This document shows, piece after piece, positions 1 through 64,000 of a stretch of 64,000 nt of DNA. The first letter of the stretch is position 1. Each line of letters opens with the position of its first letter. The position numbers and the translations under genes were made by a program. Under the pieces are notes generated by a model. The model saw nothing but the letters and a program-made list of their open reading frames with translations, searched no databases and was not told the origin of the DNA. Origin of the DNA: Yuukianura sp. NJ FZ-2021 (taxonomy: Eukaryota); NCBI GenBank assembly GCA_046563655.1, contig CM102283.1:124001-188000 (forward strand). Direction: 5' to 3'.

Positions 1-1202
1 TCAACCTCTCTCCTACAACACTGTAACTTTTGAGGACTAATGGTGAGTCCCGCCATCTTCAACCTACTTAGCACTTTTTCTAAATGCAATAAATGTTCAT
101 CCAGAGTCTTACTGAACAAAATGATATCGTCCATGTAGCACTTTGCAAAATTGGAGAATCCTTGGATGACTTTCCGCATCAACTGCTGACACGTCTTTGG
201 ACTATTTTTTAATCCGAATGGCATCACCAGGAACTCATAATGGCCATCTTGAGTCACGAACGCTGACTTTTCAACACTGTCCGGATGCAACTTGACTTGC
301 GAATAACCTTTCGCAAGATCAATCACTGTGTACCAATAACCAGCAGGAATTGTGTGTAAAATAGAATGAGCACTCTCCATTGGCGCAGCATTCGTCTTCG
401 TTTGCTGGTTGAGCAACGTATAGTCCACACAGAGTCTCTTACTGCCGTCTTTCTTTGGTACCACCACAACTGGAGCTGCATATGGTGACCTTGAAGGTCT
501 GATTAGACCTTCCTTCAACATTTCTTGAATTTGATCATTGATGATCTTCTGCATTTCTGGTGACCTTCTGTAGGGGTTCCTTGCCGGTGGACACCCTTCA
601 TCTTCTATCACATGATGAGTCAGGTCCGTCCTTCCCAACTTTCCATCACTCCGGACGACCGTTGGAAATTTCTCTAGGACACGCTGAACTCTCACTTGCA
701 CTTCACTATCTTGATTGTGACTTTCTGGTAAAGCCACTGAGAACAACGCAGTACCGGTTGTTTCTGTAGTGGAAGTCAACTTGAATTTCTGACTTCCATT
801 GTCACCAAACCAAAATTCTTTACTTTTCAATCTAATTACAATGTCGTGCTGAAAACAAAAATCAGAACCTAACACACACTTAACTGGCAAACCCTCCGCC
901 ACATAGAACTTTGACTTCAAAGTTCGACCACCAATTTTTATATACACAAAACAGAAGCCAATGAGACGCAGCTTCTGACTATTCATCATCGTTGTAGACT
1001 TATTTTTTAATGGAACTACAACTGACTGCAACTTTTCACATAACTGTACATCAATGAGTGACTGCGAACATCCCGTGTCGAAAATAGCCAAAAATTTCGA
1101 ATCTTCATTCGCCACAGTCACAAAAGGAATTAAATCGTCCGAAACTTGAATTAGGTAAGGGTGAATGATGGACGACTTCTCATTCACCACTGCGCGTTTA
1201 AC
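1..1202 (-). CDS. pol: Ty3/gypsy Pol (aspartic protease + reverse transcriptase), runs off the window start
   Basis: Manual translation shows protease AIFDTGCSQS, RT motifs SPYAAPVVVVPKKDGSKRLCVDY and CYMDDI (~122-139). It is in the -1 frame to gag, with candidate slippery site G_TTA_AAC at 1202-1196. Confidence 0.92.
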
Positions 1203-2707
1203 TTCTCATTAGAAGTCGACGCTTCATTTTTTTCAGGTGGCTCCTTCTTCTTTTTTGGGACTGGAGGTCCTTGAGGGACCTCCTCTTGAAATGACCCCAA
1301 GGCCAAACCAACACCTGATGGACACTGAAACTTACGATGCCCAAAACCATTACACTTGAAGCACTGAACATCACTTACATCTTGCCTGGAGGTCTGACCT
1401 TGACCTCTGCCTTGACCACCACCACGGTCGTTGTCATTTGAAGAACCACGATTACCACGGTAACCGCCCTTCCCACGTGCAGATGATTCATGTTGAGGCT
1501 GCACTGAATTCTTGTCATAATTGGATTTTGAACTTTGACCTTGTGACTGTTCATTGGGTTGAGATGAGGAATGTCCACTGTTCGGACTTCCATTGGTCTG
1601 AGATTGATCACTGGAATAATTCTTGTAGCCATTTCCCTTGCCTTTCCAGTGTCCACGGAAGCCATTATTTTTGGCTTCCTTCCCACGAAACCAATTATTC
1701 CCATTGGAAGTTCCAGCAGAACTTCCAGCATTCGAATTAGTGGAATTATCATCTTTCTTGACTGACTCTGACTTTGAGTCGACCTTGACAATTGGAGGTA
1801 ATCCGAATTTGTTTTTTGTGATTCTGTCTTCTGCTGTCAAATTAGCATGAGCAATTCTACATGCATCAAAAAGTGATTCCACTGTGTCGAATTGTTGAGT
1901 TCCTAGGGCTGTGCGAATCCTCGGATTCAAACCTAATTTAGCACGTAACACTGCATCAGCCACTGACTCATGTGGATAAATTAATCTGGAGCACCGAACC
2001 ACATCATACAAATAAAATTCAACAGACTCGTTGAACTGTTGTCTTCTTGTGTGCAGAAGCTTCGTCCGTTCTGCAATGTCCATCCAATTATCATATCTGC
2101 TGATAAAGGCGTCTTTGAATGAATCCCAGTCTGTCATTGTCACTAGGATGTGGTCGAGCCATGGTTGAGATTCAACAGGCAAGACCGTCTTCACAAGATA
2201 AAGAAATTGCCTCTGCTCATGTCCTTGAGCTGTGAAGTAACGCTCTACTTCACTAAGGTAGCCTGCCGCTGACATTTTCTTTGGATCAAAACTCGGCACA
2301 GGCAATTTAGATGATAATGATGTGAACTTGATACTCTTCAATGCTGTTATCAATGCTTGGGTCTGACCAACTGGATCTGCCTCCGCAGGGGCTGGAGTCA
2401 CCGCAGCGACTCCACCGGTCACCCGCTGAACTAATCTCTGCTCCACGCCGCGCACGGCATGGGCCACGGCCTCGGCCACTAATCTGTCCACTTCCTCCTT
2501 GGTGTATGTTGCCATGGTTACTGATGAACCTGGAGCACTGACAATGATTTTTGGGGATGTACTTGGGGTCGGAATTTTACTTTCTTGACTTCGGAGAAAC
2601 GGTCCTTCCGAATCTGATGTTGGACTAAGCTCTGGTAGCTTAAATGTCACTGTAGGATCAATTTCAAGATTTTTCAATTCTTTACTTACAGGTTTTTTGT
2701 CTGACAT
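1184..2707 (-). CDS. gag: Ty3/gypsy Gag with CCHC zinc knuckle
   Basis: 507 aa ORF with a retrotransposon capsid-like region (WDSFKDAFISRY...RRQQFNESV) and knuckle CFKCNGFGHRKFQC; directly upstream of pol. Confidence 0.92.
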   Translation of the reverse strand: MSDKKPVSKELKNLEIDPTVTFKLPELSPTSDSEGPFLRSQESKIPTPSTSPKIIVSAPGSSVTMATYTKEEVDRLVAEAVAHAVRGVEQRLVQRVTGGVAAVTPAPAEADPVGQTQALITALKSIKFTSLSSKLPVPSFDPKKMSAAGYLSEVERYFTAQGHEQRQFLYLVKTVLPVESQPWLDHILVTMTDWDSFKDAFISRYDNWMDIAERTKLLHTRRQQFNESVEFYLYDVVRCSRLIYPHESVADAVLRAKLGLNPRIRTALGTQQFDTVESLFDACRIAHANLTAEDRITKNKFGLPPIVKVDSKSESVKKDDNSTNSNAGSSAGTSNGNNWFRGKEAKNNGFRGHWKGKGNGYKNYSSDQSQTNGSPNSGHSSSQPNEQSQGQSSKSNYDKNSVQPQHESSARGKGGYRGNRGSSNDNDRGGGQGRGQGQTSRQDVSDVQCFKCNGFGHRKFQCPSGVGLALGSFQEEVPQGPPVPKKKKEPPEKNEASTSNEKLNAQW

Positions 2708-2935
2708 GGAGTGGATCCAGTGGAAGTTGTTTCGGCAACTTCCTCCTTCTATGTAAAAGATTTAGAGATGATCCACTTCTGAATTATGGCCAATTCCCTG
2801 TGACCAAGGGTAACGTCCACGCACGAACAATTACATGATGTCTTGATCCCACTTGACACAGACTAAAAGTTTTTAACACTCACCATGTGTTGTTACACCA
2901 TTGTGACCTTTGACCTCAGCAGTAACACTCACAAA

Positions 2936-2945
2936 ACGGTCGCCA
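2936..2945 (-). promoter_or_regulatory. Primer-binding site of gypsy element
   Basis: Minus strand TGGCGACCGT 2 nt after the LTR end. Confidence 0.75.
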
Positions 2946-2947
2946 TG

Positions 2948-3362
2948 TGTAGCACCTCGTGCTACGTAAAACTGCCAAAGATGGCCTCAGACAAACGATC
3001 CGAGCACTGCCGGACTCATGCAACAAACTGAGGAACCAAAGAACACCAATGAAACAACACGAAGACAACACAAAGACACGAAGACAAATAAATATAAAAT
3101 ATATTTATTTGTACAAAAGATACAAAGTCTTCAGCTCATGCTGAGACACACACCAAACACCGACTGACTAGCACAACTAGTCTCAATACTCTCCTGACTC
3201 TCCTCTACCACGCTAACTCTACTCAAAACTCGCGCTAAGCGCTAAACCAAATCTCACTAACGCTAAAACTAAACCATAACCTAACTACACTAACCTAAGG
3301 CCACTCCCTAACCTCAAGGGGCAATTGACCCTAACCTAAAGGGGGAAAACCGGGGAACTACA
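2948..3362 (-). repeat. 5' LTR of gypsy element (~415 bp)
   Basis: TGTAG...CTACA inverted termini, adjacent PBS, and a homologous copy at ~59485-59884. Confidence 0.85.
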
Positions 3363-3639
3363 CAGTGGTAGCAGAGGATCGGTATTTTCTTGTTGTGTCA
3401 AGTTTTCAGATTTTCCAAAAAAAGCAATTAAAGTTTAAAGTGAGTCAGCTAAAGCAATTAAAAGCTAAAGTAAGCAAAAGAAAAGCCAAAATTTTAGCGA
3501 AAGCGCAAAACTTAGTAGCAGCAGCATTCTGAACTTTTCAAATTGAAAAATTGAACATTTGAAGTTAAGTGAGTCACAAATCGTGCAATTTCAAACTTTT
3601 TGAACAATATCAGCAGTACTTTGTGAATCAGTGTTTAAA

Positions 3640-4260
3640 ACTCTATGCTTCAGCAGCAGCATCAGTGAACTTCAGTTTCAGTGAACATTGCAGTAGAATC
3701 ATCAGTGCACTTTCTCCGCAGCATCATCAGCAAACTTCAGCAGCATCAGCACTTCAACAGCATCAGCACTTCAGCATTTCAGCAGCATCAGCACTTCAGC
3801 AGCATCAGCACTTCAGCAGCATCAGCACTTCAGCAGCATCAGCAACTTCAGCAGCAGCATCCAATTTTCGCAGCATCAGCAATTTCAGCATCATCAGCAA
3901 ATTCATCAGCAGTATCGTTCGTGACCTCCTTGGCAGCAGCATCCCTTGGACGGTTTCTTCAGCAGCACTCAGCGCCAATCCGCAGCAATTGTTTCGCAGC
4001 ACTCCTCAGCAGTAACTTCAGAGGTACTAAATCTTAAAACAATAATTTGCAGCAAACAACCAGCAGTTTCAGCAACAAAAGTTAGCAGCAGCCAAAGTAC
4101 TCATTAGCTCAGCAGCAAAATCCTCAGCACAACATCTCAGCAGCAGAAGCGTTCAACAGCAATTTCCTCAGCAGCAAAATTAAGCCGGAAAATCACCATC
4201 AGTTAACTCAGTCGTAGCGAAAACCAATCATCTAGCATCACTTCATCAGCAGCAAAATTT
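3640..4260 (+). repeat. CAG-rich degenerate tandem repeat (cagcagcatcagcactt units) in the copia leader
   Basis: Repeated cagcagcatcagcactt / cagcagca motifs, most regular at ~3735-3860. Confidence 0.85.
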
Positions 4261-4968
4261 TGGATTAATTTTTGCAACAATTTGGTAACTAAAATCAGTT
4301 TCCGTTCACTCACTCTCTTTTGAACTTTGACTATCTTTTCCTTAAACAGAAGTCAATTGAACGTAACGTTTTCTTTTAAACAACTTAAACGTAAAATTGC
4401 TATTTTGAACAAGGTTAAAATTTAAATTGCAGTATAAAAGATTTTTCCTAAAGCAAATTTTCTCTTCGAAAAAGCAGCCAATTTTTTTTCTGAAAACAAA
4501 TCTAAAGTCCATATAAAAACAAACTCAATTTTTTTTTAACAGTAAAAGCAAATAAATTTTTGTTTCTGTTGAATTTTCTTAAAGTTTAAAATAATTTCAA
4601 CAAAAACTTGACTTACTTTCATTTTTTTTTCTCAAGAAATATTAAGTCAAATCAAAGCAACTGAACAATTACAGTTTATTTTAAAATCTTAAACGTTTTT
4701 GCTTGGAACACTAGTATTCCATTTTAAATAAAGTCTGTTTATTTCATTATTTCTGCTTCGCTTAGCCTCCAATCCTACGCATAGAGTAAATTTTTTAGCA
4801 AAGAAGAATTCAAGCAGAAGTCGGCATCAGCATCCACGCTCCACATCAAAGCTTCTAAAAATTAACTGTGGAAGGAACCAGAATCGGTCCAAACTTGGAT
4901 GCGGATTGGAACCGTCAGTTAATTCATCAGTTTAATTTCGTTTGAGCAACTTCAAATCTTAATTCAAA

Positions 4969-5485
4969 ATGGCTGACGACGCCACAATCCATGAAGAAGG
5001 AGCAGGTTCAGCAAAACTTTTTCGCACTAACCATATCAGCAAACTCGGCAAAAACAATTGGAAACAATGGAGCCTTCACGTCACAGTGGTTCTTCGACAC
5101 GCCAAAGTATTGGACGTTGTAACCGGCACAACTCCAAAACCAGCACCCAACGCCTCAACTTATCAAGCTTGGTATGACAAAGACGCAGAAGCTCAAGCAA
5201 TAATCGTGCCTTTGCTAGATGACGACAACTCAAACCAAATTTACGATTTGTCAACGTCAAAGGAAATTTATGACAAATTGAAAGCAATTCATGCCGACAA
5301 CAGCACACTCAACAAAGTTCACACGCTCAGCTCATTTCTTGGCCACAAATTTCCAGAAAACAAAACTCTCGTCGAAGTTCATTCCGAAGTCGCCGGAATC
5401 ATTCGCAGCCTTAGCGAGATGAACATTAAAATCGATGAACTCACAACTGTCACAAAAATTGTTGATTCACTTCCAGACTTCCTAA
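4969..5485 (+). pseudogene. gag: Copia Gag N-terminus (Retrotran_gag_2/UBN2-like), truncated
   Basis: NWKQWSLHVTVVLRHAKVLDVVTG..P....WYDKDAEAQAII pattern; the ORF reads into foreign LTR sequence after ~5485. Confidence 0.8.
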
Positions 5486-6396
5486 CAACCAAAAGAGAAA
5501 CGCGGCGCGCCGCTTTACCGCGCTCAAATCGTTAAGTTAATGTGAAAAACCAATGTGAAAAACCAAATGAGAAAACTCTAATTGAAAACCAGTTAGATTG
5601 AAACGGTAAAATGAAACGAAAACGAAACGGTACTTTACGGTAAACGAAACGGAATGAAACGAAAATATCGAACCCTAAACCAACTCTCCCGGGATCACCG
5701 CACGGAGAGAATCCACAGCAGCAGGCGGGTAAACCAACCTAATCTGCCCATCCACCAGCCATCATCCCTTCACCCCGAGTGCATGGAAGAGAGCCTCTAC
5801 CTGCCTTCTCCCATGGAAAAGGCAATCTCAACCATGTACTCCTTTCCTTATTTAAAACAATAGAAGAAACAGCAGCTGACACTAATTGTCCTTAGTACTA
5901 ACCAACTTTCTTTTAGGAGTTGATTAGTACTAAGTTTGAGTTAATCGGAATTCGCTAACTTTAGTTAAAATTCAATTATTTAGTTGTGGTTGAGTTTGTG
6001 TTTTTTCCTGGCTTTAGTCCTGGTATTGAAAAGAAGAAAAGTGGAAGAGGTGTCCCTACAGTACCAATAGAGGGCGCGCGCTTCTCCCTTTCTTATGAAC
6101 ATGACGCTATTTTTGTAGTCTCACAACATCCCCCCTCACAAAGCCACGAAGCGGTCAGTACACTTCTTATTCAGTTTTTCTTCTCACCGACCCGACTTCC
6201 CACTTCCATTTTAACAGTATTTACAAGAAATCTTAAATTCTAGATTTAACTTGAAGTTTAACATTTTCAAAAATTCAAAAGAAAAATTAATTTGTTAATT
6301 TAACTATGGGGACAAAAATTCAACTTTAGGACGAAAGCGAAAAATTTACAAGGGAGGGAATCCAGTGTCCAATCCAGTTTTCATTCCAATTCAAAA

Positions 6397-7128
6397 TTAC
6401 AGGCAGAAGCCTCCAGGGTCTTCTCCTTCCGCGGTCACTCGCCCAGACAACAGTTTCCGTTTCTGGCTTCCATCTTTGTTCCAGTCGTCATCCGCTTCCA
6501 TCTTTCCTCGGAAAGGCCATGTCGCATCTCTTTTCCACTGCACGAATCCGTCTCTGGGAAAACGTGCCTGCGTCGTAGTCAAATGCAGGTTTACTCGATT
6601 CCCATTGTCCATGTCCAACTGAGTTTTCTGGAACTCAGAGAAAAGACGAGCATTAGAGTCATAATCTTGGTAGTCATTTAATTGTTTTAAATTTACGCGC
6701 CGCTGTTGTTGCGTGCTTTTGTCCACTACTTCTTTACCACACGGTTCATCGCTGGACAGTGACATGACAGCTACTTTGGAATCTGTGATAGCCTCGGTAC
6801 TGACAACAGTCACTTCTGCCCAGTCTTCCCAATGGTCAATTTCTGTGGCGATGCATTCTTCGGAATTGCAGCCAAAAGTCCCAGTAATCTCTTCCCAAGC
6901 TTCAGAAGTTGACAGAATTTCAGCTTCGTTACCCCCAGCAGTTTCCACGCCCAATGCCGCCGTTCCAGACCGACAATGGCTTTCTTCTGGAGGATCCAAC
7001 AGAAAACATGAAACTTCCGTCCCTCGAATCAGAGTTTCCGAAGTAACTTCGTCTTGGCTCGATGAGAGGCTTGTGCAATTCTCAAAGGCATCAATCAGTC
7101 CACAGTATTCAAACCCCGAATCTTCCAA
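6397..7128 (-). CDS. Acidic ORF of unknown function in the internal region of the LTR element
   Basis: 243 aa ORF following gag; no protease, RT or integrase motifs seen. Confidence 0.35.
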   Translation of the reverse strand: MEDSGFEYCGLIDAFENCTSLSSSQDEVTSETLIRGTEVSCFLLDPPEESHCRSGTAALGVETAGGNEAEILSTSEAWEEITGTFGCNSEECIATEIDHWEDWAEVTVVSTEAITDSKVAVMSLSSDEPCGKEVVDKSTQQQRRVNLKQLNDYQDYDSNARLFSEFQKTQLDMDNGNRVNLHLTTTQARFPRDGFVQWKRDATWPFRGKMEADDDWNKDGSQKRKLLSGRVTAEGEDPGGFCL

Positions 7129-7150
7129 AGATTCTTCCTCGTTGTCCCAA

Positions 7151-7972
7151 TCAGTGAAAGTTCCTTTGGGTCAATACCATTCCCCACTGCCTTGAAAACC
7201 TCTGAGAAGCCCCGCCAAAACTTGACCTCTCCTTCTGACCTCGAGACTTCCGTCCATGCCTGCCAGTCCATCCAGAATCGCCGTCTGTGGATTGGTTACT
7301 CCCATGGTGGGAGAGTCCAGGGTCAATGACATTGTCTGTTGTTGGCTCGTGGTAACTTCTGTCCAGAGCAATTCTTCTTTCAACTTCCTCGGCTGCTTTG
7401 TACAGCTCTCTTGTGTCTGCAAAGCGTTGGCCAATCCATCTGAGTCTGTCCCTTGAATCTGGGTTCATCAGTTCAATGATCTGCATGCCCCTTTGTTCTT
7501 CGCTTGGCGCAACTTCCAGTTTGTCGAATAGTGAGCACATCGTCGGCACGTAATGGGTCATTCTTTCTTCTCTGCCTTGGTAGCGATCCATAAGTGCTCT
7601 CTTCAGCTCACGCTGGTAATTTGGAGGTTCAAACTTGCGTCAGAATTCTGACCGAAACGTTTCCCAACTGTCCAGTATCTTGAAGATGAATTGATACCAG
7701 ATTGCTGCCATCCCTGAGAATGCTACTGGCAAGACTTGTTCCACCATGTCTTCCTCGCAGATTCCCCAAACCTTCATGTATCGTTCTAGTTCCAGCAAAT
7801 ACTCGTATGGCTGAACGTAGTAGCTTCCATCAAACATCGATAGAGGGCAATCTCTCCGATTCAAGATCTTCGGATCCACTTGCGGTACTTTGTCAGCCAT
7901 CCTTTTTGTCCGGATCACTGCCTGAGCACAACCGTTTCCCTGCACTTTGCGTCTGCGCCCGCTCTTTTCCAT
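7151..7972 (-). pseudogene. gag: Gypsy Gag (capsid), one in-frame stop at 7640-7642
   Basis: ORFs 7640-7972 and 7151-7591 are in the same frame: FDGS..QPYEYL.ELERY...AAIWYQ...SWETFRSEF*RKFEP...RYQGREE. Confidence 0.8.
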
Positions 7973-8522
7973 CTTTTGACTTTAAGTTTGACTTTTACTT
8001 TGACTTTACGCGCGTAGTGGACAAATCATCGTTTGGATTTGAACTCTGACATTTCTTTGTGTCATTGACCGGCCTACCGCCTAAGGGTTCCCGTCTGAGC
8101 CCCATGTTGTAAGATAAGAAATTTTTGGTAGTGGTTACTTTAAGGGACAACTTTTCCGCTCTAACTTTGAACCCCCTTTTCCGTTCCTATAGTAGAGTGT
8201 AGGATCGGAGGTTTACCTCATTTATTTTTAGCTCAGCCGCGGGGGCTAGTCGTGCGCAATATTGGGGAGGGGAAAAGGGTCCCTCAAAATCTAAAAAGCT
8301 CCCAACGACAAAACATTGACAAAAATATCAACATAAAAAAAACGTTTTCCTTAAAGCGTTCTTTTCAAAACAACTTTTCTCAAGAAAAACGTTTTTGAAA
8401 ATTTTTAAAAATAGCATTAAAACATTGTTTTGAGTGCTACTTAAACAGAGAGCTTTGAAGCTAGAAAGTATCAGTTCTCAAATCAGCAAGCACTTTTCAG
8501 GGTAATAGAATTTATTGTCAAA

Positions 8523-9311
8523 ATGTCGAAGCGTACAGCGCCTCCGATTACTACTGAGTCAAAGCGTCAATGTACTGAATTATTCGACTTTGAACGACTC
8601 CGACTCCCCTATTTGGTGTATGTTGAAATTTTTTCAAATCTGGACGCGATTAGTGGAGCACAACTCATCAAAGCGTTTCCACAGTTCTCAAGTTTGCTAA
8701 AGCCTAAAATTTTGAGTTTCTACAAAAAAGTTTCTCCTTACGCAAAGTATGTGATCGAGTTCAAATCTGGAAATCAGCTCACGGGGCGAGAACCCTTTTT
8801 GCGTGTATTGAACAAGTTGAAGAATTTTCCAATTGGACGAGTTCTAACAGTTGAAAGCTTTATAGCCGAACTCGCGCAGTCTGAGGTAGTTAAGCTCGAC
8901 TATGAACTGTTCCGGAGGTATACAGTTGAGGTGCAGCTGCTGATGACAAACAAACTCGACTTCCAGCGTCGAGTTGGTTTTGATGACATCTATGTAGAAG
9001 CAAAACGTCGATATGTCAATGCTTTTGGGAGAGTTGAAACATTCGAGACTATATATCACTTGTGGAGTATATTCAATGGCGCTGGCGACAACCAAATGCT
9101 AGAAGAGTTAATTGACCGGACACGGAAAGAGGAAAATGATTTGTGGGATGTTCAAGACAAGAAAAACGCTTTAGATGCATACAAAAGCAAAAAACAAAAA
9201 CTTCAACGCTGGATTCGCCGCCGAAAAAAATTCAAGAAATGTCACAAATTGGTTTGTAAATGCCAAAGTGCATTATCGTCAGAAAGCTCTTCAGCGCTGG
9301 ATGAAGCGTGA
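8523..9311 (+). CDS. F-box-like protein, 262 aa (left arm of element A)
   Basis: N-terminal LPYLVYVEIFSNLD..SGAQL.KAFPQF resembles an F-box. Basic C-terminus. TCAGTT initiator-like motif at ~8472. Confidence 0.6.
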   Translation: MSKRTAPPITTESKRQCTELFDFERLRLPYLVYVEIFSNLDAISGAQLIKAFPQFSSLLKPKILSFYKKVSPYAKYVIEFKSGNQLTGREPFLRVLNKLKNFPIGRVLTVESFIAELAQSEVVKLDYELFRRYTVEVQLLMTNKLDFQRRVGFDDIYVEAKRRYVNAFGRVETFETIYHLWSIFNGAGDNQMLEELIDRTRKEENDLWDVQDKKNALDAYKSKKQKLQRWIRRRKKFKKCHKLVCKCQSALSSESSSALDEA

Positions 9312-9791
9312 AAACGTTGTAAAAGCAATTGTATAGCATCTCTTAAATATTGCAGTTATGTTAAATGTTAGTGTCAAAAAAATATAGTAATAATAATGGA
9401 ATAAATATTAAAACGTAAAGTGATTATAATAAAATTTTGGATCACAAAATTTTCGAAAAATTCAAATTTATTATTTTCCAGAATCAGAATAAACAGACAT
9501 GTACGTATTCATACAGTTCGCAACTTGAAAATACATTTAATAAACGGAATATACAAGCAGAGCCTATGGTGTGATTCAATATGATTGAAACGGGAATTTG
9601 ACGGTAGGCTCAGCATACACTGTTTTGTCATATTTTATGTTATCGAAAAAGCAAACGATGTTAACGGTACATATATTGCCCGCGAGAATAAAAGCGATAT
9701 AAGGCTTCATCGCGGTCTACCAATTTTCCCTTGTCCAGTTTGTTCGTTTTCAGGCTTATCCTGAACTGAATCTTCCTCTGTGCTCTCGTTC

Positions 9792-10412
9792 TCATTCATC
9801 AGAATCCTCCACAGTACGCCTCTTCTTTCTGGAATTCACTCCTTGAAACGATTGAAAGAGGTAATGTCTTGCCTCCGGTAATTCATGTATTGGAAATTTA
9901 CGGGATTTCATAAACCGAATCATTCCCGCAATCAATGAAACATTTAGCCTTCGCCTCCCATCACTAATAACACGAATTCCGTCTTCAAAGTCGTATCGCT
10001 GCATTTGTTCATCGCCAAAAACAACAGTTTCCCCTTGCAAAATGGCTCCATTATTCACAAAAAGCTGAAGCAGATTTTGTCCTGGTTTCGAAAAGTTTGA
10101 AAAATTGAAGTGTTGTTGCTCCAGAATCGGTTTTGACAACTCCGTCGGCTTGTATTCTAGTACGCCTTTTGCCTCAACTTCCAACGCCTTTGTGTCCTTC
10201 GAATCAACTAGCCTTTGCTGTTCCACCTTTCGTGTATTCTGGAACTGACGAAGAAGAGCATGGAGCATGTGGTTTTGAAGTTCAACTGATGTCTTTCTGG
10301 TGTCGAACTCGTCGTTCACTTTAAAGGGAATCGCTTCCTTTTTCTGTTCCATAGTCTTTGGACATGCAATTTTTGTATGCAGTCTCCATCGTTGTATTTT
10401 TCTTTCCGCCAT
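9792..10412 (-). CDS. Unknown protein in the unique centre of element A
   Basis: 206 aa ORF (possible true start MEQKK ~10351) immediately downstream of the ATPase fragment. Confidence 0.5.
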   Translation of the reverse strand: MAERKIQRWRLHTKIACPKTMEQKKEAIPFKVNDEFDTRKTSVELQNHMLHALLRQFQNTRKVEQQRLVDSKDTKALEVEAKGVLEYKPTELSKPILEQQHFNFSNFSKPGQNLLQLFVNNGAILQGETVVFGDEQMQRYDFEDGIRVISDGRRRLNVSLIAGMIRFMKSRKFPIHELPEARHYLFQSFQGVNSRKKRRTVEDSDE

Positions 10413-10580
10413 TCATTTGACGTCCCAGACAAGCAACAAACTGAGAGTCTCGAGGGTTCTTCATTAGAACCAAGTAATGGCAGTTGGCAGTAATTTCCTT
10501 TAAGTTCTCGTGAAAAAAGTTTTGCACAAGAATAATGAGCGACACATTGCGGTGGTGAGATGTTCTAGTGGTCAGTTCAT
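10321..10580 (-). pseudogene. C-terminal fragment of A32/FtsK-like packaging ATPase
   Basis: TRTSHHRNVSLIILVQNFF...ITANCHYLVLMKNPRD aligns by eye with the element C ATPase (TRTSHHRNVSIIFVTQNFF...ITTNCQYICFTKNPRE). Confidence 0.85.
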
Positions 10581-11022
10581 CTCATCGTCAGTTCAGGATA
10601 AGCCTGAAAACGAACAAACTGGACAAGGGAAAATTGATGACCGCGATGAAGCGTTATATCGCTTTTATTCTCGCGGGCAATATGTGTACCGTTAATATCG
10701 TTTGCTTTTTCGATAACATAAAATATGACAAAACAGTGTATGCTGAGCCTACCGTCAAATTCCCGTTTCAATCATATTGAATCACACCATAGGCTCTGCT
10801 TGTATATTCCGTTTATTAAATGTATTTTCAAGTTGCGAACTGTATTAATACGTACATGTCTGTTTATTCTGATTCTGGAAAATAATAAATTTGAATAATA
10901 ATTTAATATAATAATAATTTAATAAAATTTGAATAATAATAAAAAGTAAAAACAACAAACACGAAAATTTGCTCCTCATTTTTCAAGTTTTTTAAGACAT
11001 TCATTCATCATCTACCCAACTT

Positions 11023-14000
11023 TTGCTGATATCCTCCGAAGGCACTTCGTATAGTGATCAACTCGTGACAGGTTTCAAGAAAATACGTTACCACTTCAGC
11101 CTGTCCGGACCTGTTTTGTCACTTGGACGTCCAGTCACCGTCAACTGTCAAAGTTTTCAACAACAGCGGATCCTTCAACTCATCCCCATAGCAACTAATA
11201 TGGCTCAACGAAAATTGAAAAATCAAAGCAAAATGAAATCAACATCTATTTCCATAACTCCAGCTCCTGATTCTTCATCTGTGCAAACAATGTACAACAG
11301 TTTTTCAATAGCCGTTTCATCTAACGAAAACGCTTACAAAACCTCATCAACTCAAGCAGCCGTAGAATTCGCATCTAAAGTGTCAGCAGCTCCAGTTCAG
11401 AATGAAGTTTCTTCACCAGTTACTGCGTCAAATGGCTTCGGTTCCGACATCGTATCAGTTCCAGCTTCAAGTTCCTCCGGGTCCCATATTACATCAGTTC
11501 CAGCATCAAGTGATTCCGTTCCATCTTCAAATGACTATGGTTCCTGTATTGAATCAGTTCCAGCTTCAAATGACTATGGTTCCTGTATTGAATCAGTTCC
11601 AGCTTCAAATCACTATGGTTCCTGTATTGAATCAGTTCCATCTTCAAATGACTATGGTTCCTGTATTGAATCAGTTCCAGCTTCAAATGACTTTAGTTCC
11701 TGTATTGAATCAGTTCCAGCTTCAAGTTCCTCCGGGTCCCAAATTACATCAGTTCCCGCTTCAAATGACCCCGGTTCCTGTATTGAATCAGCTCCAACTT
11801 CAAAGGAGTCAGTTCCAGTTTCAAATGACTCCGGTTCCTGTATTGAATCAGTTTCAGCTTCAAATGACTTAGGCTCCTGTATTGTACCAGCCCCAGCATC
11901 AAATGACTTCGGTTGCCGTACTGCATCAGCTCCAATCACTGTTATTGCTTCAAGTTCATCCTCAATCCCAACTACCAATCAACACGTTTCCAGTCCTCCT
12001 TCTCTCACTAGAACACTCCAGAATCGCAAAATAACAGATGAATGGATTGCCAATAACATCATTTCGTCCGCCAGTGGCTCAATTCGAAAATTAGACGTCA
12101 AATCCAACTACCATCAATTTTGCAACTCTCTCAACATTCGCCCAGTCGTTGACACCACCTTCGGTACCAAACTACGAAAGTTATTCCCTTCGATGTCCAC
12201 AGTTCGTGCCGGAGGTCGCCGTCATTCCGAACAGTCATACTCTGGCATTGCTTGGAAGGATGTTTGCTCTTCGCCTGCTCGCAATTCCACAGAAGAAGAC
12301 CTAGGAAGCATCCTCGCAAAACTCAAACAATCCACACACACGATGAAGCACGTTCCTAAAGGAGCCAGGATCACTGCCGCGTCCAGGCTTTCAGACTTCA
12401 TTGATGAAGTGACTTCAACTAATTCCGTCGAGTCATGGTCAAACCTTTTGCTTTTCCCATTCTTCGCGTTTCGTCTACCTAAGAAGGCCGACCGTGTCAC
12501 CAACCTCACCTCCTGGGTAAAATCCTATATCTGCACCTTGTCACTTTCTTCGGCTCTCAACGTTTCAACGTTAATCTTGGAAACTTCAAGCACTCCACAA
12601 TCAAATTCAGCTATTCAGTCCAACATTATTCAATCTAAACTTGCTGATGGAGACATTCACGGTGCAGTTCGTATTTTATGTTCCGATGACTCAATGGCCA
12701 ATGAAGATTCTTCTACATTAGACGCTCTTGAAAGATTACATCCTCCTCATCCAATACCACTCCAGTTTCCAGATCGTCAACAATCACCTGAAGTTATCTT
12801 CGACGAACTCGAACTGCTAAAATCAATCTCTTCTTTTCCAAATGTTTCGGCCGGAGGTCTCGACTCTCTGCGACCTCAAGTTTTGAAAGAGCTAACTTCA
12901 AAAATTACTGGCGATTCCGGTCAAAAACTTCTGTCTTCCATAACGAAACTTGCAAACCTCATCATTAATAACACCATCCCTGAAGTAATCCGTCTGATCT
13001 TCTACGGTGCCTCTTTAATTGCACTCCAGAAAAAAAAGGTGGGATCCGCACTATCGCGATTGGATTGACCTGGCGCCGGATAGCATCAAAGCTTGTCTTA
13101 TCGAGATCAATGAAAGACATCGTCTCTTACCTAAGCCCGGTGCAAATTGGTGTAGGAGTCAACAACGGTACTGAAGCTGCAGCCCACGCCGCTAGGATCT
13201 ACGTCAATTCTCCACATTCTTCCAGTAAGGTCATGGTCAAGATTGATTTCAAGAACGCCTTTAACCTCATCAGAAAAGATCAAATGTTAGATTCTGTTAA
13301 ATCTCTCATTCCTGACTTCTATAACTTCATCCATCAAGCTTATTCATCCGACTCGAATTTATTTTACGGTTCTTCCAAAATCAAATCGAGCCTTGGAGTC
13401 CAGCGAGGCGATCCGATCGGTCCCGCCCTCTTCGCCATCACCATCCAGCCACTGGCAACAGCAATCCAGTCGGAGTTTAACGTATGGTATCTTGACGACG
13501 CAACCATAGCCGACAAGCCGGAAACAGTCCTGAAGTATCTGCAACATATCACCACCAACGCAGCTTCTTTTGGCCTACAACTTAACACACAGAAATGTGA
13601 GATTATCGTCATCGGTGGCGATGAAATGGAGTCCAGAGCCATCACTAGCTCATTTCTTTTGTTCGCACCTGATATACGTGTATGCAACGAAGAAGACGCT
13701 GAACTACTCGGAGCCCCATTATCCAAAGCTTCTGGACGACGAATCTTGAAGATGAAGATCGACGATTTCGAAAAACTTTCGTCTAAGCTGCTAGCTCTTC
13801 CGTCTCACGTGGCTTTTTTCTTACTCAGGGCTTCAATTTCGATTCCTAGACTGACATACTTCCTTCGCTGCGCACCATCATTTCTTGAAGAAGATCTACT
13901 GAAGGACTACGATGATTCTCTTCGTAAAGTTTTGGAAAAAATTCTCAACATAAGCCTTTCTGAAAATGCCTGGACTCACACATCTCTGCCGGTAGCACAA

Positions 14001-14987
14001 GGATGTTTGGGAATCCGCCAAGCTAACGATTGCGCTACGCTCTGTTTTCTGGCTTCAATCTTTAGCTGCGCCGACCTAATCACCTCCTTCCTACCCGGTA
14101 ACCTATCGCCTTTCGATGCATCGTACGACTTAGCAACATTCATATGGTCCAACGACGATTTTGATTTTCCATCTAATCACAAAGTTCAGAAGGAATGGGA
14201 GAAACTAAAGTCATCAAAAATTTACACTAGTCTGCTCAACAACTCCACCACTTTGACTGACAAAGCAAGACTAATTGCTGCCGCTGCTGCTCATTCCGGT
14301 GATTGGCTGAAGGCCCTACCCTCTTCACAACTGGGGACTCTTCTATCCAACGAATACTTCAGAATTTCGTGTTCCTTGCGACTTGGCACCAAATTATGTC
14401 TACCCCACCAATGTCGCTGTGGTGCAACTGTTAACGAAGACGGTCTTCACGGGCTGAGTTGTCCGGAAAGTGCAGGAAGACACTCAAGACATGGTTCAAT
14501 CAACGATATTATTGCTAAAGCCTTTCAAACAGCCGGAGTTCCTAGCCTGAAAGAACCTCCAGGTTGTTCTCGTTCGGATGGAAAACGCCCAGACGGCATC
14601 ACTTTGATACCTTGGAATACTGGACGTTGTTTGGTGTGGGACGTCACTTGCCGCGACACTTACGCCAACTCGTACCTTTCCATCTCCTCTTCTTCAAGTG
14701 GCTATCCTGCCGCTTTGGCTGAAATCCAGAAACACAAAGTGTATCAAGACCTAAATCATCAATTCATCGTCTCCATCATTGCTGTTGAAACTTCGGGGGT
14801 CTTCGGAGCCGAAGGACTAATTCTCATCAGGTCAATTGGTCAACGTCTTGCCGAGGTCACCGGTGAACTCCGATCCACCAATTTTTTACTTCAACGGATT
14901 AGCATCGCCATTCAACGTGGCAACTCCGCATCAATCCTTGGCACTCTTCCCCCTGGGAAAGGATTGGACGAAATTTTTTACCTCTAA
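11023..14987 (+). CDS. CRE polyprotein: repeat region, RFX-like domain, RT, CCHC finger, RLE endonuclease; frameshift in A-run at ~13030-13038
   Basis: KKGGIRTIAIGLTWRR restored across the frameshift; IDFKNAFN, GVQRGDPIGP, WYLDD; CRCG...HGLSC...RH; RPDG...WDVT. Confidence 0.9.
11440..11930 (+). repeat. 39-bp coding tandem repeat (SVPASNDYGSCIE), ~12 degenerate units
   Basis: Repeated tcagttccagcttcaaatgactatggttcctgtattgaa. Confidence 0.95.
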
Positions 14988-15242
14988 CTTTTCTCAATAC
15001 ATACTCTAAACCTTTTCAACCTGCCTTATGGCAGGTCCTTGTGAATTAAAGAATTACGAACAAAATAAAAAAAAAAATAAAAATAAATTTGAATTTTTCG
15101 AAAATTTTGTGATCTAAAATTTTATTATAATCACTTTACGTTTTAATATTTATTCCATTATTATTACTATTTTTTTTTGACACTAACATTTAACATAACT
15201 GCAATATTTAAGAGATGCTATACAATTGCTTTTACAACGTTT

Positions 15243-16024
15243 TCACGCTTCATCCAGCGCTGAAGAGCTTTCTGACGATAATGCACTTTGGCATTTACAA
15301 ACCAATTTGTGACATTTCTTGAATTTTTTTCGGCTGCGAATCCAGCGTTGAAGTTTTTGTTTTTTGCTTTTGTATGCATCTAAAGCGTTTTTCTTGTCTT
15401 GAACATCCCACAAATCATTTTCCTCTTTCCGTGTCCGGTCAATTAACTCTTCTAGCATTTGGTTGTCGCCAGCGCCATTGAATATACTCCACAAGTGATA
15501 TATAGTCTCGAATGTTTCAACTCTCCCAAAAGCATTGACATATCGACGTTTTGCTTCTACATAGATGTCATCAAAACCAACTCGACGCTGGAAGTCGAGT
15601 TTGTTTGTCATCAGCAGCTGCACCTCAACTGTATACCTCCGGAACAGTTCATAGTCGAGCTTAACTACCTCAGACTGCGCGAGTTCGGCTATAAAGCTTT
15701 CAACTGTTAGAACTCGTCCAATTGGAAAATTCTTCAACTTGTTCAATACACGCAAAAAGGGTTCTCGCCCCGTGAGCTGATTTCCAGATTTGAACTCGAT
15801 CACATACTTTGCGTAAGGAGAAACTTTTTGTAGAAACTCAAAATTTTAGGCTTTAGCAAACTTGAGAACTGTGGAAACGCTTTGATGAGTTGTGCTCCAC
15901 TAATCGCGTCCAGATTTGAAAAAATTTCAACATACACCAAATAGGGGAGTCGTTCAAAGTCGAATAATTCAGTACATTGACGCTTTGACTCAGTAGTAAT
16001 CGGAGGCGCTGTACGCTTCGACAT
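15243..16024 (-). pseudogene. Inverted copy of the F-box-like gene (right arm of element A), frameshifted
   Basis: Near-identical to 8523-9311, with a 6-bp deletion and a 1-bp loss in an A-run splitting it into 74 + 186 aa. Confidence 0.85.
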
Positions 16025-17229
16025 TTTGACAATAAATTCTATTACCCTGAAAAGTGCTTGCTGATTTGAGAACTGATACTTTCTAGCTTCAAAGCTCTCT
16101 GTTTAAGTAGCACTCAAAACAATGTTTCAATGCTATTTTTAAAAATTTTCAAAAACGTTTTTCTTGAGAAAAGTTGTTTTGAAAAGAACGTTTTAAGGAA
16201 AACGTTTTTTTTTGATGTTGATATTTTTGTCAATGTTTTGTCGTTGGGAACTTTTTAGATTTTGAGGGACCCTTTTCCCCTCCCCAATATTGCGCCCGAC
16301 TAGCCCCAGCGGCTGAGCTAAAAATAAATGAGGTAAATCTCCGATCCTACACTCTACTCCTATCCTTACGTTTATTCTCGGGCCCTTGGCAGTTCCACCT
16401 TAGAAGGGGGTTTCTTCCCTTCCAAGGGCCGACCGGTCACTCAAGGTCACGACTTGACCCCTTTTACATCTGGTAGTATTAGAATGAAGGTGGCCTCAGT
16501 TGATCAGCTACTCCAGCCTGTTGTTGATTTCGAGTACTCCAGCCCGAAAATCCAGATTCCCGCACCCCAGTGCCGCACCAAACCAACTCCACACGAACCA
16601 ACCAGTACTTACTACCAATAATTCATGCCGCGGTACACAGCAATTTAAGGGGTCACCAACCCCGTGACATGAGACTGAGATGTTGTGAGTTCAATTCCAA
16701 ACAACCAAAAGAGAAACGCGCCGCGCCGCTTTACCGCGCTCAAATCGTAAGGTTAATGTGAAAAACCAATGTGCAAAACCAAATGAGAAAACTCTAATTG
16801 AAAACCAGTAACGGAGAGAATCCACAGCAGCAGGCGGGTATCCCGACCACATCTGCCCATCCACCAGCCATCATTCCTTGAGTGCATGGAAGAGAGCCTC
16901 TACCTGCCTTCTCCCATGGAAAAGGCCCCCTCAACCATGTACTCCTTTCCTTATTTAAAACAACAGAAGAAACAGCAGCTGATACTAAATGACCTTAGTA
17001 CTAATCAACTTTCTTGTGGGAGTTGATTAGTACTAAGTTTGAGTTAATCGGAGTTCCCTAACTTTAGTTAAAATTCAATTAATTAGTTGTGGTTGAGTTT
17101 GTGTTTTTTCCTGGCTTTAGTCCTGGTAGTGAAAAGAAGAAAAGTGGCAGAGGTGTCCCCACAGTACCAATAGAGGGCGCGCGCTTCTCCCTTTCTTATG
17201 AACATGACGCTATTTTTGTAGTCTCACAA

Positions 17230-17531
17230 CTGGAAGAACGAGGGGAACAAAGTTCGTGCCATGATTCGCACCTTTGGAATTGCTACTTTGTTTGTGACCA
17301 TTAGTGCTGCAGAGTTGAAGTGGAACGAGCTCCTGGTGTTGTTGAAAGAATTCTTGATTCGAAATTTCTGAACAGGAGGCTCAGCAGTTACCTAACTCTG
17401 AGAAGGCAATTTTAATCCAGAGAGATCCGATCACTTGCGCCCGTTAGTTTGACAACCGTTACTCTGCGCTGAAGACGACTTCATCGCTCCCGAAATGGAC
17501 CTTTTGGTAATCGTGAAATCCGACACTTCTA
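17230..17531 (+). pseudogene. Helentron Rep, motif 1 segment
   Basis: WKNEGNKVRAMIRTFGIATLFVTISAAELKWNEL...DPITCAR*FD. Confidence 0.85.
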
Positions 17532-18261
17532 AGTTAGTAGACAATGCGAATCATCCGCTTCCTATTATTGATTTTTCTGGATCGATCAATACCTTATTGT
17601 TTCATCCCCTTGTGTCATTATGTTCTTTTCCTTACCCCCCCCCCCGTCGCCGTCGGCCGCCGCCGCTCTCGTGTGGATAGCGGAATGGTGTGGCGTCCTT
17701 TTTCGGACGTTGTTGACGCAGTTTGTGATTGGTTGGGAGGGGAGGAGTTTAGAACTTTTTTGGTGGGAAATTTAGAAAACGTTTTCTTTCTGGTCATTTT
17801 GGCGCGAGTTTGGAAAAACGTTTTTTGTCCGTTTTCTCATGCTTTCGTCATAGAGTTGTAGATGGCGCTGTGGTTGGTTCAGTTTTTTTGGATTGTGAGT
17901 GATATATCTCGTAGCGAATGGAGCCCCTTTATCAGGTGGAGCCGTTATAACAGATGGATTATATGTTTAAAGTGTGGGGAATATTTTTGTTCAGTATGGA
18001 ATGTTTTTAAACTATGGGGAACACTTTACTCTATAGGGCTGAACGTGGAAATGTAGGGAAGGTTTTTGTAGTGTGGGGAAGATTTTTTATTACATAGGGG
18101 CTGGAAATGAGTATATAGGGCGTTTTTTAATAGTGTAGGGGCTGAATATTTTTATACAGGGAAGGTTTTTGAAGTATAAGGAGTCTCGTTATTATTTCTT
18201 TTATCTCGTGAGCGTTTTGGAATTCGCACTCAGTCGAATAAGGAAAACTCACCAGAGAACA

Positions 18262-18948
18262 ATGGCACTGCTATTGTTTCCATTGGTCCTTTTGTTCATC
18301 GTCACAACTGCAGCTACAGGTATTTGCTCTAAAAAGTTAAAACTTTGGATTTTTTTTAAATTTAAAACATGTTTAGATTTCAACGGCTCACAAACGGAAC
18401 TCGTGAATTTGTGCGGAAGGTGCACAAATAGAGGTCATGTCTTTGTCAAGGCTTGGAATCTTTACAGCAGTCAACACTTTGTGTGTAGTGATAATTTGAG
18501 AAATCCGGGATTAATTTTCATGGACTATGTCAAAAACAGCAGAGGGTGCGAAAAGATAAAGGATGAAATGAATGGAGTAATTTTTGGAAGTCATTGGCCA
18601 GACAAGTTTGGGTCAAACGGGACAGCCCTTCGAGATTTATCAAGGGTAATCAAGGCGGTGGCGGGGGACAAAAGATCCTCTTACCCTCCGTCTCCCCTCT
18701 ACTACTACTCGATCGGTAATTACACAAAGCCCCTTGTCCACTTCCCTTCCATTCAGAATCAACTTGAAATCACTTTGTTTTGTCAAGGTCTCGGAGTAAC
18801 ATCAGTTCTTTTGCTATTGGCTCAATTGTCAATTGTGTTGTGGAAAAGTTACCCCTATTGTAGTGAATGCAGCGCAGACTTGAGCACGTCGAGAAGATTC
18901 GGAATCTACATTCGCCGTCAACAGAAAGTTTTTCCAAGTTCCTCTTGA
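18262..18948 (+). CDS. Predicted type I membrane glycoprotein (probable intron 18320-18376)
   Basis: Signal-like MALLLFPLVLLFIVTTAAT; Cys-containing ectodomain with NGS/NGT/NYT sequons; hydrophobic ITLFCQGLGVTSVLLLLAQLSIVLW; short tail with CSEC. An AT-rich in-frame GT..AG 57-nt segment follows the signal peptide. Confidence 0.65.
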   Translation: MALLLFPLVLLFIVTTAATGICSKKLKLWIFFKFKTCLDFNGSQTELVNLCGRCTNRGHVFVKAWNLYSSQHFVCSDNLRNPGLIFMDYVKNSRGCEKIKDEMNGVIFGSHWPDKFGSNGTALRDLSRVIKAVAGDKRSSYPPSPLYYYSIGNYTKPLVHFPSIQNQLEITLFCQGLGVTSVLLLLAQLSIVLWKSYPYCSECSADLSTSRRFGIYIRRQQKVFPSSS

Positions 18949-18967
18949 TCATTCGGCACAATCCAAT

Positions 18968-21900
18968 ATGACTTCGACTAGTCCATCCCCAAAGCAACAT
19001 CAACGCTTCTTTATGCCCACTGTCGTAAGTACTCTACTTTTTTAGAACCTTACGAAATTTCAATGAAGTTGAGTAGCTTATTCTGGTGAATTCTATAGAT
19101 CAAGTGTGGATACAACGGGCCAGACGGAAATTGCACCTTTCAATGCAACAGATATAGAAATATGGCGATACACTCTGAAGTGGTAAGCCTAAAATTGTAT
19201 TTAAAACGCCGCCTGAGATTTTTAAAATTATATCTCAATAAATTGCAGACTCATCTTTGCGAGTGGTGTGGCAAGTCATTCTACTCTTTGTCAACACATA
19301 CAAACAACTGTATGCAGAGGGGAAGGGGTCAGCGACGATTCGTCCTAGGCAGCGCTGCAGCAGCATCAATTTTACCATACCAAGAGGCAAGATTCGCTTT
19401 GAGAGGTTCCCTCATCATCTATACTGCTCCCATTGGAAATGACGCAGAATGTATGATTAGTAAGGCATTTGAGAGTCTCTACTTTCCAACCCGCTCACTC
19501 CTCAAGGAAGCAATAGCTTTTTTTTCGGGAATTAAAGTTAGCTTTAGGATACTAGTTCATATGATTGAAGTCAAATATAATGTAGAACATGAAAATGATG
19601 TTGTCGGTTCTCCGTTTGTCCCTTTGACTCACATTGGCTTTTTTGATGCAACGCTACTAAATGCGTGCAATTTTATAATTAGTAGCATCAACTTGTACTT
19701 GAGAAACTCTTCAGACTGGCAAATTGTCCGACTAAAAGAGTTGCAAGTTCACATTGGTGAATATGTTCCCATTAGAGGGCGCGCCTACGTAAAGACTCCC
19801 CCAGAACTCGCGAGACGGCAGGGGCTAATTTCCATTAGAGCTGTGACAAACTGCTTTCGCTATAGCTTACTTTGCGCTCTATATGGAGACGAAATATTAG
19901 AGGCAGGCATGGCAAAACGAATGAAGTTAGGCTACAAAGATAATGAAAAAGGAAAAGCTACTAGAGCAGTTTTGGAAAATCCAATGTCATATGTTGACTT
20001 TTTGCACTGGATCGATTTAGGCTTTCTTGGACATGACGAAGGGGTGTCGCTACAAGAAATTGATTTGATTGAAGATGTGTTCACTACTGTTTCTATCACA
20101 GTCTATGGCCACTCCGGCAAAGAAACGATCGTACTACGCGCCGCAAAAGAAAAACGGCCTAGCCATGTTAACCTATTACTTATCAAGCATTTAGAACAAG
20201 AACTTTACCATTACATATGCATAAGAGACTTTTCAGCGTTTCAAGGGGTACGCAACGAGGAGCGTCACGAATTCTGTGCATTGTGCCAGAAGCGTTTTGA
20301 TAGCAGGTCAAAATCAAAAGAAAGTCACAAGTGTGGGGGAGATTCTGTCTTTGTCAGAGCTCCCAAAAAGCCCACGGTCAAGTTTTCCAGATTCGATTCA
20401 CTGTTGTATGCCCCATTTGTCATTTATTTCAAATTCTTTTATTTGAGAATTGGGCATCCCCATTTGCAGCTTAGCCCCGCAACGGGGGGTGAGAGGGTAA
20501 CCGAGGAAAGGGTCCCTTTTGCCTATTGTGTGATCGCAGTGGAGGAAGGAGGGAGAGCAGAAAGGTTCTCGTACCAAGGAGAAGATTGTGTAGAGCACTT
20601 TTTCACAACCCTTCTCGACTTGAGGAAAAACAAAATTAGAACTGTAAACAAAACAAACAGGTTTGTGAACCCAGACGAAGAGACCCTTCGCAGTTTCCAC
20701 GCGACAATGGATTGTCAAGTTTGCGGGGAGCCTTTTTCCGATGAAAAGAATAGGTTAAGGACTTTTCACCACGATCATTGGAGCGGCCTCGCGCTGCAGG
20801 TGGTCTGTACTACCTGTAACTTGGCTATTCGACCTAAACTCTCGATTGCTGCCCTGACTTTGTGTGAAGATCGCAACGAATTTAAATTTTTACTTCAAAA
20901 ATATCGTCCAAAACATGCTACCATCGAACCAATTCGTAGAAAATCTGGAGAATACATTGGGCTAAAATTCAAGGGCCAGCACTCGTATCCAAAATTTAAC
21001 ATGAACTATTCCGTGAGAATGATGGATGTGGGAAATTTCAGACCAGATACAAAGCTCGCTCAGCTAGTTTCAGAAATGACACGTTCCGAAACAGGATTTA
21101 GAGTTTTTAAGCAAATGTTTGGCAGAGATGCAGTACCATCTGAATATGTTATTCAGGATCCAAACTTTTATCCAGTGTTTCAAACTGTGACAGATTTTGT
21201 AGACAAACAGTCACATCCTTTAAAACCCAATCCAGAAACCGTGAGTGAAGTTCCGCTTCTGCGACAGGAAATTTCAAATATTGATTTTATTAGGCATATT
21301 TGCAACGCCGAGACGGCACTGATTGCAGACATTTTTGAAGAAATTAGAATTTCATTTTTTAGCGAGTACAAGTTGGACGTGGCTTCTTATTGGAGCATAT
21401 CTTCGTATGCAAAAGAAGCCGCTCTGTTGTGGGAAAGAGTTGAACTAGAACCAGTCACTTCTCCTGAAATTGCCGAACTAATTAAAAAGGGAACCTTCGG
21501 TGGTGTGATTCAAACGACCAAACTAAAGTCAATTGCAAATAGTGAGGGAAATTCAAATTTTGACCCCTCGATCCCCCCAAAAGAGATTTGCTATGCAGAC
21601 ATTTCGACGTCTTATGGTAGCAGACTACTCGAGCGTTTGCCTGGAAGAGACATTCAGATGATGACAGAAGATGAATTGAACTCAATTGTGTTTGAAAATA
21701 TTGACTTGGAAGGGGAGTGGGGGTACCTGTTTTGTGTAGACTTGGACTATGAATCAGATTCTCTCAGGAATTACATTAGTGAATTTCCATTTCCTCCTGA
21801 ACGTAGGACCATGAAATCAGAGGCAATGTCTAGCATGCAGTTAGAAGGTTTGGAAGAGAGGAGGAAAAAATTTATAGAATGTGAACGTGTTCTTTTGACC

Positions 21901-22899
21901 TTATATAAAAAGATTGCACAAGTTTATTACTTTAAATTTTTAGTTTGGATGGTGCAGCACGGAGCGGTAGTAACTAGGCGACACAGTGGCGTCAAGTTTC
22001 GTATGCAAAAATTGTTTAGTTCTTTTGCAAAATTCAATATTGAAACTCGTGGTTCATCCCCTTGTGAGTTGATTAGACAACTAAAAAAGAGCATGAACAA
22101 CAACTTGGTTGGCAAGCTACAAACTGTCAATTCAGATTACCCCAATGTAAAGTTTATAGGGACCTCAGTAGAGGCAATAGAGTTACTTAAAAAACCAAAC
22201 TTTAAATCTTTTGACATAATCGATGAGAATATGGCACTGTTTGAAAGTGCAAAAGAGGTTGCAGTCGACACAAACTTAAAACTAATTGCGCTTGCAGTAA
22301 TGTCAGACGCAAAACAAAGACTTTATGAGTTATTTTGGGATCATTTGAAAGTCAAGTTTGGATCCGACGTCTCTCACTGTTATAGTCACACAGACTCTAT
22401 CATTTTTGAAGTTACACTTCCAAGAAAAGACGTTTTGTTGGGCTTGAAGGATTTGGGAAATGTGTTTGACTTTTCAAATTTGAACAAAGATCATTTCCTT
22501 TACAGTGAAATGAACAAGGGTGTGCCAGGGGTTCTCAAACTTCAGGGTGATCGATACTTAGAGTATTATTCCGCGGGTACGGCCCAATACTCTCTACTGT
22601 CTGACCCTCTATCCAACGGAGGGGATTGTGGGGAAACAATAAAGGCCAGCGGAATCCCTCGTAAGGAGGCGGCAAACCTCAGACACGCAGATTTCAAAAG
22701 GATCGTCGATGAGGATGGACTTTCAGAAAAAGTCAAAATAAAAAGGGTGAAAGTGACAGAAGATACAGTTTTGTCGGTGGAATCTGAAAGGTCGGGATTG
22801 GGGTTCATAACCTTTGGGCGGTATTTCATTTCAGATACCAAATCTCTCCCATTTGGTGATCGGAGAATCGACAACATGCAAAACTGTATTTCAATTTAA
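18968..22899 (+). CDS. polB: Polinton-type protein-primed family B DNA polymerase with N-terminal zinc fingers and degenerate catalytic motifs (predicted introns 19025-19098, 19183-19248)
   Basis: 1245 aa ORF with EndoVII-like Zn module (CQVC...HHDHWSG...CTTCN), ELEPVT..GTFGG, YADISTSYG, GYLFCVDLDY, KKSMNNNLVGK, YSHTDS, KGVPGVLK, SLPFGD. Splicing restores a C2H2 finger. Confidence 0.88.
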
Positions 22900-23086
22900 A
22901 TCTCAAACAAATGCTAGAAAGTAAGTAGTATTATGAACTTGAATGTCTCTTTTCTTTAAAATAAACTCGTAAAAAACATCGTCTCGACAAATACAACAAT
23001 TAATCTTTTAAATTACTAATTCAAGTTCCAGACGAAACTTGTTGCGGAGTACTGCCGTCTATTACAACAGAACAACATGCTAACCA

Positions 23087-23314
23087 GCACCGCATATTCA
23101 CAGGTACCACATGGTAAAGTGGCACCGCTCATTCATACGCACCGCATGTTAAAGTAGCACCGCATGTTAAAGTAGCACCGCATGTTAAAATGGCACCGCA
23201 TGATAGAATGGCACCGCTAATTCATAGGCACCGCATGTCAAAGAGGCACCGTATGTTAGATAGCACCGTATACTAGATGGCACCGTACGTTAGATGGCAC
23301 CGCATGTTGGAAAA
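23087..23314 (+). repeat. Tandem array of ~13 units of 17-18 bp, each starting GCACCG or a close variant
   Basis: gcaccgcatgttaaagta-type units with a conserved head and variable tail. Confidence 0.92.
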
Positions 23315-23971
23315 GCAACACGTCTGAGCTTCGGAACAAGAAATGGAACATGACATCACCACATCTCAAAAACTTTCAATACATATTCAATTCCAGCCAT
23401 CTACAGTAAAATCTCCCCATACTTTAAAAACATTCCCCACAGAAGCAAAAACGCCCCCTCCCCCGCTTTTATTAATAATAATTTAGGACATCTGTCATAC
23501 GGGCTCCACACGTGAAATATGCTAAACTTGTTATAACGGCTCCTTTTGTTATAACGGCTCCACCTGATGAAGGGGTTCCATTCGCTACGAGATATATCAC
23601 TCACAATCCAAAAAAACTGAACCAACCACAGCGCCATCTACAACTCTATGACGAAAGCATGAGAAAACGGACAAAAAACGTTTTTCCAAACTCGCGCCAA
23701 AATGACCAGAAAAAAACGTTTTCTAAATTTCCCACCAAAAAAGTTCTAAACTCCTCCCCTCCCAACCAATCACAAACTGCGTCAACAACGTCCGAAAAAG
23801 GACGCCACACCATTCCGCTATCCACACGAGAGCGGCGGCGGCCGACGGCGACGGGGGGGGGGGTAAGGAAAAGAACATAATGACACAAGGGGATGAAACA
23901 ATAAGTATTGATCGATCCAGAAAAATCAATAATAGGAAGCGGATGATTCGCATTGTCTACTAACTCTTCTA

Positions 23972-25395
23972 CGAAAGAGTGGAATTCCAGAACCGTGGAA
24001 GTCCTCACGTTCATGCCATGTTCTGGCTCTCCGACGCACCAACCTTCAACTCGGAGAATGCTTGTCATGATGACATGACGACTTTTATCGACAGTATGAT
24101 AACATGGGGTACAGACTACCCTCCGGAGGATCCAATCACTGGTCTACTATCTCTCCAGACTCATCGCTTGCCACACTTGCACTTCCACAGACACTTGCCA
24201 CAAGCGAACAAACAAGGGAGTCAAATGTCGTTTTGGTATACCCTTCTTTCCAATGGATAAAACTCGGATCCTTGTACTTCTGGAAGACACAGCACAACTC
24301 AAGGATCTCAAGTTATTACACAAAACTATTCGAGATTTTTTGGAAAATCAAGTTCTAGACACCGGAATGTCATTCGAAGCATTTCTGGAAGCAATAGGTT
24401 GCGATCTTCACTTGTATCTAAAAGTGATTCAGACGAAATTGAAGAAGCCACATGTGCTTTTGAGACGTAAACCCAACGAAGTCTATATTAACGCCTACAA
24501 TGAGAAGATTTTACGGCTACAAAAGCCAAACATGGACATTCAATTTATTCTGGATCCGTACGCATGCTGCAGTTACATCGTCGACTACATCAATAAGAGC
24601 AATCGAGGGCTTTCGGAGCTGTTGCGGAACGTGGTAGAGGAAGTGAAGAAAGGTAATGCGCCTCTGAAAGACAGTCGACAAGCTATTGGAGCGGCTCATA
24701 ACTTGAACAGCGAACTTTCGGCCCAGGAGGCAGCTTACAATGTTCTGCAAATGCCAATGAGCTACTCTTCAGAAAAATGCGTTTTTGTACAAACCGGACC
24801 GGCCAGCCATCGTACAAGAATGTTGAAGTCGCAAGCGGATCTGTCACAATTGGATCCAGATGACCAAGATATTTTCTTCAACAGTCCGACGGACCACTAT
24901 TCTCAGTACCCAATTGAATTAGAGTCATTCAATCTTGCTCAGTTCTCTGCTTGGTTTGAGCTCTCAAAAACATTGAGGCGACCCGTAGCCGAACCGAACG
25001 AGGAAACAGAAACTCTTGTGGCTGAAGAAACTGGATCAGATGTTTACAAGCTGCGCGACGGGTCAGGGTATGTTCGCAAGAGGAAATTCCCAAAAGTAAT
25101 TCGATTTGTCCGTTACAACAAGGAAAAGGATCCAGACAACTTCTTCGGAGAACTCCTGATGCTATACAAACCCTGGAGGGACGAAGGGAAAGAGTGTGGG
25201 GAAGATACGGACTGTCAGAAAATTGTTGCTGAAAATATTGACTTGATAACCAGCAACAGAAAGGAGTTTAATTTTTTTGACCACTGCATACTTGATGCTG
25301 CCATGGAAGAGGTACTGACAAGACCAAAAGGAGGTGAAGTTGAATTGGATGAAAACCAGCCTTCCGTGGATGAGCTGCGTGAGTATCGACTGTAA
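23972..25395 (+). pseudogene. Helentron Rep (HUH motif 2 onward), frameshifted
   Basis: VEFQNRGSPHVHAMFW; NMDIQFILDPYACCSYIVDYINKS; SAQEAAY; LMLYKPWR. Confidence 0.92.
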
Positions 25396-26278
25396 GATGC
25401 ATCTGGAGCTAACGCGGTTTATTTCGGTTCATACGAAAGACGGGCATTCGCAGAAAGTTTCAAGACTCCAGCGTTGACCACCGATGATGAATACTGGTCG
25501 CTGCTAGCTTCTTTGAATGACGAACAGCGAGACTTGGTTTACCACACTTTTGATCACGTAAAGAGACATGAAAGCTCGGCATTTCACATCTACTTAAAGG
25601 GAGGAGCGGGTGTCGGAAAATCCCATGTCATCAAAACGCTGCATCAGGGATTGGTCAGAATTCATAACTCTGATGTGAATTGTAAACCCGACAAAATCTC
25701 TGTCCTTCTGGTGGCTCCAACTGGGAAAGCGGCCTTCAACATTGGAGGCTCCACTCTTCACACAGCATTTCAGTTACCTGTGAACCAACGCGAAGCTGGG
25801 ACCCTTTCGGCTGATGTGTCCAATACGATGGCTGCAGCTTATTCGGAACTGAAGGCATCACTCTCATATGTGCTTCTCATTGTTAAATGATGGTAATTGG
25901 AATTATTAATCTTTAGATCGTTATCTGTGATGAGATTAGTATGGTGGGAGAACATTTACTGGAACAAGTTGACAAGCGCCTGCGTGATCTGTTTACCGCA
26001 CATATACCTTTTGGCGGCATATCCTTCATTGCAGTCGGAGATTTCTATCAGCTACCGCCAGTTTTGGCTGTCCCGTTGACGCATGTGACAATGAGGAATG
26101 CTATTTCTTCATTATTCCATCGGCATCTCTGGCATCACTTTTATGTGCACGAGTTGACCATAATCTTGCTCCAAAGTGAAGATATCGCCTTTGCTGTGGC
26201 CCTCAACAACAAGGTCAGGGGAATAATGACTGATACAGATAAGGAACTGATGCGGAGCCCCTGCTTCGACACTCTGCC
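25396..26278 (+). pseudogene. Helentron Pif1-family helicase, N-terminal part (intron 25855-25916 with GC donor)
   Basis: GGAGVGKS Walker A; APTGKAA; spliced ELK|IVICDEISMV Walker B; PFGG; GDFYQLPPV. Confidence 0.92.
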
Positions 26279-26664
26279 AGTAGGTAGTATGGTAGGACTT
26301 TCACGCCAAATCAACCTTTGGACCCATAAGGTTTAAAACCCACTGGCGTGAGATCCTTATGACTAGACTAATTAAGACTTCCTTTTCTTAATTAACACTT
26401 CCTTTTCTTAAGACCAATTAAGACTTCTAAGACTAATTAACGCTTCCTGCTATTTAATTAGTACCTTTGTCCGTTGACAATATGAGGCGGAGGAACACGA
26501 AAAAAGGTGGGATTCCTGGGTAACCAATTCTGTTTGGGGGTTGGCTTTTGCTAGGGGGTCGGCAGATGTAGAGGCTATATTTAACCACCAAATTTTACGG
26601 AGACCTTCAGTCTCTGCACAACTCCTCAACAGTCCTATTGTCCTAAACAGTTGCTATTGTTATA

Positions 26665-29496
26665 ATGTCGAAGCGCCAAGGAACACCAATTGTTGGGCCA
26701 TCTAGTAAACAATTTAATTGCATACTGTGCGCTCAAGGGTTTGCTTCTCGAGCAATATTAAAACTACATTTCGACGCTGTCCATAAAAACTGTCTTGAAC
26801 CAGCACCGCCGGGTTACGATGTCACAAATGAGAGTATTCTACAAGAATATCGCCACTTGTTCTGTTGGCAATGTGGTATACCATTTAATTGTCGGACTAA
26901 ACTTCAAGAACATTTCTACACCACTCATCCAGACTTTAACATTCAAGATGGCGGAGGAATTTCAACCAATCCTATATCTGTGACTTTAGTGCTGGAATCT
27001 CTAAAAATGAGTCGCAAGTACATGGCAGACTTTGATACATTTCCATGTGGTGAAGGTGTCGACGAGAGAGATTTCTTCGCAAATGTTAAATTATCATCCT
27101 ATGAAGTCATCAATGAAGACATCTCCAGATGGAAGAACTTAAGGATATTTTTTACCTTGGGGTGTCACTTCACCAAAACGCACGCAGATGGAACGGTTGA
27201 ATCAAAGGATGTCGGATTCACCTCATTTCGACACCTTGTCTTCAATGCAACCATGCTACCTAAAGTTTGGTCAGTCATGTGCAGTCAAATGTCAGATCAA
27301 ATTGAAGATTTCACAAATGAGGGCAGCGGCTGGACTCTCGACTCCATTCAAAAATTTGGATTTGTCACATCAAAGTATCAATTCACCAAGATTGGTACAT
27401 ACATGGAGAGGGAGACCCCGTACCCACTATCGACTCAAAAAGTTCTGCTTAACATCAACAACAGCAAAGTGTCAATGGACAATTCCCACAACAAATGCTT
27501 CGTCTGGTCAATACTCGCGCATGACAAAATCGGTGGTATTCCGGTTGGAAAAAATAACCATAGGTGTCGTATTGACAAGCTTGTGAAAACATACCAGCCA
27601 AATGAATACAAGTTGAACACTAAAGGAATCCATTTTCCGATGACTCTGGAACTCAACCCGAACATTTCTATAACCGTTCTTGGGTATGACATGGATGGTG
27701 ATGACATGATTTTACAGAAGCTCAGCAAAATTGAATCATTCAATTTTATACAAAGCAAGATCTCAATACTGTACAACTCCAAGCAGTCAAAAGATTTACA
27801 TGTGGACCTCAGGAGTGGAATTGGAGCTAATCACGGATCCAACCATGCATTGCTGGCTGGAGCATGCTATTAGAGGTAAAACCTAGCAGACAAATGGTAG
27901 AGATTTTCTAATTCATTTTATTGATAGGTGGATACGTTAGCGTTGGATCCATGCGAGAGGCTAGAGCGAACAACAAGTACATGGGAGATGAATACGATCC
28001 AGAAAAGGAATCCAGTTACCTCATCTACATCGATGCCAACAACTTATATGTACGTATTCAACAACGTCTATGAAAGATTATTATCTAAAATTTAATTATT
28101 CACTAGGGCAAAAGCATGAGTCTTCCGGTTCCAACTGGTCAGTTCCAATGGCTAACAGAGAAGGAGTTGATGAAACTTCAAGAAAACCACTTCATCATGG
28201 ACAATGAAAAAGGATACATGCTTGAAGTGGATTTGGAAATTGATCCTTCATTGCATGACAAGCTGAATGATTTTCCTCCGGCTCCAGTTAACCGTACAGC
28301 TGCAGAGAGTGAGTTGTCCAGTCACCAATTACAATTGACGGAAAAACTCGACATAGGTCCTGGAATTTTCAAAGTTAAGAAACTTGTGGCTGATCTGAAT
28401 AATAAGAAGAACTATATTCTACATCACGCCATTTTGATGGAGTACCTGAAGCTTGGAGTTAAAGTTACAAAACTTCACCGCGGAATTTCCTTCAAGCAGA
28501 GACCATGGATGAAGGACTTTATCGACTTTAACACCGAAATGAGAAAAAAGGCAAAGTCAGACTTTGAAAAGGATTATTGGAAACTCCTCAACAATTCTGC
28601 ATTTGGTAAAACAATCGAACAAGTACGCAAGGGTCAGAATGTCCGAATCGTTACATCAATGGAAGAAGCTCTACGTTACAACAAGAAACCCACCGTCCAG
28701 AATGTCATCCCAATTAACGAGTCAACATGCATCTTTATGATGAAGAGACTTCAAGTTACTTTGAACAAACCGATATTTACGGGGGTAACAGTGCTTGAAC
28801 TGGCGAAGAGCATCATGTATCGACATCACTACACTATACAGGCGAAATATGGCGTCGACAAGTGTCGCCTTATTTATACTGACACAGGTAAATGTTATAC
28901 TATTCAACAATTTAACTTTAACCTAAAGCTAACTTTTTATTTCAGATTCCTTCATCTATCACATCCAAACTGATGACGTTTATCAAGACATGCTCCAAGA
29001 CAAGGACTTGTATGACATGAGCGAATATGAATCTGATCACCCCATTTTCGGAGAGTTTCACGATCCCACAAACAAAAAAGTTTTGGGAAAATTCAAAGAT
29101 GAGGCTGCCGGTTCGGTAGTCACTCATGTCGTTTGTCCTCGTCCAAAAATGTACACCATTAGGTCCTTGAAACTTCAAGTTTACAAAGGATTTGATGGAA
29201 AAAATATTTACCAAAAGAAGACTGATGGTAGCTGGTTTATCAAAGACGAATACACGAAGAAGGTCAAAGGGATAACTAAAACTGCTGTCAACAACCAAAT
29301 AGCATATGAAGATTTCGAGAAAGTCCTTAAAGAAGATGTTCAAACTCGTGTATGGATGAGAGGATTTAGAAGTGTAGAGCATAGAATTTTTACAGAAGTA
29401 ACGTTAAAAAGGGCTCTGAACGGTTTAGATACCAAACGATATGGTGTTGATAGAATTAACACATTAGCATTTGGACATAGAGATATTTCTCAATAA
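26665..29496 (+). pseudogene. polB: Intron-containing Polinton-type pPolB with two N-terminal C2H2 fingers; exonuclease region deleted at ~27808
   Basis: GSGW and KCFVWSIL N-terminal motifs. Introns 27876-27927, 28050-28106 and 28888-28945 restore IRG|GY, YIDANNLY|GKSM and YTDT|DSF. Also KLLNNSAFGKT, RPKMY, KKVKGI, TLAFGH. Confidence 0.92.
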
Positions 29497-29551
29497 TTTA
29501 TTTTGACTTGTGTGAAAAAATGTTAGGTTGTAAACTGAAAACAATAAATGT

Positions 29552-29989
29552 TTATAAAACCATTTTGTTCAGCATTTTTAAAAATTCTGCTTTGTTAATA
29601 TTGATTACATTTCTTATTCCGGCTTTTACAACGGCTATTAAATAATATAATTGACTTGAATCCAACTTGTCGGATGATTCCTCTTCATCGTCATCTGAAT
29701 CAGAATCAGAATCGTCTGCGCCTTCCACAAGCTTGCGTAAGCTCTCCAAAGTCAGCCATTGAACTCCAACATCTGCATTGTGTAGCGCAAGAAGGATTAA
29801 CGATAAGCTGGATTTACTCATGCCGGAATGTGCCTTAGAGTCATCTTCTTCTTCAGTTTCCGTTTCTGCTTCAGTTTCCGTTTCTGAGTCAGAATCCATA
29901 GCTTCGTCTGAATGAGCAACACGATTATGTCGATGTAATGCGTCAGCGCGGGAAAATGACTTGGAACAAATGTCACAGTAAACCGGCAT
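29552..29989 (-). CDS. Small C2H2 zinc-finger protein with acidic tracts
   Basis: CDICSKSFSRADALHRHNRVAH followed by D/E-rich runs. Confidence 0.75.
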   Translation of the reverse strand: MPVYCDICSKSFSRADALHRHNRVAHSDEAMDSDSETETEAETETEEEDDSKAHSGMSKSSLSLILLALHNADVGVQWLTLESLRKLVEGADDSDSDSDDDEEESSDKLDSSQLYYLIAVVKAGIRNVININKAEFLKMLNKMVL

Positions 29990-30029
29990 GATGTACAAAT
30001 GCAACTGAACATTTTTTTTCCCGATTGCA

Positions 30030-30190
30030 ACGGTTTTATAGTGGTGGTGGTGGTGGTGGTACCTCCTCCTCCTCCTCCTCCTCCTCCTCCTCCTCCTCCT
30101 CCTCCTCCCTCCTCATCTCCTCCTCCTCCTCCTCCTCCTCCTCCTCCTCCTCCACGTAGGCTTATCAGGTGGTGGTGGTGTATATAAAGC
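30030..30190. promoter_or_regulatory. Putative bidirectional promoter: (CCT)n microsatellite flanked by (GGT)n and outward-facing TATA boxes
   Basis: TATAAAA on the minus strand at ~30033-30039 and TATATAAA on the plus strand at 30181-30188, between two divergent zinc-finger ORFs. Confidence 0.55.
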
Positions 30191-30257
30191 GTTGGTGTGA
30201 TGAGGGAGGTAAGCCACTTCTGTCCCTCATCTTTTGTGTTCCAGCATTCACAACAGT

Positions 30258-31020
30258 ATGGATTGTAGTGTTTGCAACAGTTCGTTCACACGTTCGGATA
30301 ACCTTAAACGCCATGTATATACTGCACATAAGCAAACCGATGATACTACATCGGATCATGATACCACAGCGGAACGTGATGAGTGTTTTGATTATAGGCT
30401 AAAGGCGCCATTCTGCATGACAATTAGCGGAGCAAGCCAAAGTGGAAAGTCGACGGTTCTTAAGGAATTACTCCTTCGACGTTTTGAAATGGTGGATGTT
30501 CCGATTAATGATATTCTGTATTGTTATGGGGAGCCAGAGAATGAATTTTTCAGGATCTGAAAAGTCACATCCCAACAATTAAATTTCACTACGGATTACC
30601 AGACGACTTTGCGAGCCCTACAACACTCATCGAATCGTCGTACTTGACGATCTTATGCATGAAGTTTGTGCTAGTAAGGATATCGTCTCAGCATTTACTA
30701 GAACGAGCCACCACAGGAATGTGAGCATAATTTTCGTCACCCAAAACTTTTTCGAGAAAGGACAACGAACGATAACAACAAATTGCCAGTATATTTGTTT
30801 CACAAAAAATCCTCGAGAAGTCTCTCAAGTTCTCTGCTTTGGACGTCAGCTAACAAAAAACGGAAAACGTAACGAAGCTCTGGAAACGTGCTATGAAGAC
30901 GTTATGAAAAAGCCGTATGGTCATGTATTTATCGACCTGCACCAATCCCAGGATGATAGGTTTAGAATCCGTAATAATATATTTCCCGATGTCGGATGTA
31001 CTGTGTACAGAAATAATTGA
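30258..31020 (+). pseudogene. C2H2 finger fused to A32-like packaging ATPase, frameshifted at ~30550-30630
   Basis: MDCSVCNSSFTRSDNLKRHVYTAH; Walker A GASQSGKS (30429-30452); Walker B IVVLDDLM; SHHRNVSIIFVTQNFF; KNPRE. Confidence 0.88.
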
Positions 31021-31095
31021 AATAATTCTTAAAATATAATAAATACATAAATAAATCAGAAATAATACATTTTATTTGACTTGAATAAAGACCGT

Positions 31096-31806
31096 CTAGC
31101 AATCTCTTTTGCCATGAAAAGTAATTTTCCAGATTATGTCACTGGAATATTTCTCTAGTCGAATACTCTCAAGTACAGCAAGTTCTCTCTTACCATAGAA
31201 ACTATCTATTCCCCATTTCCATCTGTTAATTTCCATTTGCTGGTGCTTAGTAACGTCCAATACATGTTGACTGTAGTTTGATGTATTAATTGCTGTGCAG
31301 CAACAGTTGAACTCGCCAAAAATGCTCCTGCAAGGATCAATATCCAATTTGTTGTGACAGGATCGGAACGCCTCATTGCGGAGTTTCTCGATGTAGCTGC
31401 GTTTAGTTTCATGAATCAGCATGTCCAAAGATTCCTCCAAATATGTGATAGGAAAACATCCACATTTTAGAAGTGACTCAACCAGCTGAGGAATATGGTC
31501 TAAATCGATCATAACGGGCGCGCCGCTTCGGATAAGGATGACACGAAATGATGCGTCCTTGATAAAATGAATCAGCAGTAGTGGTTCATCCGGCGAGTAT
31601 TCCTTTGGTGGATTACTACGGTTCTGCAATAACAGCTTCTCAAAATGTGGAAGATGCTTAATCATCCTTCCTTCTTCAATATATGCTTTGACTAGTTCTT
31701 CTACAACGGTTGGTAGCTCCTCGGATAAGAACATAATTGAATTTCCAGAATTCTTGACGCCAATAAGACCCTTGCTTAGATGGACTTCCGGTAGGCTTAC
31801 GTCCAT
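31096..31806 (-). CDS. Unknown protein, element C paralogue family member 1
   Basis: 236 aa ORF; LLLIHF...VILIRSG.PVMIDLDHIPQLVESL weakly resembles the two ORFs below. Confidence 0.65.
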   Translation of the reverse strand: MDVSLPEVHLSKGLIGVKNSGNSIMFLSEELPTVVEELVKAYIEEGRMIKHLPHFEKLLLQNRSNPPKEYSPDEPLLLIHFIKDASFRVILIRSGAPVMIDLDHIPQLVESLLKCGCFPITYLEESLDMLIHETKRSYIEKLRNEAFRSCHNKLDIDPCRSIFGEFNCCCTAINTSNYSQHVLDVTKHQQMEINRWKWGIDSFYGKRELAVLESIRLEKYSSDIIWKITFHGKRDC

Positions 31807-32489
31807 TCTTGGAAAATGTGTAAGAGCAATAGTAACAAATTTAGGACAATAGTAAAACTAATGATGGTGGAACTGTGTAGGTGGCACTGGGGTCTCCCAC
31901 AAATGTGGACAGCATTAAATCTCTGTTCGTTAAAAAGGTATTGGTCCAAAAAACGTTTTTGTACAAGAGCCAATCATATACAATTTGTTGGAGGCGAGGG
32001 AGTTAACTCCACCCAATGTTAACGGACAAAAAAAAATGAATTAGTTCAGTTTTAACTGGAAGTCTTAATTAGTCTGAAGAAGGAGCTGTTTTGACGTGAC
32101 GGTCAGTTTAATTTAGCTTAACATGGAGGCACTTTCGTACTCAACCGGTATTGATCATCCCTAAAAACGCCAATAAAGTTTTGAAAAATGAACCATGTAT
32201 TATCTTACATTTAAATTCCAGATTCTAACCAACCGCCTTATCCATATACTTTCTCTTTAGTAATCAAACAAAAATAAATGTGTACGACAGAAAATCCAAG
32301 AAAATTGTTTCATTAAATTCACTCCTCTCGAGGTCCTATGATCCAATAAGAAATTATTGTGATATAAATTGTATTGTTTATAGACACGTGGATATTTTTT
32401 TTTTTAATTACATCTAAACAGGATAGAGTAAAAGAATTATTGTAGTGTATAAGAAATACTGGTGAATCGTCTTGAGTGCAAGAGTCTTC

Positions 32490-32951
32490 CTATTTTGATT
32501 TGTTGTAGACAATAGTCTCATAAACAGTTTCAAGATATTCGGGCTTGGTGTCTTGTCCGTCAGTAGCCTCAGCGTCTTGTGGCATTTCCTGCATTTCCTG
32601 TAGGTCTTGTTTTACCTGCCATGCGTGAGGAGTCGACTTGTCGCGACAACTCCAGAATGTCCGGGAGGCTGAAGTGGCATATTCATGCTTCAGCGTCATG
32701 AGATGCTGTTCCGTGTCGTGTGTAATCTGCATGAGTGGCAACTCTCTCGAATCACCGCCATTCTCCATGTAAATCTGGAAGAGGTATCCGATGAGTTTCG
32801 GCACATCTTCAAAGTCAATGGCGGTAGCGCTCCTGTTTTGTCGTATATTGATCGCCTTGTCTTCGCCACGTTTGCTAAACCAGCACAATAATAGCTTGTC
32901 GTTCACTGGCCGAGGTCTAGTTTGCCGGCTGATAGATTTCCTTGAGGCCAT
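32490..32951 (-). CDS. Unknown protein, element C paralogue family member 2
   Basis: KAINIRQNRSATAIDFEDVPKLIGYLFQIYMENGGDSRELPLM. Confidence 0.7.
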   Translation of the reverse strand: MASRKSISRQTRPRPVNDKLLLCWFSKRGEDKAINIRQNRSATAIDFEDVPKLIGYLFQIYMENGGDSRELPLMQITHDTEQHLMTLKHEYATSASRTFWSCRDKSTPHAWQVKQDLQEMQEMPQDAEATDGQDTKPEYLETVYETIVYNKSK

Positions 32952-33187
32952 TGTTTGAAACTTAACAGCGAAAATGGCAGTATTGAGCAGAGTGTGGATG
33001 TCGTTGTCCTGGTTTCCAGTTGCAGACTACAGTGATGTAGTCTACGTAGTCTACGCCGATGTTTCTGACCAACTGAATTTGTATGGACCCCAAGGTATGT
33101 ATGGCTCATTCCGAGTGTACTACTAGACTAGTGTACAATTTTACAAATACAATTCTAGTAAAATGTAGAAATACTTTTATTGTAGTT

Positions 33188-33799
33188 TAAAAAGGAAGTC
33201 TGAATTCTAAATCTGGGTCTTCGTATACTGTAAACGTTTGATACAGGACATTCTCTCCGAGTGCTCGTTGTCGCTTTCTTACTTGTCGCCATGCTACAGT
33301 TGGAGTGGCTGTCGTACCATTTTCCGAATCAAGTTTATAGTCGGTCGATTTATCGCCACGCCAAGATCAATTCTCCGTAGAAGAACTCTATTGGTTCTTC
33401 TTTTATGTCCTCTTCTGATTCTTCTGGAATCGTCTTCCAGTGGTTAATGTCCACGCCATACTTGTTTCGAATCGAAAGAAGCGTGCTGTTTTTTTGGCGA
33501 TAGACTTTCATTCTGGGCAGTTCCTTTACCTTTCCGCCGTTTCGAAGATAGACGTGAAACAGATTGGCAATGAGCCCTGGGATCGATTGAAAATCCACCG
33601 CGGCAGTCGTATCGTGTTGTTTAATATAGACTGCTTTCAACTCCTTTGGACCCCACTTTCCCAAGAAACAATCCAAAGGTTCTGGAAACTTTGGCATTCG
33701 CTTTCTCAGTTGCTTATAACTTGGCCATTCGAACCCTTCTGGGAATGTAATACTGCACGGACACTGGTCAGACTTGATGCTACTAGGCGGAATTTCCAT
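33188..33799 (-). CDS. Unknown protein, element C paralogue family member 3 (ORF 33350-33799; probable frameshifted tail to ~33188)
   Basis: KAVYIKQHDTTAAVDFQSIPGLIANLFHVYLRNGGKVKELPRM. The shifted tail TPTVAWRQV...TVYE resembles the member 2 tail TPHAWQV...TVYE. Confidence 0.65.
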
Positions 33800-34348
33800 T
33801 GGTTACTATTTCCCTAAACTTTTGTCTGGAGGTTCGACACAAGGAGATGGAGAAAGGGGTAGGGTTTTTAGTTGCTAATTCTAGGGTTCTTCTGTATTCG
33901 GTAAAAATCCTGTTGCAGCCTTCCTTGGTTCTGATTTGCTGTGTATCGTCCACAAATGCCTGGTGGAATTTGTTCTTTAAGATTGGAGATAGCTGTGAAG
34001 CTGTCAAAGTAACTGACCATTTAGACTTCATCGTCTCCTTTTAACCGTTTTGGTCAAGGTATTCAGGACTCTCATTGGATAACCAAAACTCCTCCCCATG
34101 GATTCCTGTGTCCAAGGTGTTAACGGACATAGTGTTAACGGACAAAGGTACTAATTAAGCTCGATCACTGGAAGCGTTAATTAGTCTTAGAAGTCTTAAT
34201 TGGTCTTAAGAAAAGGAAGTGTTAATTAAGAAAAGGAAGTCTTAATTAGTCTGACTTTGATAAGTCATTAGGATCTCACGCCAGTGGGTTTTAAACCTTA
34301 TGGGTCCAAAGGTTGATTTGGCGTGAAAGTCCTACCATACTACCTTCT

Positions 34349-35853
34349 CTGCCTTCAGAAATGGCGGAGCTGAAACCAGTCCATTTCTTTCAGACAAATT
34401 CTGCGGTCAACGCCTTCAATCAAATGTTCCTTCAACAGATGCCGGGAGAACTGATCCTTAGTAGAGCCACTGACTGTGTTCGTGGTGATGTTCCTGAATC
34501 GTCGAAAATTCGATTACTCCAAAGGTTCTAATTCAAGCCTTTGAATGAGACGATGGGACTTCCATTCGAGCTACAACTGAAAATTAACGCTGGTTATATG
34601 ATGACCAACAACGTTGATTGTGCTGACGGATTAGTGAATGGTGTAACTGGAATATTACGGAGAATTGATCTTGGCGTGGCGATAAACGACCCAACCGACC
34701 GCATTCCACTGCGACTGTGGCTGGAGTTCGGAGATGCTAGAAGTGGTCAACAACTACGTTGCCGGTACGAATCAATTGCTGACAATTTGGGCCAAGAGTC
34801 CAATTGGACACCGGTGGAACTTCAAATTCAAGAAATTCACCAGAGGAATGCTAGCATTAAAATTACACGAAAGCAATTTCCTCTCGTGCCGGCAGAGGCT
34901 ATCACCATACATAAAAGTCAAGGAATCACTTGTGAAGCGTGAGTGCATTATTCAGTAACTTCATTGTAGTGTGTTATGTAATTGTTTAACGCCAATTCAC
35001 TTTCGTCAGAGCTGTCCTCCACATAGACCGTACCCGCCTTATTTCCCCTGCCTTAATCTACGTTGGATGCTCCAGACCAACCAAAGCCAGTGGTCTATAC
35101 ATTGTGGGAGACTTCAGGGCTCCTAAACCTATTTCGCAGACAAGTGCTTTCGCCTTGGAAATGGCCCGTCACGATACCATGAAGCTGGTTCCTGTGTACC
35201 GCACGCTACGAGAAAGAGGAGAAGGCTTGATGCAGCTCATCTTTCACAATACTCAGTCTCTATGCAAACACTCTAGGATGTATTCTTCCGACTCAACTTT
35301 TAAAATGAGCGATATCTTGATCTTTGCCGAAACATGGACTCTGCCGGAAGACGATTTCACATTTGGCGACCATTTCAACATTTGCAGTGTGGATTGTGTT
35401 AGTGAAAGGCGGCCACTTGGAGCCAGGATGTACATCAGGCAGGGTTTGAGGAATCAAGTCCTTCATACCACTACCAGATTTCTTGAAGATGCAACGGGGA
35501 ATTGCAGTTGTGTGGCCTTGAATTTAAATGGTACAAACGTGATTGGAATCTACATTAGCCCCCGGTTTCGGTGGTCTTCCTTTACATCAACACTATCGTC
35601 TGTTATCAACTCTCTTGGTGGTTCAAGAACAATATTGGCCGGAGACTTCAATGTTAATTTCAATCTCATTTCTTCGGCACCAATGAAGTCCATGCTCGAT
35701 CTTGGACTGACACTGAAAACTCCAGATCTTCCGACAACAAAATTTGGGACTAAAATCGATGCGATATTCGCTTCATTTGAATTGGATGCAATTGGATTGT
35801 ACACGTCAGCGACATCTATCCACGAGCCCATTTGGGCACGGTTCTCTCAGTAA
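34349..35853 (+). pseudogene. Helentron helicase C-terminus (intron 34939-35009) fused to AP endonuclease
   Basis: NVDCADGLVNG; RKQFPLVPAEAITIHKSQG; spliced YVGCSR; APE motifs HNTQS, AETW, AGDFN, PTT..GTKIDAIF, SIHEP. Contains an internal stop. Confidence 0.9.
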
Positions 35854-36339
35854 CAGCTTCAGTGCTTCAATAATTAAAAGTGACTAATTCCTGATCTTCA
35901 TAACAGTTATTCCAATCCAACAAAGGATGCAAGTCTAAAGAATAATACAATTCATATACTGGCTTCTCAAGAAATGTTTCGGCAATAAAAATTTGTTTCT
36001 CTTCAACAAGTTTTCCTATGTAAATGCTACGAAGAATTTTCAAGTAAAGTGCCTTTTTCGATTCCACTTAGTAGGTGGGTTAATAAGAAAATTCAACTTT
36101 AACTTTAGCCTTTAACTGGAAAACAAAGCTTCTTAAAGCTGGGCAAAGGAATTGCTAATTTGTAATTAATGGTTATTCAGAAACTACAAACCTCTTACTA
36201 AATATTTTTGTTGTATTTATTGTTATTGATTGATGAGTAAAGATTGAATTTCATTTTTTTTAATTAACCACTTTGTATGAGAATCGATTACGATTTTGTT
36301 TTAATAGTCGATTATTAATGTTGTAAGATTCGATTAAGT

Positions 36340-37180
36340 GTTTCAGCTTCGGCGGCTTCAAACCACTCTGACAAGTCCTTTGCCAAGTTGTGATCCTTTC
36401 CCACTAAGATCAAATCGCCAGGATTGCAGTCAATTGAGTTGACACCATTGTAAGTAGAAATCTACACGAGCTTGAACAAGATAATTTCAAAAGGAGAACT
36501 TGCACGGTTTCGGTCATATTAATTCTTAGCTTTGCAGTAAACTTTCCAGTATTGTCCACAAGATTAAGTTGACGAAGTCAGCATGTTGGGAACTCTTTGA
36601 CATCTTCAATTTCAATTACCAGACCCGCGATGTCAACATATTGCCCGGCTGACATCAATTTGAGGTCTTCCGAGTCAATCGGAGTGATCTTTACTACATG
36701 AGCAGCTCCTTTGGGTGCAGTGATGACGGTGGTTTCAGTGCTACTGGCATCAAAGGATGAGTTTGTCAATTTGTTTCTGTTGTACTTTGGCCGAAGTAGA
36801 AAATTTTCGATGCGCACAAATGAGTTCACCTAAAACATTTTATGGATTTTATAGTTAATTATTAAAATATTGTTAAAATAGTTTTACAATGAAGAATGTA
36901 CTCTTACCTGGAGCAGCGATTGCCATTCTGGTTTCATTCCAAACATAGTAAACTGGATCTCTCCGGTCAGGTCACCAAGTACAAAATGTTGAAGTTGACC
37001 TCCGTTCCCGTAAACAATTCGTCGCCCAACTTTCAGCACGACGACTTCCATCACGCGAGATGTAACTGCGATGTTAGGGTTCAGCTGCTTCAATTCGGTC
37101 ACAGGAAATTCAGTTGATTCCTTGCTTGATTCCTTCCTTTCCTTGCTTGATTCCTTCCTTTCCTTGCTTGATTCCATTTG
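36340..37180 (-). pseudogene. RPA70-like OB-fold ssDNA-binding gene (intron 36830-36907)
   Basis: LKQLNPN...VVVLKVG...LQHFVLGDLTGEIQFTMF and a second OB-like YVDIAGLVIEIEDVKE...*LRQLNLVDNTG. Confidence 0.7.
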
Positions 37181-37619
37181 AGTTTCCCCAATCTGGCTTT
37201 TCCAATGCTGAAATGGCGACATTGACATTTGAGTACCGCTAGAACATGGCATCGGTTCTCTCAGAATGGATCCACTTCGATCGGCTTAACAAATACAAAT
37301 TATTATTCATACTACTATAAACCCTACATGAATTTTTAGTTTTCAAAGTCCATTTAATAATTACCTGAAGGTTGGACACTATGTTCAGCACTTGGTGTAA
37401 TGGATTCGAAGCTGTCGCTGAAATCACAGGCATTTTTCGCTTGATCAATCGCACCATCACTCCTTTTGTTTTCTACTAAACAAGCTTTGCTGCTCAAAGC
37501 TTGCTGGGGCTCCACCCCAGAACCGTTCAACCGTCCTGGTGACATTATATAGCAACGTTGTTGGATTTTTCTCAGGGAGGTTGATGATTTGAGGATTATC
37601 GGGGAGCTAGCCAATCATA

Positions 37620-38225
37620 CTAAATTCTGAAATTTTAGCTAATGTGTCTGGTGTTAAATCACACTGAATTCTAAAATTTTAGCTGATGTCTCTGGTGTTA
37701 AATCACACTGAATTCTAAAGTTTTAGCTGATGTCCCTGGGGTTAAATCGCACTGAAATCTGTTCCTGATACGATGTGTCTAGCATACAGATAAAAAGTCT
37801 GAGGCAAAATTATCAAGAGGCATTTTTGGTGTTTTTGGCATTATACGCTTGGGAAATCGGTAAACTATGGCATTTCGGAATAGCAACTTCTCATTAGTAT
37901 AATGGATAGATAGAAGGAAAATCACTCTATTTAAATAACATAATTCCAAATTCCAAAACGTTAAAAATTTAGTAGGAAAATCACTCTTTTTAAATAACAT
38001 AATTCCAAATTCCAAAACGTGAAAAATTTAGTAGGAAAATCACTCTTTTTAAATAACATAATTCCAAATTCCAAAACGTTAAAAGTTTAGTAGAAAAATT
38101 ACTCTTTTTAAACAACTGTTTCATTCAGTAAAAATTTTAGAGATTGATGGGAATCAGCAAGATTTCATACAGTAAAAATTTTAAAGACTGACGGGAATTA
38201 GCAAGATTTCATGCAGTAAAAATTT
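37620..38225. repeat. Subterminal tandem repeats (~43 bp x3, ~60 bp x3, ~42 bp x2-3)
   Basis: ttttagctgatgtctctggtgttaaatcacactgaa; aggaaaatcactctttttaaataacataattccaaattccaaaacg; cagcaagatttcat.cagtaaaaattt. Confidence 0.8.
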
Positions 38226-38284
38226 TTTCGACGTGTGACGTCACGAACGACAGTTCCAAGCGAATTTTTTGAAAATCTTTGACC

Positions 38285-38311
38285 TGTAGGTTGTTAGGAC
38301 GACATCCTACA
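38285..38311 (+). other. Candidate Helentron 3' terminal hairpin
   Basis: TGTAGGTTGT..ACATCCTACA stem shortly before a T-run. Confidence 0.5.
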
Positions 38312-39278
38312 CGATGAAAAATAAAGAAAATGTTTTTTTTTTGGGTTTGTGTTTTGTGTAGATTTTCAGAGTAAACAAATTAGCTTGTAACTAAGCGGTC
38401 GAGGAATTTCACCTCACTTGTAATTTCCCAGTACTTCATAACGGGTCGATAAAATCAACAAATCAATTAGTTGCTAAGCAAGAACACACACACTTACCTG
38501 TAAGATTCTATTAGATATAAATATAGATAAATGTACGATTTTCAAAAAATGTATATTTATGATGTTGAAAATTTATTATATTTTAAGAATTACCATCTGG
38601 ATCTTCCAGTTTTAGGACATTCTGAGCAGGCTCGGCTTTGGGATTAGAGGATTCCTTCTTCTTAGGCGGCATATTGTCGCTTTACCGGTAGTTACTTGAC
38701 AAAGATGTTGAAAAATTACAAAGATTTAATGGAGGCGCTTTGATCCGAAGTGTACTTCAACTGATCTGAACCAAAAATCTGAACGAACTTCGACGGATTA
38801 TATCGTCTGCAAAATGATTTTTGTTAACAACTTCGAAACGTATTTTATGACTAATTCTGATAAACATAAAAAAATAAACATCAGTTTTGTTGTGTTGACG
38901 ACTTGCTTAGTGCATTGTTGTGTACTTAATTTTCAGTAATTAAATAATATATTTTACATAACTAGAGTAGCTAGAAATTTAAAGAATTTCGTCAGACAGT
39001 TTTCTACACAGATTCATGATATATTTTTATGTCTGTTTACATTAAAATTGTTTTTTTTCTCGAAAAAAGTTATCAAATTTAGAAATGTTGGAAAATATAT
39101 TTTTTGCAATTTCCAACTAGCCAAAGTTTCCTTGACAACATATACGACAGTGTTCCGTGCGGTTTATTACTATTGCTAACAACTACTAGTGCAACAAATT
39201 TCCGCCATGATTTTATTAGAATTTCAAAATTCAGTTTGAGTTTTTTGAATTTCAAAAGTTGGTTTACGTTTTGACAGA

Positions 39279-39938
39279 TTGTCGACGTTTAAACACGATT
39301 TTTTTACAATGTCGCGTCTCATATATTTTGACGGGATAGACAGTGACGAATTTGAAAAAGTGGTCACTGAGTTTAAGCACGAAAACAAGAAGAATTTTCA
39401 TTTCGTACGGGAAGGTGACATCGCTGTCGAAATCGAAGGGAAGCAAGTCGGAGTTTGTAAATCGTTGAAGCAACTCTACAGTATGAAGATTACAAGCTTT
39501 CCATGCTTGACATTGACAGAGAAACAAAAATTTGTTCTTCCAATTGTGTTCTACACACACGGTGACGTTCCTAAGGAATTGTTCGACCATGTCTCCCTAC
39601 TCTACTTGGATTTAGGTAAAGGCTTGGCGACTTATTACTGTCAAAATCAAAAGTCGATTTTTGAAAAAGCTACAAAGACAAATGTGATGATCAGACTTCG
39701 CGTGTGCTTTCCAGGAATCAAAATACGCTTTAGAAAACACAAATTTGTGAACGTGATGAAGCCATGTTACCCGGATTCTTGCTCGCTATTGGCTCTTTGG
39801 TTCCTGTTTAAGATTGTACAAAATGATGGAAAGAAAATAGACGACATGAAACTGCCAACCTTTATACAACTACATTCATTCCGCAATAAGTTGAAATTGA
39901 ATCAAGATAGAAGAATTCAGACTCCACGCGAAGATTGA
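39279..39938 (+). CDS. Divergent Ulp1/C48-like cysteine protease-fold protein
   Basis: FVLPIV...DHVSLLYLD....ATYY...DSCSLLALWF...SFRNKL follows the Ulp1 pattern (His and Cys present; Asp and Gln not obvious). Confidence 0.5.
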   Translation: MSTFKHDFFTMSRLIYFDGIDSDEFEKVVTEFKHENKKNFHFVREGDIAVEIEGKQVGVCKSLKQLYSMKITSFPCLTLTEKQKFVLPIVFYTHGDVPKELFDHVSLLYLDLGKGLATYYCQNQKSIFEKATKTNVMIRLRVCFPGIKIRFRKHKFVNVMKPCYPDSCSLLALWFLFKIVQNDGKKIDDMKLPTFIQLHSFRNKLKLNQDRRIQTPRED

Positions 39939-41502
39939 AAGCAGAATCGTGATTTGCTTTTGTAATATTTTGAGTTTAAGTTTAATCTTATATTAGCCAT
40001 AATTGAAATTCATTTATGAAATGTTATGTTCTTTATATTGTCTAAGCTCCAGTTTACTTTCCGGGTATTGTTGAAATAAAATTTAAGTTCGATTCCTTAG
40101 CGTTTTCGACGAGGCCATTTATTTAAGTCGTACTAATTGTCAACTACCTCCAGAAGACCTATGCTCAACCCTTGAGCATTGCTAGCCTACCTTGTTATTT
40201 ATTATTTCAGAAATTTGGGAAACTGAGAATGAAGCTTTTATTGTTTGTGTGAACCATGCTTACATTTTGTATGCAAGCGGTTTTTCCCATTCGACTCCAC
40301 CGAGCAACCGAAGGCGCTATGGGAACCATACTGGGAACCGTGCGATTCGTCACGGAGCAACGCGATGGAAATATATTGCCGAATTAGGCTATAATTAACG
40401 TAGCCAAACCGTACCATACATTCACGTATTGGTGCTCAGCAATGAATGAAAATTATTTACTCAATCTCATGAAATACGTTGTATATGACATACGCTGATA
40501 TTTGTAATCTTATCTTGAATTGACATTTACCAGAGCAATTGTTCTGCGATTCCAAGCGGCATATTTGCATTGTTAATGTGAATCTATAAAACAACAAAAT
40601 GAATCAACAAACTGAAATAACTTTTTAAGCAGAACTAACCATACTGATATTTGCAGCTTGGTCGCTTAAGGACGGTTGGAACAACATATCTTTTCCTTTA
40701 ATTGCAGTGGTTCATCAACAGCCTAAAATAGAATTAACTCTTTAGTAGTAAAAACTACTCGCATTTGAATTTGCCTAAAATCTTGAAACCTTTTTATTAT
40801 TGTTTACAGTTCCTTTGCTGAGTTTTTATACCCCTCTTTTGGTTAAAACCAAATCTAGTTTATCGACTCCCTTAGATCAAATATCCCGAAGCTTACGTCA
40901 TGTAACAGGCGACACATCCCAAATCTTTCTAAGTGTTGATTTATAGAAATACTACGTCAGAAATTTATACAATTCCGTGTCGACTCTATGTATTCTTGCA
41001 TAACTTGGCATCACAGAGTGTCCATAGACCCTATATAGAGATTCCATGTAATTTGTTCAAAAAAATTTGGTTAGAATTTTGGAACACTGCATAATCGGCT
41101 AAAAATAAGCCCCACCTTCGAAAAGCGCTTCCAATCAAAACCTATTTAATCAAAAAACCGCGTTCATATATATAACGTAGTAACTTGAGTCAGTACACCT
41201 TCATAATTTATGTAAGGGCACTAAGGATGCCTTAAAGTTTTGGTATTGAAAACAGTAACCACTATAGTCAAATTAATAAAACCTAGCGTCGGTAAGGCGC
41301 TATGCGGATTAAAAGATAATGTCACCAATTTAAACTTTAAAGTTAACCTACTATTCTTGTCAATTTGACATTTTGATCTTTTCACTTTTTGACCTTTTCA
41401 CTTTGTGATCTTTTTATAGTTTGACCACTTCGCTTTTGGCATTTTCACTTTTTAGGTTAGGTTAGGTTAGAACTCCTACTGAAAACTAGAAAAATCTTTC
41501 AA

Positions 41503-44390
41503 TTAACTCAGTTTTTAGTCTTCTGGAGACGCACGTCTACGACGTGCTGAAGAAGACTATTGATACCACTTTGTCTGTCTGTCTGTCCGTCCGTCTGTCT
41601 GTCACGTTTTTTAGAATCCTTTCCACTGAAACATTAGCCCCATCGCAGTCGGGGGGTTATCTATAGCTCAAGTTTTTTCATTACCTCTACATTGCACTCA
41701 AACTCGTACATTAACAACGTAGAAGCAGGCGGCTACTTTACGTACCCGCAGTATCGTGGCTCCGCAAAACTGTTTTGGTTTCGATTGCACTCAAAATATT
41801 TATAAACAACGGAGTTTTGATCTGGTCATTTTCTGGCAGTATGTTTAATTACGTTGTTAAATTAACACTGATCAGAGGGTAGAAAATCCGGCTTAAATGT
41901 TTAGCATGTGAATAGTGAATAACAGGGGTCAAAGTTGCACTACTAGAAATTTTTATAATTTCGAATTTCACAAGCGATATCCCACACCTCGAGCCAGCGT
42001 TCATTTTAGTCTTCTGGAGACGCACGTCTACGACGTGCTGAAGAAGACTATTGATACGACTTTGTCTGTCCGTGTGTCACACTTTTTAGGACTTTTTGCA
42101 CTGAAACATTAGCCCCATTATTGACGGGGGGTTATGTATGGGTCAAGTATTTTCATTAGATCTACATTCCACTAAAATTGTTAAATTAACAACATGAAAA
42201 TTAGCGGCGACTTTCCATTGCCGACTCTTCTGACTTAAATTTTTTTGACACCTTTGCATTGCACTCAAAATATTTTTAATCAACGGCTTTTTGATCTGGT
42301 CAATTTCTGGCAGTATGTTTAATTACATTGTTTAGTTAAGACTGATCAAAGGGTAGAAAAGCCGGGTTAAATCTTTAATATATGAATAGTGCATAGCATG
42401 GGTCAAATTTGCATTTACTAGAAATTTTGATTTTAATAAGGGATATTCGACCTCTCACCCCCAGCGTTCATTTTTGTGCATGTTGCACATTTATGACCAA
42501 CAGGGATACATAAACGTTGAATTGTGCATTTACATGAACCAATTTTGATCTTTAAGAATCGGCATTCGGCCACAACAGCCAACGTTCAATTTTGTGCATG
42601 ATGCACACAACTGAAAGTTTGTGCATGCTACGCAGAGTGAAATCTGAGCCCAACTTGAACAACATTTTGATACAGTTAAATAAACGCTGATCGTTAATAA
42701 TACATTGCCATGACAACGTCGATGATACATTGTGTGTATCTTGCTCGACAAATTAACAACATCAATTCAGTGCAGATATTGTGGGCCTCAAAACTGAAAC
42801 ATGCTTTTGGTGCAATTAAACTGTAAAATTGCCAAAACAATTTTGGTGCAACTCATGTACAAAATAGAATCTCACATTCGCAGTGACAATTTTGAGCGAC
42901 GTTTTAGAGCATCAATTCCATGAAAACGGCTTCTCAGTTTGTCCACAGTTTTGCGGCATGCCGATCTCAATGTCGTATCAATTGTCAACTCCATCCAGAA
43001 GACCTATGCTCAACCCTTGAGCATCGCCCTATCTTGTTTGTGCATGATGCACACTCATGACCAACATGAATACATAAACGTTGACTTGTGCATTTACGTG
43101 AACCAATTTTGATTTAGAAGAAAGTATATCCGACATCCTCCTTAGCGTTCAATTTTGTGCATGATGCACAAAGCTAAATTTCGATATCATTATTTTGACG
43201 CTGTTAGGTTCACGCTCTTTTCGCTATTCGCTAATACTACATTTCCATGGCAACACAGAAAATACATTCTTGTGCATCTTGCTCAACGAATTAATGACAT
43301 CAATTTAGTGCAAATATTTTGGGGCTCAAAACTCGAACATGATTTTAGTGCATTTAAATGGTAGCATTGCCAAACCAGTTTTGGTGCAACGCATGCAAAA
43401 AGTAAAACCTCACATTCGCGCTGAAAACGAGCGGCGGTTGGGTACATTCGCTACATGAAAACGGTTTCTCAGTTTTTCTACAGTGTTGACGAAGGTCGGT
43501 TTAAGTCGCATCAATTGCCAACTCCCTCCAGAAGACCAATGCTCAACCCTTGAGCATCGCCCTACCTTGTTTTTCGCTGATTCAGAATCTGTCATCGGTT
43601 TTAACCGCTCTCGTCGCTTTCTATTCTATTTTTTTTGAATAATTAAAATAATACGCGTTTCAGACTTTTAGGGTCGTCATATCTGTATGGCAAATACGAG
43701 TTGAGACAGCAAATAGCGGGTTAGTATCGTTCCGAATTTCAAAATGGCTGCCCATAGGTCTATAGATTTTTATGACTTAATTAAAATACACGAGTTTTGT
43801 AAGGACGATTGGAGTGTGTCTGAGTTTTTGGAAACAAAGAAGTTGATTCCGACCTAGTGTAAGTGTTACAACTGTGGCGCTATGATGGTCAGGTTTGGTG
43901 CAGAAAAATCTTAAAGATGACCTATATAATGGTACGAAATTACTCAACCAAAGATATGGATCATGAATTGATCGAGGACGGAAGGAAGATGGGTTAAGGA
44001 ACGACGGCAAACAGGAGAAGCTTTGTGATACAGGTTAGCCTACATTACCTAGGCTAAACCACTTTGCCTAACCTAAACTTAGACAATATGAACGTAGACG
44101 TAGTATCTAACCTAACCTAACCTATTGCGAACTTAACCAAGGTCTAACCTAACGCCACGCCTTCGGCGCGGCAACACAAGCTAAGCTATCTATCCTTATT
44201 AGTAATGTTTTTGCGATTGAATCTAATATGTAGTTTTAGTTTTAGCGCAACCTGTGCAGCAGTAAACGTACGGGAACTCTGAAAGTCGAAAATGCGGATT
44301 CAACTTTTTAAACCAATAAAAACAATAGAAAACGACGAGAGCGATCAAAACCGATTACAGATTCGGAATCAGCTTTAAAAACTGAGTTAA
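41503..44390. mobile_element. TIR element bounded by TTAA; left TIR split by a DINE-like insertion array
   Basis: ttaactcagttttt|...|ttttcgctgattcagaatctgtcatcggtttt matches the reverse complement of 44320-44390. Confidence 0.55.
41516..43570 (+). mobile_element. Nested/tandem DINE-1/HINE-like non-autonomous Helentrons
   Basis: Heads tagtcttctggagacgcacgtctacgacgtgctgaagaagacta + (GTCY)n at ~41516 and ~42007. Tails ccagaagacc.atgctcaacccttgagcatcgccct at ~42995 and ~43528. Inserted in T-runs. Confidence 0.75.
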
Positions 44391-44754
44391 CTGAGATACT
44401 AATCTACCGCAAACTCGCTTCGCGAGTTTTCGGTAGATAAGCCCTTTTTGACATTTGTGGCACGTAAAAGTATACACTTCAACAATAGACGTCACTGGCT
44501 ATCGTCCTGCATATACAGTGTGGGCGCTGGATTTGTGTACACAAGTGAGGGACAAGTAAAGCCTCACATGCGTCTTAAATGAAAATTGTGAGAGGTAGTA
44601 AAAAGTGGGAAAACAAATAAACATAAAGCTCACCATGTATTACAGGTCACAATCATATTTGAAAATCTTTATGCTGAATGCAGTAGCGTCCTTATGCTAA
44701 ATCTTAAGCAGTTTTATAAATCCTCAATTTCCCTGTTTTGCGCTTTAAGTTGTG

Positions 44755-47700
44755 TTAACGTATAAATGTTGAACTTACCGTATAGTATCTGTCGACATCA
44801 GTATCGGTATACTTCTCGCCACGAATTGACCCTAGAAAAGTCCCAACTCCTATGAGTTCTAATTCAGATCCAATTCCCAGGTCAATCAGCTTGGGGTGAG
44901 TTTGGTTGACACCATCAATCCGTTGTAACGAAATTTCCCACTCGCCGTATGGACTCATGACTGGGTCAGATCCATCTAGTTTCTTTGCGGCAAAGTTAGA
45001 AACCGAATTTTCCGGATCGTAGGAAACAACTAGTGTGACTTTTGGACCGGACAATACATAGTTTTTACCCTGAAAGCGAAAATATGAGTCTCCTTGGTGC
45101 GTCAGGACAACTTTGTAAGACCGAAGTAAAAGATCTAGTTCGCCTTGCTTGGTTGGAAATTCATTATTTCGGAAGTTGAGGCCAATTGTCTTAAATTTGA
45201 TCGCCTCTTTGTCGATATTCTTGAGGTATTTCGTAACATCAGCGCTGAGCAAAACAGATTCCCCTCTTAGGATGCGAATTATATTTACTTTATGTTCGTC
45301 ATAGTTCCAGGTGTAAAATGGAAATGTTCCATACTCCTCACTAGTTTCGAAGCTACCGACCTGTAGGAATGGATCAATTTTTTCATTTATTGTGGAGTCA
45401 TAATCTTCAAGAGCGGATTTGATTTGTAATATCATTGCAGTGGCTTTCCGAATAGTGATGTCGACTGTGTCTTTTGCTTCAGTATACGGTTGCGGTAGTT
45501 CGTTTAGAAACTGAGTGGCAAATGGAAATGCCCAGTTGTTAAATGCTCGAAGAGTTGTCTGGACTTCAAACATTATGATCGATTGAAGCATGGAAGCATT
45601 TAAATGCTCAACATAGAAAGAAACCTCAGGCTCAAACGTACTGGCTTCAGCAAGGTTAGACATAATGGTGCCCATTACCCTATGATCTTTGATATCCGAA
45701 ACTCGATTAAATATTTTTTCCGCTCCTTCTAGGATCGATGTTAACCTTTCCAACAAATGATCGATTTCTACCCCAGTTTTTCCATTTGAAAAGAGGGTTT
45801 TCAGTTGCAGCCTTACGTCACGTATGTTCGTTCCTAGCTTCCAAGTGGTGACGTCAATATAATTCAAGGCTGTGTTATTGACTTCAAGAGTAGAATAATC
45901 GAAAGTATCTAAAAGGTCGGCCACCATTGGCACAAATGTGGTGAATAATTTGTTGTATAATTCAATCAAACCGTTCATTTCTTGTTCCGTTTCCTCAATT
46001 TCGTCTAAATATATTTTGACCATATCCTCTCGCTTATCGTAAGCAGTGTCGGGATAGGCGTCGTTTAGAAAGTTTCGAAAAGTATTCAGGGTATAATCTC
46101 GGAGTGGTGCGACGAATGTGTCGGCTACAAACTTCTTGCCTTGTTCAATCCCGAATTCGACAACGTCGATTAGTTTGCCAAACAGAAAACGCCGATGCCT
46201 GGTGCCACGGGCTATTTTCGCATCCGTACCCTCCTCCGATTTCTTACTAGCCTGTACATGTTGAGATACTGCATCCAAAATATCCTTTTGTATTTTACGA
46301 ATATGACGAATAAGTTCTTTTTTTGGCATTCTCATGTCAACTTCTTGGTACTTTTGTTCCAGAAACGTTTTGAGGGCGTCCATATTTGGATCAGCTTTAA
46401 TATCCTGAAGAAGGGTGTTAATTTCCCGCTTCAGGTATTCTTGTTGCTTTTCGACAACAAAGAGCACCACATCGATGTTAGATTTCATCGTGTCTGGCAT
46501 CTTGTACCCGAAGGGAAGTTTAGGTTTATTGTCCATCATGTCGGCAAATGCTTTTCCCCCAACTAGGTTAGAACCTGAGTCCTTTGCGAACGGTCCTACA
46601 GTTTCAAAAGCAATTTGAATTCCAGATCGTAATAAATCCATGAATGCGGATGTGAGGGATACTCTGACGGCTTCTGGAAGTTGAAGTTTCAATGTCTCCT
46701 TCTTGTTCGCAAGAGAGACAAGCTGTTTCCTTATCACCGATGCGTATTCTTCAAAATGGGAGTTAAGCTTAGACCGGACATCGTCGATCTCCGGTATTAC
46801 TTCTCTTTTGAAAGTTTGTTCAGCATCAAGGATTTTGGCGTAGTTAAATGCCTCATATTCTTCAGCGATTTCTTGAATTCGTCTCTGTCTTTGCTGCTGA
46901 CCGTGGAGCTGCATTAAAATCCGTTCCTGGTTTGCCACATGGCGTCGCAAATTTATAATAAATCGTGAGTCTCCTTTCAATCTCACGCTATGTGTTGTTG
47001 CTGCTGAATACACCCATTTCATCAACTCGTTGGATCTGTCAAATACCAACTGAAGTTTCCCGCGTAAATTGTCAACTGCCCTAATAGCAGAGTGACGGTC
47101 AATAACATTTGCATTTGTGATAAGATAATCAAGTTGCTCACACAATAGCGCTAAACTATCCAGGTTAAGGTCTGTCTGTACAGCATCCACGTTGTCTACG
47201 AAGCTAGTTGATTCATTCGGAAGCCATTCGTCTTTAATTCTGTAGGCCCACTTCCTCAATTCGTAAAAGTCGTGATTCAAGGTTTCGTCGTCTTTCATCA
47301 TTTTTGCAAAAACTTGAATTAAAGGGCTTTCCGCAACCTCCCATTGCCAGCCGGAATGCTCATAGTAATATGGAAAATAAACTAAAAGTCCTTTGTTTCT
47401 TGATGACGATGTGACTGGACATTGAAGATAATCCCCACTGACTGACTCGGTAGTTGACCTAAAATGTTCATTTTGTCCATACAGTTTGATTATGCCAGGA
47501 ACTCCGGCAGTTGTTTTGTTGAGCTCAAGCGCGTTATAAATTTGAAATCTTGCGGCTTTCAATATCTGAGGGCGCCTTCCAAACGATGAGTGTCCAACAT
47601 AATCGAATGAATATTCAGTGAGTGGCTTATGAAATTCCAAAATTCTATAGCTTCGGGCAATTTTGACAAAATTCTTTTTTTTATAGTCAAAGTTTGGGTC

Positions 47701-48304
47701 AAAGTCAAATTTAAGAGTCGTTGCGCAAGTGCTATTACCACCATAACTGTGAAGAAATAGGTTTTCGGCATTCTCCCAGCAGAGAGCAATTCCGATAATC
47801 TCACCACTGTTGATGCCCCTGGCTTTGTCTGGCCTATTTTCATCATATTGTCCGGACGCTCCTCCTACCTCAATCTTTCGGAGGCCGCATATAATTATCT
47901 GTCGACTTGCAAAAATAAGTCTTTCAAATACAACAGAATCGACTCCTTCATTTACGTCCCCCTTCAATACGATATCTTCATCAATTCTCATTTGGCTACG
48001 AGCGAGAAGCACTATACGCTTCGCAATGTGTCCGTTGCACGTGAAGTTGTTCGTCATTTGCTTCACCGTTGAAATTTTGATAACAGTGTCTTCCACAACA
48101 ATATCCCCGTTGACGCAATTCCAGTCTGAGGTGTTAGTAAAATCGGATGATGCGTCTGATTGATTCCGCATTGATGCCACTGCCACCGCTGCAGCAATCG
48201 CTTCAGCTAATAGTATTTCATTTATTTCTGCTTCTAATTTGCTATCGTTCGGTCCATGCGAGAGTTCTACTTCTTTGTACGGGTCTGTTATGTTAGGAAC
48301 AGGT
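44755..48304 (-). CDS. Large 3' exon of an uncharacterised >1,180 aa protein with a coiled-coil middle region
   Basis: 1143 aa ORF; the frame stays open up to a splice acceptor (ctatttcag) at 48305. C-terminal DPVMSPYGEWEISL motif. Confidence 0.8.
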
Positions 48305-49599
48305 CTGAAATAGATATGACAAAGGGTGTGATTAAATAGGTTAAATTTACACTAGAAATACACGGGAAGTTATTTCACCACATTTAATTTTCCCTATATA
48401 ATAGTAAGCAATTTTCAATGTTTCATCGGAACAACCATAAGAAAAATCTTTTTTAAAAATATTTTTAATGTTTTCAATATTCCGCTTAATTAATAAGTAA
48501 AATATATTTACAATCGCGTAAATATTACATTTTTGTTTGCACCTACTTTTTTGTTTCCCAAAATTTGGATAAATATTGCGTTTTCGCTAAATTTTCATAA
48601 TTTTTTCGCCTTTTTCGAAAAATTGTTATCCTCGCTTTTTTCAATATTCAAAAAAGCGCAAATAAAAATAAATAGAGAGTGCATCTTACAACGAAAATTG
48701 TAATTGCTATGCCGCATGGACCAAGTCTAAACCTTTATGGCGGGAACGTCTTTCTCTAGACTAGGTAAGTCAGAGAGTTGTCAAGGCGATTTTCGACGAT
48801 TTTCTCAATACTGGTGGTCAAATAAGGCTTGAATTCAACAAAATTTTTGGAAACCATTTTCAAAGGGAGGAAAGCGACTTTTTTCACTTTGTAAAAAAAG
48901 TTTACAAAATAATCGCTAATTTTCGCGACTAATTCATTTAATCAGCGTTGGTGTGAAACTGGCTCAAGCGCCATTTTTTCCCTGGCTGCGTGATAATTAG
49001 GTTAGATTAGGCTTTCCCTAAAAAGTAAGTAGGTAGTAGTAAGTTTGGTAGGTAAGAAACGTTAAAATTCTTGGATATTCATAGACTTTAAAGAAGGCTT
49101 CTCTTCAATACAACATGATGAGTTATGGCAACATCCGAGCAAGATTGGGGCCAGATCAAATTTCATTAGGATCCTCCAGGACCTCTACTCAGGTGGCTAC
49201 TCACAAATGAACGTCATACGCGCAACATTTCTATTACACAGGGCATGTTACAATAGGATCCACTCAGTCCCTTGCTGTTATTGTTTTTTATAAGTGAAAC
49301 GGAGTCAGTCGTTTCTAAAGAAAAAACGCACACATTCCTTTTGTTCCACTGTCCCTATACCTCCTACAATATAGAGACGTCAATGTCCAGTTATCAACAG
49401 CAGCGACCGGTCTACGACGTAAAATTGACGCACTCGAAATTGACGAACTGGGATCAAAGTAAAATTAAATGAAACAATATTCAGGATCTTCAGAATAGGT
49501 GAACACATCAATCGAACTGGCAAATTTAGGTATCAACGTCCACCAATAGATGTTGTAGCGAGTTCATCTGCCTTGGAATTTTATTTTCAGATAGAGTCG

Positions 49600-49950
49600 T
49601 CTTTAGAAAAGCAGCCAAAACCTAGCCCATGCCCTCTGGCCAATTCTCACACGAAGCAAAAAGAAGTTGGGAAGCGTTTCCAAAACTATATTCAATGCAA
49701 ACTCTACCGTGACCTGCAGCATCAGCTCATCGTCTCCGTGAATGCAAAAGAAACTAATGGCGTCTTCGGAGCTGAGGGCATAGCACACTTGAGGTCAATT
49801 GGTCAACGTATTATCGAAGCTACTAGGCATAGCAGATAACTTTTTACTTCAACGAATTATTCAGCGTGGAAACTCAGATTCAATCCTGGGAACCCTTCCA
49901 TCAGGAAACTGTTTTGGATAGCTGCCCTAAGCAGGTTGTTGAGATAAAAA
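49600..49950 (+). pseudogene. Degenerate 3' fragment of a CRE retrotransposon
   Basis: YRDLQHQLIVSV.AKETNGVFGAEG...SIGQR matches 14740-14990. Confidence 0.8.
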
Positions 49951-50077
49951 AATACATTTAACAAAGAAATGTTGAACGCTTATCCGACCAGTTAGGTTCT
50001 GCGCTCCTGTATGGAGTCTACGATATCCCGACATAATTGAACTGTAACAGCTCCACGTTTTCAAACGTAGCAGGTCA

Positions 50078-50320
50078 TAAGAGCTATACCAAAAAGAGCT
50101 AATCCAATAACTTATTGAATTAGCTCTTATTTTTTTTAGCTCTTATTGAAAGTAGCTCTTACTGAAGTAGCCCTTATTGGAGTAGCTCTTATTTTTTTTA
50201 GCGATCTAAGAGCTACTCAATAAGAGCTAAAAAAAAATAAGAGCTAATTCAGTAAGAGCTACTCCAATAAGAGCTACTTTTAATAAGAGCTAAAAAAAAT
50301 AAGAGCTACTTTCAGAAATG
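50078..50320. repeat. Inverted array of aataagagcta repeats (foldback-like)
   Basis: tagctcttatt units (50120-50195) face aataagagcta units (50205-50310). Confidence 0.75.
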
Positions 50321-51294
50321 GCTCATTTCAAAAACACATTATCAAAAACGAAAATTTTTCAAGAAAACTGAAACTCTTTTTTTTGAAAAACTTGAATTCG
50401 TTTAATCAATTGCTGGCCGGTACCCCAATCCGAAATGGGCGTAAAAAGTACAGGGATTTTGAAAAGCGGCTGTTCAAAAGTGGAAGAATACGACCACATT
50501 GAAGAAAGCATCCTCATTGAACCGCCAAAGGGTGGAGAAAGGTGTTAATGAAAACTTTCTCTTCCCCTCAGCTCCCCCCCTTCTCCGATGATTACTTGGC
50601 CTCACGAGTTTCACCGAGTGGAGTGGGATTTTGGAATATGGGGTGATCACTGATATAGCTTATGTGTAATGTGGAGTGATTTCTCTTCCCGCCATCACCG
50701 GATATATGGTGGTATATGGACTCGGAGTCTGACAACCTGATTGGTTCCATATCCAAACCTACCTATAAAAACGCATTACGCGGGGGTACATGGGTTTGGC
50801 CTATCTACCTGCACCGGCAGGCCGATTTCTCATCCGTAATACGACCACAACTCCGTTTTGGACTTTTTGCTGGGAATTTCGAATAACGTTAAATTCCAGA
50901 TTTAAAACTTTTAGATTAGAGGGTAACTTAAAATTTCATATAAACTCGGACAAAAATGTTAAAATTAAAATGGTAGGTTAAAAACTTAGGTTAAAACATT
51001 GCTAAAAGATTCTTGTTTTGTTATTTCAACTTTTGTTAGTACATCAATTGAAATTTGATTAACTATGCCATATTTGTTTTAGTTACATAACAATTTAGAG
51101 GTCAAGTTGCATCGTTAATATGGCGAATTAGATTCCTTTTCAGAAATTTTGATCAAGATGTGCTTCGACTATTAAACGCATTCAAGTTTTCCAAAAGTTT
51201 GGCTGGTTTCAATTTTCTTGAAAAATTTCTTGAAAAATAATGTCTTTTTCAAGCTCAAGGAGTTGCTGCCACTTACAAAGGAAGTGGTATAATT

Positions 51295-52417
51295 GGGGTT
51301 TACCACCATGGCTCCGAATTTGATTTCAATTTTTTTCAAAACAGCCTACACCCCCCTGAGTTGAAATATGAAAAAAAAATTCCTTCTATTTTTTTTTTCA
51401 AACTTTTGAAAAAATAATTTTTGAATTTTTTTTTGTACACGATTTAGCTCAAAATTGGTATCTCTTTTTTTATTGCACGAAGTCGGTCCGTCTGGGCATA
51501 GGCCCAAAAGCATTAGATATAGATGACGTACACAATGTACTGTCTCATTGTTCCCTTCAGCTAATACTTTGTACTAAACCTATTATACCACGCTGTATGC
51601 CAACTGAAAAATGAAATAGATTCTATAATTTGTTTGTTGACTCACCGAATTTACATTCTGCTTTAATCGATTTAGTGTTAAGTTAGGCAAAACAACCACA
51701 CATACAACTTCCGGGGTGCAATTAGGGTGGTATGACGGGTTCCTAACCGAAAAGTTTGGGATGACTGTTCCTCTGAAGAGAACTTTTTGTTAATTTAACG
51801 ATTGCGATATCGTTTTTTAAAATTAATCCGTCAGAACGGAACAGTCAAGAATTTTTGGCTGGCCGAAGGCCTTGTTTAGACTAATTCAAGTATGCTAAAC
51901 TCGACTGTGGAAGAATTTTTGCTGTAGGACTTAAGAATTTGGTTTTATTATGAAGCTTGGTTACATTGAAATAATTCGCAATACGGATTAAAGGTAAAAA
52001 CCTTAGCATGGGTTACCGCGCCGAAGGCGCGGCGTTAGGTTAGGTAAAGAACGCAATAGTGACTACGTACATATTTAGGTTCTACTGCCTCAGGTTATAT
52101 TGATAAGTCGACCATACTTAGGTTAGGTAGGTAGGCTATGTCGGACAGATAAGTGTGGATTGGCTAACCTAACTTTTTTGTCTTACGTCTTAGAGCAAAA
52201 ATTCGTTCATATTCGAGTTTAGCATACTTGAATTAGTCTAAATACCAATTTTGAGCTAAATCGGATACAAAAAAAAATTCAAAAAATTTTTTTTCAAAAT
52301 TTTGAAAAAAATAGAAAACTTCATTTCCGGAAATTTTTTTTTCACATTTTAACTGAGGGAGGTGTAGGCTATTTTTAAAAAAATTGCCACGAAATCGGAG
52401 CCATGGTGGTAAACCTC
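51295..52417. mobile_element. MITE with GRG termini and AATT TSD (Sola2-like); nested inverted-repeat element at ~51873-52243
   Basis: ggggtttaccaccatggctccg / cggagccatggtggtaaacctc, TIR >150 bp, AATT on both sides. Confidence 0.75.
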
Positions 52418-52909
52418 AATTTTTCCAATGAAGTAATGAATTCGGACGAAATTGTTCAACTATGGCCTGCCTGCTGTCGCCATGTGGAGGAACTGGAAGA
52501 CATGATCATGGAAAAGGAAAAAATCGCTGAGGAGTTCATGAGGAACAGCATTCAACCAGTAATAGTTGAACTTGGGAATGATTCCTCTGAGTCGTATATT
52601 AGTTTTGATGATTTAGATTCGGATGATTAGTGGTTACAAATGATGTAGCGCAGATTGTTTTCAACATTTCAGTAACGTATGGCAACAAGTAAGAAAATAG
52701 CGAAAATTTAAGTAAACAAAGGGCCTTGCGTTTTTAGACGAACATTAGTAGGTTGAAATTTGCACAAATGGCCCCAACGTCGATCCCAACTGGTTAAAAT
52801 TTCATTCGAATGCACCGGGTACCGTCTTGATATTGCTTTGACCCATGTCCTTTAGCACAACTCGCGAATTACTGGGTTAGATGTCAAATTCCAGGATCAC
52901 TCGCGGATT

Positions 52910-55900
52910 TTAGTCTTCTGGAGACGCATGTCTACGACATGCTTTTTGGCCTAATTTTGATTATAGACAAGTGATATTAGACTCTATAACTTATGCACTT
53001 AATTTAACACATGGCACATCTATTAGTCTTCTGGAGACGCACGTCTACGACGTGCTGAAGAAGACTATTGATACGACTTTGTCCGTCCGTCTGTCTGTCT
53101 GCCTGTCACCTTTTTTAGGATCCTTTCCATTGAAACATAAGTCCCATCGCAGTTGGTGGGTTATCTACGGCTCAAGTGTTTTTAGTAGGTCTACATTGCA
53201 CTCAAAGTCTTACATTAACAACGTCAAAATATGCGGCAGCTTCGCGTTGCAGTTTCTTACGTCCTAAAAATTTTTGTATTAGGTCTGCATTGTACTCAAA
53301 ATATCTTTAAACAACGAAGTTTTGATCTTCTCATTTTCTGACATTATGTTTAGTTACGTTGCTAAATTAAGACTGATTAGAGGGTAGAAAATCCGGCTTA
53401 AATGATTACTATGTGAATTGTGAATGACAAGGGTCAAATTTGCATTTACTAGACATTTCTATAATTTCGATTTTAAACAATCGATATTCGATACCTGCAC
53501 CTCAACGCTCAATTTTGTGCATGATGCACACTTATGACTACCAGAGATACATAAACGTTGAATTGTGCATTTTGATGTTGATTGTGAACCGATTTTGATT
53601 TTAAAGAAACGATATCTGACATCTGTCCTTCAACGTTCAATTTTGTGCACGCTTATTGCACTTGAATGTAAAATTGTCGCAGATATTTTGACGCTGGATA
53701 ATGGACGTTGTTACGTCATACCCATCTTACCATTCGTGTATATTTCGTGAATATCTGGAATATTTCTTAACTAAACTGTATGGAATATAGCGTTATTCTT
53801 CTTGCATTGCCATTTATGCACTTAAATGGTTCTGATTTTTTGTATACTGGTAACTACGACACATAAACAGTAGGGAAAATACGCTTAAGTTATCGCAATT
53901 AAAACCTTAGGAAACAATCCGTACATATTCAACGCTTCTTCTGCACTCATGCATATTGGAGTAAGATTTATGTGCGGTTTATGTGAGTCATTCTCATTTC
54001 TCTTTCTGAGAACATTTAGTGGTGAATTATAGGTGCTGAAAAGGTATATAGCAGAAGTTCGTTGTCCGTTAAGTTTTGAAACATAAGTGTTTTAGTTTTG
54101 CCTTTAACTTGTCCGTCATGGGGACCAAAGACTACAAAAACTTTTCAGTTGTGCTTTTCTAAACCGAAAATAGGTTTTCAGTTGTTCGCTCATCAATGTT
54201 GTCGTTTGATGACGACCGAATACGGTGTCACTGGCCAAAACTAACCTAAAGCGTAAGCGAATTGGCTGAATCTGCTGAGTCAAAGCCAGGGAAGGACATG
54301 AAAAAGTACGACATTGAATACGTCAAATCATTTGGTAAGCGAATTAGTACATTAGTTGTTATTAAACTACTAACTATTCTATTAAGCAACCTTCCTAGGA
54401 TTTTGAATTATAAACGCTTGTTGATATTTTTTTCAGTTTGACATGAAAAAGCGTTAAAAAAATCCAGCCCTCTACGAACTTCAAGATTGTTTGAGATTCA
54501 AGATACTTCAGAAAGCGAGGGACAATCCCAAATCCGACTACAAGCACCGACAGTACCACTGCATCACAATTTTGCTGAACAACCGTCGAAACTGGTCTTC
54601 ACACATTTGACCATCACTTGACGGAATCACAAGGTTAGTGTCATGCAACTGTTTGACCTCATGAAACGAACAACACTTTAGTTGTGCTTTTGTTTATTTT
54701 AGAAGCAGTCAATGAAGCAGTTCCACTGAATTTTACATTGGTCAATACTGTATCGATTGATGAACTGCAGCACAAGATTCAGCAACTGCAATACAGCATC
54801 GAGCAACAGCAATACGACTTTCGAGGTAAATATGTATGTCATTACTTTTATCAGATTACTAAATTCCGTATTCATAGTTATGACTGTTCTTGTTTCCTTT
54901 TAGAATTCCAACAAGTTGTCGTTGAGAATCAGGCTACTTTGAAGCAGGAATTTGCTGACTACCCGTGCGATTCGTCGTTGTTAGGAATTTTTGTGTAGTG
55001 ACTTGTGCAATACTGCTAAATTTTCTTAGTAAGAATTATTTAAGTTAAATAATTCTTGTCCGACAAAGTGTATTTGTTTACCCTTTAAGAAAAAGATGTT
55101 TTGTATTCCACTATTAGCATTTTGTTGATACTTTATATTTAACAACATTGATTAATAAAAATTAATATGATCAGAAACTGGGAGTATTTTTTGCTATCAT
55201 TTTAGTGAATATTTCGCATACAAAAAGTAAATGAATTGTACATACAAGAGCAGCGCCGTTTATGTGTAGAAATTTTATGTACCGATTCGGTAAGGCATTT
55301 TTATGCACCGCTCCTTTTCCTGTGCATTTTGTGTACATAAGTTTACGCACCGAAAATGTATATAGAATTTGGGCAAATCCTCACTCGAGCGTAACGCACT
55401 TATATTCACTAAGTATGTACATATTCCGTACGACTTGGTAACATGGGTAGGTGCTCCATTATTGTGCACCAAATAATTTTGAAGAGAGTGAAAACTGTGC
55501 AGAGTTTAATTTTTACAACATTTTCATGCAAACGGTTTTTTAACATTTTGGTGCAATTGTGCACAAAAGGGCCCACATCTGCACTGAAAATTACGAGCGT
55601 TGTTTTGTTTCATAAATCTAGTAAAAACGGTTTCTTAACGTTTCTCTTCGATAGACTTACGAACAGCCGGTCTGAAAGCCTTATCAATTGTCAACTCCCT
55701 CCAGAAGACCTATGCTCAACCCTTGAGCATCGCCCTACCTTGTTTGAACTGATTTTGATTTTAAAGATGGGATATTCGACCCATCCTACTCAGCCTTCTA
55801 TTTTGTGCATCATGTACAAAGCTCAATTTCGATATCAGTATTTTGATGCCGTTTGGTTTACCCTCTTTTCGCTAATAGTACATAGCCATGGCAACACAGA

Positions 55901-56147
55901 CAATAATACATTATGCGCATCTTGCTCAACAACATTAGTTCAGTGCAAATATTTTGGGGCTCAAAACTGGAACATGATTTTAGTGTAATTAAATATTAGA
56001 ATTGCCAACCCAATTTTGGTACCTCATGCACAAAATAGACCCTCACATGCGCACTGAACAGTTTGAGCGACGTTTTCGTGCATCAACTCCATGAAAACTG
56101 TTTCTCAGTTCTTCTACAGTTTTGAGGCAGGCCGGTTTAAGTCGAAT
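52910..56147 (+). mobile_element. DINE-1/HINE-like copies
   Basis: Same heads at ~52911 and ~53024 and same tails at ~55700 and ~56103. Confidence 0.7.
53721..55447. mobile_element. CCC-ended TIR element (CMC/EnSpm-like) with decayed spliced ORF fragments
   Basis: cccatcttacca / tggtaacatggg, TA on both sides; exon-like fragments at 54118-54960. Confidence 0.5.
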
Positions 56148-56402
56148 CAATTGTCAACTGCCTCCAGAAGACCTATGCTCAACCCTTGAGCATCGCCCTA
56201 CCTTGTTGATAAATGGGTTTGGCGAAGTGGGTGAGCCACTTCTGAGACTCCTAAGTTTAGCGCGTTAATAATGTGTTCATAGTACTTTTTTCTAAAGCTG
56301 AAATTGTATTAAAAAATTAAATTAGTTAGGTTTAGAAAACCTTAGATAGGTTTAGTAAGAAAAACTACACGGGTAATGACTTTAGCGAAATTAACTATTG
56401 TA

Positions 56403-56625
56403 CAGCGTGTCAAGCTAAAAACTGAGCACCTTCAACGTAAACAACTTGTTTATTTTGGAAACCGTGAGGGGATTTCTAAGCTAGTTTTGTAAAAGTTGTG
56501 CTAAAAATTGTTGCCAAAAATTAATTACAAGAAAAGTTTGCAAATATCCCTCCATATTTTGCAAATTTTGAAGTGGTTGTCACGGGAATTATTTTGAGGT
56601 ATTCAGTTTTTAATTTGACACGCTG
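56403..56625. mobile_element. Tc1/mariner-type MITE
   Basis: TA|cagcgtgtcaa...ttgacacgctg|TA. Confidence 0.75.
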
Positions 56626-56857
56626 TACTCTGCGTAGTGGGTCTCGGCCTAAACGCTACTCGTTAACCTTTTCAGTATTTCCAAATGTTCCCTTCAGCGA
56701 GTAAATTTTTTTGTTGGCCATTACAAATTGCTTACCCATTACCCACCATCGAAGGAAAATGTTCGGAACAAATTCCTGAATTATGATTGAACTTCGAAGG
56801 TTAGGAGTTAGGTTAGGTTAGAATCGTTAGATTAGGTTCAAAACTAATGCTGAAATT

Positions 56858-58570
56858 AAACAAGGTAGGGCAATGCTCAAGGGTTTAGCATATGTCTTCT
56901 GGAGGAAGTTGACAATTGATACGACTTAGATCGGTTGGCCGCAAAACCGTTCAACAATTACCATAAGTAACCGTTTTAATGACATTCTTCTAAACAGCGC
57001 TAATAATTTTCAGCGCGGATATGAAGGTCTATTTTGTGCATGAGTTGCATGCATCAAAACTACGTTGATAATTTTACTGTTTAATTGCACCAAAATCATT
57101 TTCCAGTTGTAAGTTCCAAAACATCTGCACTGAAATGATGTTCATATTTTTTGTTGAGTAAAATGCACAAATGTCAATGCTGTCATGACAATATAGCAAA
57201 CGCAGTGTTAACATAGCTGCACTAAAATTATGGTGTTAAACAAGTTGCACAACTATTCCGCAACTTGCTACGTAAAATGGTTTGCTTATAATTAGACCTG
57301 CTAAAAATGTTTTTTTAAATACTAAATATTTTTATATTTAAAAAAAATATTTCGCGATTTAAAAAAATGTAAATATTTTTTTAAATTTTCAGCGTTTTTT
57401 TGACAAAATGCAAATATTTTTTAAATATTTCGGCTTTTCACAATAATTTTGACGAAATTTCGACTTGGTTGTGTACTCTCGGTGAACAACCAATGTGCTT
57501 GTCTGATTTTTCGACAACAAAATCGAGAAAAGAACGTTTACGGAGTTTTTCGGTAGTATCAATTTAGTTAACTAAAAATTTGTGCAACACTGGAAACAAC
57601 TAAACATTGAGTAGTAGTACACGAAAAATCAGATTGCCACATACATGAAAGTGCTGCAGTACTTTAGATACGTACGCATACGTACATACTAACATACTTT
57701 GGTATGTACATTTTTACAAAAATTTTAAACCATACTAATGGAATCATAAGCACAATACCATTAGAGTAGCATTGTTCTCATACGGTAATACTAAAGCGAC
57801 AAGACAGTGCTGACGTGGTAAATCTTGTGATTGGGGTTGTTCCCCACTATTTTTATACTTACGTAAAGTGTTTTTCTCACTAAATCGGTCTGATTTTAGT
57901 ACGAAATTCATAAATATTAACGGTTTTAGTAAATATTTTTGTAAATATTTCGCCGTTTTTAGTAAATTTTTAAATAAATATTTTGGGTGCTGATAGTAAA
58001 TATTTTTAGCAGGTCTACTTATAATGCACATTGTTTATGATAAATGTGCAATTGTTCTCAGATATGCACAAATTGCTAATATTAACGTCCACAACCCAAC
58101 GTCAAAATAACTGCCCAATTCGACATTTGTGCATCTTGCTTAAGTGTGCACAAAATTAAACGTTGAGTGGCAGGCGCCGAATATAGCTTTTTTACGAATT
58201 CCAGCCGTAATTTCTACCCTCTAACTAGGCTTAATTTAACAACGTAATTAAACTAACTGTCAGAAAATGACCAGATCAAAACTTCGTTGTTTAAATATAT
58301 TTTGAGTACAATCAAGACCAAAACTGTTTTGCGGAGCCACGATACTGCGGGTACGTAAAGTAGCCGCCAACTTTTACGTTGTTAATTTAACACTTTGAGT
58401 GCAATGTAGACCTACTGAAAACTCTTGAACCATACATAACCCCCCGACTGCGATGGGGCTAATGTTTCAGTGCAATGAGTCCTAAAAAACGTGACAGACA
58501 GACAGACGGACAAAGTCGTATCAATAGTCTTCTTCAGCACGTCGTAGACGTGCGTCTCCAGAAGACTAAA
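56858..58570 (-). mobile_element. DINE-1/HINE-like copy on the minus strand
   Basis: Reverse-complement head at 58490-58570 and tail at 56860-56905. Further isolated tails at ~40150-40195 (+) and ~61468-61512 (-). Confidence 0.7.
57293..58017. mobile_element. hAT-type MITE
   Basis: TIR TAGACCTGCTAAAAAT; 8-bp TSD CTTATAAT at 57285-57292 and 58018-58025. Confidence 0.85.
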
Positions 58571-59484
58571 AACGAAAAATTGGTAGAAAAGAAATATAAA
58601 CAACCTTGGAGTGCAAATGGATGAAAAATTGTTTGTGGTATGATTTATGAAAACAAGAACTTACCCAACAACCTGGTCTAGAGAAAAGAATTGGTTGCTA
58701 TAGCAACCTTGATTGTACAATTCATGTGTACAAGATAACGTTTAATGACGTAACAAGGGTTAGGTTAGGTTAACCACCTAACCTAACCTTACGAAATGTC
58801 TAGGTCATCGGGGTCGAAACGTTCACCATCATCAGCTTCTCTATTATCTGACATTTTGAAATACAAGTCATTGTCCATGGAACTGAACTTCATAAGCACT
58901 CAATGAACTTAATAAACACTAGAAAAACGTATCGGAATAAATAGTTAACAAAAGTTAGGTTAGGTTAACTTAATCTTAAGCACTTTGTTCTCCCTTCAAG
59001 AACCGGGCTAGTTATTTCACAGTTGAAGATGAGTTTGGATTTGCCGGGTCAACCCGTAAAAGAAATAAAGTTGAGTTGAGACAAAAGTTGGTTTAGAAGA
59101 GCCAATCAGGAGCGAGCAACTTTTTTAGAATGAAAAGTTGAGTGATCGCATTACTCACCAAAAATTTTATGAACTCTTAGTGCTAGCAGCAAAAGTTCAT
59201 AGAACTTTTTTGTCATGTGTAAACAGAAAAGTTTGGGGAACCAGAAACGTTTGTACCCGAAACTTCGGGCACAAGTTCTTAGAAACTTTTTCACCTATTG
59301 TGAACGCGAAGTTGTTTGATTCCTTCAAGTTCCTGTAATTACGTTCCGGAAATGTGCCAGTGCAAAACCAGCCGAAGCAAAGAGGAAGCCATAGAAGATT
59401 AAGAACGTGGTCTCAAACTTTGAGCCAATAGAAACCGAGTTTGGGACGACAGAAGAACCTATCGTGACCGAGCTGAAAACACTA

Positions 59485-59884
59485 AGTAGCGCTTTGGTTT
59501 TCCCGCCATTAGGTCAGGTCATTTGCCCCGTGAGGTTAGGGTGTGGCCTTAGGTTAGTGTAGTTAGGTTAGTGTTTAGTCTTAGCGTTTAGTTGAAATTT
59601 AATTTAGCGTTCAGCACGAGTTTTTAGAGAGAGTCACGAGAGTATTGAGAGTAGTTAGGTTAGGTTCTAGTCAGTTGGTTTTTGTTGTTCGATTCAGAAT
59701 GACCTGAGCTTCTGTTTCATAGTGTACAATAAATATATTTTATATTTATTGTCGTCGTGTGGTCGTGTTGTTTCTTTGGTGTTCCTTTTGGTCCTCAGTT
59801 TCGTTGCATGAGTCCGGCAGTGCTCGGATCGTTTGACTCAGGCCATTTTTGGCAGTTTGTTGTAGCACGAGGTGCTGCAGTACA
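59485..59884 (+). repeat. Isolated LTR related to the 2948-3362 gypsy LTR
   Basis: Reverse-complement match, e.g. gttgcatgagtccggcagtgctcggatcgttt...gtagcacgaggtgct, followed by a decayed PBS-like cggcgac. Confidence 0.85.
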
Positions 59885-62039
59885 CGGCGACATTTTATAT
59901 AGAATCACTTTATTATTGCACTTTTAAACACTTTCCATGGCACTTAAAGAATATAACTTTCGCCACTTACACCTAGCCCCCAAGCCCTTAATGTTCCTCA
60001 TTAAATCGAACTCCCGAATGTTTCGATTAAAAACCGGGGAAACTATTGTTCTGATATTAGCGCGTCCCGAAACCCAAAAAAAAAATTATAAGCGCCCGCT
60101 CCTATTAGGACATTTACGGACATTAACTGATAAATATAAAATATGCCTTACCCGAATACGCGAAAGTTTGGTAAATGTAGGCTACACGCTTCCAATTTAG
60201 CTCCGCACCCTGTCACGTTCTCATGGCTTTGGCTTGCAACACAATCGCCTGAACACGCGCCCTTAACGCTGTGGTTGACAAATCTGGAACAGTGTGAAAT
60301 ACCAGTAATATGGCCATTGTCTGTGTACATTGGACTGATACATCTTCCCAATTCCAGGTTCAGAGGAATTTGAAGGCCTGTCAAAGGTAAAACACGTTCA
60401 GGTTAGAAACTAAGAAAATCCTTAAAAAGATTATCTAAATAAAGCCTAACCTTGCCAGAAACAAAAAGACATATGCTTTATAAGTTGAAGCATTGTTTTC
60501 AGCGCAGTGGCAGTTCTTTAAAACACAAAAGCATTTTATAGCATATAACTCCCGGGTTATCTGTGAAATGTCACAGAATTTGGAATGAGGGGAAATTTTT
60601 TTTGAGTCTAATGGTGAATCCCCTAACTTGAACTCAAAGTACATTACCCAGTGCTATCAGTTAAACTCCGCGTATTTCCTGATTTAATTTGTACCTTCCT
60701 GATCACTCTCAAAGACATTTACTACATTCGGTCTCCACTAGCGCAATGAACTAATTTCTCCAAAAAAAAAATTGTATCTCCACGAATGAATATTTCCAGA
60801 CTAAATTAATTAAATCGGTAATTAGATTTTGCCACATTTTAATCCAGATATAATGTATTTGGAGATATTTTTAGCGCAAATAAACCTATCCTGGACTGCT
60901 GGAAATATTATTATATAATTAAATATAATTACGGCAACGAAATTCCGCTTAACTTCCCCTGTAACTGAATTTTGAATGAAAAAAGAATATCAAAAAGGGT
61001 CAAACATTAAAAAAAAATATTTTTTTTTTTGGAGAGTTAATTGACATTGGCATTTAGCTTTGTCAACAGGGGTAGGGAATTTCTGGGTTGGGTTGAGGTG
61101 CTATGGGGTGGGGCGGTGGTACAGTCAGATAGTTGGCGAGAAGTTATGAGGGAGGGAAGGACGAAAGGCTTCATGCTAGAGCTGAGCGAGCTAGGGCCCT
61201 ACCACATATCGCAGCTCCAGGCAAGTGAAAGGAGCAGCATCGTACGCATACCGGCCCACGTCCCCTCTCCACAACTGCAACTACTGACCTCTTCACACGC
61301 ACCCACAAGCCCCCAAACTGACCTAACATCCGAACACCCCATCTGGGCTAGCAAAGTGGGAAAACCATTCCTGGAAAACGCCCGTCCAAGGTTTTAGTAG
61401 GATAGAGCCGAACCTCTAGTCACCCCGGCCTACGGGCCTTCAATTGAACATTCAAACATTAAAAATAACAAGGTAAGGCGATGCTCAAGGGTTGAGCATA
61501 GGTCTTCTGGAGGTGTAGACAATGGATACGACCAAAAACGAGAAATCGCTTTCCCGAGATTTATACACTGAAACGTCGCTTATAATTTTCAGGCGGATAT
61601 AGGGGCATTTTTGTATATGGATTGCTCCAAGCTGGTAAAGAACCGTTTGTAAACGTTTTTAACAAAAATTTTAAAAAACCGCTTCCATCAAAATGTTGTA
61701 CAAATTGTGCTTTAAACAGTTTTCACTTTCTTCAAAATTATGTTGATGCACAACAAGGGATGGCAAAAATGCCTTAGCGACCAAAAACGATTCTTGAGTT
61801 GTTTACAATTTCACTTGAAGTGACGTCACTCCGAGTGAAAATACAGGTTCATCCGAGTTTTTAAGCTATTTTTAAGTTTGCGGCGAAAGTATGGATCCTA
61901 AAATGATGAAAATGTTGAACAGCACTGTAAATGAGTGAACTCGGAGTGAAAAAAATCCCATAGCAACTCGGTTTGGAAAAAGAATTTTAAGCGACCGTAG
62001 CTATAAGTATTCTATTTACCTTGGATGCACAATAGATTT

Positions 62040-63165
62040 TTTTTTAAACAGAAGCTTTTATTTTGAATTCCTGTAGAATTACACCTTTAACCTGCCAAAG
62101 GCAGGTTGAGTAATTATTGTTAAAGTAGAGTTGATAATTTTAGTTCGTAATGTTCCCTCCCTCGAGGCAAGGATCCCAAATAGAGGCACTGTTTCCCTTT
62201 TGAATAGCGAGGCTAACGCGTTGGAGTAGAAAAGTAGTTGAACGTTTGTCGCCAGTTGTTTCGGAAATTAGATGTCCAATGGATTTCACTAGACGCAGGC
62301 TTTCATTCCCGTAAACTCCTGAAGTCTCAATTGCAAGATTGGATACAATGATTTGATTTTCGAGGTCACGATAGATGTTGTGTTTGTATAATAAACTAAA
62401 TCTAGAGCTGCAGGTTGGCCAAGGCAAGTAGACGAAGTTGGAAGGTAAGAAACCGCAAATGTGTCACGGCATGTAAACTCCCATATAAGGCAACGGCCCG
62501 ATTTCCATGGCAGGAGTGTTATGCCATCTGGACGCTTCCCGTCAGATCCGGAACAGCCTGATGGCTCTTTTATGTTTGGTATTCCTGCGGTATGAAGAGC
62601 TCTAGAGATGATGTCGTTTACGGTTCCATTTCTTGATTGACGACCGGCGCTCGGGATGCAACTTAATCCGTGCAAGTCATTGCTTGAGACTGATGCTCCA
62701 CAAGGACAACGACGAGGTTGGCATATATCAGTTCCTAAACGAAGTGCACAGGAAATGGTGAAGCTTTCATTGGTGAGGAGGGTCCCGAGTGGAGAAGATG
62801 GGATTGGATTTAACCAATTTCCTGAATGAGGGGCAGCGGCGGCGATTAAGCGGGCTTTGTCAACCAGAGTGGTAGAGTTCTCGAATAGAGTAGATGTAAT
62901 TGAAAATTTTAGGTTCCCAGAGTTTTTGAATTTTTCCATCTTGAGGGTCTTCGAATGCCATTTCTGACCAATTGAGAGAAGCACAGACGAAGGAGTCGTC
63001 GAATGGTGAGATGTGTGGTGGGAGTAAGGCAGTGATTAGGTCAGTATTGCTTAGAACTGAAGCCATAAAGGAGAACGCAGCATAGTCAGAAGCATGACGA
63101 ATCTTTAATCCACCTTGATTTACCGGCAATGAAGATTGAGACGAGGCATGATGAGTTAATTTCAA
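62040..63165 (-). pseudogene. 5'-truncated CRE retrotransposon copy (CCHC + RLE region)
   Basis: DKARLIAAAAPHSGNWL, CPCG...HGLSC, KRPDG, LLQRVSLAIQKGN; frameshifted. Confidence 0.88.
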
Positions 63166-64000
63166 GTTTTATTTATTTTTTTTATTTTTTTTTTATTTGT
63201 AGAATACTCTCCCTGTGGGCCCGCAGCCCATGGAGAGGGAGTTCGATCCATTGAATTGGTTAATAGCAAATTTTTGACGTGCTAGTGGGGTTCAAATATC
63301 TAATAACAGAGGTTGTGCAAGTTGGTAAAAGTAAAGAAAAGATTAATTTTGAGGACTAGTTATTCTTATTTCCGTCTTCTTTGCTCTTTGAACTTTGCTT
63401 TCATTGCATCCAGTTTCGCTTTCGTAAGTGATTTGTTGAGATGGTCCAATGATTCATCACTAACTTCCCTATAGTGTTCCGCGACTGCATTTTTAAAAGC
63501 ATCTCGACCCTGCGTTGCTGCTAGTTTAAAAACGCTGTAATTTGTTGAGTTCTGCCTTACGTCCATTGTGCGCAAGATGGTCGGGGTTCTTGTGACTTGA
63601 GTTTGTGACTGGAATTTGCTGATGGATGGTGAGAAGACTGGTGACGATGGTGTTAGGTTGCGTTGGAGGAGATTGTGGAAGCTGAGAATCTGCATGAGCA
63701 GCGAGTGAAGTCTTCAATAATTTTGTTTCTTTTTGTTGAGACGTAGGGTTTTGTTGCATGACGTCATGATGTACAGTTTTGCAAGTTGAGGATGTTGAAT
63801 GAGCATTATGACTGAGGTCAAAGGGTTCCTCTGTGTTGACTTTTGACTTGATGGTCTCTTGCGGTTGGCCCACGGGAGAGGTGAGCGCTCCCTTTCCAAT
63901 TGGGTGAAAGGCTTTAGATGGAGTAATCATTGTGGACGGGGAGTTCGAAGGAAAAATTCCCACTTTCTCTTCACATGCGTCAGCGTCTGAGTGGTCTTTT

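Follow-up and report, generated by a model that had tools for sequence, protein, structure and literature searches.

The 64-kb stretch of DNA analysed here (the window) carries three small elements with terminal inverted repeats (TIRs), here called A, B and C. They are probably (about two chances in three) non-autonomous, derive independently from different Maverick lineages, and were integrated by helpers and collected in a region dense in transposable elements (TEs). Mavericks, or Polintons, are usually described as autonomous, virus-like transposons of 15-25 kb and, to our knowledge, little is in print on their dependent offshoots. This single locus would represent three routes of shrinkage: a snap-back-like defective genome (A), ordinary decay (C) and a compact polymerase-plus-cargo form (B). 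Such minis would matter for TE annotation because Maverick searches based on integrase or capsid genes miss them. Should they prove to be multi-copy, they would be the eukaryotic equivalents of phage satellites and of defective interfering genomes. Element boundaries and target site duplications (TSDs) are as follows.

8191-16358, no strand: element A, 8168 bp gross and 3986 bp net; TSD CCTAT at 8186-8190 and 16359-16363
17532-23965, no strand: element B, 6434 bp; TSD CTTCTA at 17526-17531 and 23966-23971
26279-34348, no strand: element C, 8070 bp; TSD CTGCC at 26274-26278 and 34349-34353

All three elements bear the marks of Polintons/Mavericks, namely long TIRs, AGT-type ends and TSDs of 5-6 bp. 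Terminal sequences are AGTAGAG in A, AGTTAGTAG in B and AGTAGGTAG in C, where the right arm reads AGAAGG, i.e., has one mismatch. Polinton termini follow a 5'-AG...CT-3' rule. TSD lengths are 5, 6 and 5 bp in A, B and C, and both 5-bp duplications can also be taken as 6 bp long by including the terminal T; PMC3014272 treats a 6-bp TSD combined with a long TIR as typical of Polintons. TIRs are 1579 bp long in A, ~430 bp in B and ~206-221 bp in C, with arm identities of 99.2/98.4%, 97.5% and 96.6%, respectively. An earlier note on this DNA had given A ~4 kb net, B 6.4 kb and C 8.1 kb, with AGT-type ends and 5-6 bp TSDs, and the measured values agree. Its description of the TIRs as otherwise unrelated is correct insofar as the termini differ past AGT, but goes too far in that A and B have paired AAAACGTTTT palindromes in common and A and C are identical at 19 of their first 30 nt (counted by eye on the element ends).

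Within the window, 9 of 9 copies of the AAAACGTTTT palindrome lie inside A, B or C (0.38 expected). The pairs common to the TIRs of A and B comprise two copies in the left TIR of A (at 8339 and 8386) and two in each TIR of B (17532-17960 and 23541-23965). C has a single, internal copy at 31950, which is 144 nt upstream of the first of its orphan open reading frames (ORFs; 236 aa). The TIRs of C contain arrays of a 20-bp TAATTAAGACTTCC unit, with one further TIR-type unit located internally at 32059. The shared palindromic motif could mark a recognition site of a helper or of the host. Searches for RNA genes produced no Rfam match and no gene in a tRNA scan.

Clean TSDs flank all three elements, which were therefore integrated. 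No rve integrase was found by family search among 110 ORFs (21 + 89); as a positive control, rve and a chromodomain were readily detected beside the polymerase of a distant relative in metagenome locus L001. Capsid and protease families were also absent from the 110 ORFs, with capsid genes being covered poorly by Pfam. Neither A nor B has coding room for a DJR/penton capsid module or an adenain-type protease, and the orphan ORFs of C, at 149-236 aa, fall short of the length of a DJR protein. The lack of integrase and capsid genes noted previously is thus upheld to the extent of Pfam coverage. By the Polinton definition in PMC5499653, A, B and C fail as autonomous Polintons because they have no rve integrase. 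With no detectable integrase in any element and no intact replication or integration gene of any kind in A, the clean TSDs argue well for the helper dependence proposed in the earlier note. Each element would have kept its cis-acting ends, i.e., AGT-type termini with GTAG-like reiteration plus TIRs, and integration would have proceeded through a 5-6 bp staggered cut; the rve-type integrase making this cut would have come in trans from autonomous Mavericks in the same genome.

Element A consists largely of its own TIRs, one of which is interrupted by a later insertion.

8191-9769, plus strand: left TIR of A, 1579 bp, with a 262-aa ORF at 8523-9311
9792-10412, minus strand: core ORF of A, 206 aa, C-terminal part of a P0155-like zinc-finger (ZnF)-ATPase gene
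10348-10569, minus strand: ATPase remnant of A, 74-75 aa, equivalent to aa 167-240 of P0155 (86% identity; 52% to C)
10588-10896, minus strand: inner part of the right TIR of A, pairing with 9460-9769
10897-15078, plus strand: non-LTR retrotransposon (LINE) in the right TIR of A, with poly-A tail and TSD of ~13-16 bp
15079-16358, minus strand: outer part of the right TIR of A, with a second, frameshifted copy of the 262-aa ORF (15243-15845 / 15800-16102)

Subtracting the LINE, which has an ORF1 with an RFX-type DNA-binding domain and an ORF2 that is a reverse transcriptase, gives the net length of A. There is no polymerase gene. The core (10283-9810) matches aa 351-501 of the metagenome protein P0155 at 33% identity (E 4e-20). 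Only aa 167-240 and 351-501 of P0155 are covered in A and aa 241-350 are gone, i.e., the gene is twice-deleted. The ATPase remnant comes from the C-terminal half, with the upstream ZnF and Walker A/B motifs missing, and begins ≤19 nt from the inner TIR edge. The homology of the packaging ATPases of A and C reported previously is real, but the A copy is this remnant rather than a complete gene. A PDB search with the 262-aa ORF returned zero matches. A is probably a ~4-kb defective genome, for which the most economical origin would be a strand switch (snap-back) during protein-primed replication: the left arm would have been duplicated in inverted orientation to give 1.58-kb gene-bearing TIRs, and the ATPase gene would have been cut at the switch point. 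In protein-primed replicons, such as adenovirus and linear plasmids, defective genomes arise whose inverted terminal duplications are extended. Like these, A has an arm duplicated in inverted orientation round a short unique core and a gene truncated at the junction; unlike them, it is chromosomally integrated with a TSD, and its suggested origin is read from anatomy only.

Element C carries more genes, several of which are damaged.

26665-27873, plus strand: N-terminal part of the C polymerase, two C2H2 fingers and the start of an OTU-like domain; profile 50-278
27764-29496, plus strand: C-terminal half of the C polymerase, four exons; profile 685-1175
29552-29989, minus strand: C2H2 zinc-finger protein of C, 145 aa, acidic tail
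30258-31020, plus strand: C2H2-finger and A32-like packaging ATPase of C, Walker A GASQSGKS, Walker B VVLDD
31096-33802, minus strand: three orphan ORFs of C, 236, 153 and 149 aa from ATG

GT-AG introns occur in the C polymerase at 27876-27927, 28050-28106 and 28888-28945, with motifs A and C interrupted by the last two. The C-terminal half retains the consensus catalytic residues. Profile positions ~279-684 of 1199 are missing (~400 residues, the HNH and exonuclease region), with a deletion junction and frame break at ~27764-27777. The ATPase has two frame changes, at ~30552 and ~30600-30625, relative to the 57%-identical P0155; assembly errors could be their source, and the first adjoins a T5 run. 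Its match to Pox_A32 is weak (18.7 bits, under the 22.8 cut-off), its relative P0155 carries PF04665, and a C-type ATPase also occurs in the nematode gene model P0156, which has PF03175 too. The 153-aa and 149-aa ORFs are paralogues (35% identity over 88 aa, E 1e-17). An Atlas search with the 149-aa ORF and a PDB search with its profile, which includes a 178-aa paralogue, were both empty, and the 236-aa ORF gave only chance-level PDB matches (E 0.17). Single-sequence AF2 models of the 236-aa ORF of C and the 262-aa ORF of A have mean pLDDT values of 33 and 39, too low for a fold search. A likeness of the paralogue domain to the 206-aa ORF of A and to P0155 was considered and rejected: a motif spotted by eye aligned, but the profile-comparison probability was 0.6%. 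C is probably a Maverick of the resident intron-bearing lineage that has lost its middle genes, ~400 polymerase codons and the ATPase reading frame. C, and conceivably B, could also have inserted as a complete element and undergone deletion afterwards.

Element B alone is intact and has two genes.

18262-18948, plus strand: ORF1 of B, 228 aa, a membrane protein by sequence features
18968-22899, plus strand: polymerase gene of B, 1245 aa; leader exon 18968-19024 (19 codons), GT-AG intron 19025-19098, ORF 19099-22899

These encode a membrane protein and a spliced zinc-finger pPolB and are separated by 19 nt (18948 to 18968). B has no gene remnants at a junction and no packaging ATPase. ORF1 has a hydrophobic signal-like N-terminal segment, three N-x-S/T sites and one membrane span at the C-terminus; homologue and PDB searches with it were empty. 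B is probably an end-to-end compact form that combines only a left-end cargo gene (the membrane protein) with a right-end polymerase gene. Domains of the polymerase are ordered as zinc finger, OTU-like Cys/His, C2HC finger, HNH (endonuclease VII-like) and pPolB. Catalytic residues are replaced in Exo I (D,E to K,F), Exo III (Y,D to I,E), motif C (DTD to HTD) and KxY (K to A), and the closest relatives of B carry the same replacements. To judge from these residues, the predicted enzyme would at best copy DNA without proofreading. It matches 61 of 92 conserved polymerase columns, compared to a family median of 97%, so that its enzymatic competence is putative. Homologues number 4290 at E<=1e-3; among 14 that were scanned, PF03175 occurs in three and Endonuclease_7 in five. 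A search for related loci with the B-clade alignment found a single distant metagenome locus (21% identity) and no match among viral contigs. The contigs of the nearest relatives of B in ENA are up to 8.5-9 kb long. HNH residues CxxC, HxH and CN are preserved and B encodes no other enzyme, which would suit a self-sufficient B in which the HNH domain cuts the target and an integrase is unneeded. Such self-sufficiency is scarcely credible, however: HNH domains are found across the polymerase family, including polymerases next to an rve integrase (L001), the catalytic motifs of B are degraded, and a 6-bp TSD together with AG-type ends is characteristic of the Maverick integrase (for the 6-bp TSD, see PMC3014272).

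B and C have polymerases that are 25% identical and fall in separate clades of the polymerase tree, with B grouping with P0005, P0006 and P0021 at a support of 1.0. Motif C is H/N-TDS throughout the clade of B, which has lost the Exo I and Exo III residues. According to PMC10748475, integrase-linked pPolBs retain every Exo and Pol motif. The locus suggests that the Maverick polymerase family includes an exonuclease-dead branch. Zinc-finger pPolBs had been noted in both B and C; both are present, but the C copy is the shortened and frame-broken one described above.

B and C are inserted in the same host element.

17231-35853, plus strand: decayed Helentron host copy with Rep, PIF1 helicase and endonuclease, split by B and C

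Helentron pieces (Helitron_like_N, PIF1, endonuclease) occupy 17222-17531, 23964-26336 and 34532-35853, and the Rep motif and helicase frame run on across both insertion sites, which confirms that B and C lie in one Helentron as originally proposed. Domain matches are weak for Helitron_like_N, REP and Exo_endo_phos and reach 5e-14 for PIF1; the Rep HUH, PIF1-type helicase and C-terminal AP-type endonuclease that define a Helentron are all present. Stops and frameshifts occur in the Helentron. A is 1.2 kb upstream and was formerly assigned to an LTR; it sits between direct repeats (5479-6127 and 16695-17230), within neither, and ends 336 bp before the right copy. The pre-insertion sequence that holds all three insertion sites is ~3.5 kb long, and nested TE debris makes up the entire window. 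Clustering of the three elements is real, and they may occur together because this region of dead Helentron and other TE debris tolerates or attracts insertions.

Decay in situ is a rather unlikely alternative, in which three complete Mavericks inserted, lost their middles later by host deletion and were never mobile as minis. The ordinary decay of C (frame changes plus an internal polymerase deletion), the old TE debris and degraded Helentron around the elements, and the later landing of the LINE in A are consistent with it. However, three separate large deletions are needed, each sparing both TIRs. The truncated gene of A abuts the inner TIR edge between 1.58-kb arms that are 98-99% identical, which replicative rearrangement fits better, and B has two closely spaced intact genes with clean junctions. 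The earlier note had suggested a multipartite or satellite system. In such a co-evolving community, B or C would provide the polymerase, A or C the packaging ATPase and an outside source the capsid, and the members would share a trap locus. Different gene sets among the elements, the concentration of AAAACGTTTT in them and the long ORFs retained in the polymerase clade of B speak for such a community, which would be expected to have conserved common termini and complementary intact genes. Instead, the termini differ past AGT, AAAACGTTTT excepted, A and C are broken (including the ATPase of both and the polymerase of C), the polymerases of B and C are divergent and no complementation is evident. 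Moreover, queries with the B polymerase, C TIR, A TIR, whole stretch and C ATPase detected zero relatives of A, B or C in the other scanned windows. A multipartite community is thus very unlikely. It is also quite unlikely that B belongs to a lasting lineage of two-gene, polymerase-only, proofreading-less Maverick satellites, accompanied by complementing capsid-only minis, a shared AAAACGTTTT cis signal and a common helper.

The elements resemble autonomous animal Mavericks/Polintons (polintoviruses, adintovirus-like) in their TIRs, AG(T) termini and 5-6 bp TSDs, in the A32-like packaging ATPase that is frame-broken in C and a remnant in A, and in the pPolB with an N-terminal extension (OTU-like, zinc finger, HNH), which is residue-altered in B and shortened in C. 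They differ in being 4-8 kb rather than 15-25 kb long, in lacking rve integrase, protease and a detectable capsid module, in having broken genes in A and C, and in the loss of exonuclease catalytic residues from the B polymerase. Within the accessible portions of the literature, neither integrase-less, capsid-less, polymerase-only minis nor exonuclease-dead animal Maverick polymerases were found; other papers, for example Kapitonov & Jurka 2006 and Repbase reports, could hold either. A phrase search of these portions for non-autonomous Polintons/Mavericks found the phrase used of Tlr1 only. In Pieris butterflies, polB-lacking polintons remain mobile and have gene-bearing ~2-kb TIRs, according to the Pannagram preprint (10.1101/2025.02.07.637071). 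Like A-C, these are non-autonomous and TIR-flanked, with TE insertions inside and gene-bearing TIRs, but they keep integrase and capsid and lose polymerase, whereas the reverse applies here (polymerase in B and C), and A-C are known from sequence alone. MITE-type and other internally deleted DNA transposons similarly keep cis ends, lose their transposase and are mobilised in trans; unlike them, the parent here would be a virus-like, self-synthesising element, and B retains a replication gene.

The anatomy of A, B and C, three small TIR elements in this eukaryotic, TE-rich window, is real: inverted-repeat searching and inspection of ends bear out all three, and the AGT-starting ends, TIRs and 5-6 bp TSDs of the earlier note are all found. 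All three derive from Mavericks and lack an integrase, which makes mobilisation in trans the natural interpretation. Of the three, B alone is a candidate for a maintained form; A and C both show defects or decay. A community of complementing elements is at most a possibility, as none of the results demonstrates complementation.

8191-16358, element A, ends AGTAGAGTGTAGG, TSD CCTAT
17532-23965, element B, ends AGTTAGTAGAC, TSD CTTCTA
26279-34348, element C, ends AGTAGGTAGTATGG (base 3 of the right arm is the single mismatch), TSD CTGCC

In A the arms are 99.2% (outer part) and 98.4% (inner part) identical; the values for B and C are 97.5% and 96.6%. The A TIR proper is 1579 bp long (8191-9769 pairs with 10588-10896 plus 15079-16358), which leaves a unique core of just 818 bp in a net element of 3986 bp. 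The 5-bp TSDs of A (8186-8191/16358-16363) and C (26273-26279/34348-34353) are also readable as 6 bp because the base preceding the left copy is T, the last base of the element; the alternatives are a 5-bp cut and a terminal nucleotide common to element and target. GTAG-like reiteration occurs at all ends, most clearly in C (A-GTAG-GTAG-TATG-GTAG), and would fit slide-back initiation of protein-primed replication.

Integrase and capsid genes had been reported as lacking, and this stands at the level of family matches: rve, capsid families and protease have no match in 21 large ORFs or in 89 further, newly scanned ORFs of at least 55 aa outside the LINE within A, with the latter scan returning three matches in total, all at chance level. 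At the control metagenome locus L001, which encodes a distant polymerase relative, rve and a chromodomain lie directly upstream of the polymerase. A and B have no space left for more genes; a small penton-type protein is formally possible in C.

Element B has two genes, with the polymerase gene beginning 19 nt past the ORF1 stop codon.

18262-18948, ORF1, 228 aa, with a hydrophobic leader at the N terminus, three N-x-S/T sites and one membrane span at the C terminus
18968-19024, 19-codon first exon of the polymerase, followed by a 74-nt GT-AG intron and an uninterrupted ORF ending at 22899

To judge from its sequence, ORF1 reads as a putative membrane protein; a homology search returned no homologue and PDB comparison no match. 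Approximately nine G-rich units (GTGTGGGG / TATAGGG ... TTTTT) are arrayed at 17960-18200, inside the TIR and upstream of ORF1.

The B polymerase belongs to a large family (an exhaustive search gave 4290 homologues at E<=1e-3, of which 477 reach E<=1e-30). Among 14 homologues scanned, PF03175 was recognized in three, an endonuclease VII-type HNH domain in five and nothing in six. A profile built on 115 homologues of 1100-1320 aa, selected out of 154 proteins, has 94 columns conserved at >=85%. B spans this profile end to end, and it matches the consensus at 61 of 92 covered conserved columns (family median 97%), with catalytic positions among the columns that differ: Exo I YADFE is YFKFF, Exo III YLxxD is ICNAE, motif C TDTDS is SHTDS and KxY RAKMY is GTAQY. 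B retains the Asp of motif A, K/N/G of motif B, the second motif C Asp and the HNH residues. Metagenome contigs of 8.5-9 kb encode two of the nearest relatives of B, P0005 and P0006; these two and the other nearest relatives, P0007, P0010, P0013, P0021 and P0022, all have the same catalytic losses where the columns are covered, and B clusters with P0005, P0006 and P0021 with support of 1.0 in a tree of 121 rows, from which fragments covering <70% of columns 722-1175 were dropped and whose input is biased, being the best hits to B. Both Exo I residues are likewise missing from 12 of the 115 full-length members of the profile. That an ORF so divergent has stayed free of stops over 1266 codons speaks for continuing selection on the protein, which could hardly proofread. 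According to Jeong et al. (PMC10748475), integrase-linked pPolBs retain all Exo and Pol motifs, whereas Exo I and Exo III are changed in B. Still-mobile non-autonomous polintons are already in print (10.1101/2025.02.07.637071); our literature search found no polymerase-only Maverick minis and no exonuclease-dead animal Maverick polymerase clade.

The earlier note gave both B and C a zinc-finger pPolB (Maverick-type DNA polymerase). B has the full-length ORF, but the C polymerase, 25% identical to that of B, has lost approximately 400 residues, among them the HNH and the greater part of the exonuclease domain, and changes frame at ~27764-27777. It matches two stretches of the profile, positions 50-278 (26665-27873, which includes two C2H2 fingers) and 685-1175; its C-terminal half is otherwise sound, and of the 57 conserved columns covered, 53 carry the consensus residue. 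This half contains three canonical introns (52-58 nt), the second and third of which split motifs A and C.

27876-27927, intron 1 of the C polymerase
28050-28106, intron 2
28888-28945, intron 3

C also has a zinc-finger ATPase (30258-31020) with Walker A and B present, which is colinear with the metagenome protein P0155 only with two frame changes (~30552, beside a T5 run, and ~30600-30625) that represent either decay or assembly error. Besides an ORF for a C2H2-acidic protein, C has three orphan ORFs, including a pair of paralogues, to which family scan, Atlas and PDB comparison gave no identity. Between the divergent zinc-finger and ATPase genes, a G/C-rich simple repeat (29990-30210) translates to poly-Gly, poly-Arg and poly-His.

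A packaging ATPase shared by A and C is borne out in that the alignable parts are 52% identical, but A keeps a remnant without Walker motifs. With the C ATPase as tblastn query, the sole match in A is 75 aa at 10569-10348 (-). P0155 (527 aa, with PF04665) resolves the gene: A matches residues 167-240 at 86% identity, lacks residues 241-350, and has a 206-aa ORF corresponding to residues 351-501 (33% identity, E 4e-20), while everything before residue 167, including the zinc finger, Walker A and Walker B, is absent. P0155 itself, a JGI metagenome protein on a 1761-bp contig, is the undeleted form of the gene, with a layout of zinc finger, ATPase and C-terminal extension of ~260 aa. The remnant starts at most 19 nt from the inner TIR edge at 10588. 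Each A TIR carries a 262-aa ORF (left intact, right frameshifted) that has no family or PDB match; A is therefore without replication, packaging or integration function. Its anatomy suggests an origin by strand switch during protein-primed replication, which would yield a cut gene adjoining a long inverted duplication that bears a gene and is nearly identical in both arms. At 10897-15078, a non-LTR retrotransposon with an RT ORF, a poly-A tail and a duplication of ~13-16 bp splits the right arm. The ORF1 of this retrotransposon (10996-13068; RFX-type DNA-binding domain at E 3e-11) contains a 39-nt tandem repeat array (11378-11934) encoding Ser/Pro-rich units.

The TIRs had been called otherwise unrelated. 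C TIRs do carry their own arrays of a 20-bp TAATTAAGACTTCC unit, with one further internal copy in C, but the first 30 terminal bases of A and C are identical at 19 of 30 (manual count), and the A and B TIRs contain pairs of a 10-bp palindrome, AAAACGTTTT (extended form RAAAACGTTTTY), spaced 39-47 bp apart. All nine copies in the 64-kb window lie inside A, B and C, against an expected count of 0.38 (nine was reached in 0/100 shuffles); counting each TIR pair once leaves five independent sites.

8339-8395 and 16152-16208, two copies in each A TIR, 148 and 195 nt from the end
17776-17824 and 23675-23722, two copies in each B TIR, 244 and 283 nt from the end
31950-31959, one copy in C

The palindrome lies 137 nt (A, second copy) and 144 nt (C) upstream of ORF starts, which makes a shared promoter or factor-binding element plausible. 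The B TIR also has two 33-nt repeats (17758-17829) containing TTTTGGCGCGAG / TTTTGGTGGGAAA, which we take to resemble E2F-type sites.

B and C lie, as had been proposed, in the coding region of one Helentron (17231-35853, +). B splits the Rep domain, with the motif ...EIRHFY|ERVEFQNRGSPHVH running on after removal of B and one TSD copy, and C splits the PIF1 helicase with the frame kept across the site. The Helentron itself carries stops and frameshifts. The placement of A in an LTR abutting the Helentron fails: A lies 1168 bp upstream of the B site, flanked by a pair of direct repeats (5479-6127 and 16695-17230, 93-96% identical) and outside either copy; the right copy adjoins the Helentron. 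These repeats, at most candidate LTRs, have a 108-bp indel and no TG...CA ends, and the last part of a copia-type gag ORF reaches into the left one. The three insertion sites span ~3.5 kb in pre-insertion coordinates; insertion tolerance of dead TE DNA is a sufficient, if not proven, account of this clustering.

Elsewhere the window contains fragments of gypsy and copia type along with other repeats. An intact 1198-aa ORF (44758-48351, -), which has no Pfam family and matches only unnamed Atlas clusters with low recognition, lies between composite, LTR-like direct repeats of ~2-3 kb (41515-43573 and 53023-56209). Just downstream of the Helentron region, a 59-bp unit occurs in three tandem copies (37911-38116).

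Follow-up and report, generated by a model that had tools for sequence, protein, structure and literature searches.

We favour, with moderate confidence, the reading that the 1245-codon open reading frame (ORF) on the forward strand of the window (the whole 64-kb stretch of DNA analysed here, numbered from its first letter) encodes the replicase of a compact, recently inserted, non-autonomous Maverick/Polinton derivative, with a dead exonuclease site and a polymerase site that has been kept. The protein itself is probably, to judge from its residues, an exonuclease-dead, low-fidelity and still catalytic TP-vOTU-pPolB. By sequence comparison its altered motifs are a trait of its clade, and the ORF is under purifying selection.

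A polymerase gene within a young element

The gene lies in an element of 6434 bp (17532-23965), the features of which are:

17526-17531, no strand: target-site duplication, left copy CTTCTA, 6 bp (joint 17525->23966)
17532-17958, + strand: left terminal inverted repeat, a 427-bp arm starting 5'-AGTTAGTAG
17977-18182, + strand: left subterminal direct repeats, 4 copies of ~44 nt at a spacing of ~60
18262-18948, + strand: ORF1, small predicted membrane protein (exons 18262-18319 and 18377-18948, predicted splice)
18968-19024, + strand: candidate polymerase exon 1, 19 codons (splice predicted from sequence)
19162-22899, + strand: polymerase ORF, 1245 codons, with TP-like domain, vOTU-like domain, Zn finger, dead-site exonuclease-like domain and polymerase domain
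23084-23332, + strand: direct repeats of 17-18 nt in an array (GCACCGCATGTTAAAGTA-like), lying past the polymerase stop and ahead of the right inverted repeat
23541-23965, - strand: right terminal inverted repeat, ending ...CTACTAACT-3'
23966-23971, no strand: target-site duplication, right copy CTTCTA, 6 bp

The two arms of the inverted repeat match in 421 of 425 ungapped columns, with two one-base gaps in addition, and since the ends are thus ~99% alike the insertion is young. All three DNA runs (3/3, all from one sample) contain an empty-site joint in which 6440 nt are skipped and 6 letters fit either side. The element sits inside a Helitron copy, and the same sample holds many diverged copies of it. 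Its inverted ends, its duplication and its compact layout of two genes had escaped the initial annotation.

Akin to Maverick/Polinton transposons, the element has long terminal inverted repeats, a perfect 6-bp duplication and a pPolB gene, and its AGT...ACT ends, in which each triplet is single and not doubled, resemble the 5'-(AGT)2//(ACT)2-3' of vertebrate Mavericks given in the accessible part of PMC8097293. It differs from them in size (6.4 kb as opposed to 12.7-24.6 kb for intact vertebrate Mavericks in the same text, and 13-25 kb in general) and in content: capsid, packaging ATPase and protease genes were not found in its 6434 bp, which hold only the polymerase gene and that of a small membrane protein. 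Of the gene-strand ORFs of at least 80 aa, which include one in the right repeat at 23512-23880, three (17544-17861, ORF1 and the polymerase) were scanned with Pfam for an RVE integrase and gave no rve match. Nor did an integrase turn up elsewhere in the window, and the helper element is therefore an assumption. Element C, which the initial annotation had used for comparison, has a perfect inverted end of just 18 bp and lacks a matching 6-bp duplication.

The polymerase frame had been described as uninterrupted, and re-reading it at 19162-22899 showed no stop in 1245 codons; at the ~41% GC around it a random codon is a stop with a frequency of ~0.061, and a frame of this length would stay open by chance with P ~ e^-79. 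While 19162-22899 thus stands as an open frame, it does not stand as the extent of the gene, which probably starts, by its splice signals, in the upstream exon at 18968-19024: a predicted 74-nt intron (19025-19098, GTAAGT...TATAG) would be followed by an exon 2 that runs from 19099 in frame with the ORF. ORF1 likewise has a predicted GT..AG intron (18320-18376), its exon 1 coding for a hydrophobic N-terminus and its exon 2 for a hydrophobic stretch close to the C-terminus. Its product is 45% identical (E 6e-53) to that of the ORF preceding the polymerase gene of the metagenomic relative L002 (see below), with which the element shares the gene order ORF1 plus polymerase. Searches for the ORF1 family gave only a weak DUF7501 row in Pfam (E 0.019, below the cut-off; nothing for the L002 copy), no usable match in the Atlas, and 0 of 51 candidates at E <= 0.001 in a word-index homologue search.

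Exonuclease residues are replaced, polymerase metal ligands are kept

The domains and motifs of the protein are, on the + strand throughout:

19366-19770: TP-position domain D1 (residues 69-203), located where Polinton pPolBs have their terminal-protein domain
19798-20238: vOTU-like cysteine protease domain (residues 213-359), Cys231 and His350 kept
20413-20439: ExoI PFVIYFKFF (residues 418-426), Asp->Lys and Glu->Phe by alignment
20704-20826: Zn-binding endonuclease-VII/HNH-like insert, C518, C521, H537, H539, C552 and N553 kept
20854-20895: ExoII LTLCEDRNEFKFLL, His->Leu, Asn->Cys and Asp->Glu by alignment
21292-21342: ExoIII RHICNAETALIADIFEE, Tyr->Ile and Asp->Glu by alignment, 3' of an 18-residue deletion
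21586-21621: motif A ICYADISTSYGS, Asp813 and Tyr818 kept, by alignment
22081-22119: motif B LKKSMNNNLVGKL, Lys976, Asn980 and Gly984 kept, aromatic -> Val
22375-22404: motif C HCYSHTDSII, first Asp->His, Thr1077 and Asp1078 kept
22567-22596: KxY motif YSAGTAQYSL, Lys->Ala, Tyr kept

The motif strings quoted in the initial annotation (PFVIYFKFF, YADISTSYG, KKSMNNNLVGK, YSHTDS and GTAQY) were all recovered from the translation. Of the element C strings set beside them, KLLNNSAFGK and RPKMY are read directly, whereas YIDANNLYG and YTDTDS appear only once short introns are removed. Motif homology was set by alignment to canonical relatives, including a 150-row alignment, which located each altered and each retained residue; the 135 long rows among the best matches comprise 18 that have lost ExoI and 117 that are canonical.

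In this alignment the loss of the ExoI catalytic residues is confirmed as D424->K and E426->F (DxE->KxF). ExoII has changed by H567->L and D573->E, and ExoIII by Y713->I and D717->E directly after the 18-residue deletion; the acidic residues of these two motifs had been reported as not evident, but both positions carry Glu (E573, E717), and the sites are therefore altered rather than empty. The deviations noted in the polymerase motifs were likewise placed by alignment: in motif B the Ser has become Asn next to the change of the aromatic residue to Val, in motif C D1076 is replaced by His (DTD->HTD), and in KxY K1141 is replaced by Ala with Y1143 retained. The survival of the motif A Asp and of the second motif C Asp, D813 and D1078, was borne out, and these two and K976 are invariant in every row that covers their columns. 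The metal ligands of RB69 are the Asp of motif A and, within motif C (621-624), D623, according to the accessible part of PMC3564110.

Both Zn modules are kept, as had been proposed: C372, C375, H389 and C391 of the first are retained along with the ligands of the second, of which C518, C521, H537 and N553 are invariant across the 18 ExoI-lost rows. The second insert matches PF02945 with E 0.0075, under the Pfam cut-off.

The 18 ExoI-lost rows agree throughout in only 13 of 670 columns, among them D813, K976, G984 and D1078, while the four exonuclease carboxylate positions are free to vary, and this is the pattern expected of a working polymerase site. At position 1076, 17 of these 18 rows have a polar or a charged residue. 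The window protein (P0001) deviates at 18 of the 46 positions that are at least 97% conserved in the 117 canonical rows, including 869, 920, 1128, 1163 and 1219.

We note that the first motif C Asp, the KxY Lys and the motif B aromatic are all replaced in the subclade, which speaks against activity; in phi29, mutation of the corresponding Asp (D456) or Lys (K498) reportedly leads to severe impairment.

The altered motifs are shared by relatives and the ORF is under selection

A homology search with the protein gave 4290 matches at E <= 0.001, 477 of them at E <= 1e-30, to pPolB-type proteins. Homology to known pPolBs is significant (E 2.4e-32 to P0005, which carries PF03175), and Pfam PF03175 (DNA_pol_B_2) itself gave no row at E <= 0.1 on the window protein. 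Each of the ten closest proteins (10/10) forms a singleton cluster and stems from a metagenome or read assembly, and the only named one is a 'hypothetical protein'; among IMG/VR viral contigs, 105 pattern matches yielded 0 confirmed relatives.

A metagenome scan with a four-row clade alignment retrieved four loci (L001-L004). L002 is 57% identical to the window protein over residues 29-1002 (53% in the exonuclease domain), is a single open frame of 990 codons, and has the same altered states (PFVLYFKFF, HHDHWS, NEF, GET, ICYFDMSMSYSS and KKSMNNNFVGK), whereas L001 and L004 (2/4) have stops and frameshifts. P0007 (935 aa) and P0008 (1203 aa), which like the other 14 ExoI-lost proteins come from contigs of 8.5-14 kb, group with the window protein with a clade support of 100, and in both ExoI, the first motif C Asp and the KxY Lys are absent. 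In one well-supported clade ExoI is lost in 17 of 20 rows, and the tree places at least two losses of proofreading in this pPolB branch.

The ExoI-lost lineages sit on long branches, and the terminal branch of the window protein is long as well. Such branches could reflect relaxed constraint rather than a mutator effect.

As a check on selection, the ORF and L002 were compared over 972 codons, giving pN 0.285 against pS 0.833 with 346, 241 and 589 differences at codon positions 1, 2 and 3; neutral decay was not borne out. Because synonymous sites are saturated against L002 and L003 (pS 0.83 and 0.92), we give pN against pS instead of dN/dS proper. Diverged contigs of the same sample gave 15 listed variant places within the ORF; 11 of them are third positions (binomial p 0.0018), and 10 are synonymous and 5 nonsynonymous.

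A phi29-like fold behind putative terminal-protein and vOTU domains

Structure prediction, which the initial annotation had proposed, gave a confident phi29-like fold for residues 395-1245 (AF2 model, pLDDT 90.5, pTM 0.91), a confidence that is driven by a mostly canonical alignment and says nothing on activity. The nine best PDB matches of this Exo-Pol model are chains of phi29 DNA polymerase (E 4.9e-18 to 2.2e-14; TM 0.63-0.71 normalised to the target), covering the exonuclease and polymerase fold; a PDB chain sequence search with the whole protein gave 0 matches at E <= 1.

A Foldseek search with the N-terminal model returned nothing at E <= 0.001. In a wider VIA structure search with the vOTU-like domain, OTU domains made up 25 of the 50 matches listed, with middling Z scores of 4.5-7.8; over 47 rows C231 and F232 are nearly invariant and H350 is invariant, and the domain may be a cleaving protease. 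In structure, D1 is matched best by the little fingers of Y-family polymerases (2r8j, Z 8.6, rmsd 2.8, 108 aligned), and we treat D1 as a putative terminal-protein domain by analogy with the arrangement described in the accessible part of PMC11161782.

In homology, phi29-like fold, putative OTU-like Cys/His domain and Zn inserts, the protein agrees with the Polinton/Maverick pPolB (TP-vOTU-Exo-Pol) of that text, from which it differs by its replaced exonuclease carboxylates, first motif C Asp and KxY Lys.

Discussion

Of the options offered by the initial annotation, that of a proofreading-dead divergent enzyme agrees with what we found: all four exonuclease carboxylate positions are changed (4/4), open-frame relatives share this state and selection is visible. 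In the mechanism we propose, the host would transcribe and splice the polymerase gene; the replicase would protein-prime and, starting at the inverted ends, copy the element DNA with no proofreading; and the integrase of a full-length Maverick, acting in trans, would insert the copy and generate the 6-bp duplication. Lack of proofreading together with weakened primer-terminus contacts would make this a low-fidelity polymerase.

Eukaryotic Pol alpha and Pol zeta are family B enzymes that keep the polymerase carboxylates and have no proofreading. Crenarchaeal Dpo2/PolB2 resembles the window protein in the same way, with polymerase carboxylates kept and exonuclease function lost; archaeal Dpo2 has the first Asp of YGDTDS replaced and was genetically shown to be active in vivo, as reported in the accessible part of PMC7390963, so that the substitutions seen here are in part those of a known active clade. 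These enzymes are not protein-primed, belong to another lineage and serve cellular repair or priming, whereas the window protein is a proposed transposon replicase. Polinton-derived parallels are offered by the pPolB of mavirus and by the pPolB-S1 helicase fusions of PLVs and transpovirons, in which proofreading is gone and TP, vOTU and palm are kept; these were initially called inactivated and later predicted active, the PLV fusions being now among those so predicted (PMC11161782, PMC5499653, both accessible in part). In mavirus most of the exonuclease domain is lost (PMC11161782, same portion), and in this group the domain has physically gone and a helicase has been gained, as opposed to the window protein, in which the domain is kept, its site destroyed and no helicase present.

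A survey of 20,702 plus 1,331 integrase-linked pPolBs reported every Exo and Pol motif as conserved and excluded polymerases without a linked integrase, according to the accessible part of PMC10748475. By contrast, a sizeable branch of the same family has dropped proofreading at least twice with the polymerase site still under selection, and at least one of its members is carried by a very small, recently mobile, integrase-less element. Literature searches, with most subscription journals outside their scope, found neither an integrase-less, polymerase-only Maverick derivative nor exonuclease-site loss in animal-type Polinton pPolBs. If active, the protein would be a natural exonuclease-minus, protein-primed polymerase, would serve to test if the family can do without the first Asp of DTD and without the KxY Lys, and would offer a handle on the persistence of reduced virus-like transposons beside their helpers; if inactive, it would be a selected pseudo-enzyme within a transposon, the more unusual case.

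Tentatively, we raise the possibility of an undescribed lineage of two-gene 'satellite Mavericks', related to full-length Mavericks as satellites are to helper viruses. Their ends would be of Maverick type and would enclose the genes for a small membrane protein and for a TP-vOTU-pPolB that cannot proofread. Such elements would bring their own error-prone replicase and borrow the integrase, and perhaps the capsid, from full-length Mavericks, and their proofreading losses and long branches would reflect a mutator life-style, not decay.

The less likely alternative is that the protein is a true pseudo-polymerase selected for a non-catalytic role (TP donor, scaffold in the replication complex of a helper Maverick, or competitor for inverted ends), its retained Asp, Lys and Asp serving nucleotide or DNA binding only. 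This was the headline of the initial annotation, with a scaffold or dominant-negative role, and we consider it unlikely, if deserving of weight. The replaced first motif C Asp, KxY Lys, motif B aromatic and 18/46 highly conserved positions fit it, as do the missing PF03175 match and an element that, without integrase and capsid genes, would depend on a helper in any case. Truly inactivated homologues, such as the C-terminal half of Pol epsilon, the archaeal inactivated PolB family, poxvirus F12 and herpesvirus UL8, are not known to retain the aspartates that bind metal in motifs A and C, whereas the clade of the window protein keeps both invariant. These four are listed as inactivated PolB homologues in the accessible part of PMC5499653, which shows that family B polymerases with structural roles exist, and they share with the window protein a diverged PolB fold under selection. 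Against a non-catalytic role, none of the 18 ExoI-lost rows departs from the two metal-binding Asp or from Lys and Gly of motif B, while the exonuclease carboxylates drift; moreover, Tlr1-type pPolB and archaeal Dpo2 were first called inactive and later predicted or shown, respectively, to be active (PMC11161782 and PMC7390963, each accessible in part).

That a host gene was domesticated from a Maverick polymerase, for instance for specialised DNA synthesis, is improbable. Purifying selection, the likely spliceosomal introns and an exonuclease loss like that of specialised cellular PolBs would suit such a gene, but it is flanked by 427-bp inverted ends and a target duplication and placed inside a Helitron copy, and it has an empty-site form and many diverged copies in the same sample, as befits a mobile element present in multiple copies rather than a single-copy host gene. 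Most improbable of all is a neutrally decaying pseudogene left open by accident, as the many deviant motifs, the broken relatives L001 and L004 and the long terminal branch might suggest, because L002 is open with the same motif states, pN lies below pS, 11/15 variants fall at third positions, a 1245-codon open run is improbable by chance and the near-identical inverted ends mark a young insertion.

A divergent polymerase recognised by sequence homology and predicted fold

The reading frame at 19162-22899 (+) comprises 1245 codons without a stop, with stops throughout the opposite strand, and all of the motif strings quoted in the initial annotation were located in place in its translation (P0001, to which residue numbers refer). 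Pfam recognised no polymerase family in P0001: just two rows appeared at E ≤ 0.1, an endonuclease-VII zinc module with a weak score (residues 515-555, E 0.0075) and CTU2, weaker still. A search of PDB chains by sequence gave no match. A word-index search yielded four relatives with 22-27% identity, one of them carrying PF03175, and an exhaustive HMMER search with residues 46-1245 retrieved 4290 proteins at E ≤ 0.001, of which 477 reached E ≤ 1e-30. Judged by sequence, homology to these relatives is clear despite the Pfam and PDB nulls.

The AF2 model of residues 395-1245 (77-row alignment; mean pLDDT 90.5, pTM 0.91) had phi29 DNA polymerase chains as its nine best PDB matches (E 4.9e-18 to 2.2e-14). 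The N-terminal 413 residues were modelled with a pLDDT of 85.2, and Foldseek returned no match to this model at E ≤ 0.001. A wider VIA search gave matches whose Z values are middling by the tool's rating: for residues 213-359, OTU proteases made up 25 of the 50 matches listed, the top ones being the OTUs of Kupe virus (Z 7.8, rmsd 3.5, 107 aligned) and CCHFV (Z 7.7), and residues 69-203 matched little-finger domains (2r8j, Z 8.6, rmsd 2.8, 108 aligned). Across 47 rows, His350 never varies, and Cys231 and Phe232 hardly do. The predicted N-terminus fits the TP-vOTU-Exo-Pol layout (terminal protein, OTU-like protease, exonuclease, polymerase) that PMC11161782 gives for Polinton polymerases.

Motif loss is a trait of a clade

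Motifs were aligned with the first four matches and then with the 150 best representatives less P0156.

Motif states of P0001 in the alignment
ExoI: D424 to K, E426 to F
ExoII: H567 to L, D573 to E
ExoIII: Y713 to I, D717 to E, downstream of an 18-residue deletion
Zinc modules: both retained
Motif A: D813 and Y818 retained
Motif B: K976, N980 and G984 retained; Ser to Asn, aromatic residue to Val
Motif C: D1076 to H; T1077 and D1078 retained
KxY: K1141 to A; Y1143 retained

Conservation is 97% or higher at 46 positions across the 117 long sequences with canonical motifs; P0001 matches 28 of these and deviates at 18. The ExoI DxE is absent from 18 of the 135 sequences of at least 850 residues, fifteen shorter ones having been removed before tree building. 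P0001, P0007 and P0008 group together with full support; in all three, ExoI is lost, the first motif C Asp is replaced (H, H and N) and so is the KxY Lys (A, S and T). A quick IQ-TREE tree was computed with the motif columns taken out, from 32 sequences (17 ExoI-lost, P0098 being omitted, 3 closely placed canonical and 12 canonical outgroup). It placed the 17 together with the 3 canonical sequences in a 20-member clade (support 100), within which at least two state changes are required. Distances from the base of this clade to the tips were 1.48-2.66 for the ExoI-lost and 0.89-1.44 for the canonical sequences (IQ-TREE branch lengths; the sequences are non-independent). Shorter relatives share these states: PYCMYYRFF (P0012) and PFVLYYHFY (P0024) at ExoI, KSLNNNLVGK, QTD and NQY in P0015, and KKSMNNNFVGK and HTD in P0056. 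The altered states are thus a trait of the clade and not private decay of P0001.

Constraint persists at the polymerase site

Among the 18 ExoI-lost sequences, 670 columns could be tested and only 13 show no variation (C518, C521, H537, N553, F626, P671, D813, P876, G934, K976, G984, D1078 and L1113), and these include the polymerase metal-binding aspartates D813 and D1078 as well as K976 and G984 of motif B. Exonuclease positions 424, 426, 573 and 717 vary freely, and position 1076 holds a polar or charged residue (D, E, H or N) in all but one of the 18, which has Leu. This column pattern indicates that constraint has been lost at the exonuclease site and maintained at the polymerase site.

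Scanning of metagenome contigs gave four loci with relatives of P0001 (L001-L004). L002 is a single open frame of 990 codons running off its contig, is 57% identical to P0001 over residues 29-1002, and has the same states for ExoI, Zn, ExoII, ExoIII, motif A and motif B; L003 is open for 314 codons. L001 and L004, from the same subclade as P0001, contain in-frame stops and frameshifts, with the HTD motif C and loss of the KxY Lys still visible; the family therefore includes dead as well as open copies.

Identity of P0001 to L002 by domain
TP-like domain: 65%
vOTU: 61%
Exonuclease-like domain: 53%
Polymerase domain, aligned part: 63%

The 53% identity of the exonuclease-like domain means that it remains under constraint, in the manner of a structural domain. 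Between P0001 and L002, over 972 codons, pN was 0.285 and pS 0.833, with 346, 241 and 589 differences at codon positions 1, 2 and 3; no ratio is reported because synonymous sites are saturated. DNA contigs from three runs of one sample contain many copies that are 80-95% similar. Among the 40 variants listed (1083 further ones exist), 15 lie inside the ORF, 11 at third, 4 at first and none at second codon positions (binomial p 0.0018 against one third), 10 being synonymous and 5 nonsynonymous. This third-position excess is supportive and not a formal test, because the variants are linked on shared contigs.

A two-gene Maverick-like element inserted in a Helitron

The polymerase gene lies in a 6434-bp element with two genes, which starts with AGTTAGTAG, ends with CTACTAACT and is flanked on either side by CTTCTA.

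Features of the element and its host repeat (splice models predicted from sequence)
17532-17958 and 23965-23541: terminal inverted repeats, 421 of 425 ungapped columns identical, plus two one-base gaps
18262-18948: ORF1, hydrophobic at its N-terminus and again close to its C-terminus, with one probable intron of 57 nt
18968: probable start of the polymerase gene, with a 19-codon exon, a 74-nt intron and an in-frame junction at 19099
23979-24260: Rep-like piece of the Helitron
25474-26336: PIF1 helicase pieces of the Helitron

ORF1 gave no recognisable family in family searches; it shares 45% identity (E 6e-53) with the ORF that directly precedes the L002 polymerase, which shows conservation of the gene pair. 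None of the element's scanned ORFs is an integrase, capsid, ATPase or protease gene, and 6434 bp is too small for them. The long inverted ends, perfect 6-bp duplication and AGT...ACT termini are hallmarks of Mavericks (PMC8097293, PMC10748475), whereas the size and gene content are atypical of them. About a dozen 17-18-nt direct repeats resembling GCACCGCATGTTAAAGTA occupy 23084-23332, downstream of the polymerase stop codon and ahead of the right inverted repeat, and the left side has four ~44-nt repeats (17977-18182) instead; these repeats could serve as binding sites or make up a regulatory region.

Contigs in all three DNA runs connect 17525 to 23966, omitting 6440 nt, with six letters matching both sides; this joint is the element-free site with a single copy of the duplication. 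Given the repetitive flank, contigs with this joint probably represent further copies of the host repeat, which is a Helitron. The Helitron copy (23979-26336 together with the left-hand flank, which extends to 17531) was the target of the insertion, and its sequence is highly repeated in the sample's DNA contigs (summed word depth hundreds to thousands).

Probable catalysis without proofreading

We regard P0001 as an exonuclease-dead polymerase that is probably still catalytic and of low fidelity. The initial annotation had also entertained a non-catalytic pseudo-polymerase, and the subclade has indeed also lost the first Asp of motif C, the Lys of KxY and the aromatic residue of motif B, along with further basic residues that are otherwise conserved; phi29 mutants at the positions corresponding to the first two are badly impaired, which counts for this alternative. 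We consider it less likely and favour catalysis, because both equivalents of the RB69 metal ligands, the motif A Asp and D623 (the second Asp of motif C, 621-624; PMC3564110), are retained and because there are precedents. Crenarchaeal Dpo2 lacks a proofreading domain and carries a substitution at the first Asp of YGDTDS; predictions had long classed it as inactive until genetics revealed damage-induced mutagenic synthesis (PMC7390963). According to PMC11161782 and PMC5499653, mavirus pPolB (protein-primed family B polymerase) has lost most of its exonuclease domain, and pPolB-helicase fusions of polinton-like viruses, once called 'inactivated', are now predicted to be active. An active P0001 would prime and copy its own small element, starting from the inverted ends; the vOTU may act in cleavage, and a full Maverick, as putative helper, would provide integration in trans.

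Neutral decay is contradicted by the states common to the clade, the invariant catalytic columns and the DNA-level selection. The anatomy of a mobile element and the presence of many copies contradict a domesticated host gene.

Proofreading loss in Polinton-derived polymerases, inactivated PolBs and non-autonomous transposons are already known. In the literature covered (main texts from a limited range of journals), we found no description of an animal-type Polinton polymerase branch that kept the exonuclease domain with its site destroyed at least twice, of HTD and AxY states under selection, or of a 6.4-kb two-gene carrier without integrase.

Other elements in the window

26365-32075: second Maverick-like remnant (element C of the initial annotation), exonuclease domain absent
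26665-27873: its TP/vOTU-like N-terminal ORF
from 27897: its polymerase-domain sequence, in a different frame, canonical motifs split by short introns near 28040-28105 and 28887-28944
29552-30004 (-) and 30234-30560: its C2H2 zinc-finger ORFs
44755-48186 (-): P0002, an open frame of 1143 codons, the window's second longest
11023-14987 (+): 681-aa ORF that carries an RFX DNA-binding domain (E 3.1e-11) and shares 4 nt with the beginning of a 640-aa reverse-transcriptase ORF

Element C has another ORF that contains the Walker-A-like string GASQSGKST, noticed by eye alone, and the ends of the element form only an 18-bp perfect inverted repeat (AGACTAATTAAGACTTCC), with no matching 6-bp duplication seen there. 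P0002 matched no Pfam family at E ≤ 0.01. The unit at 11023-14987 is possibly a retroelement with an RFX domain in its first ORF. The window is rich in transposons, and retroelement pieces at 3-2707 (-), 4969-5535 (+) and 35104-35853 (+) comprise reverse transcriptase with aspartyl protease and zinc-knuckle gag, copia-type gag and a weak endonuclease/RT-type match.
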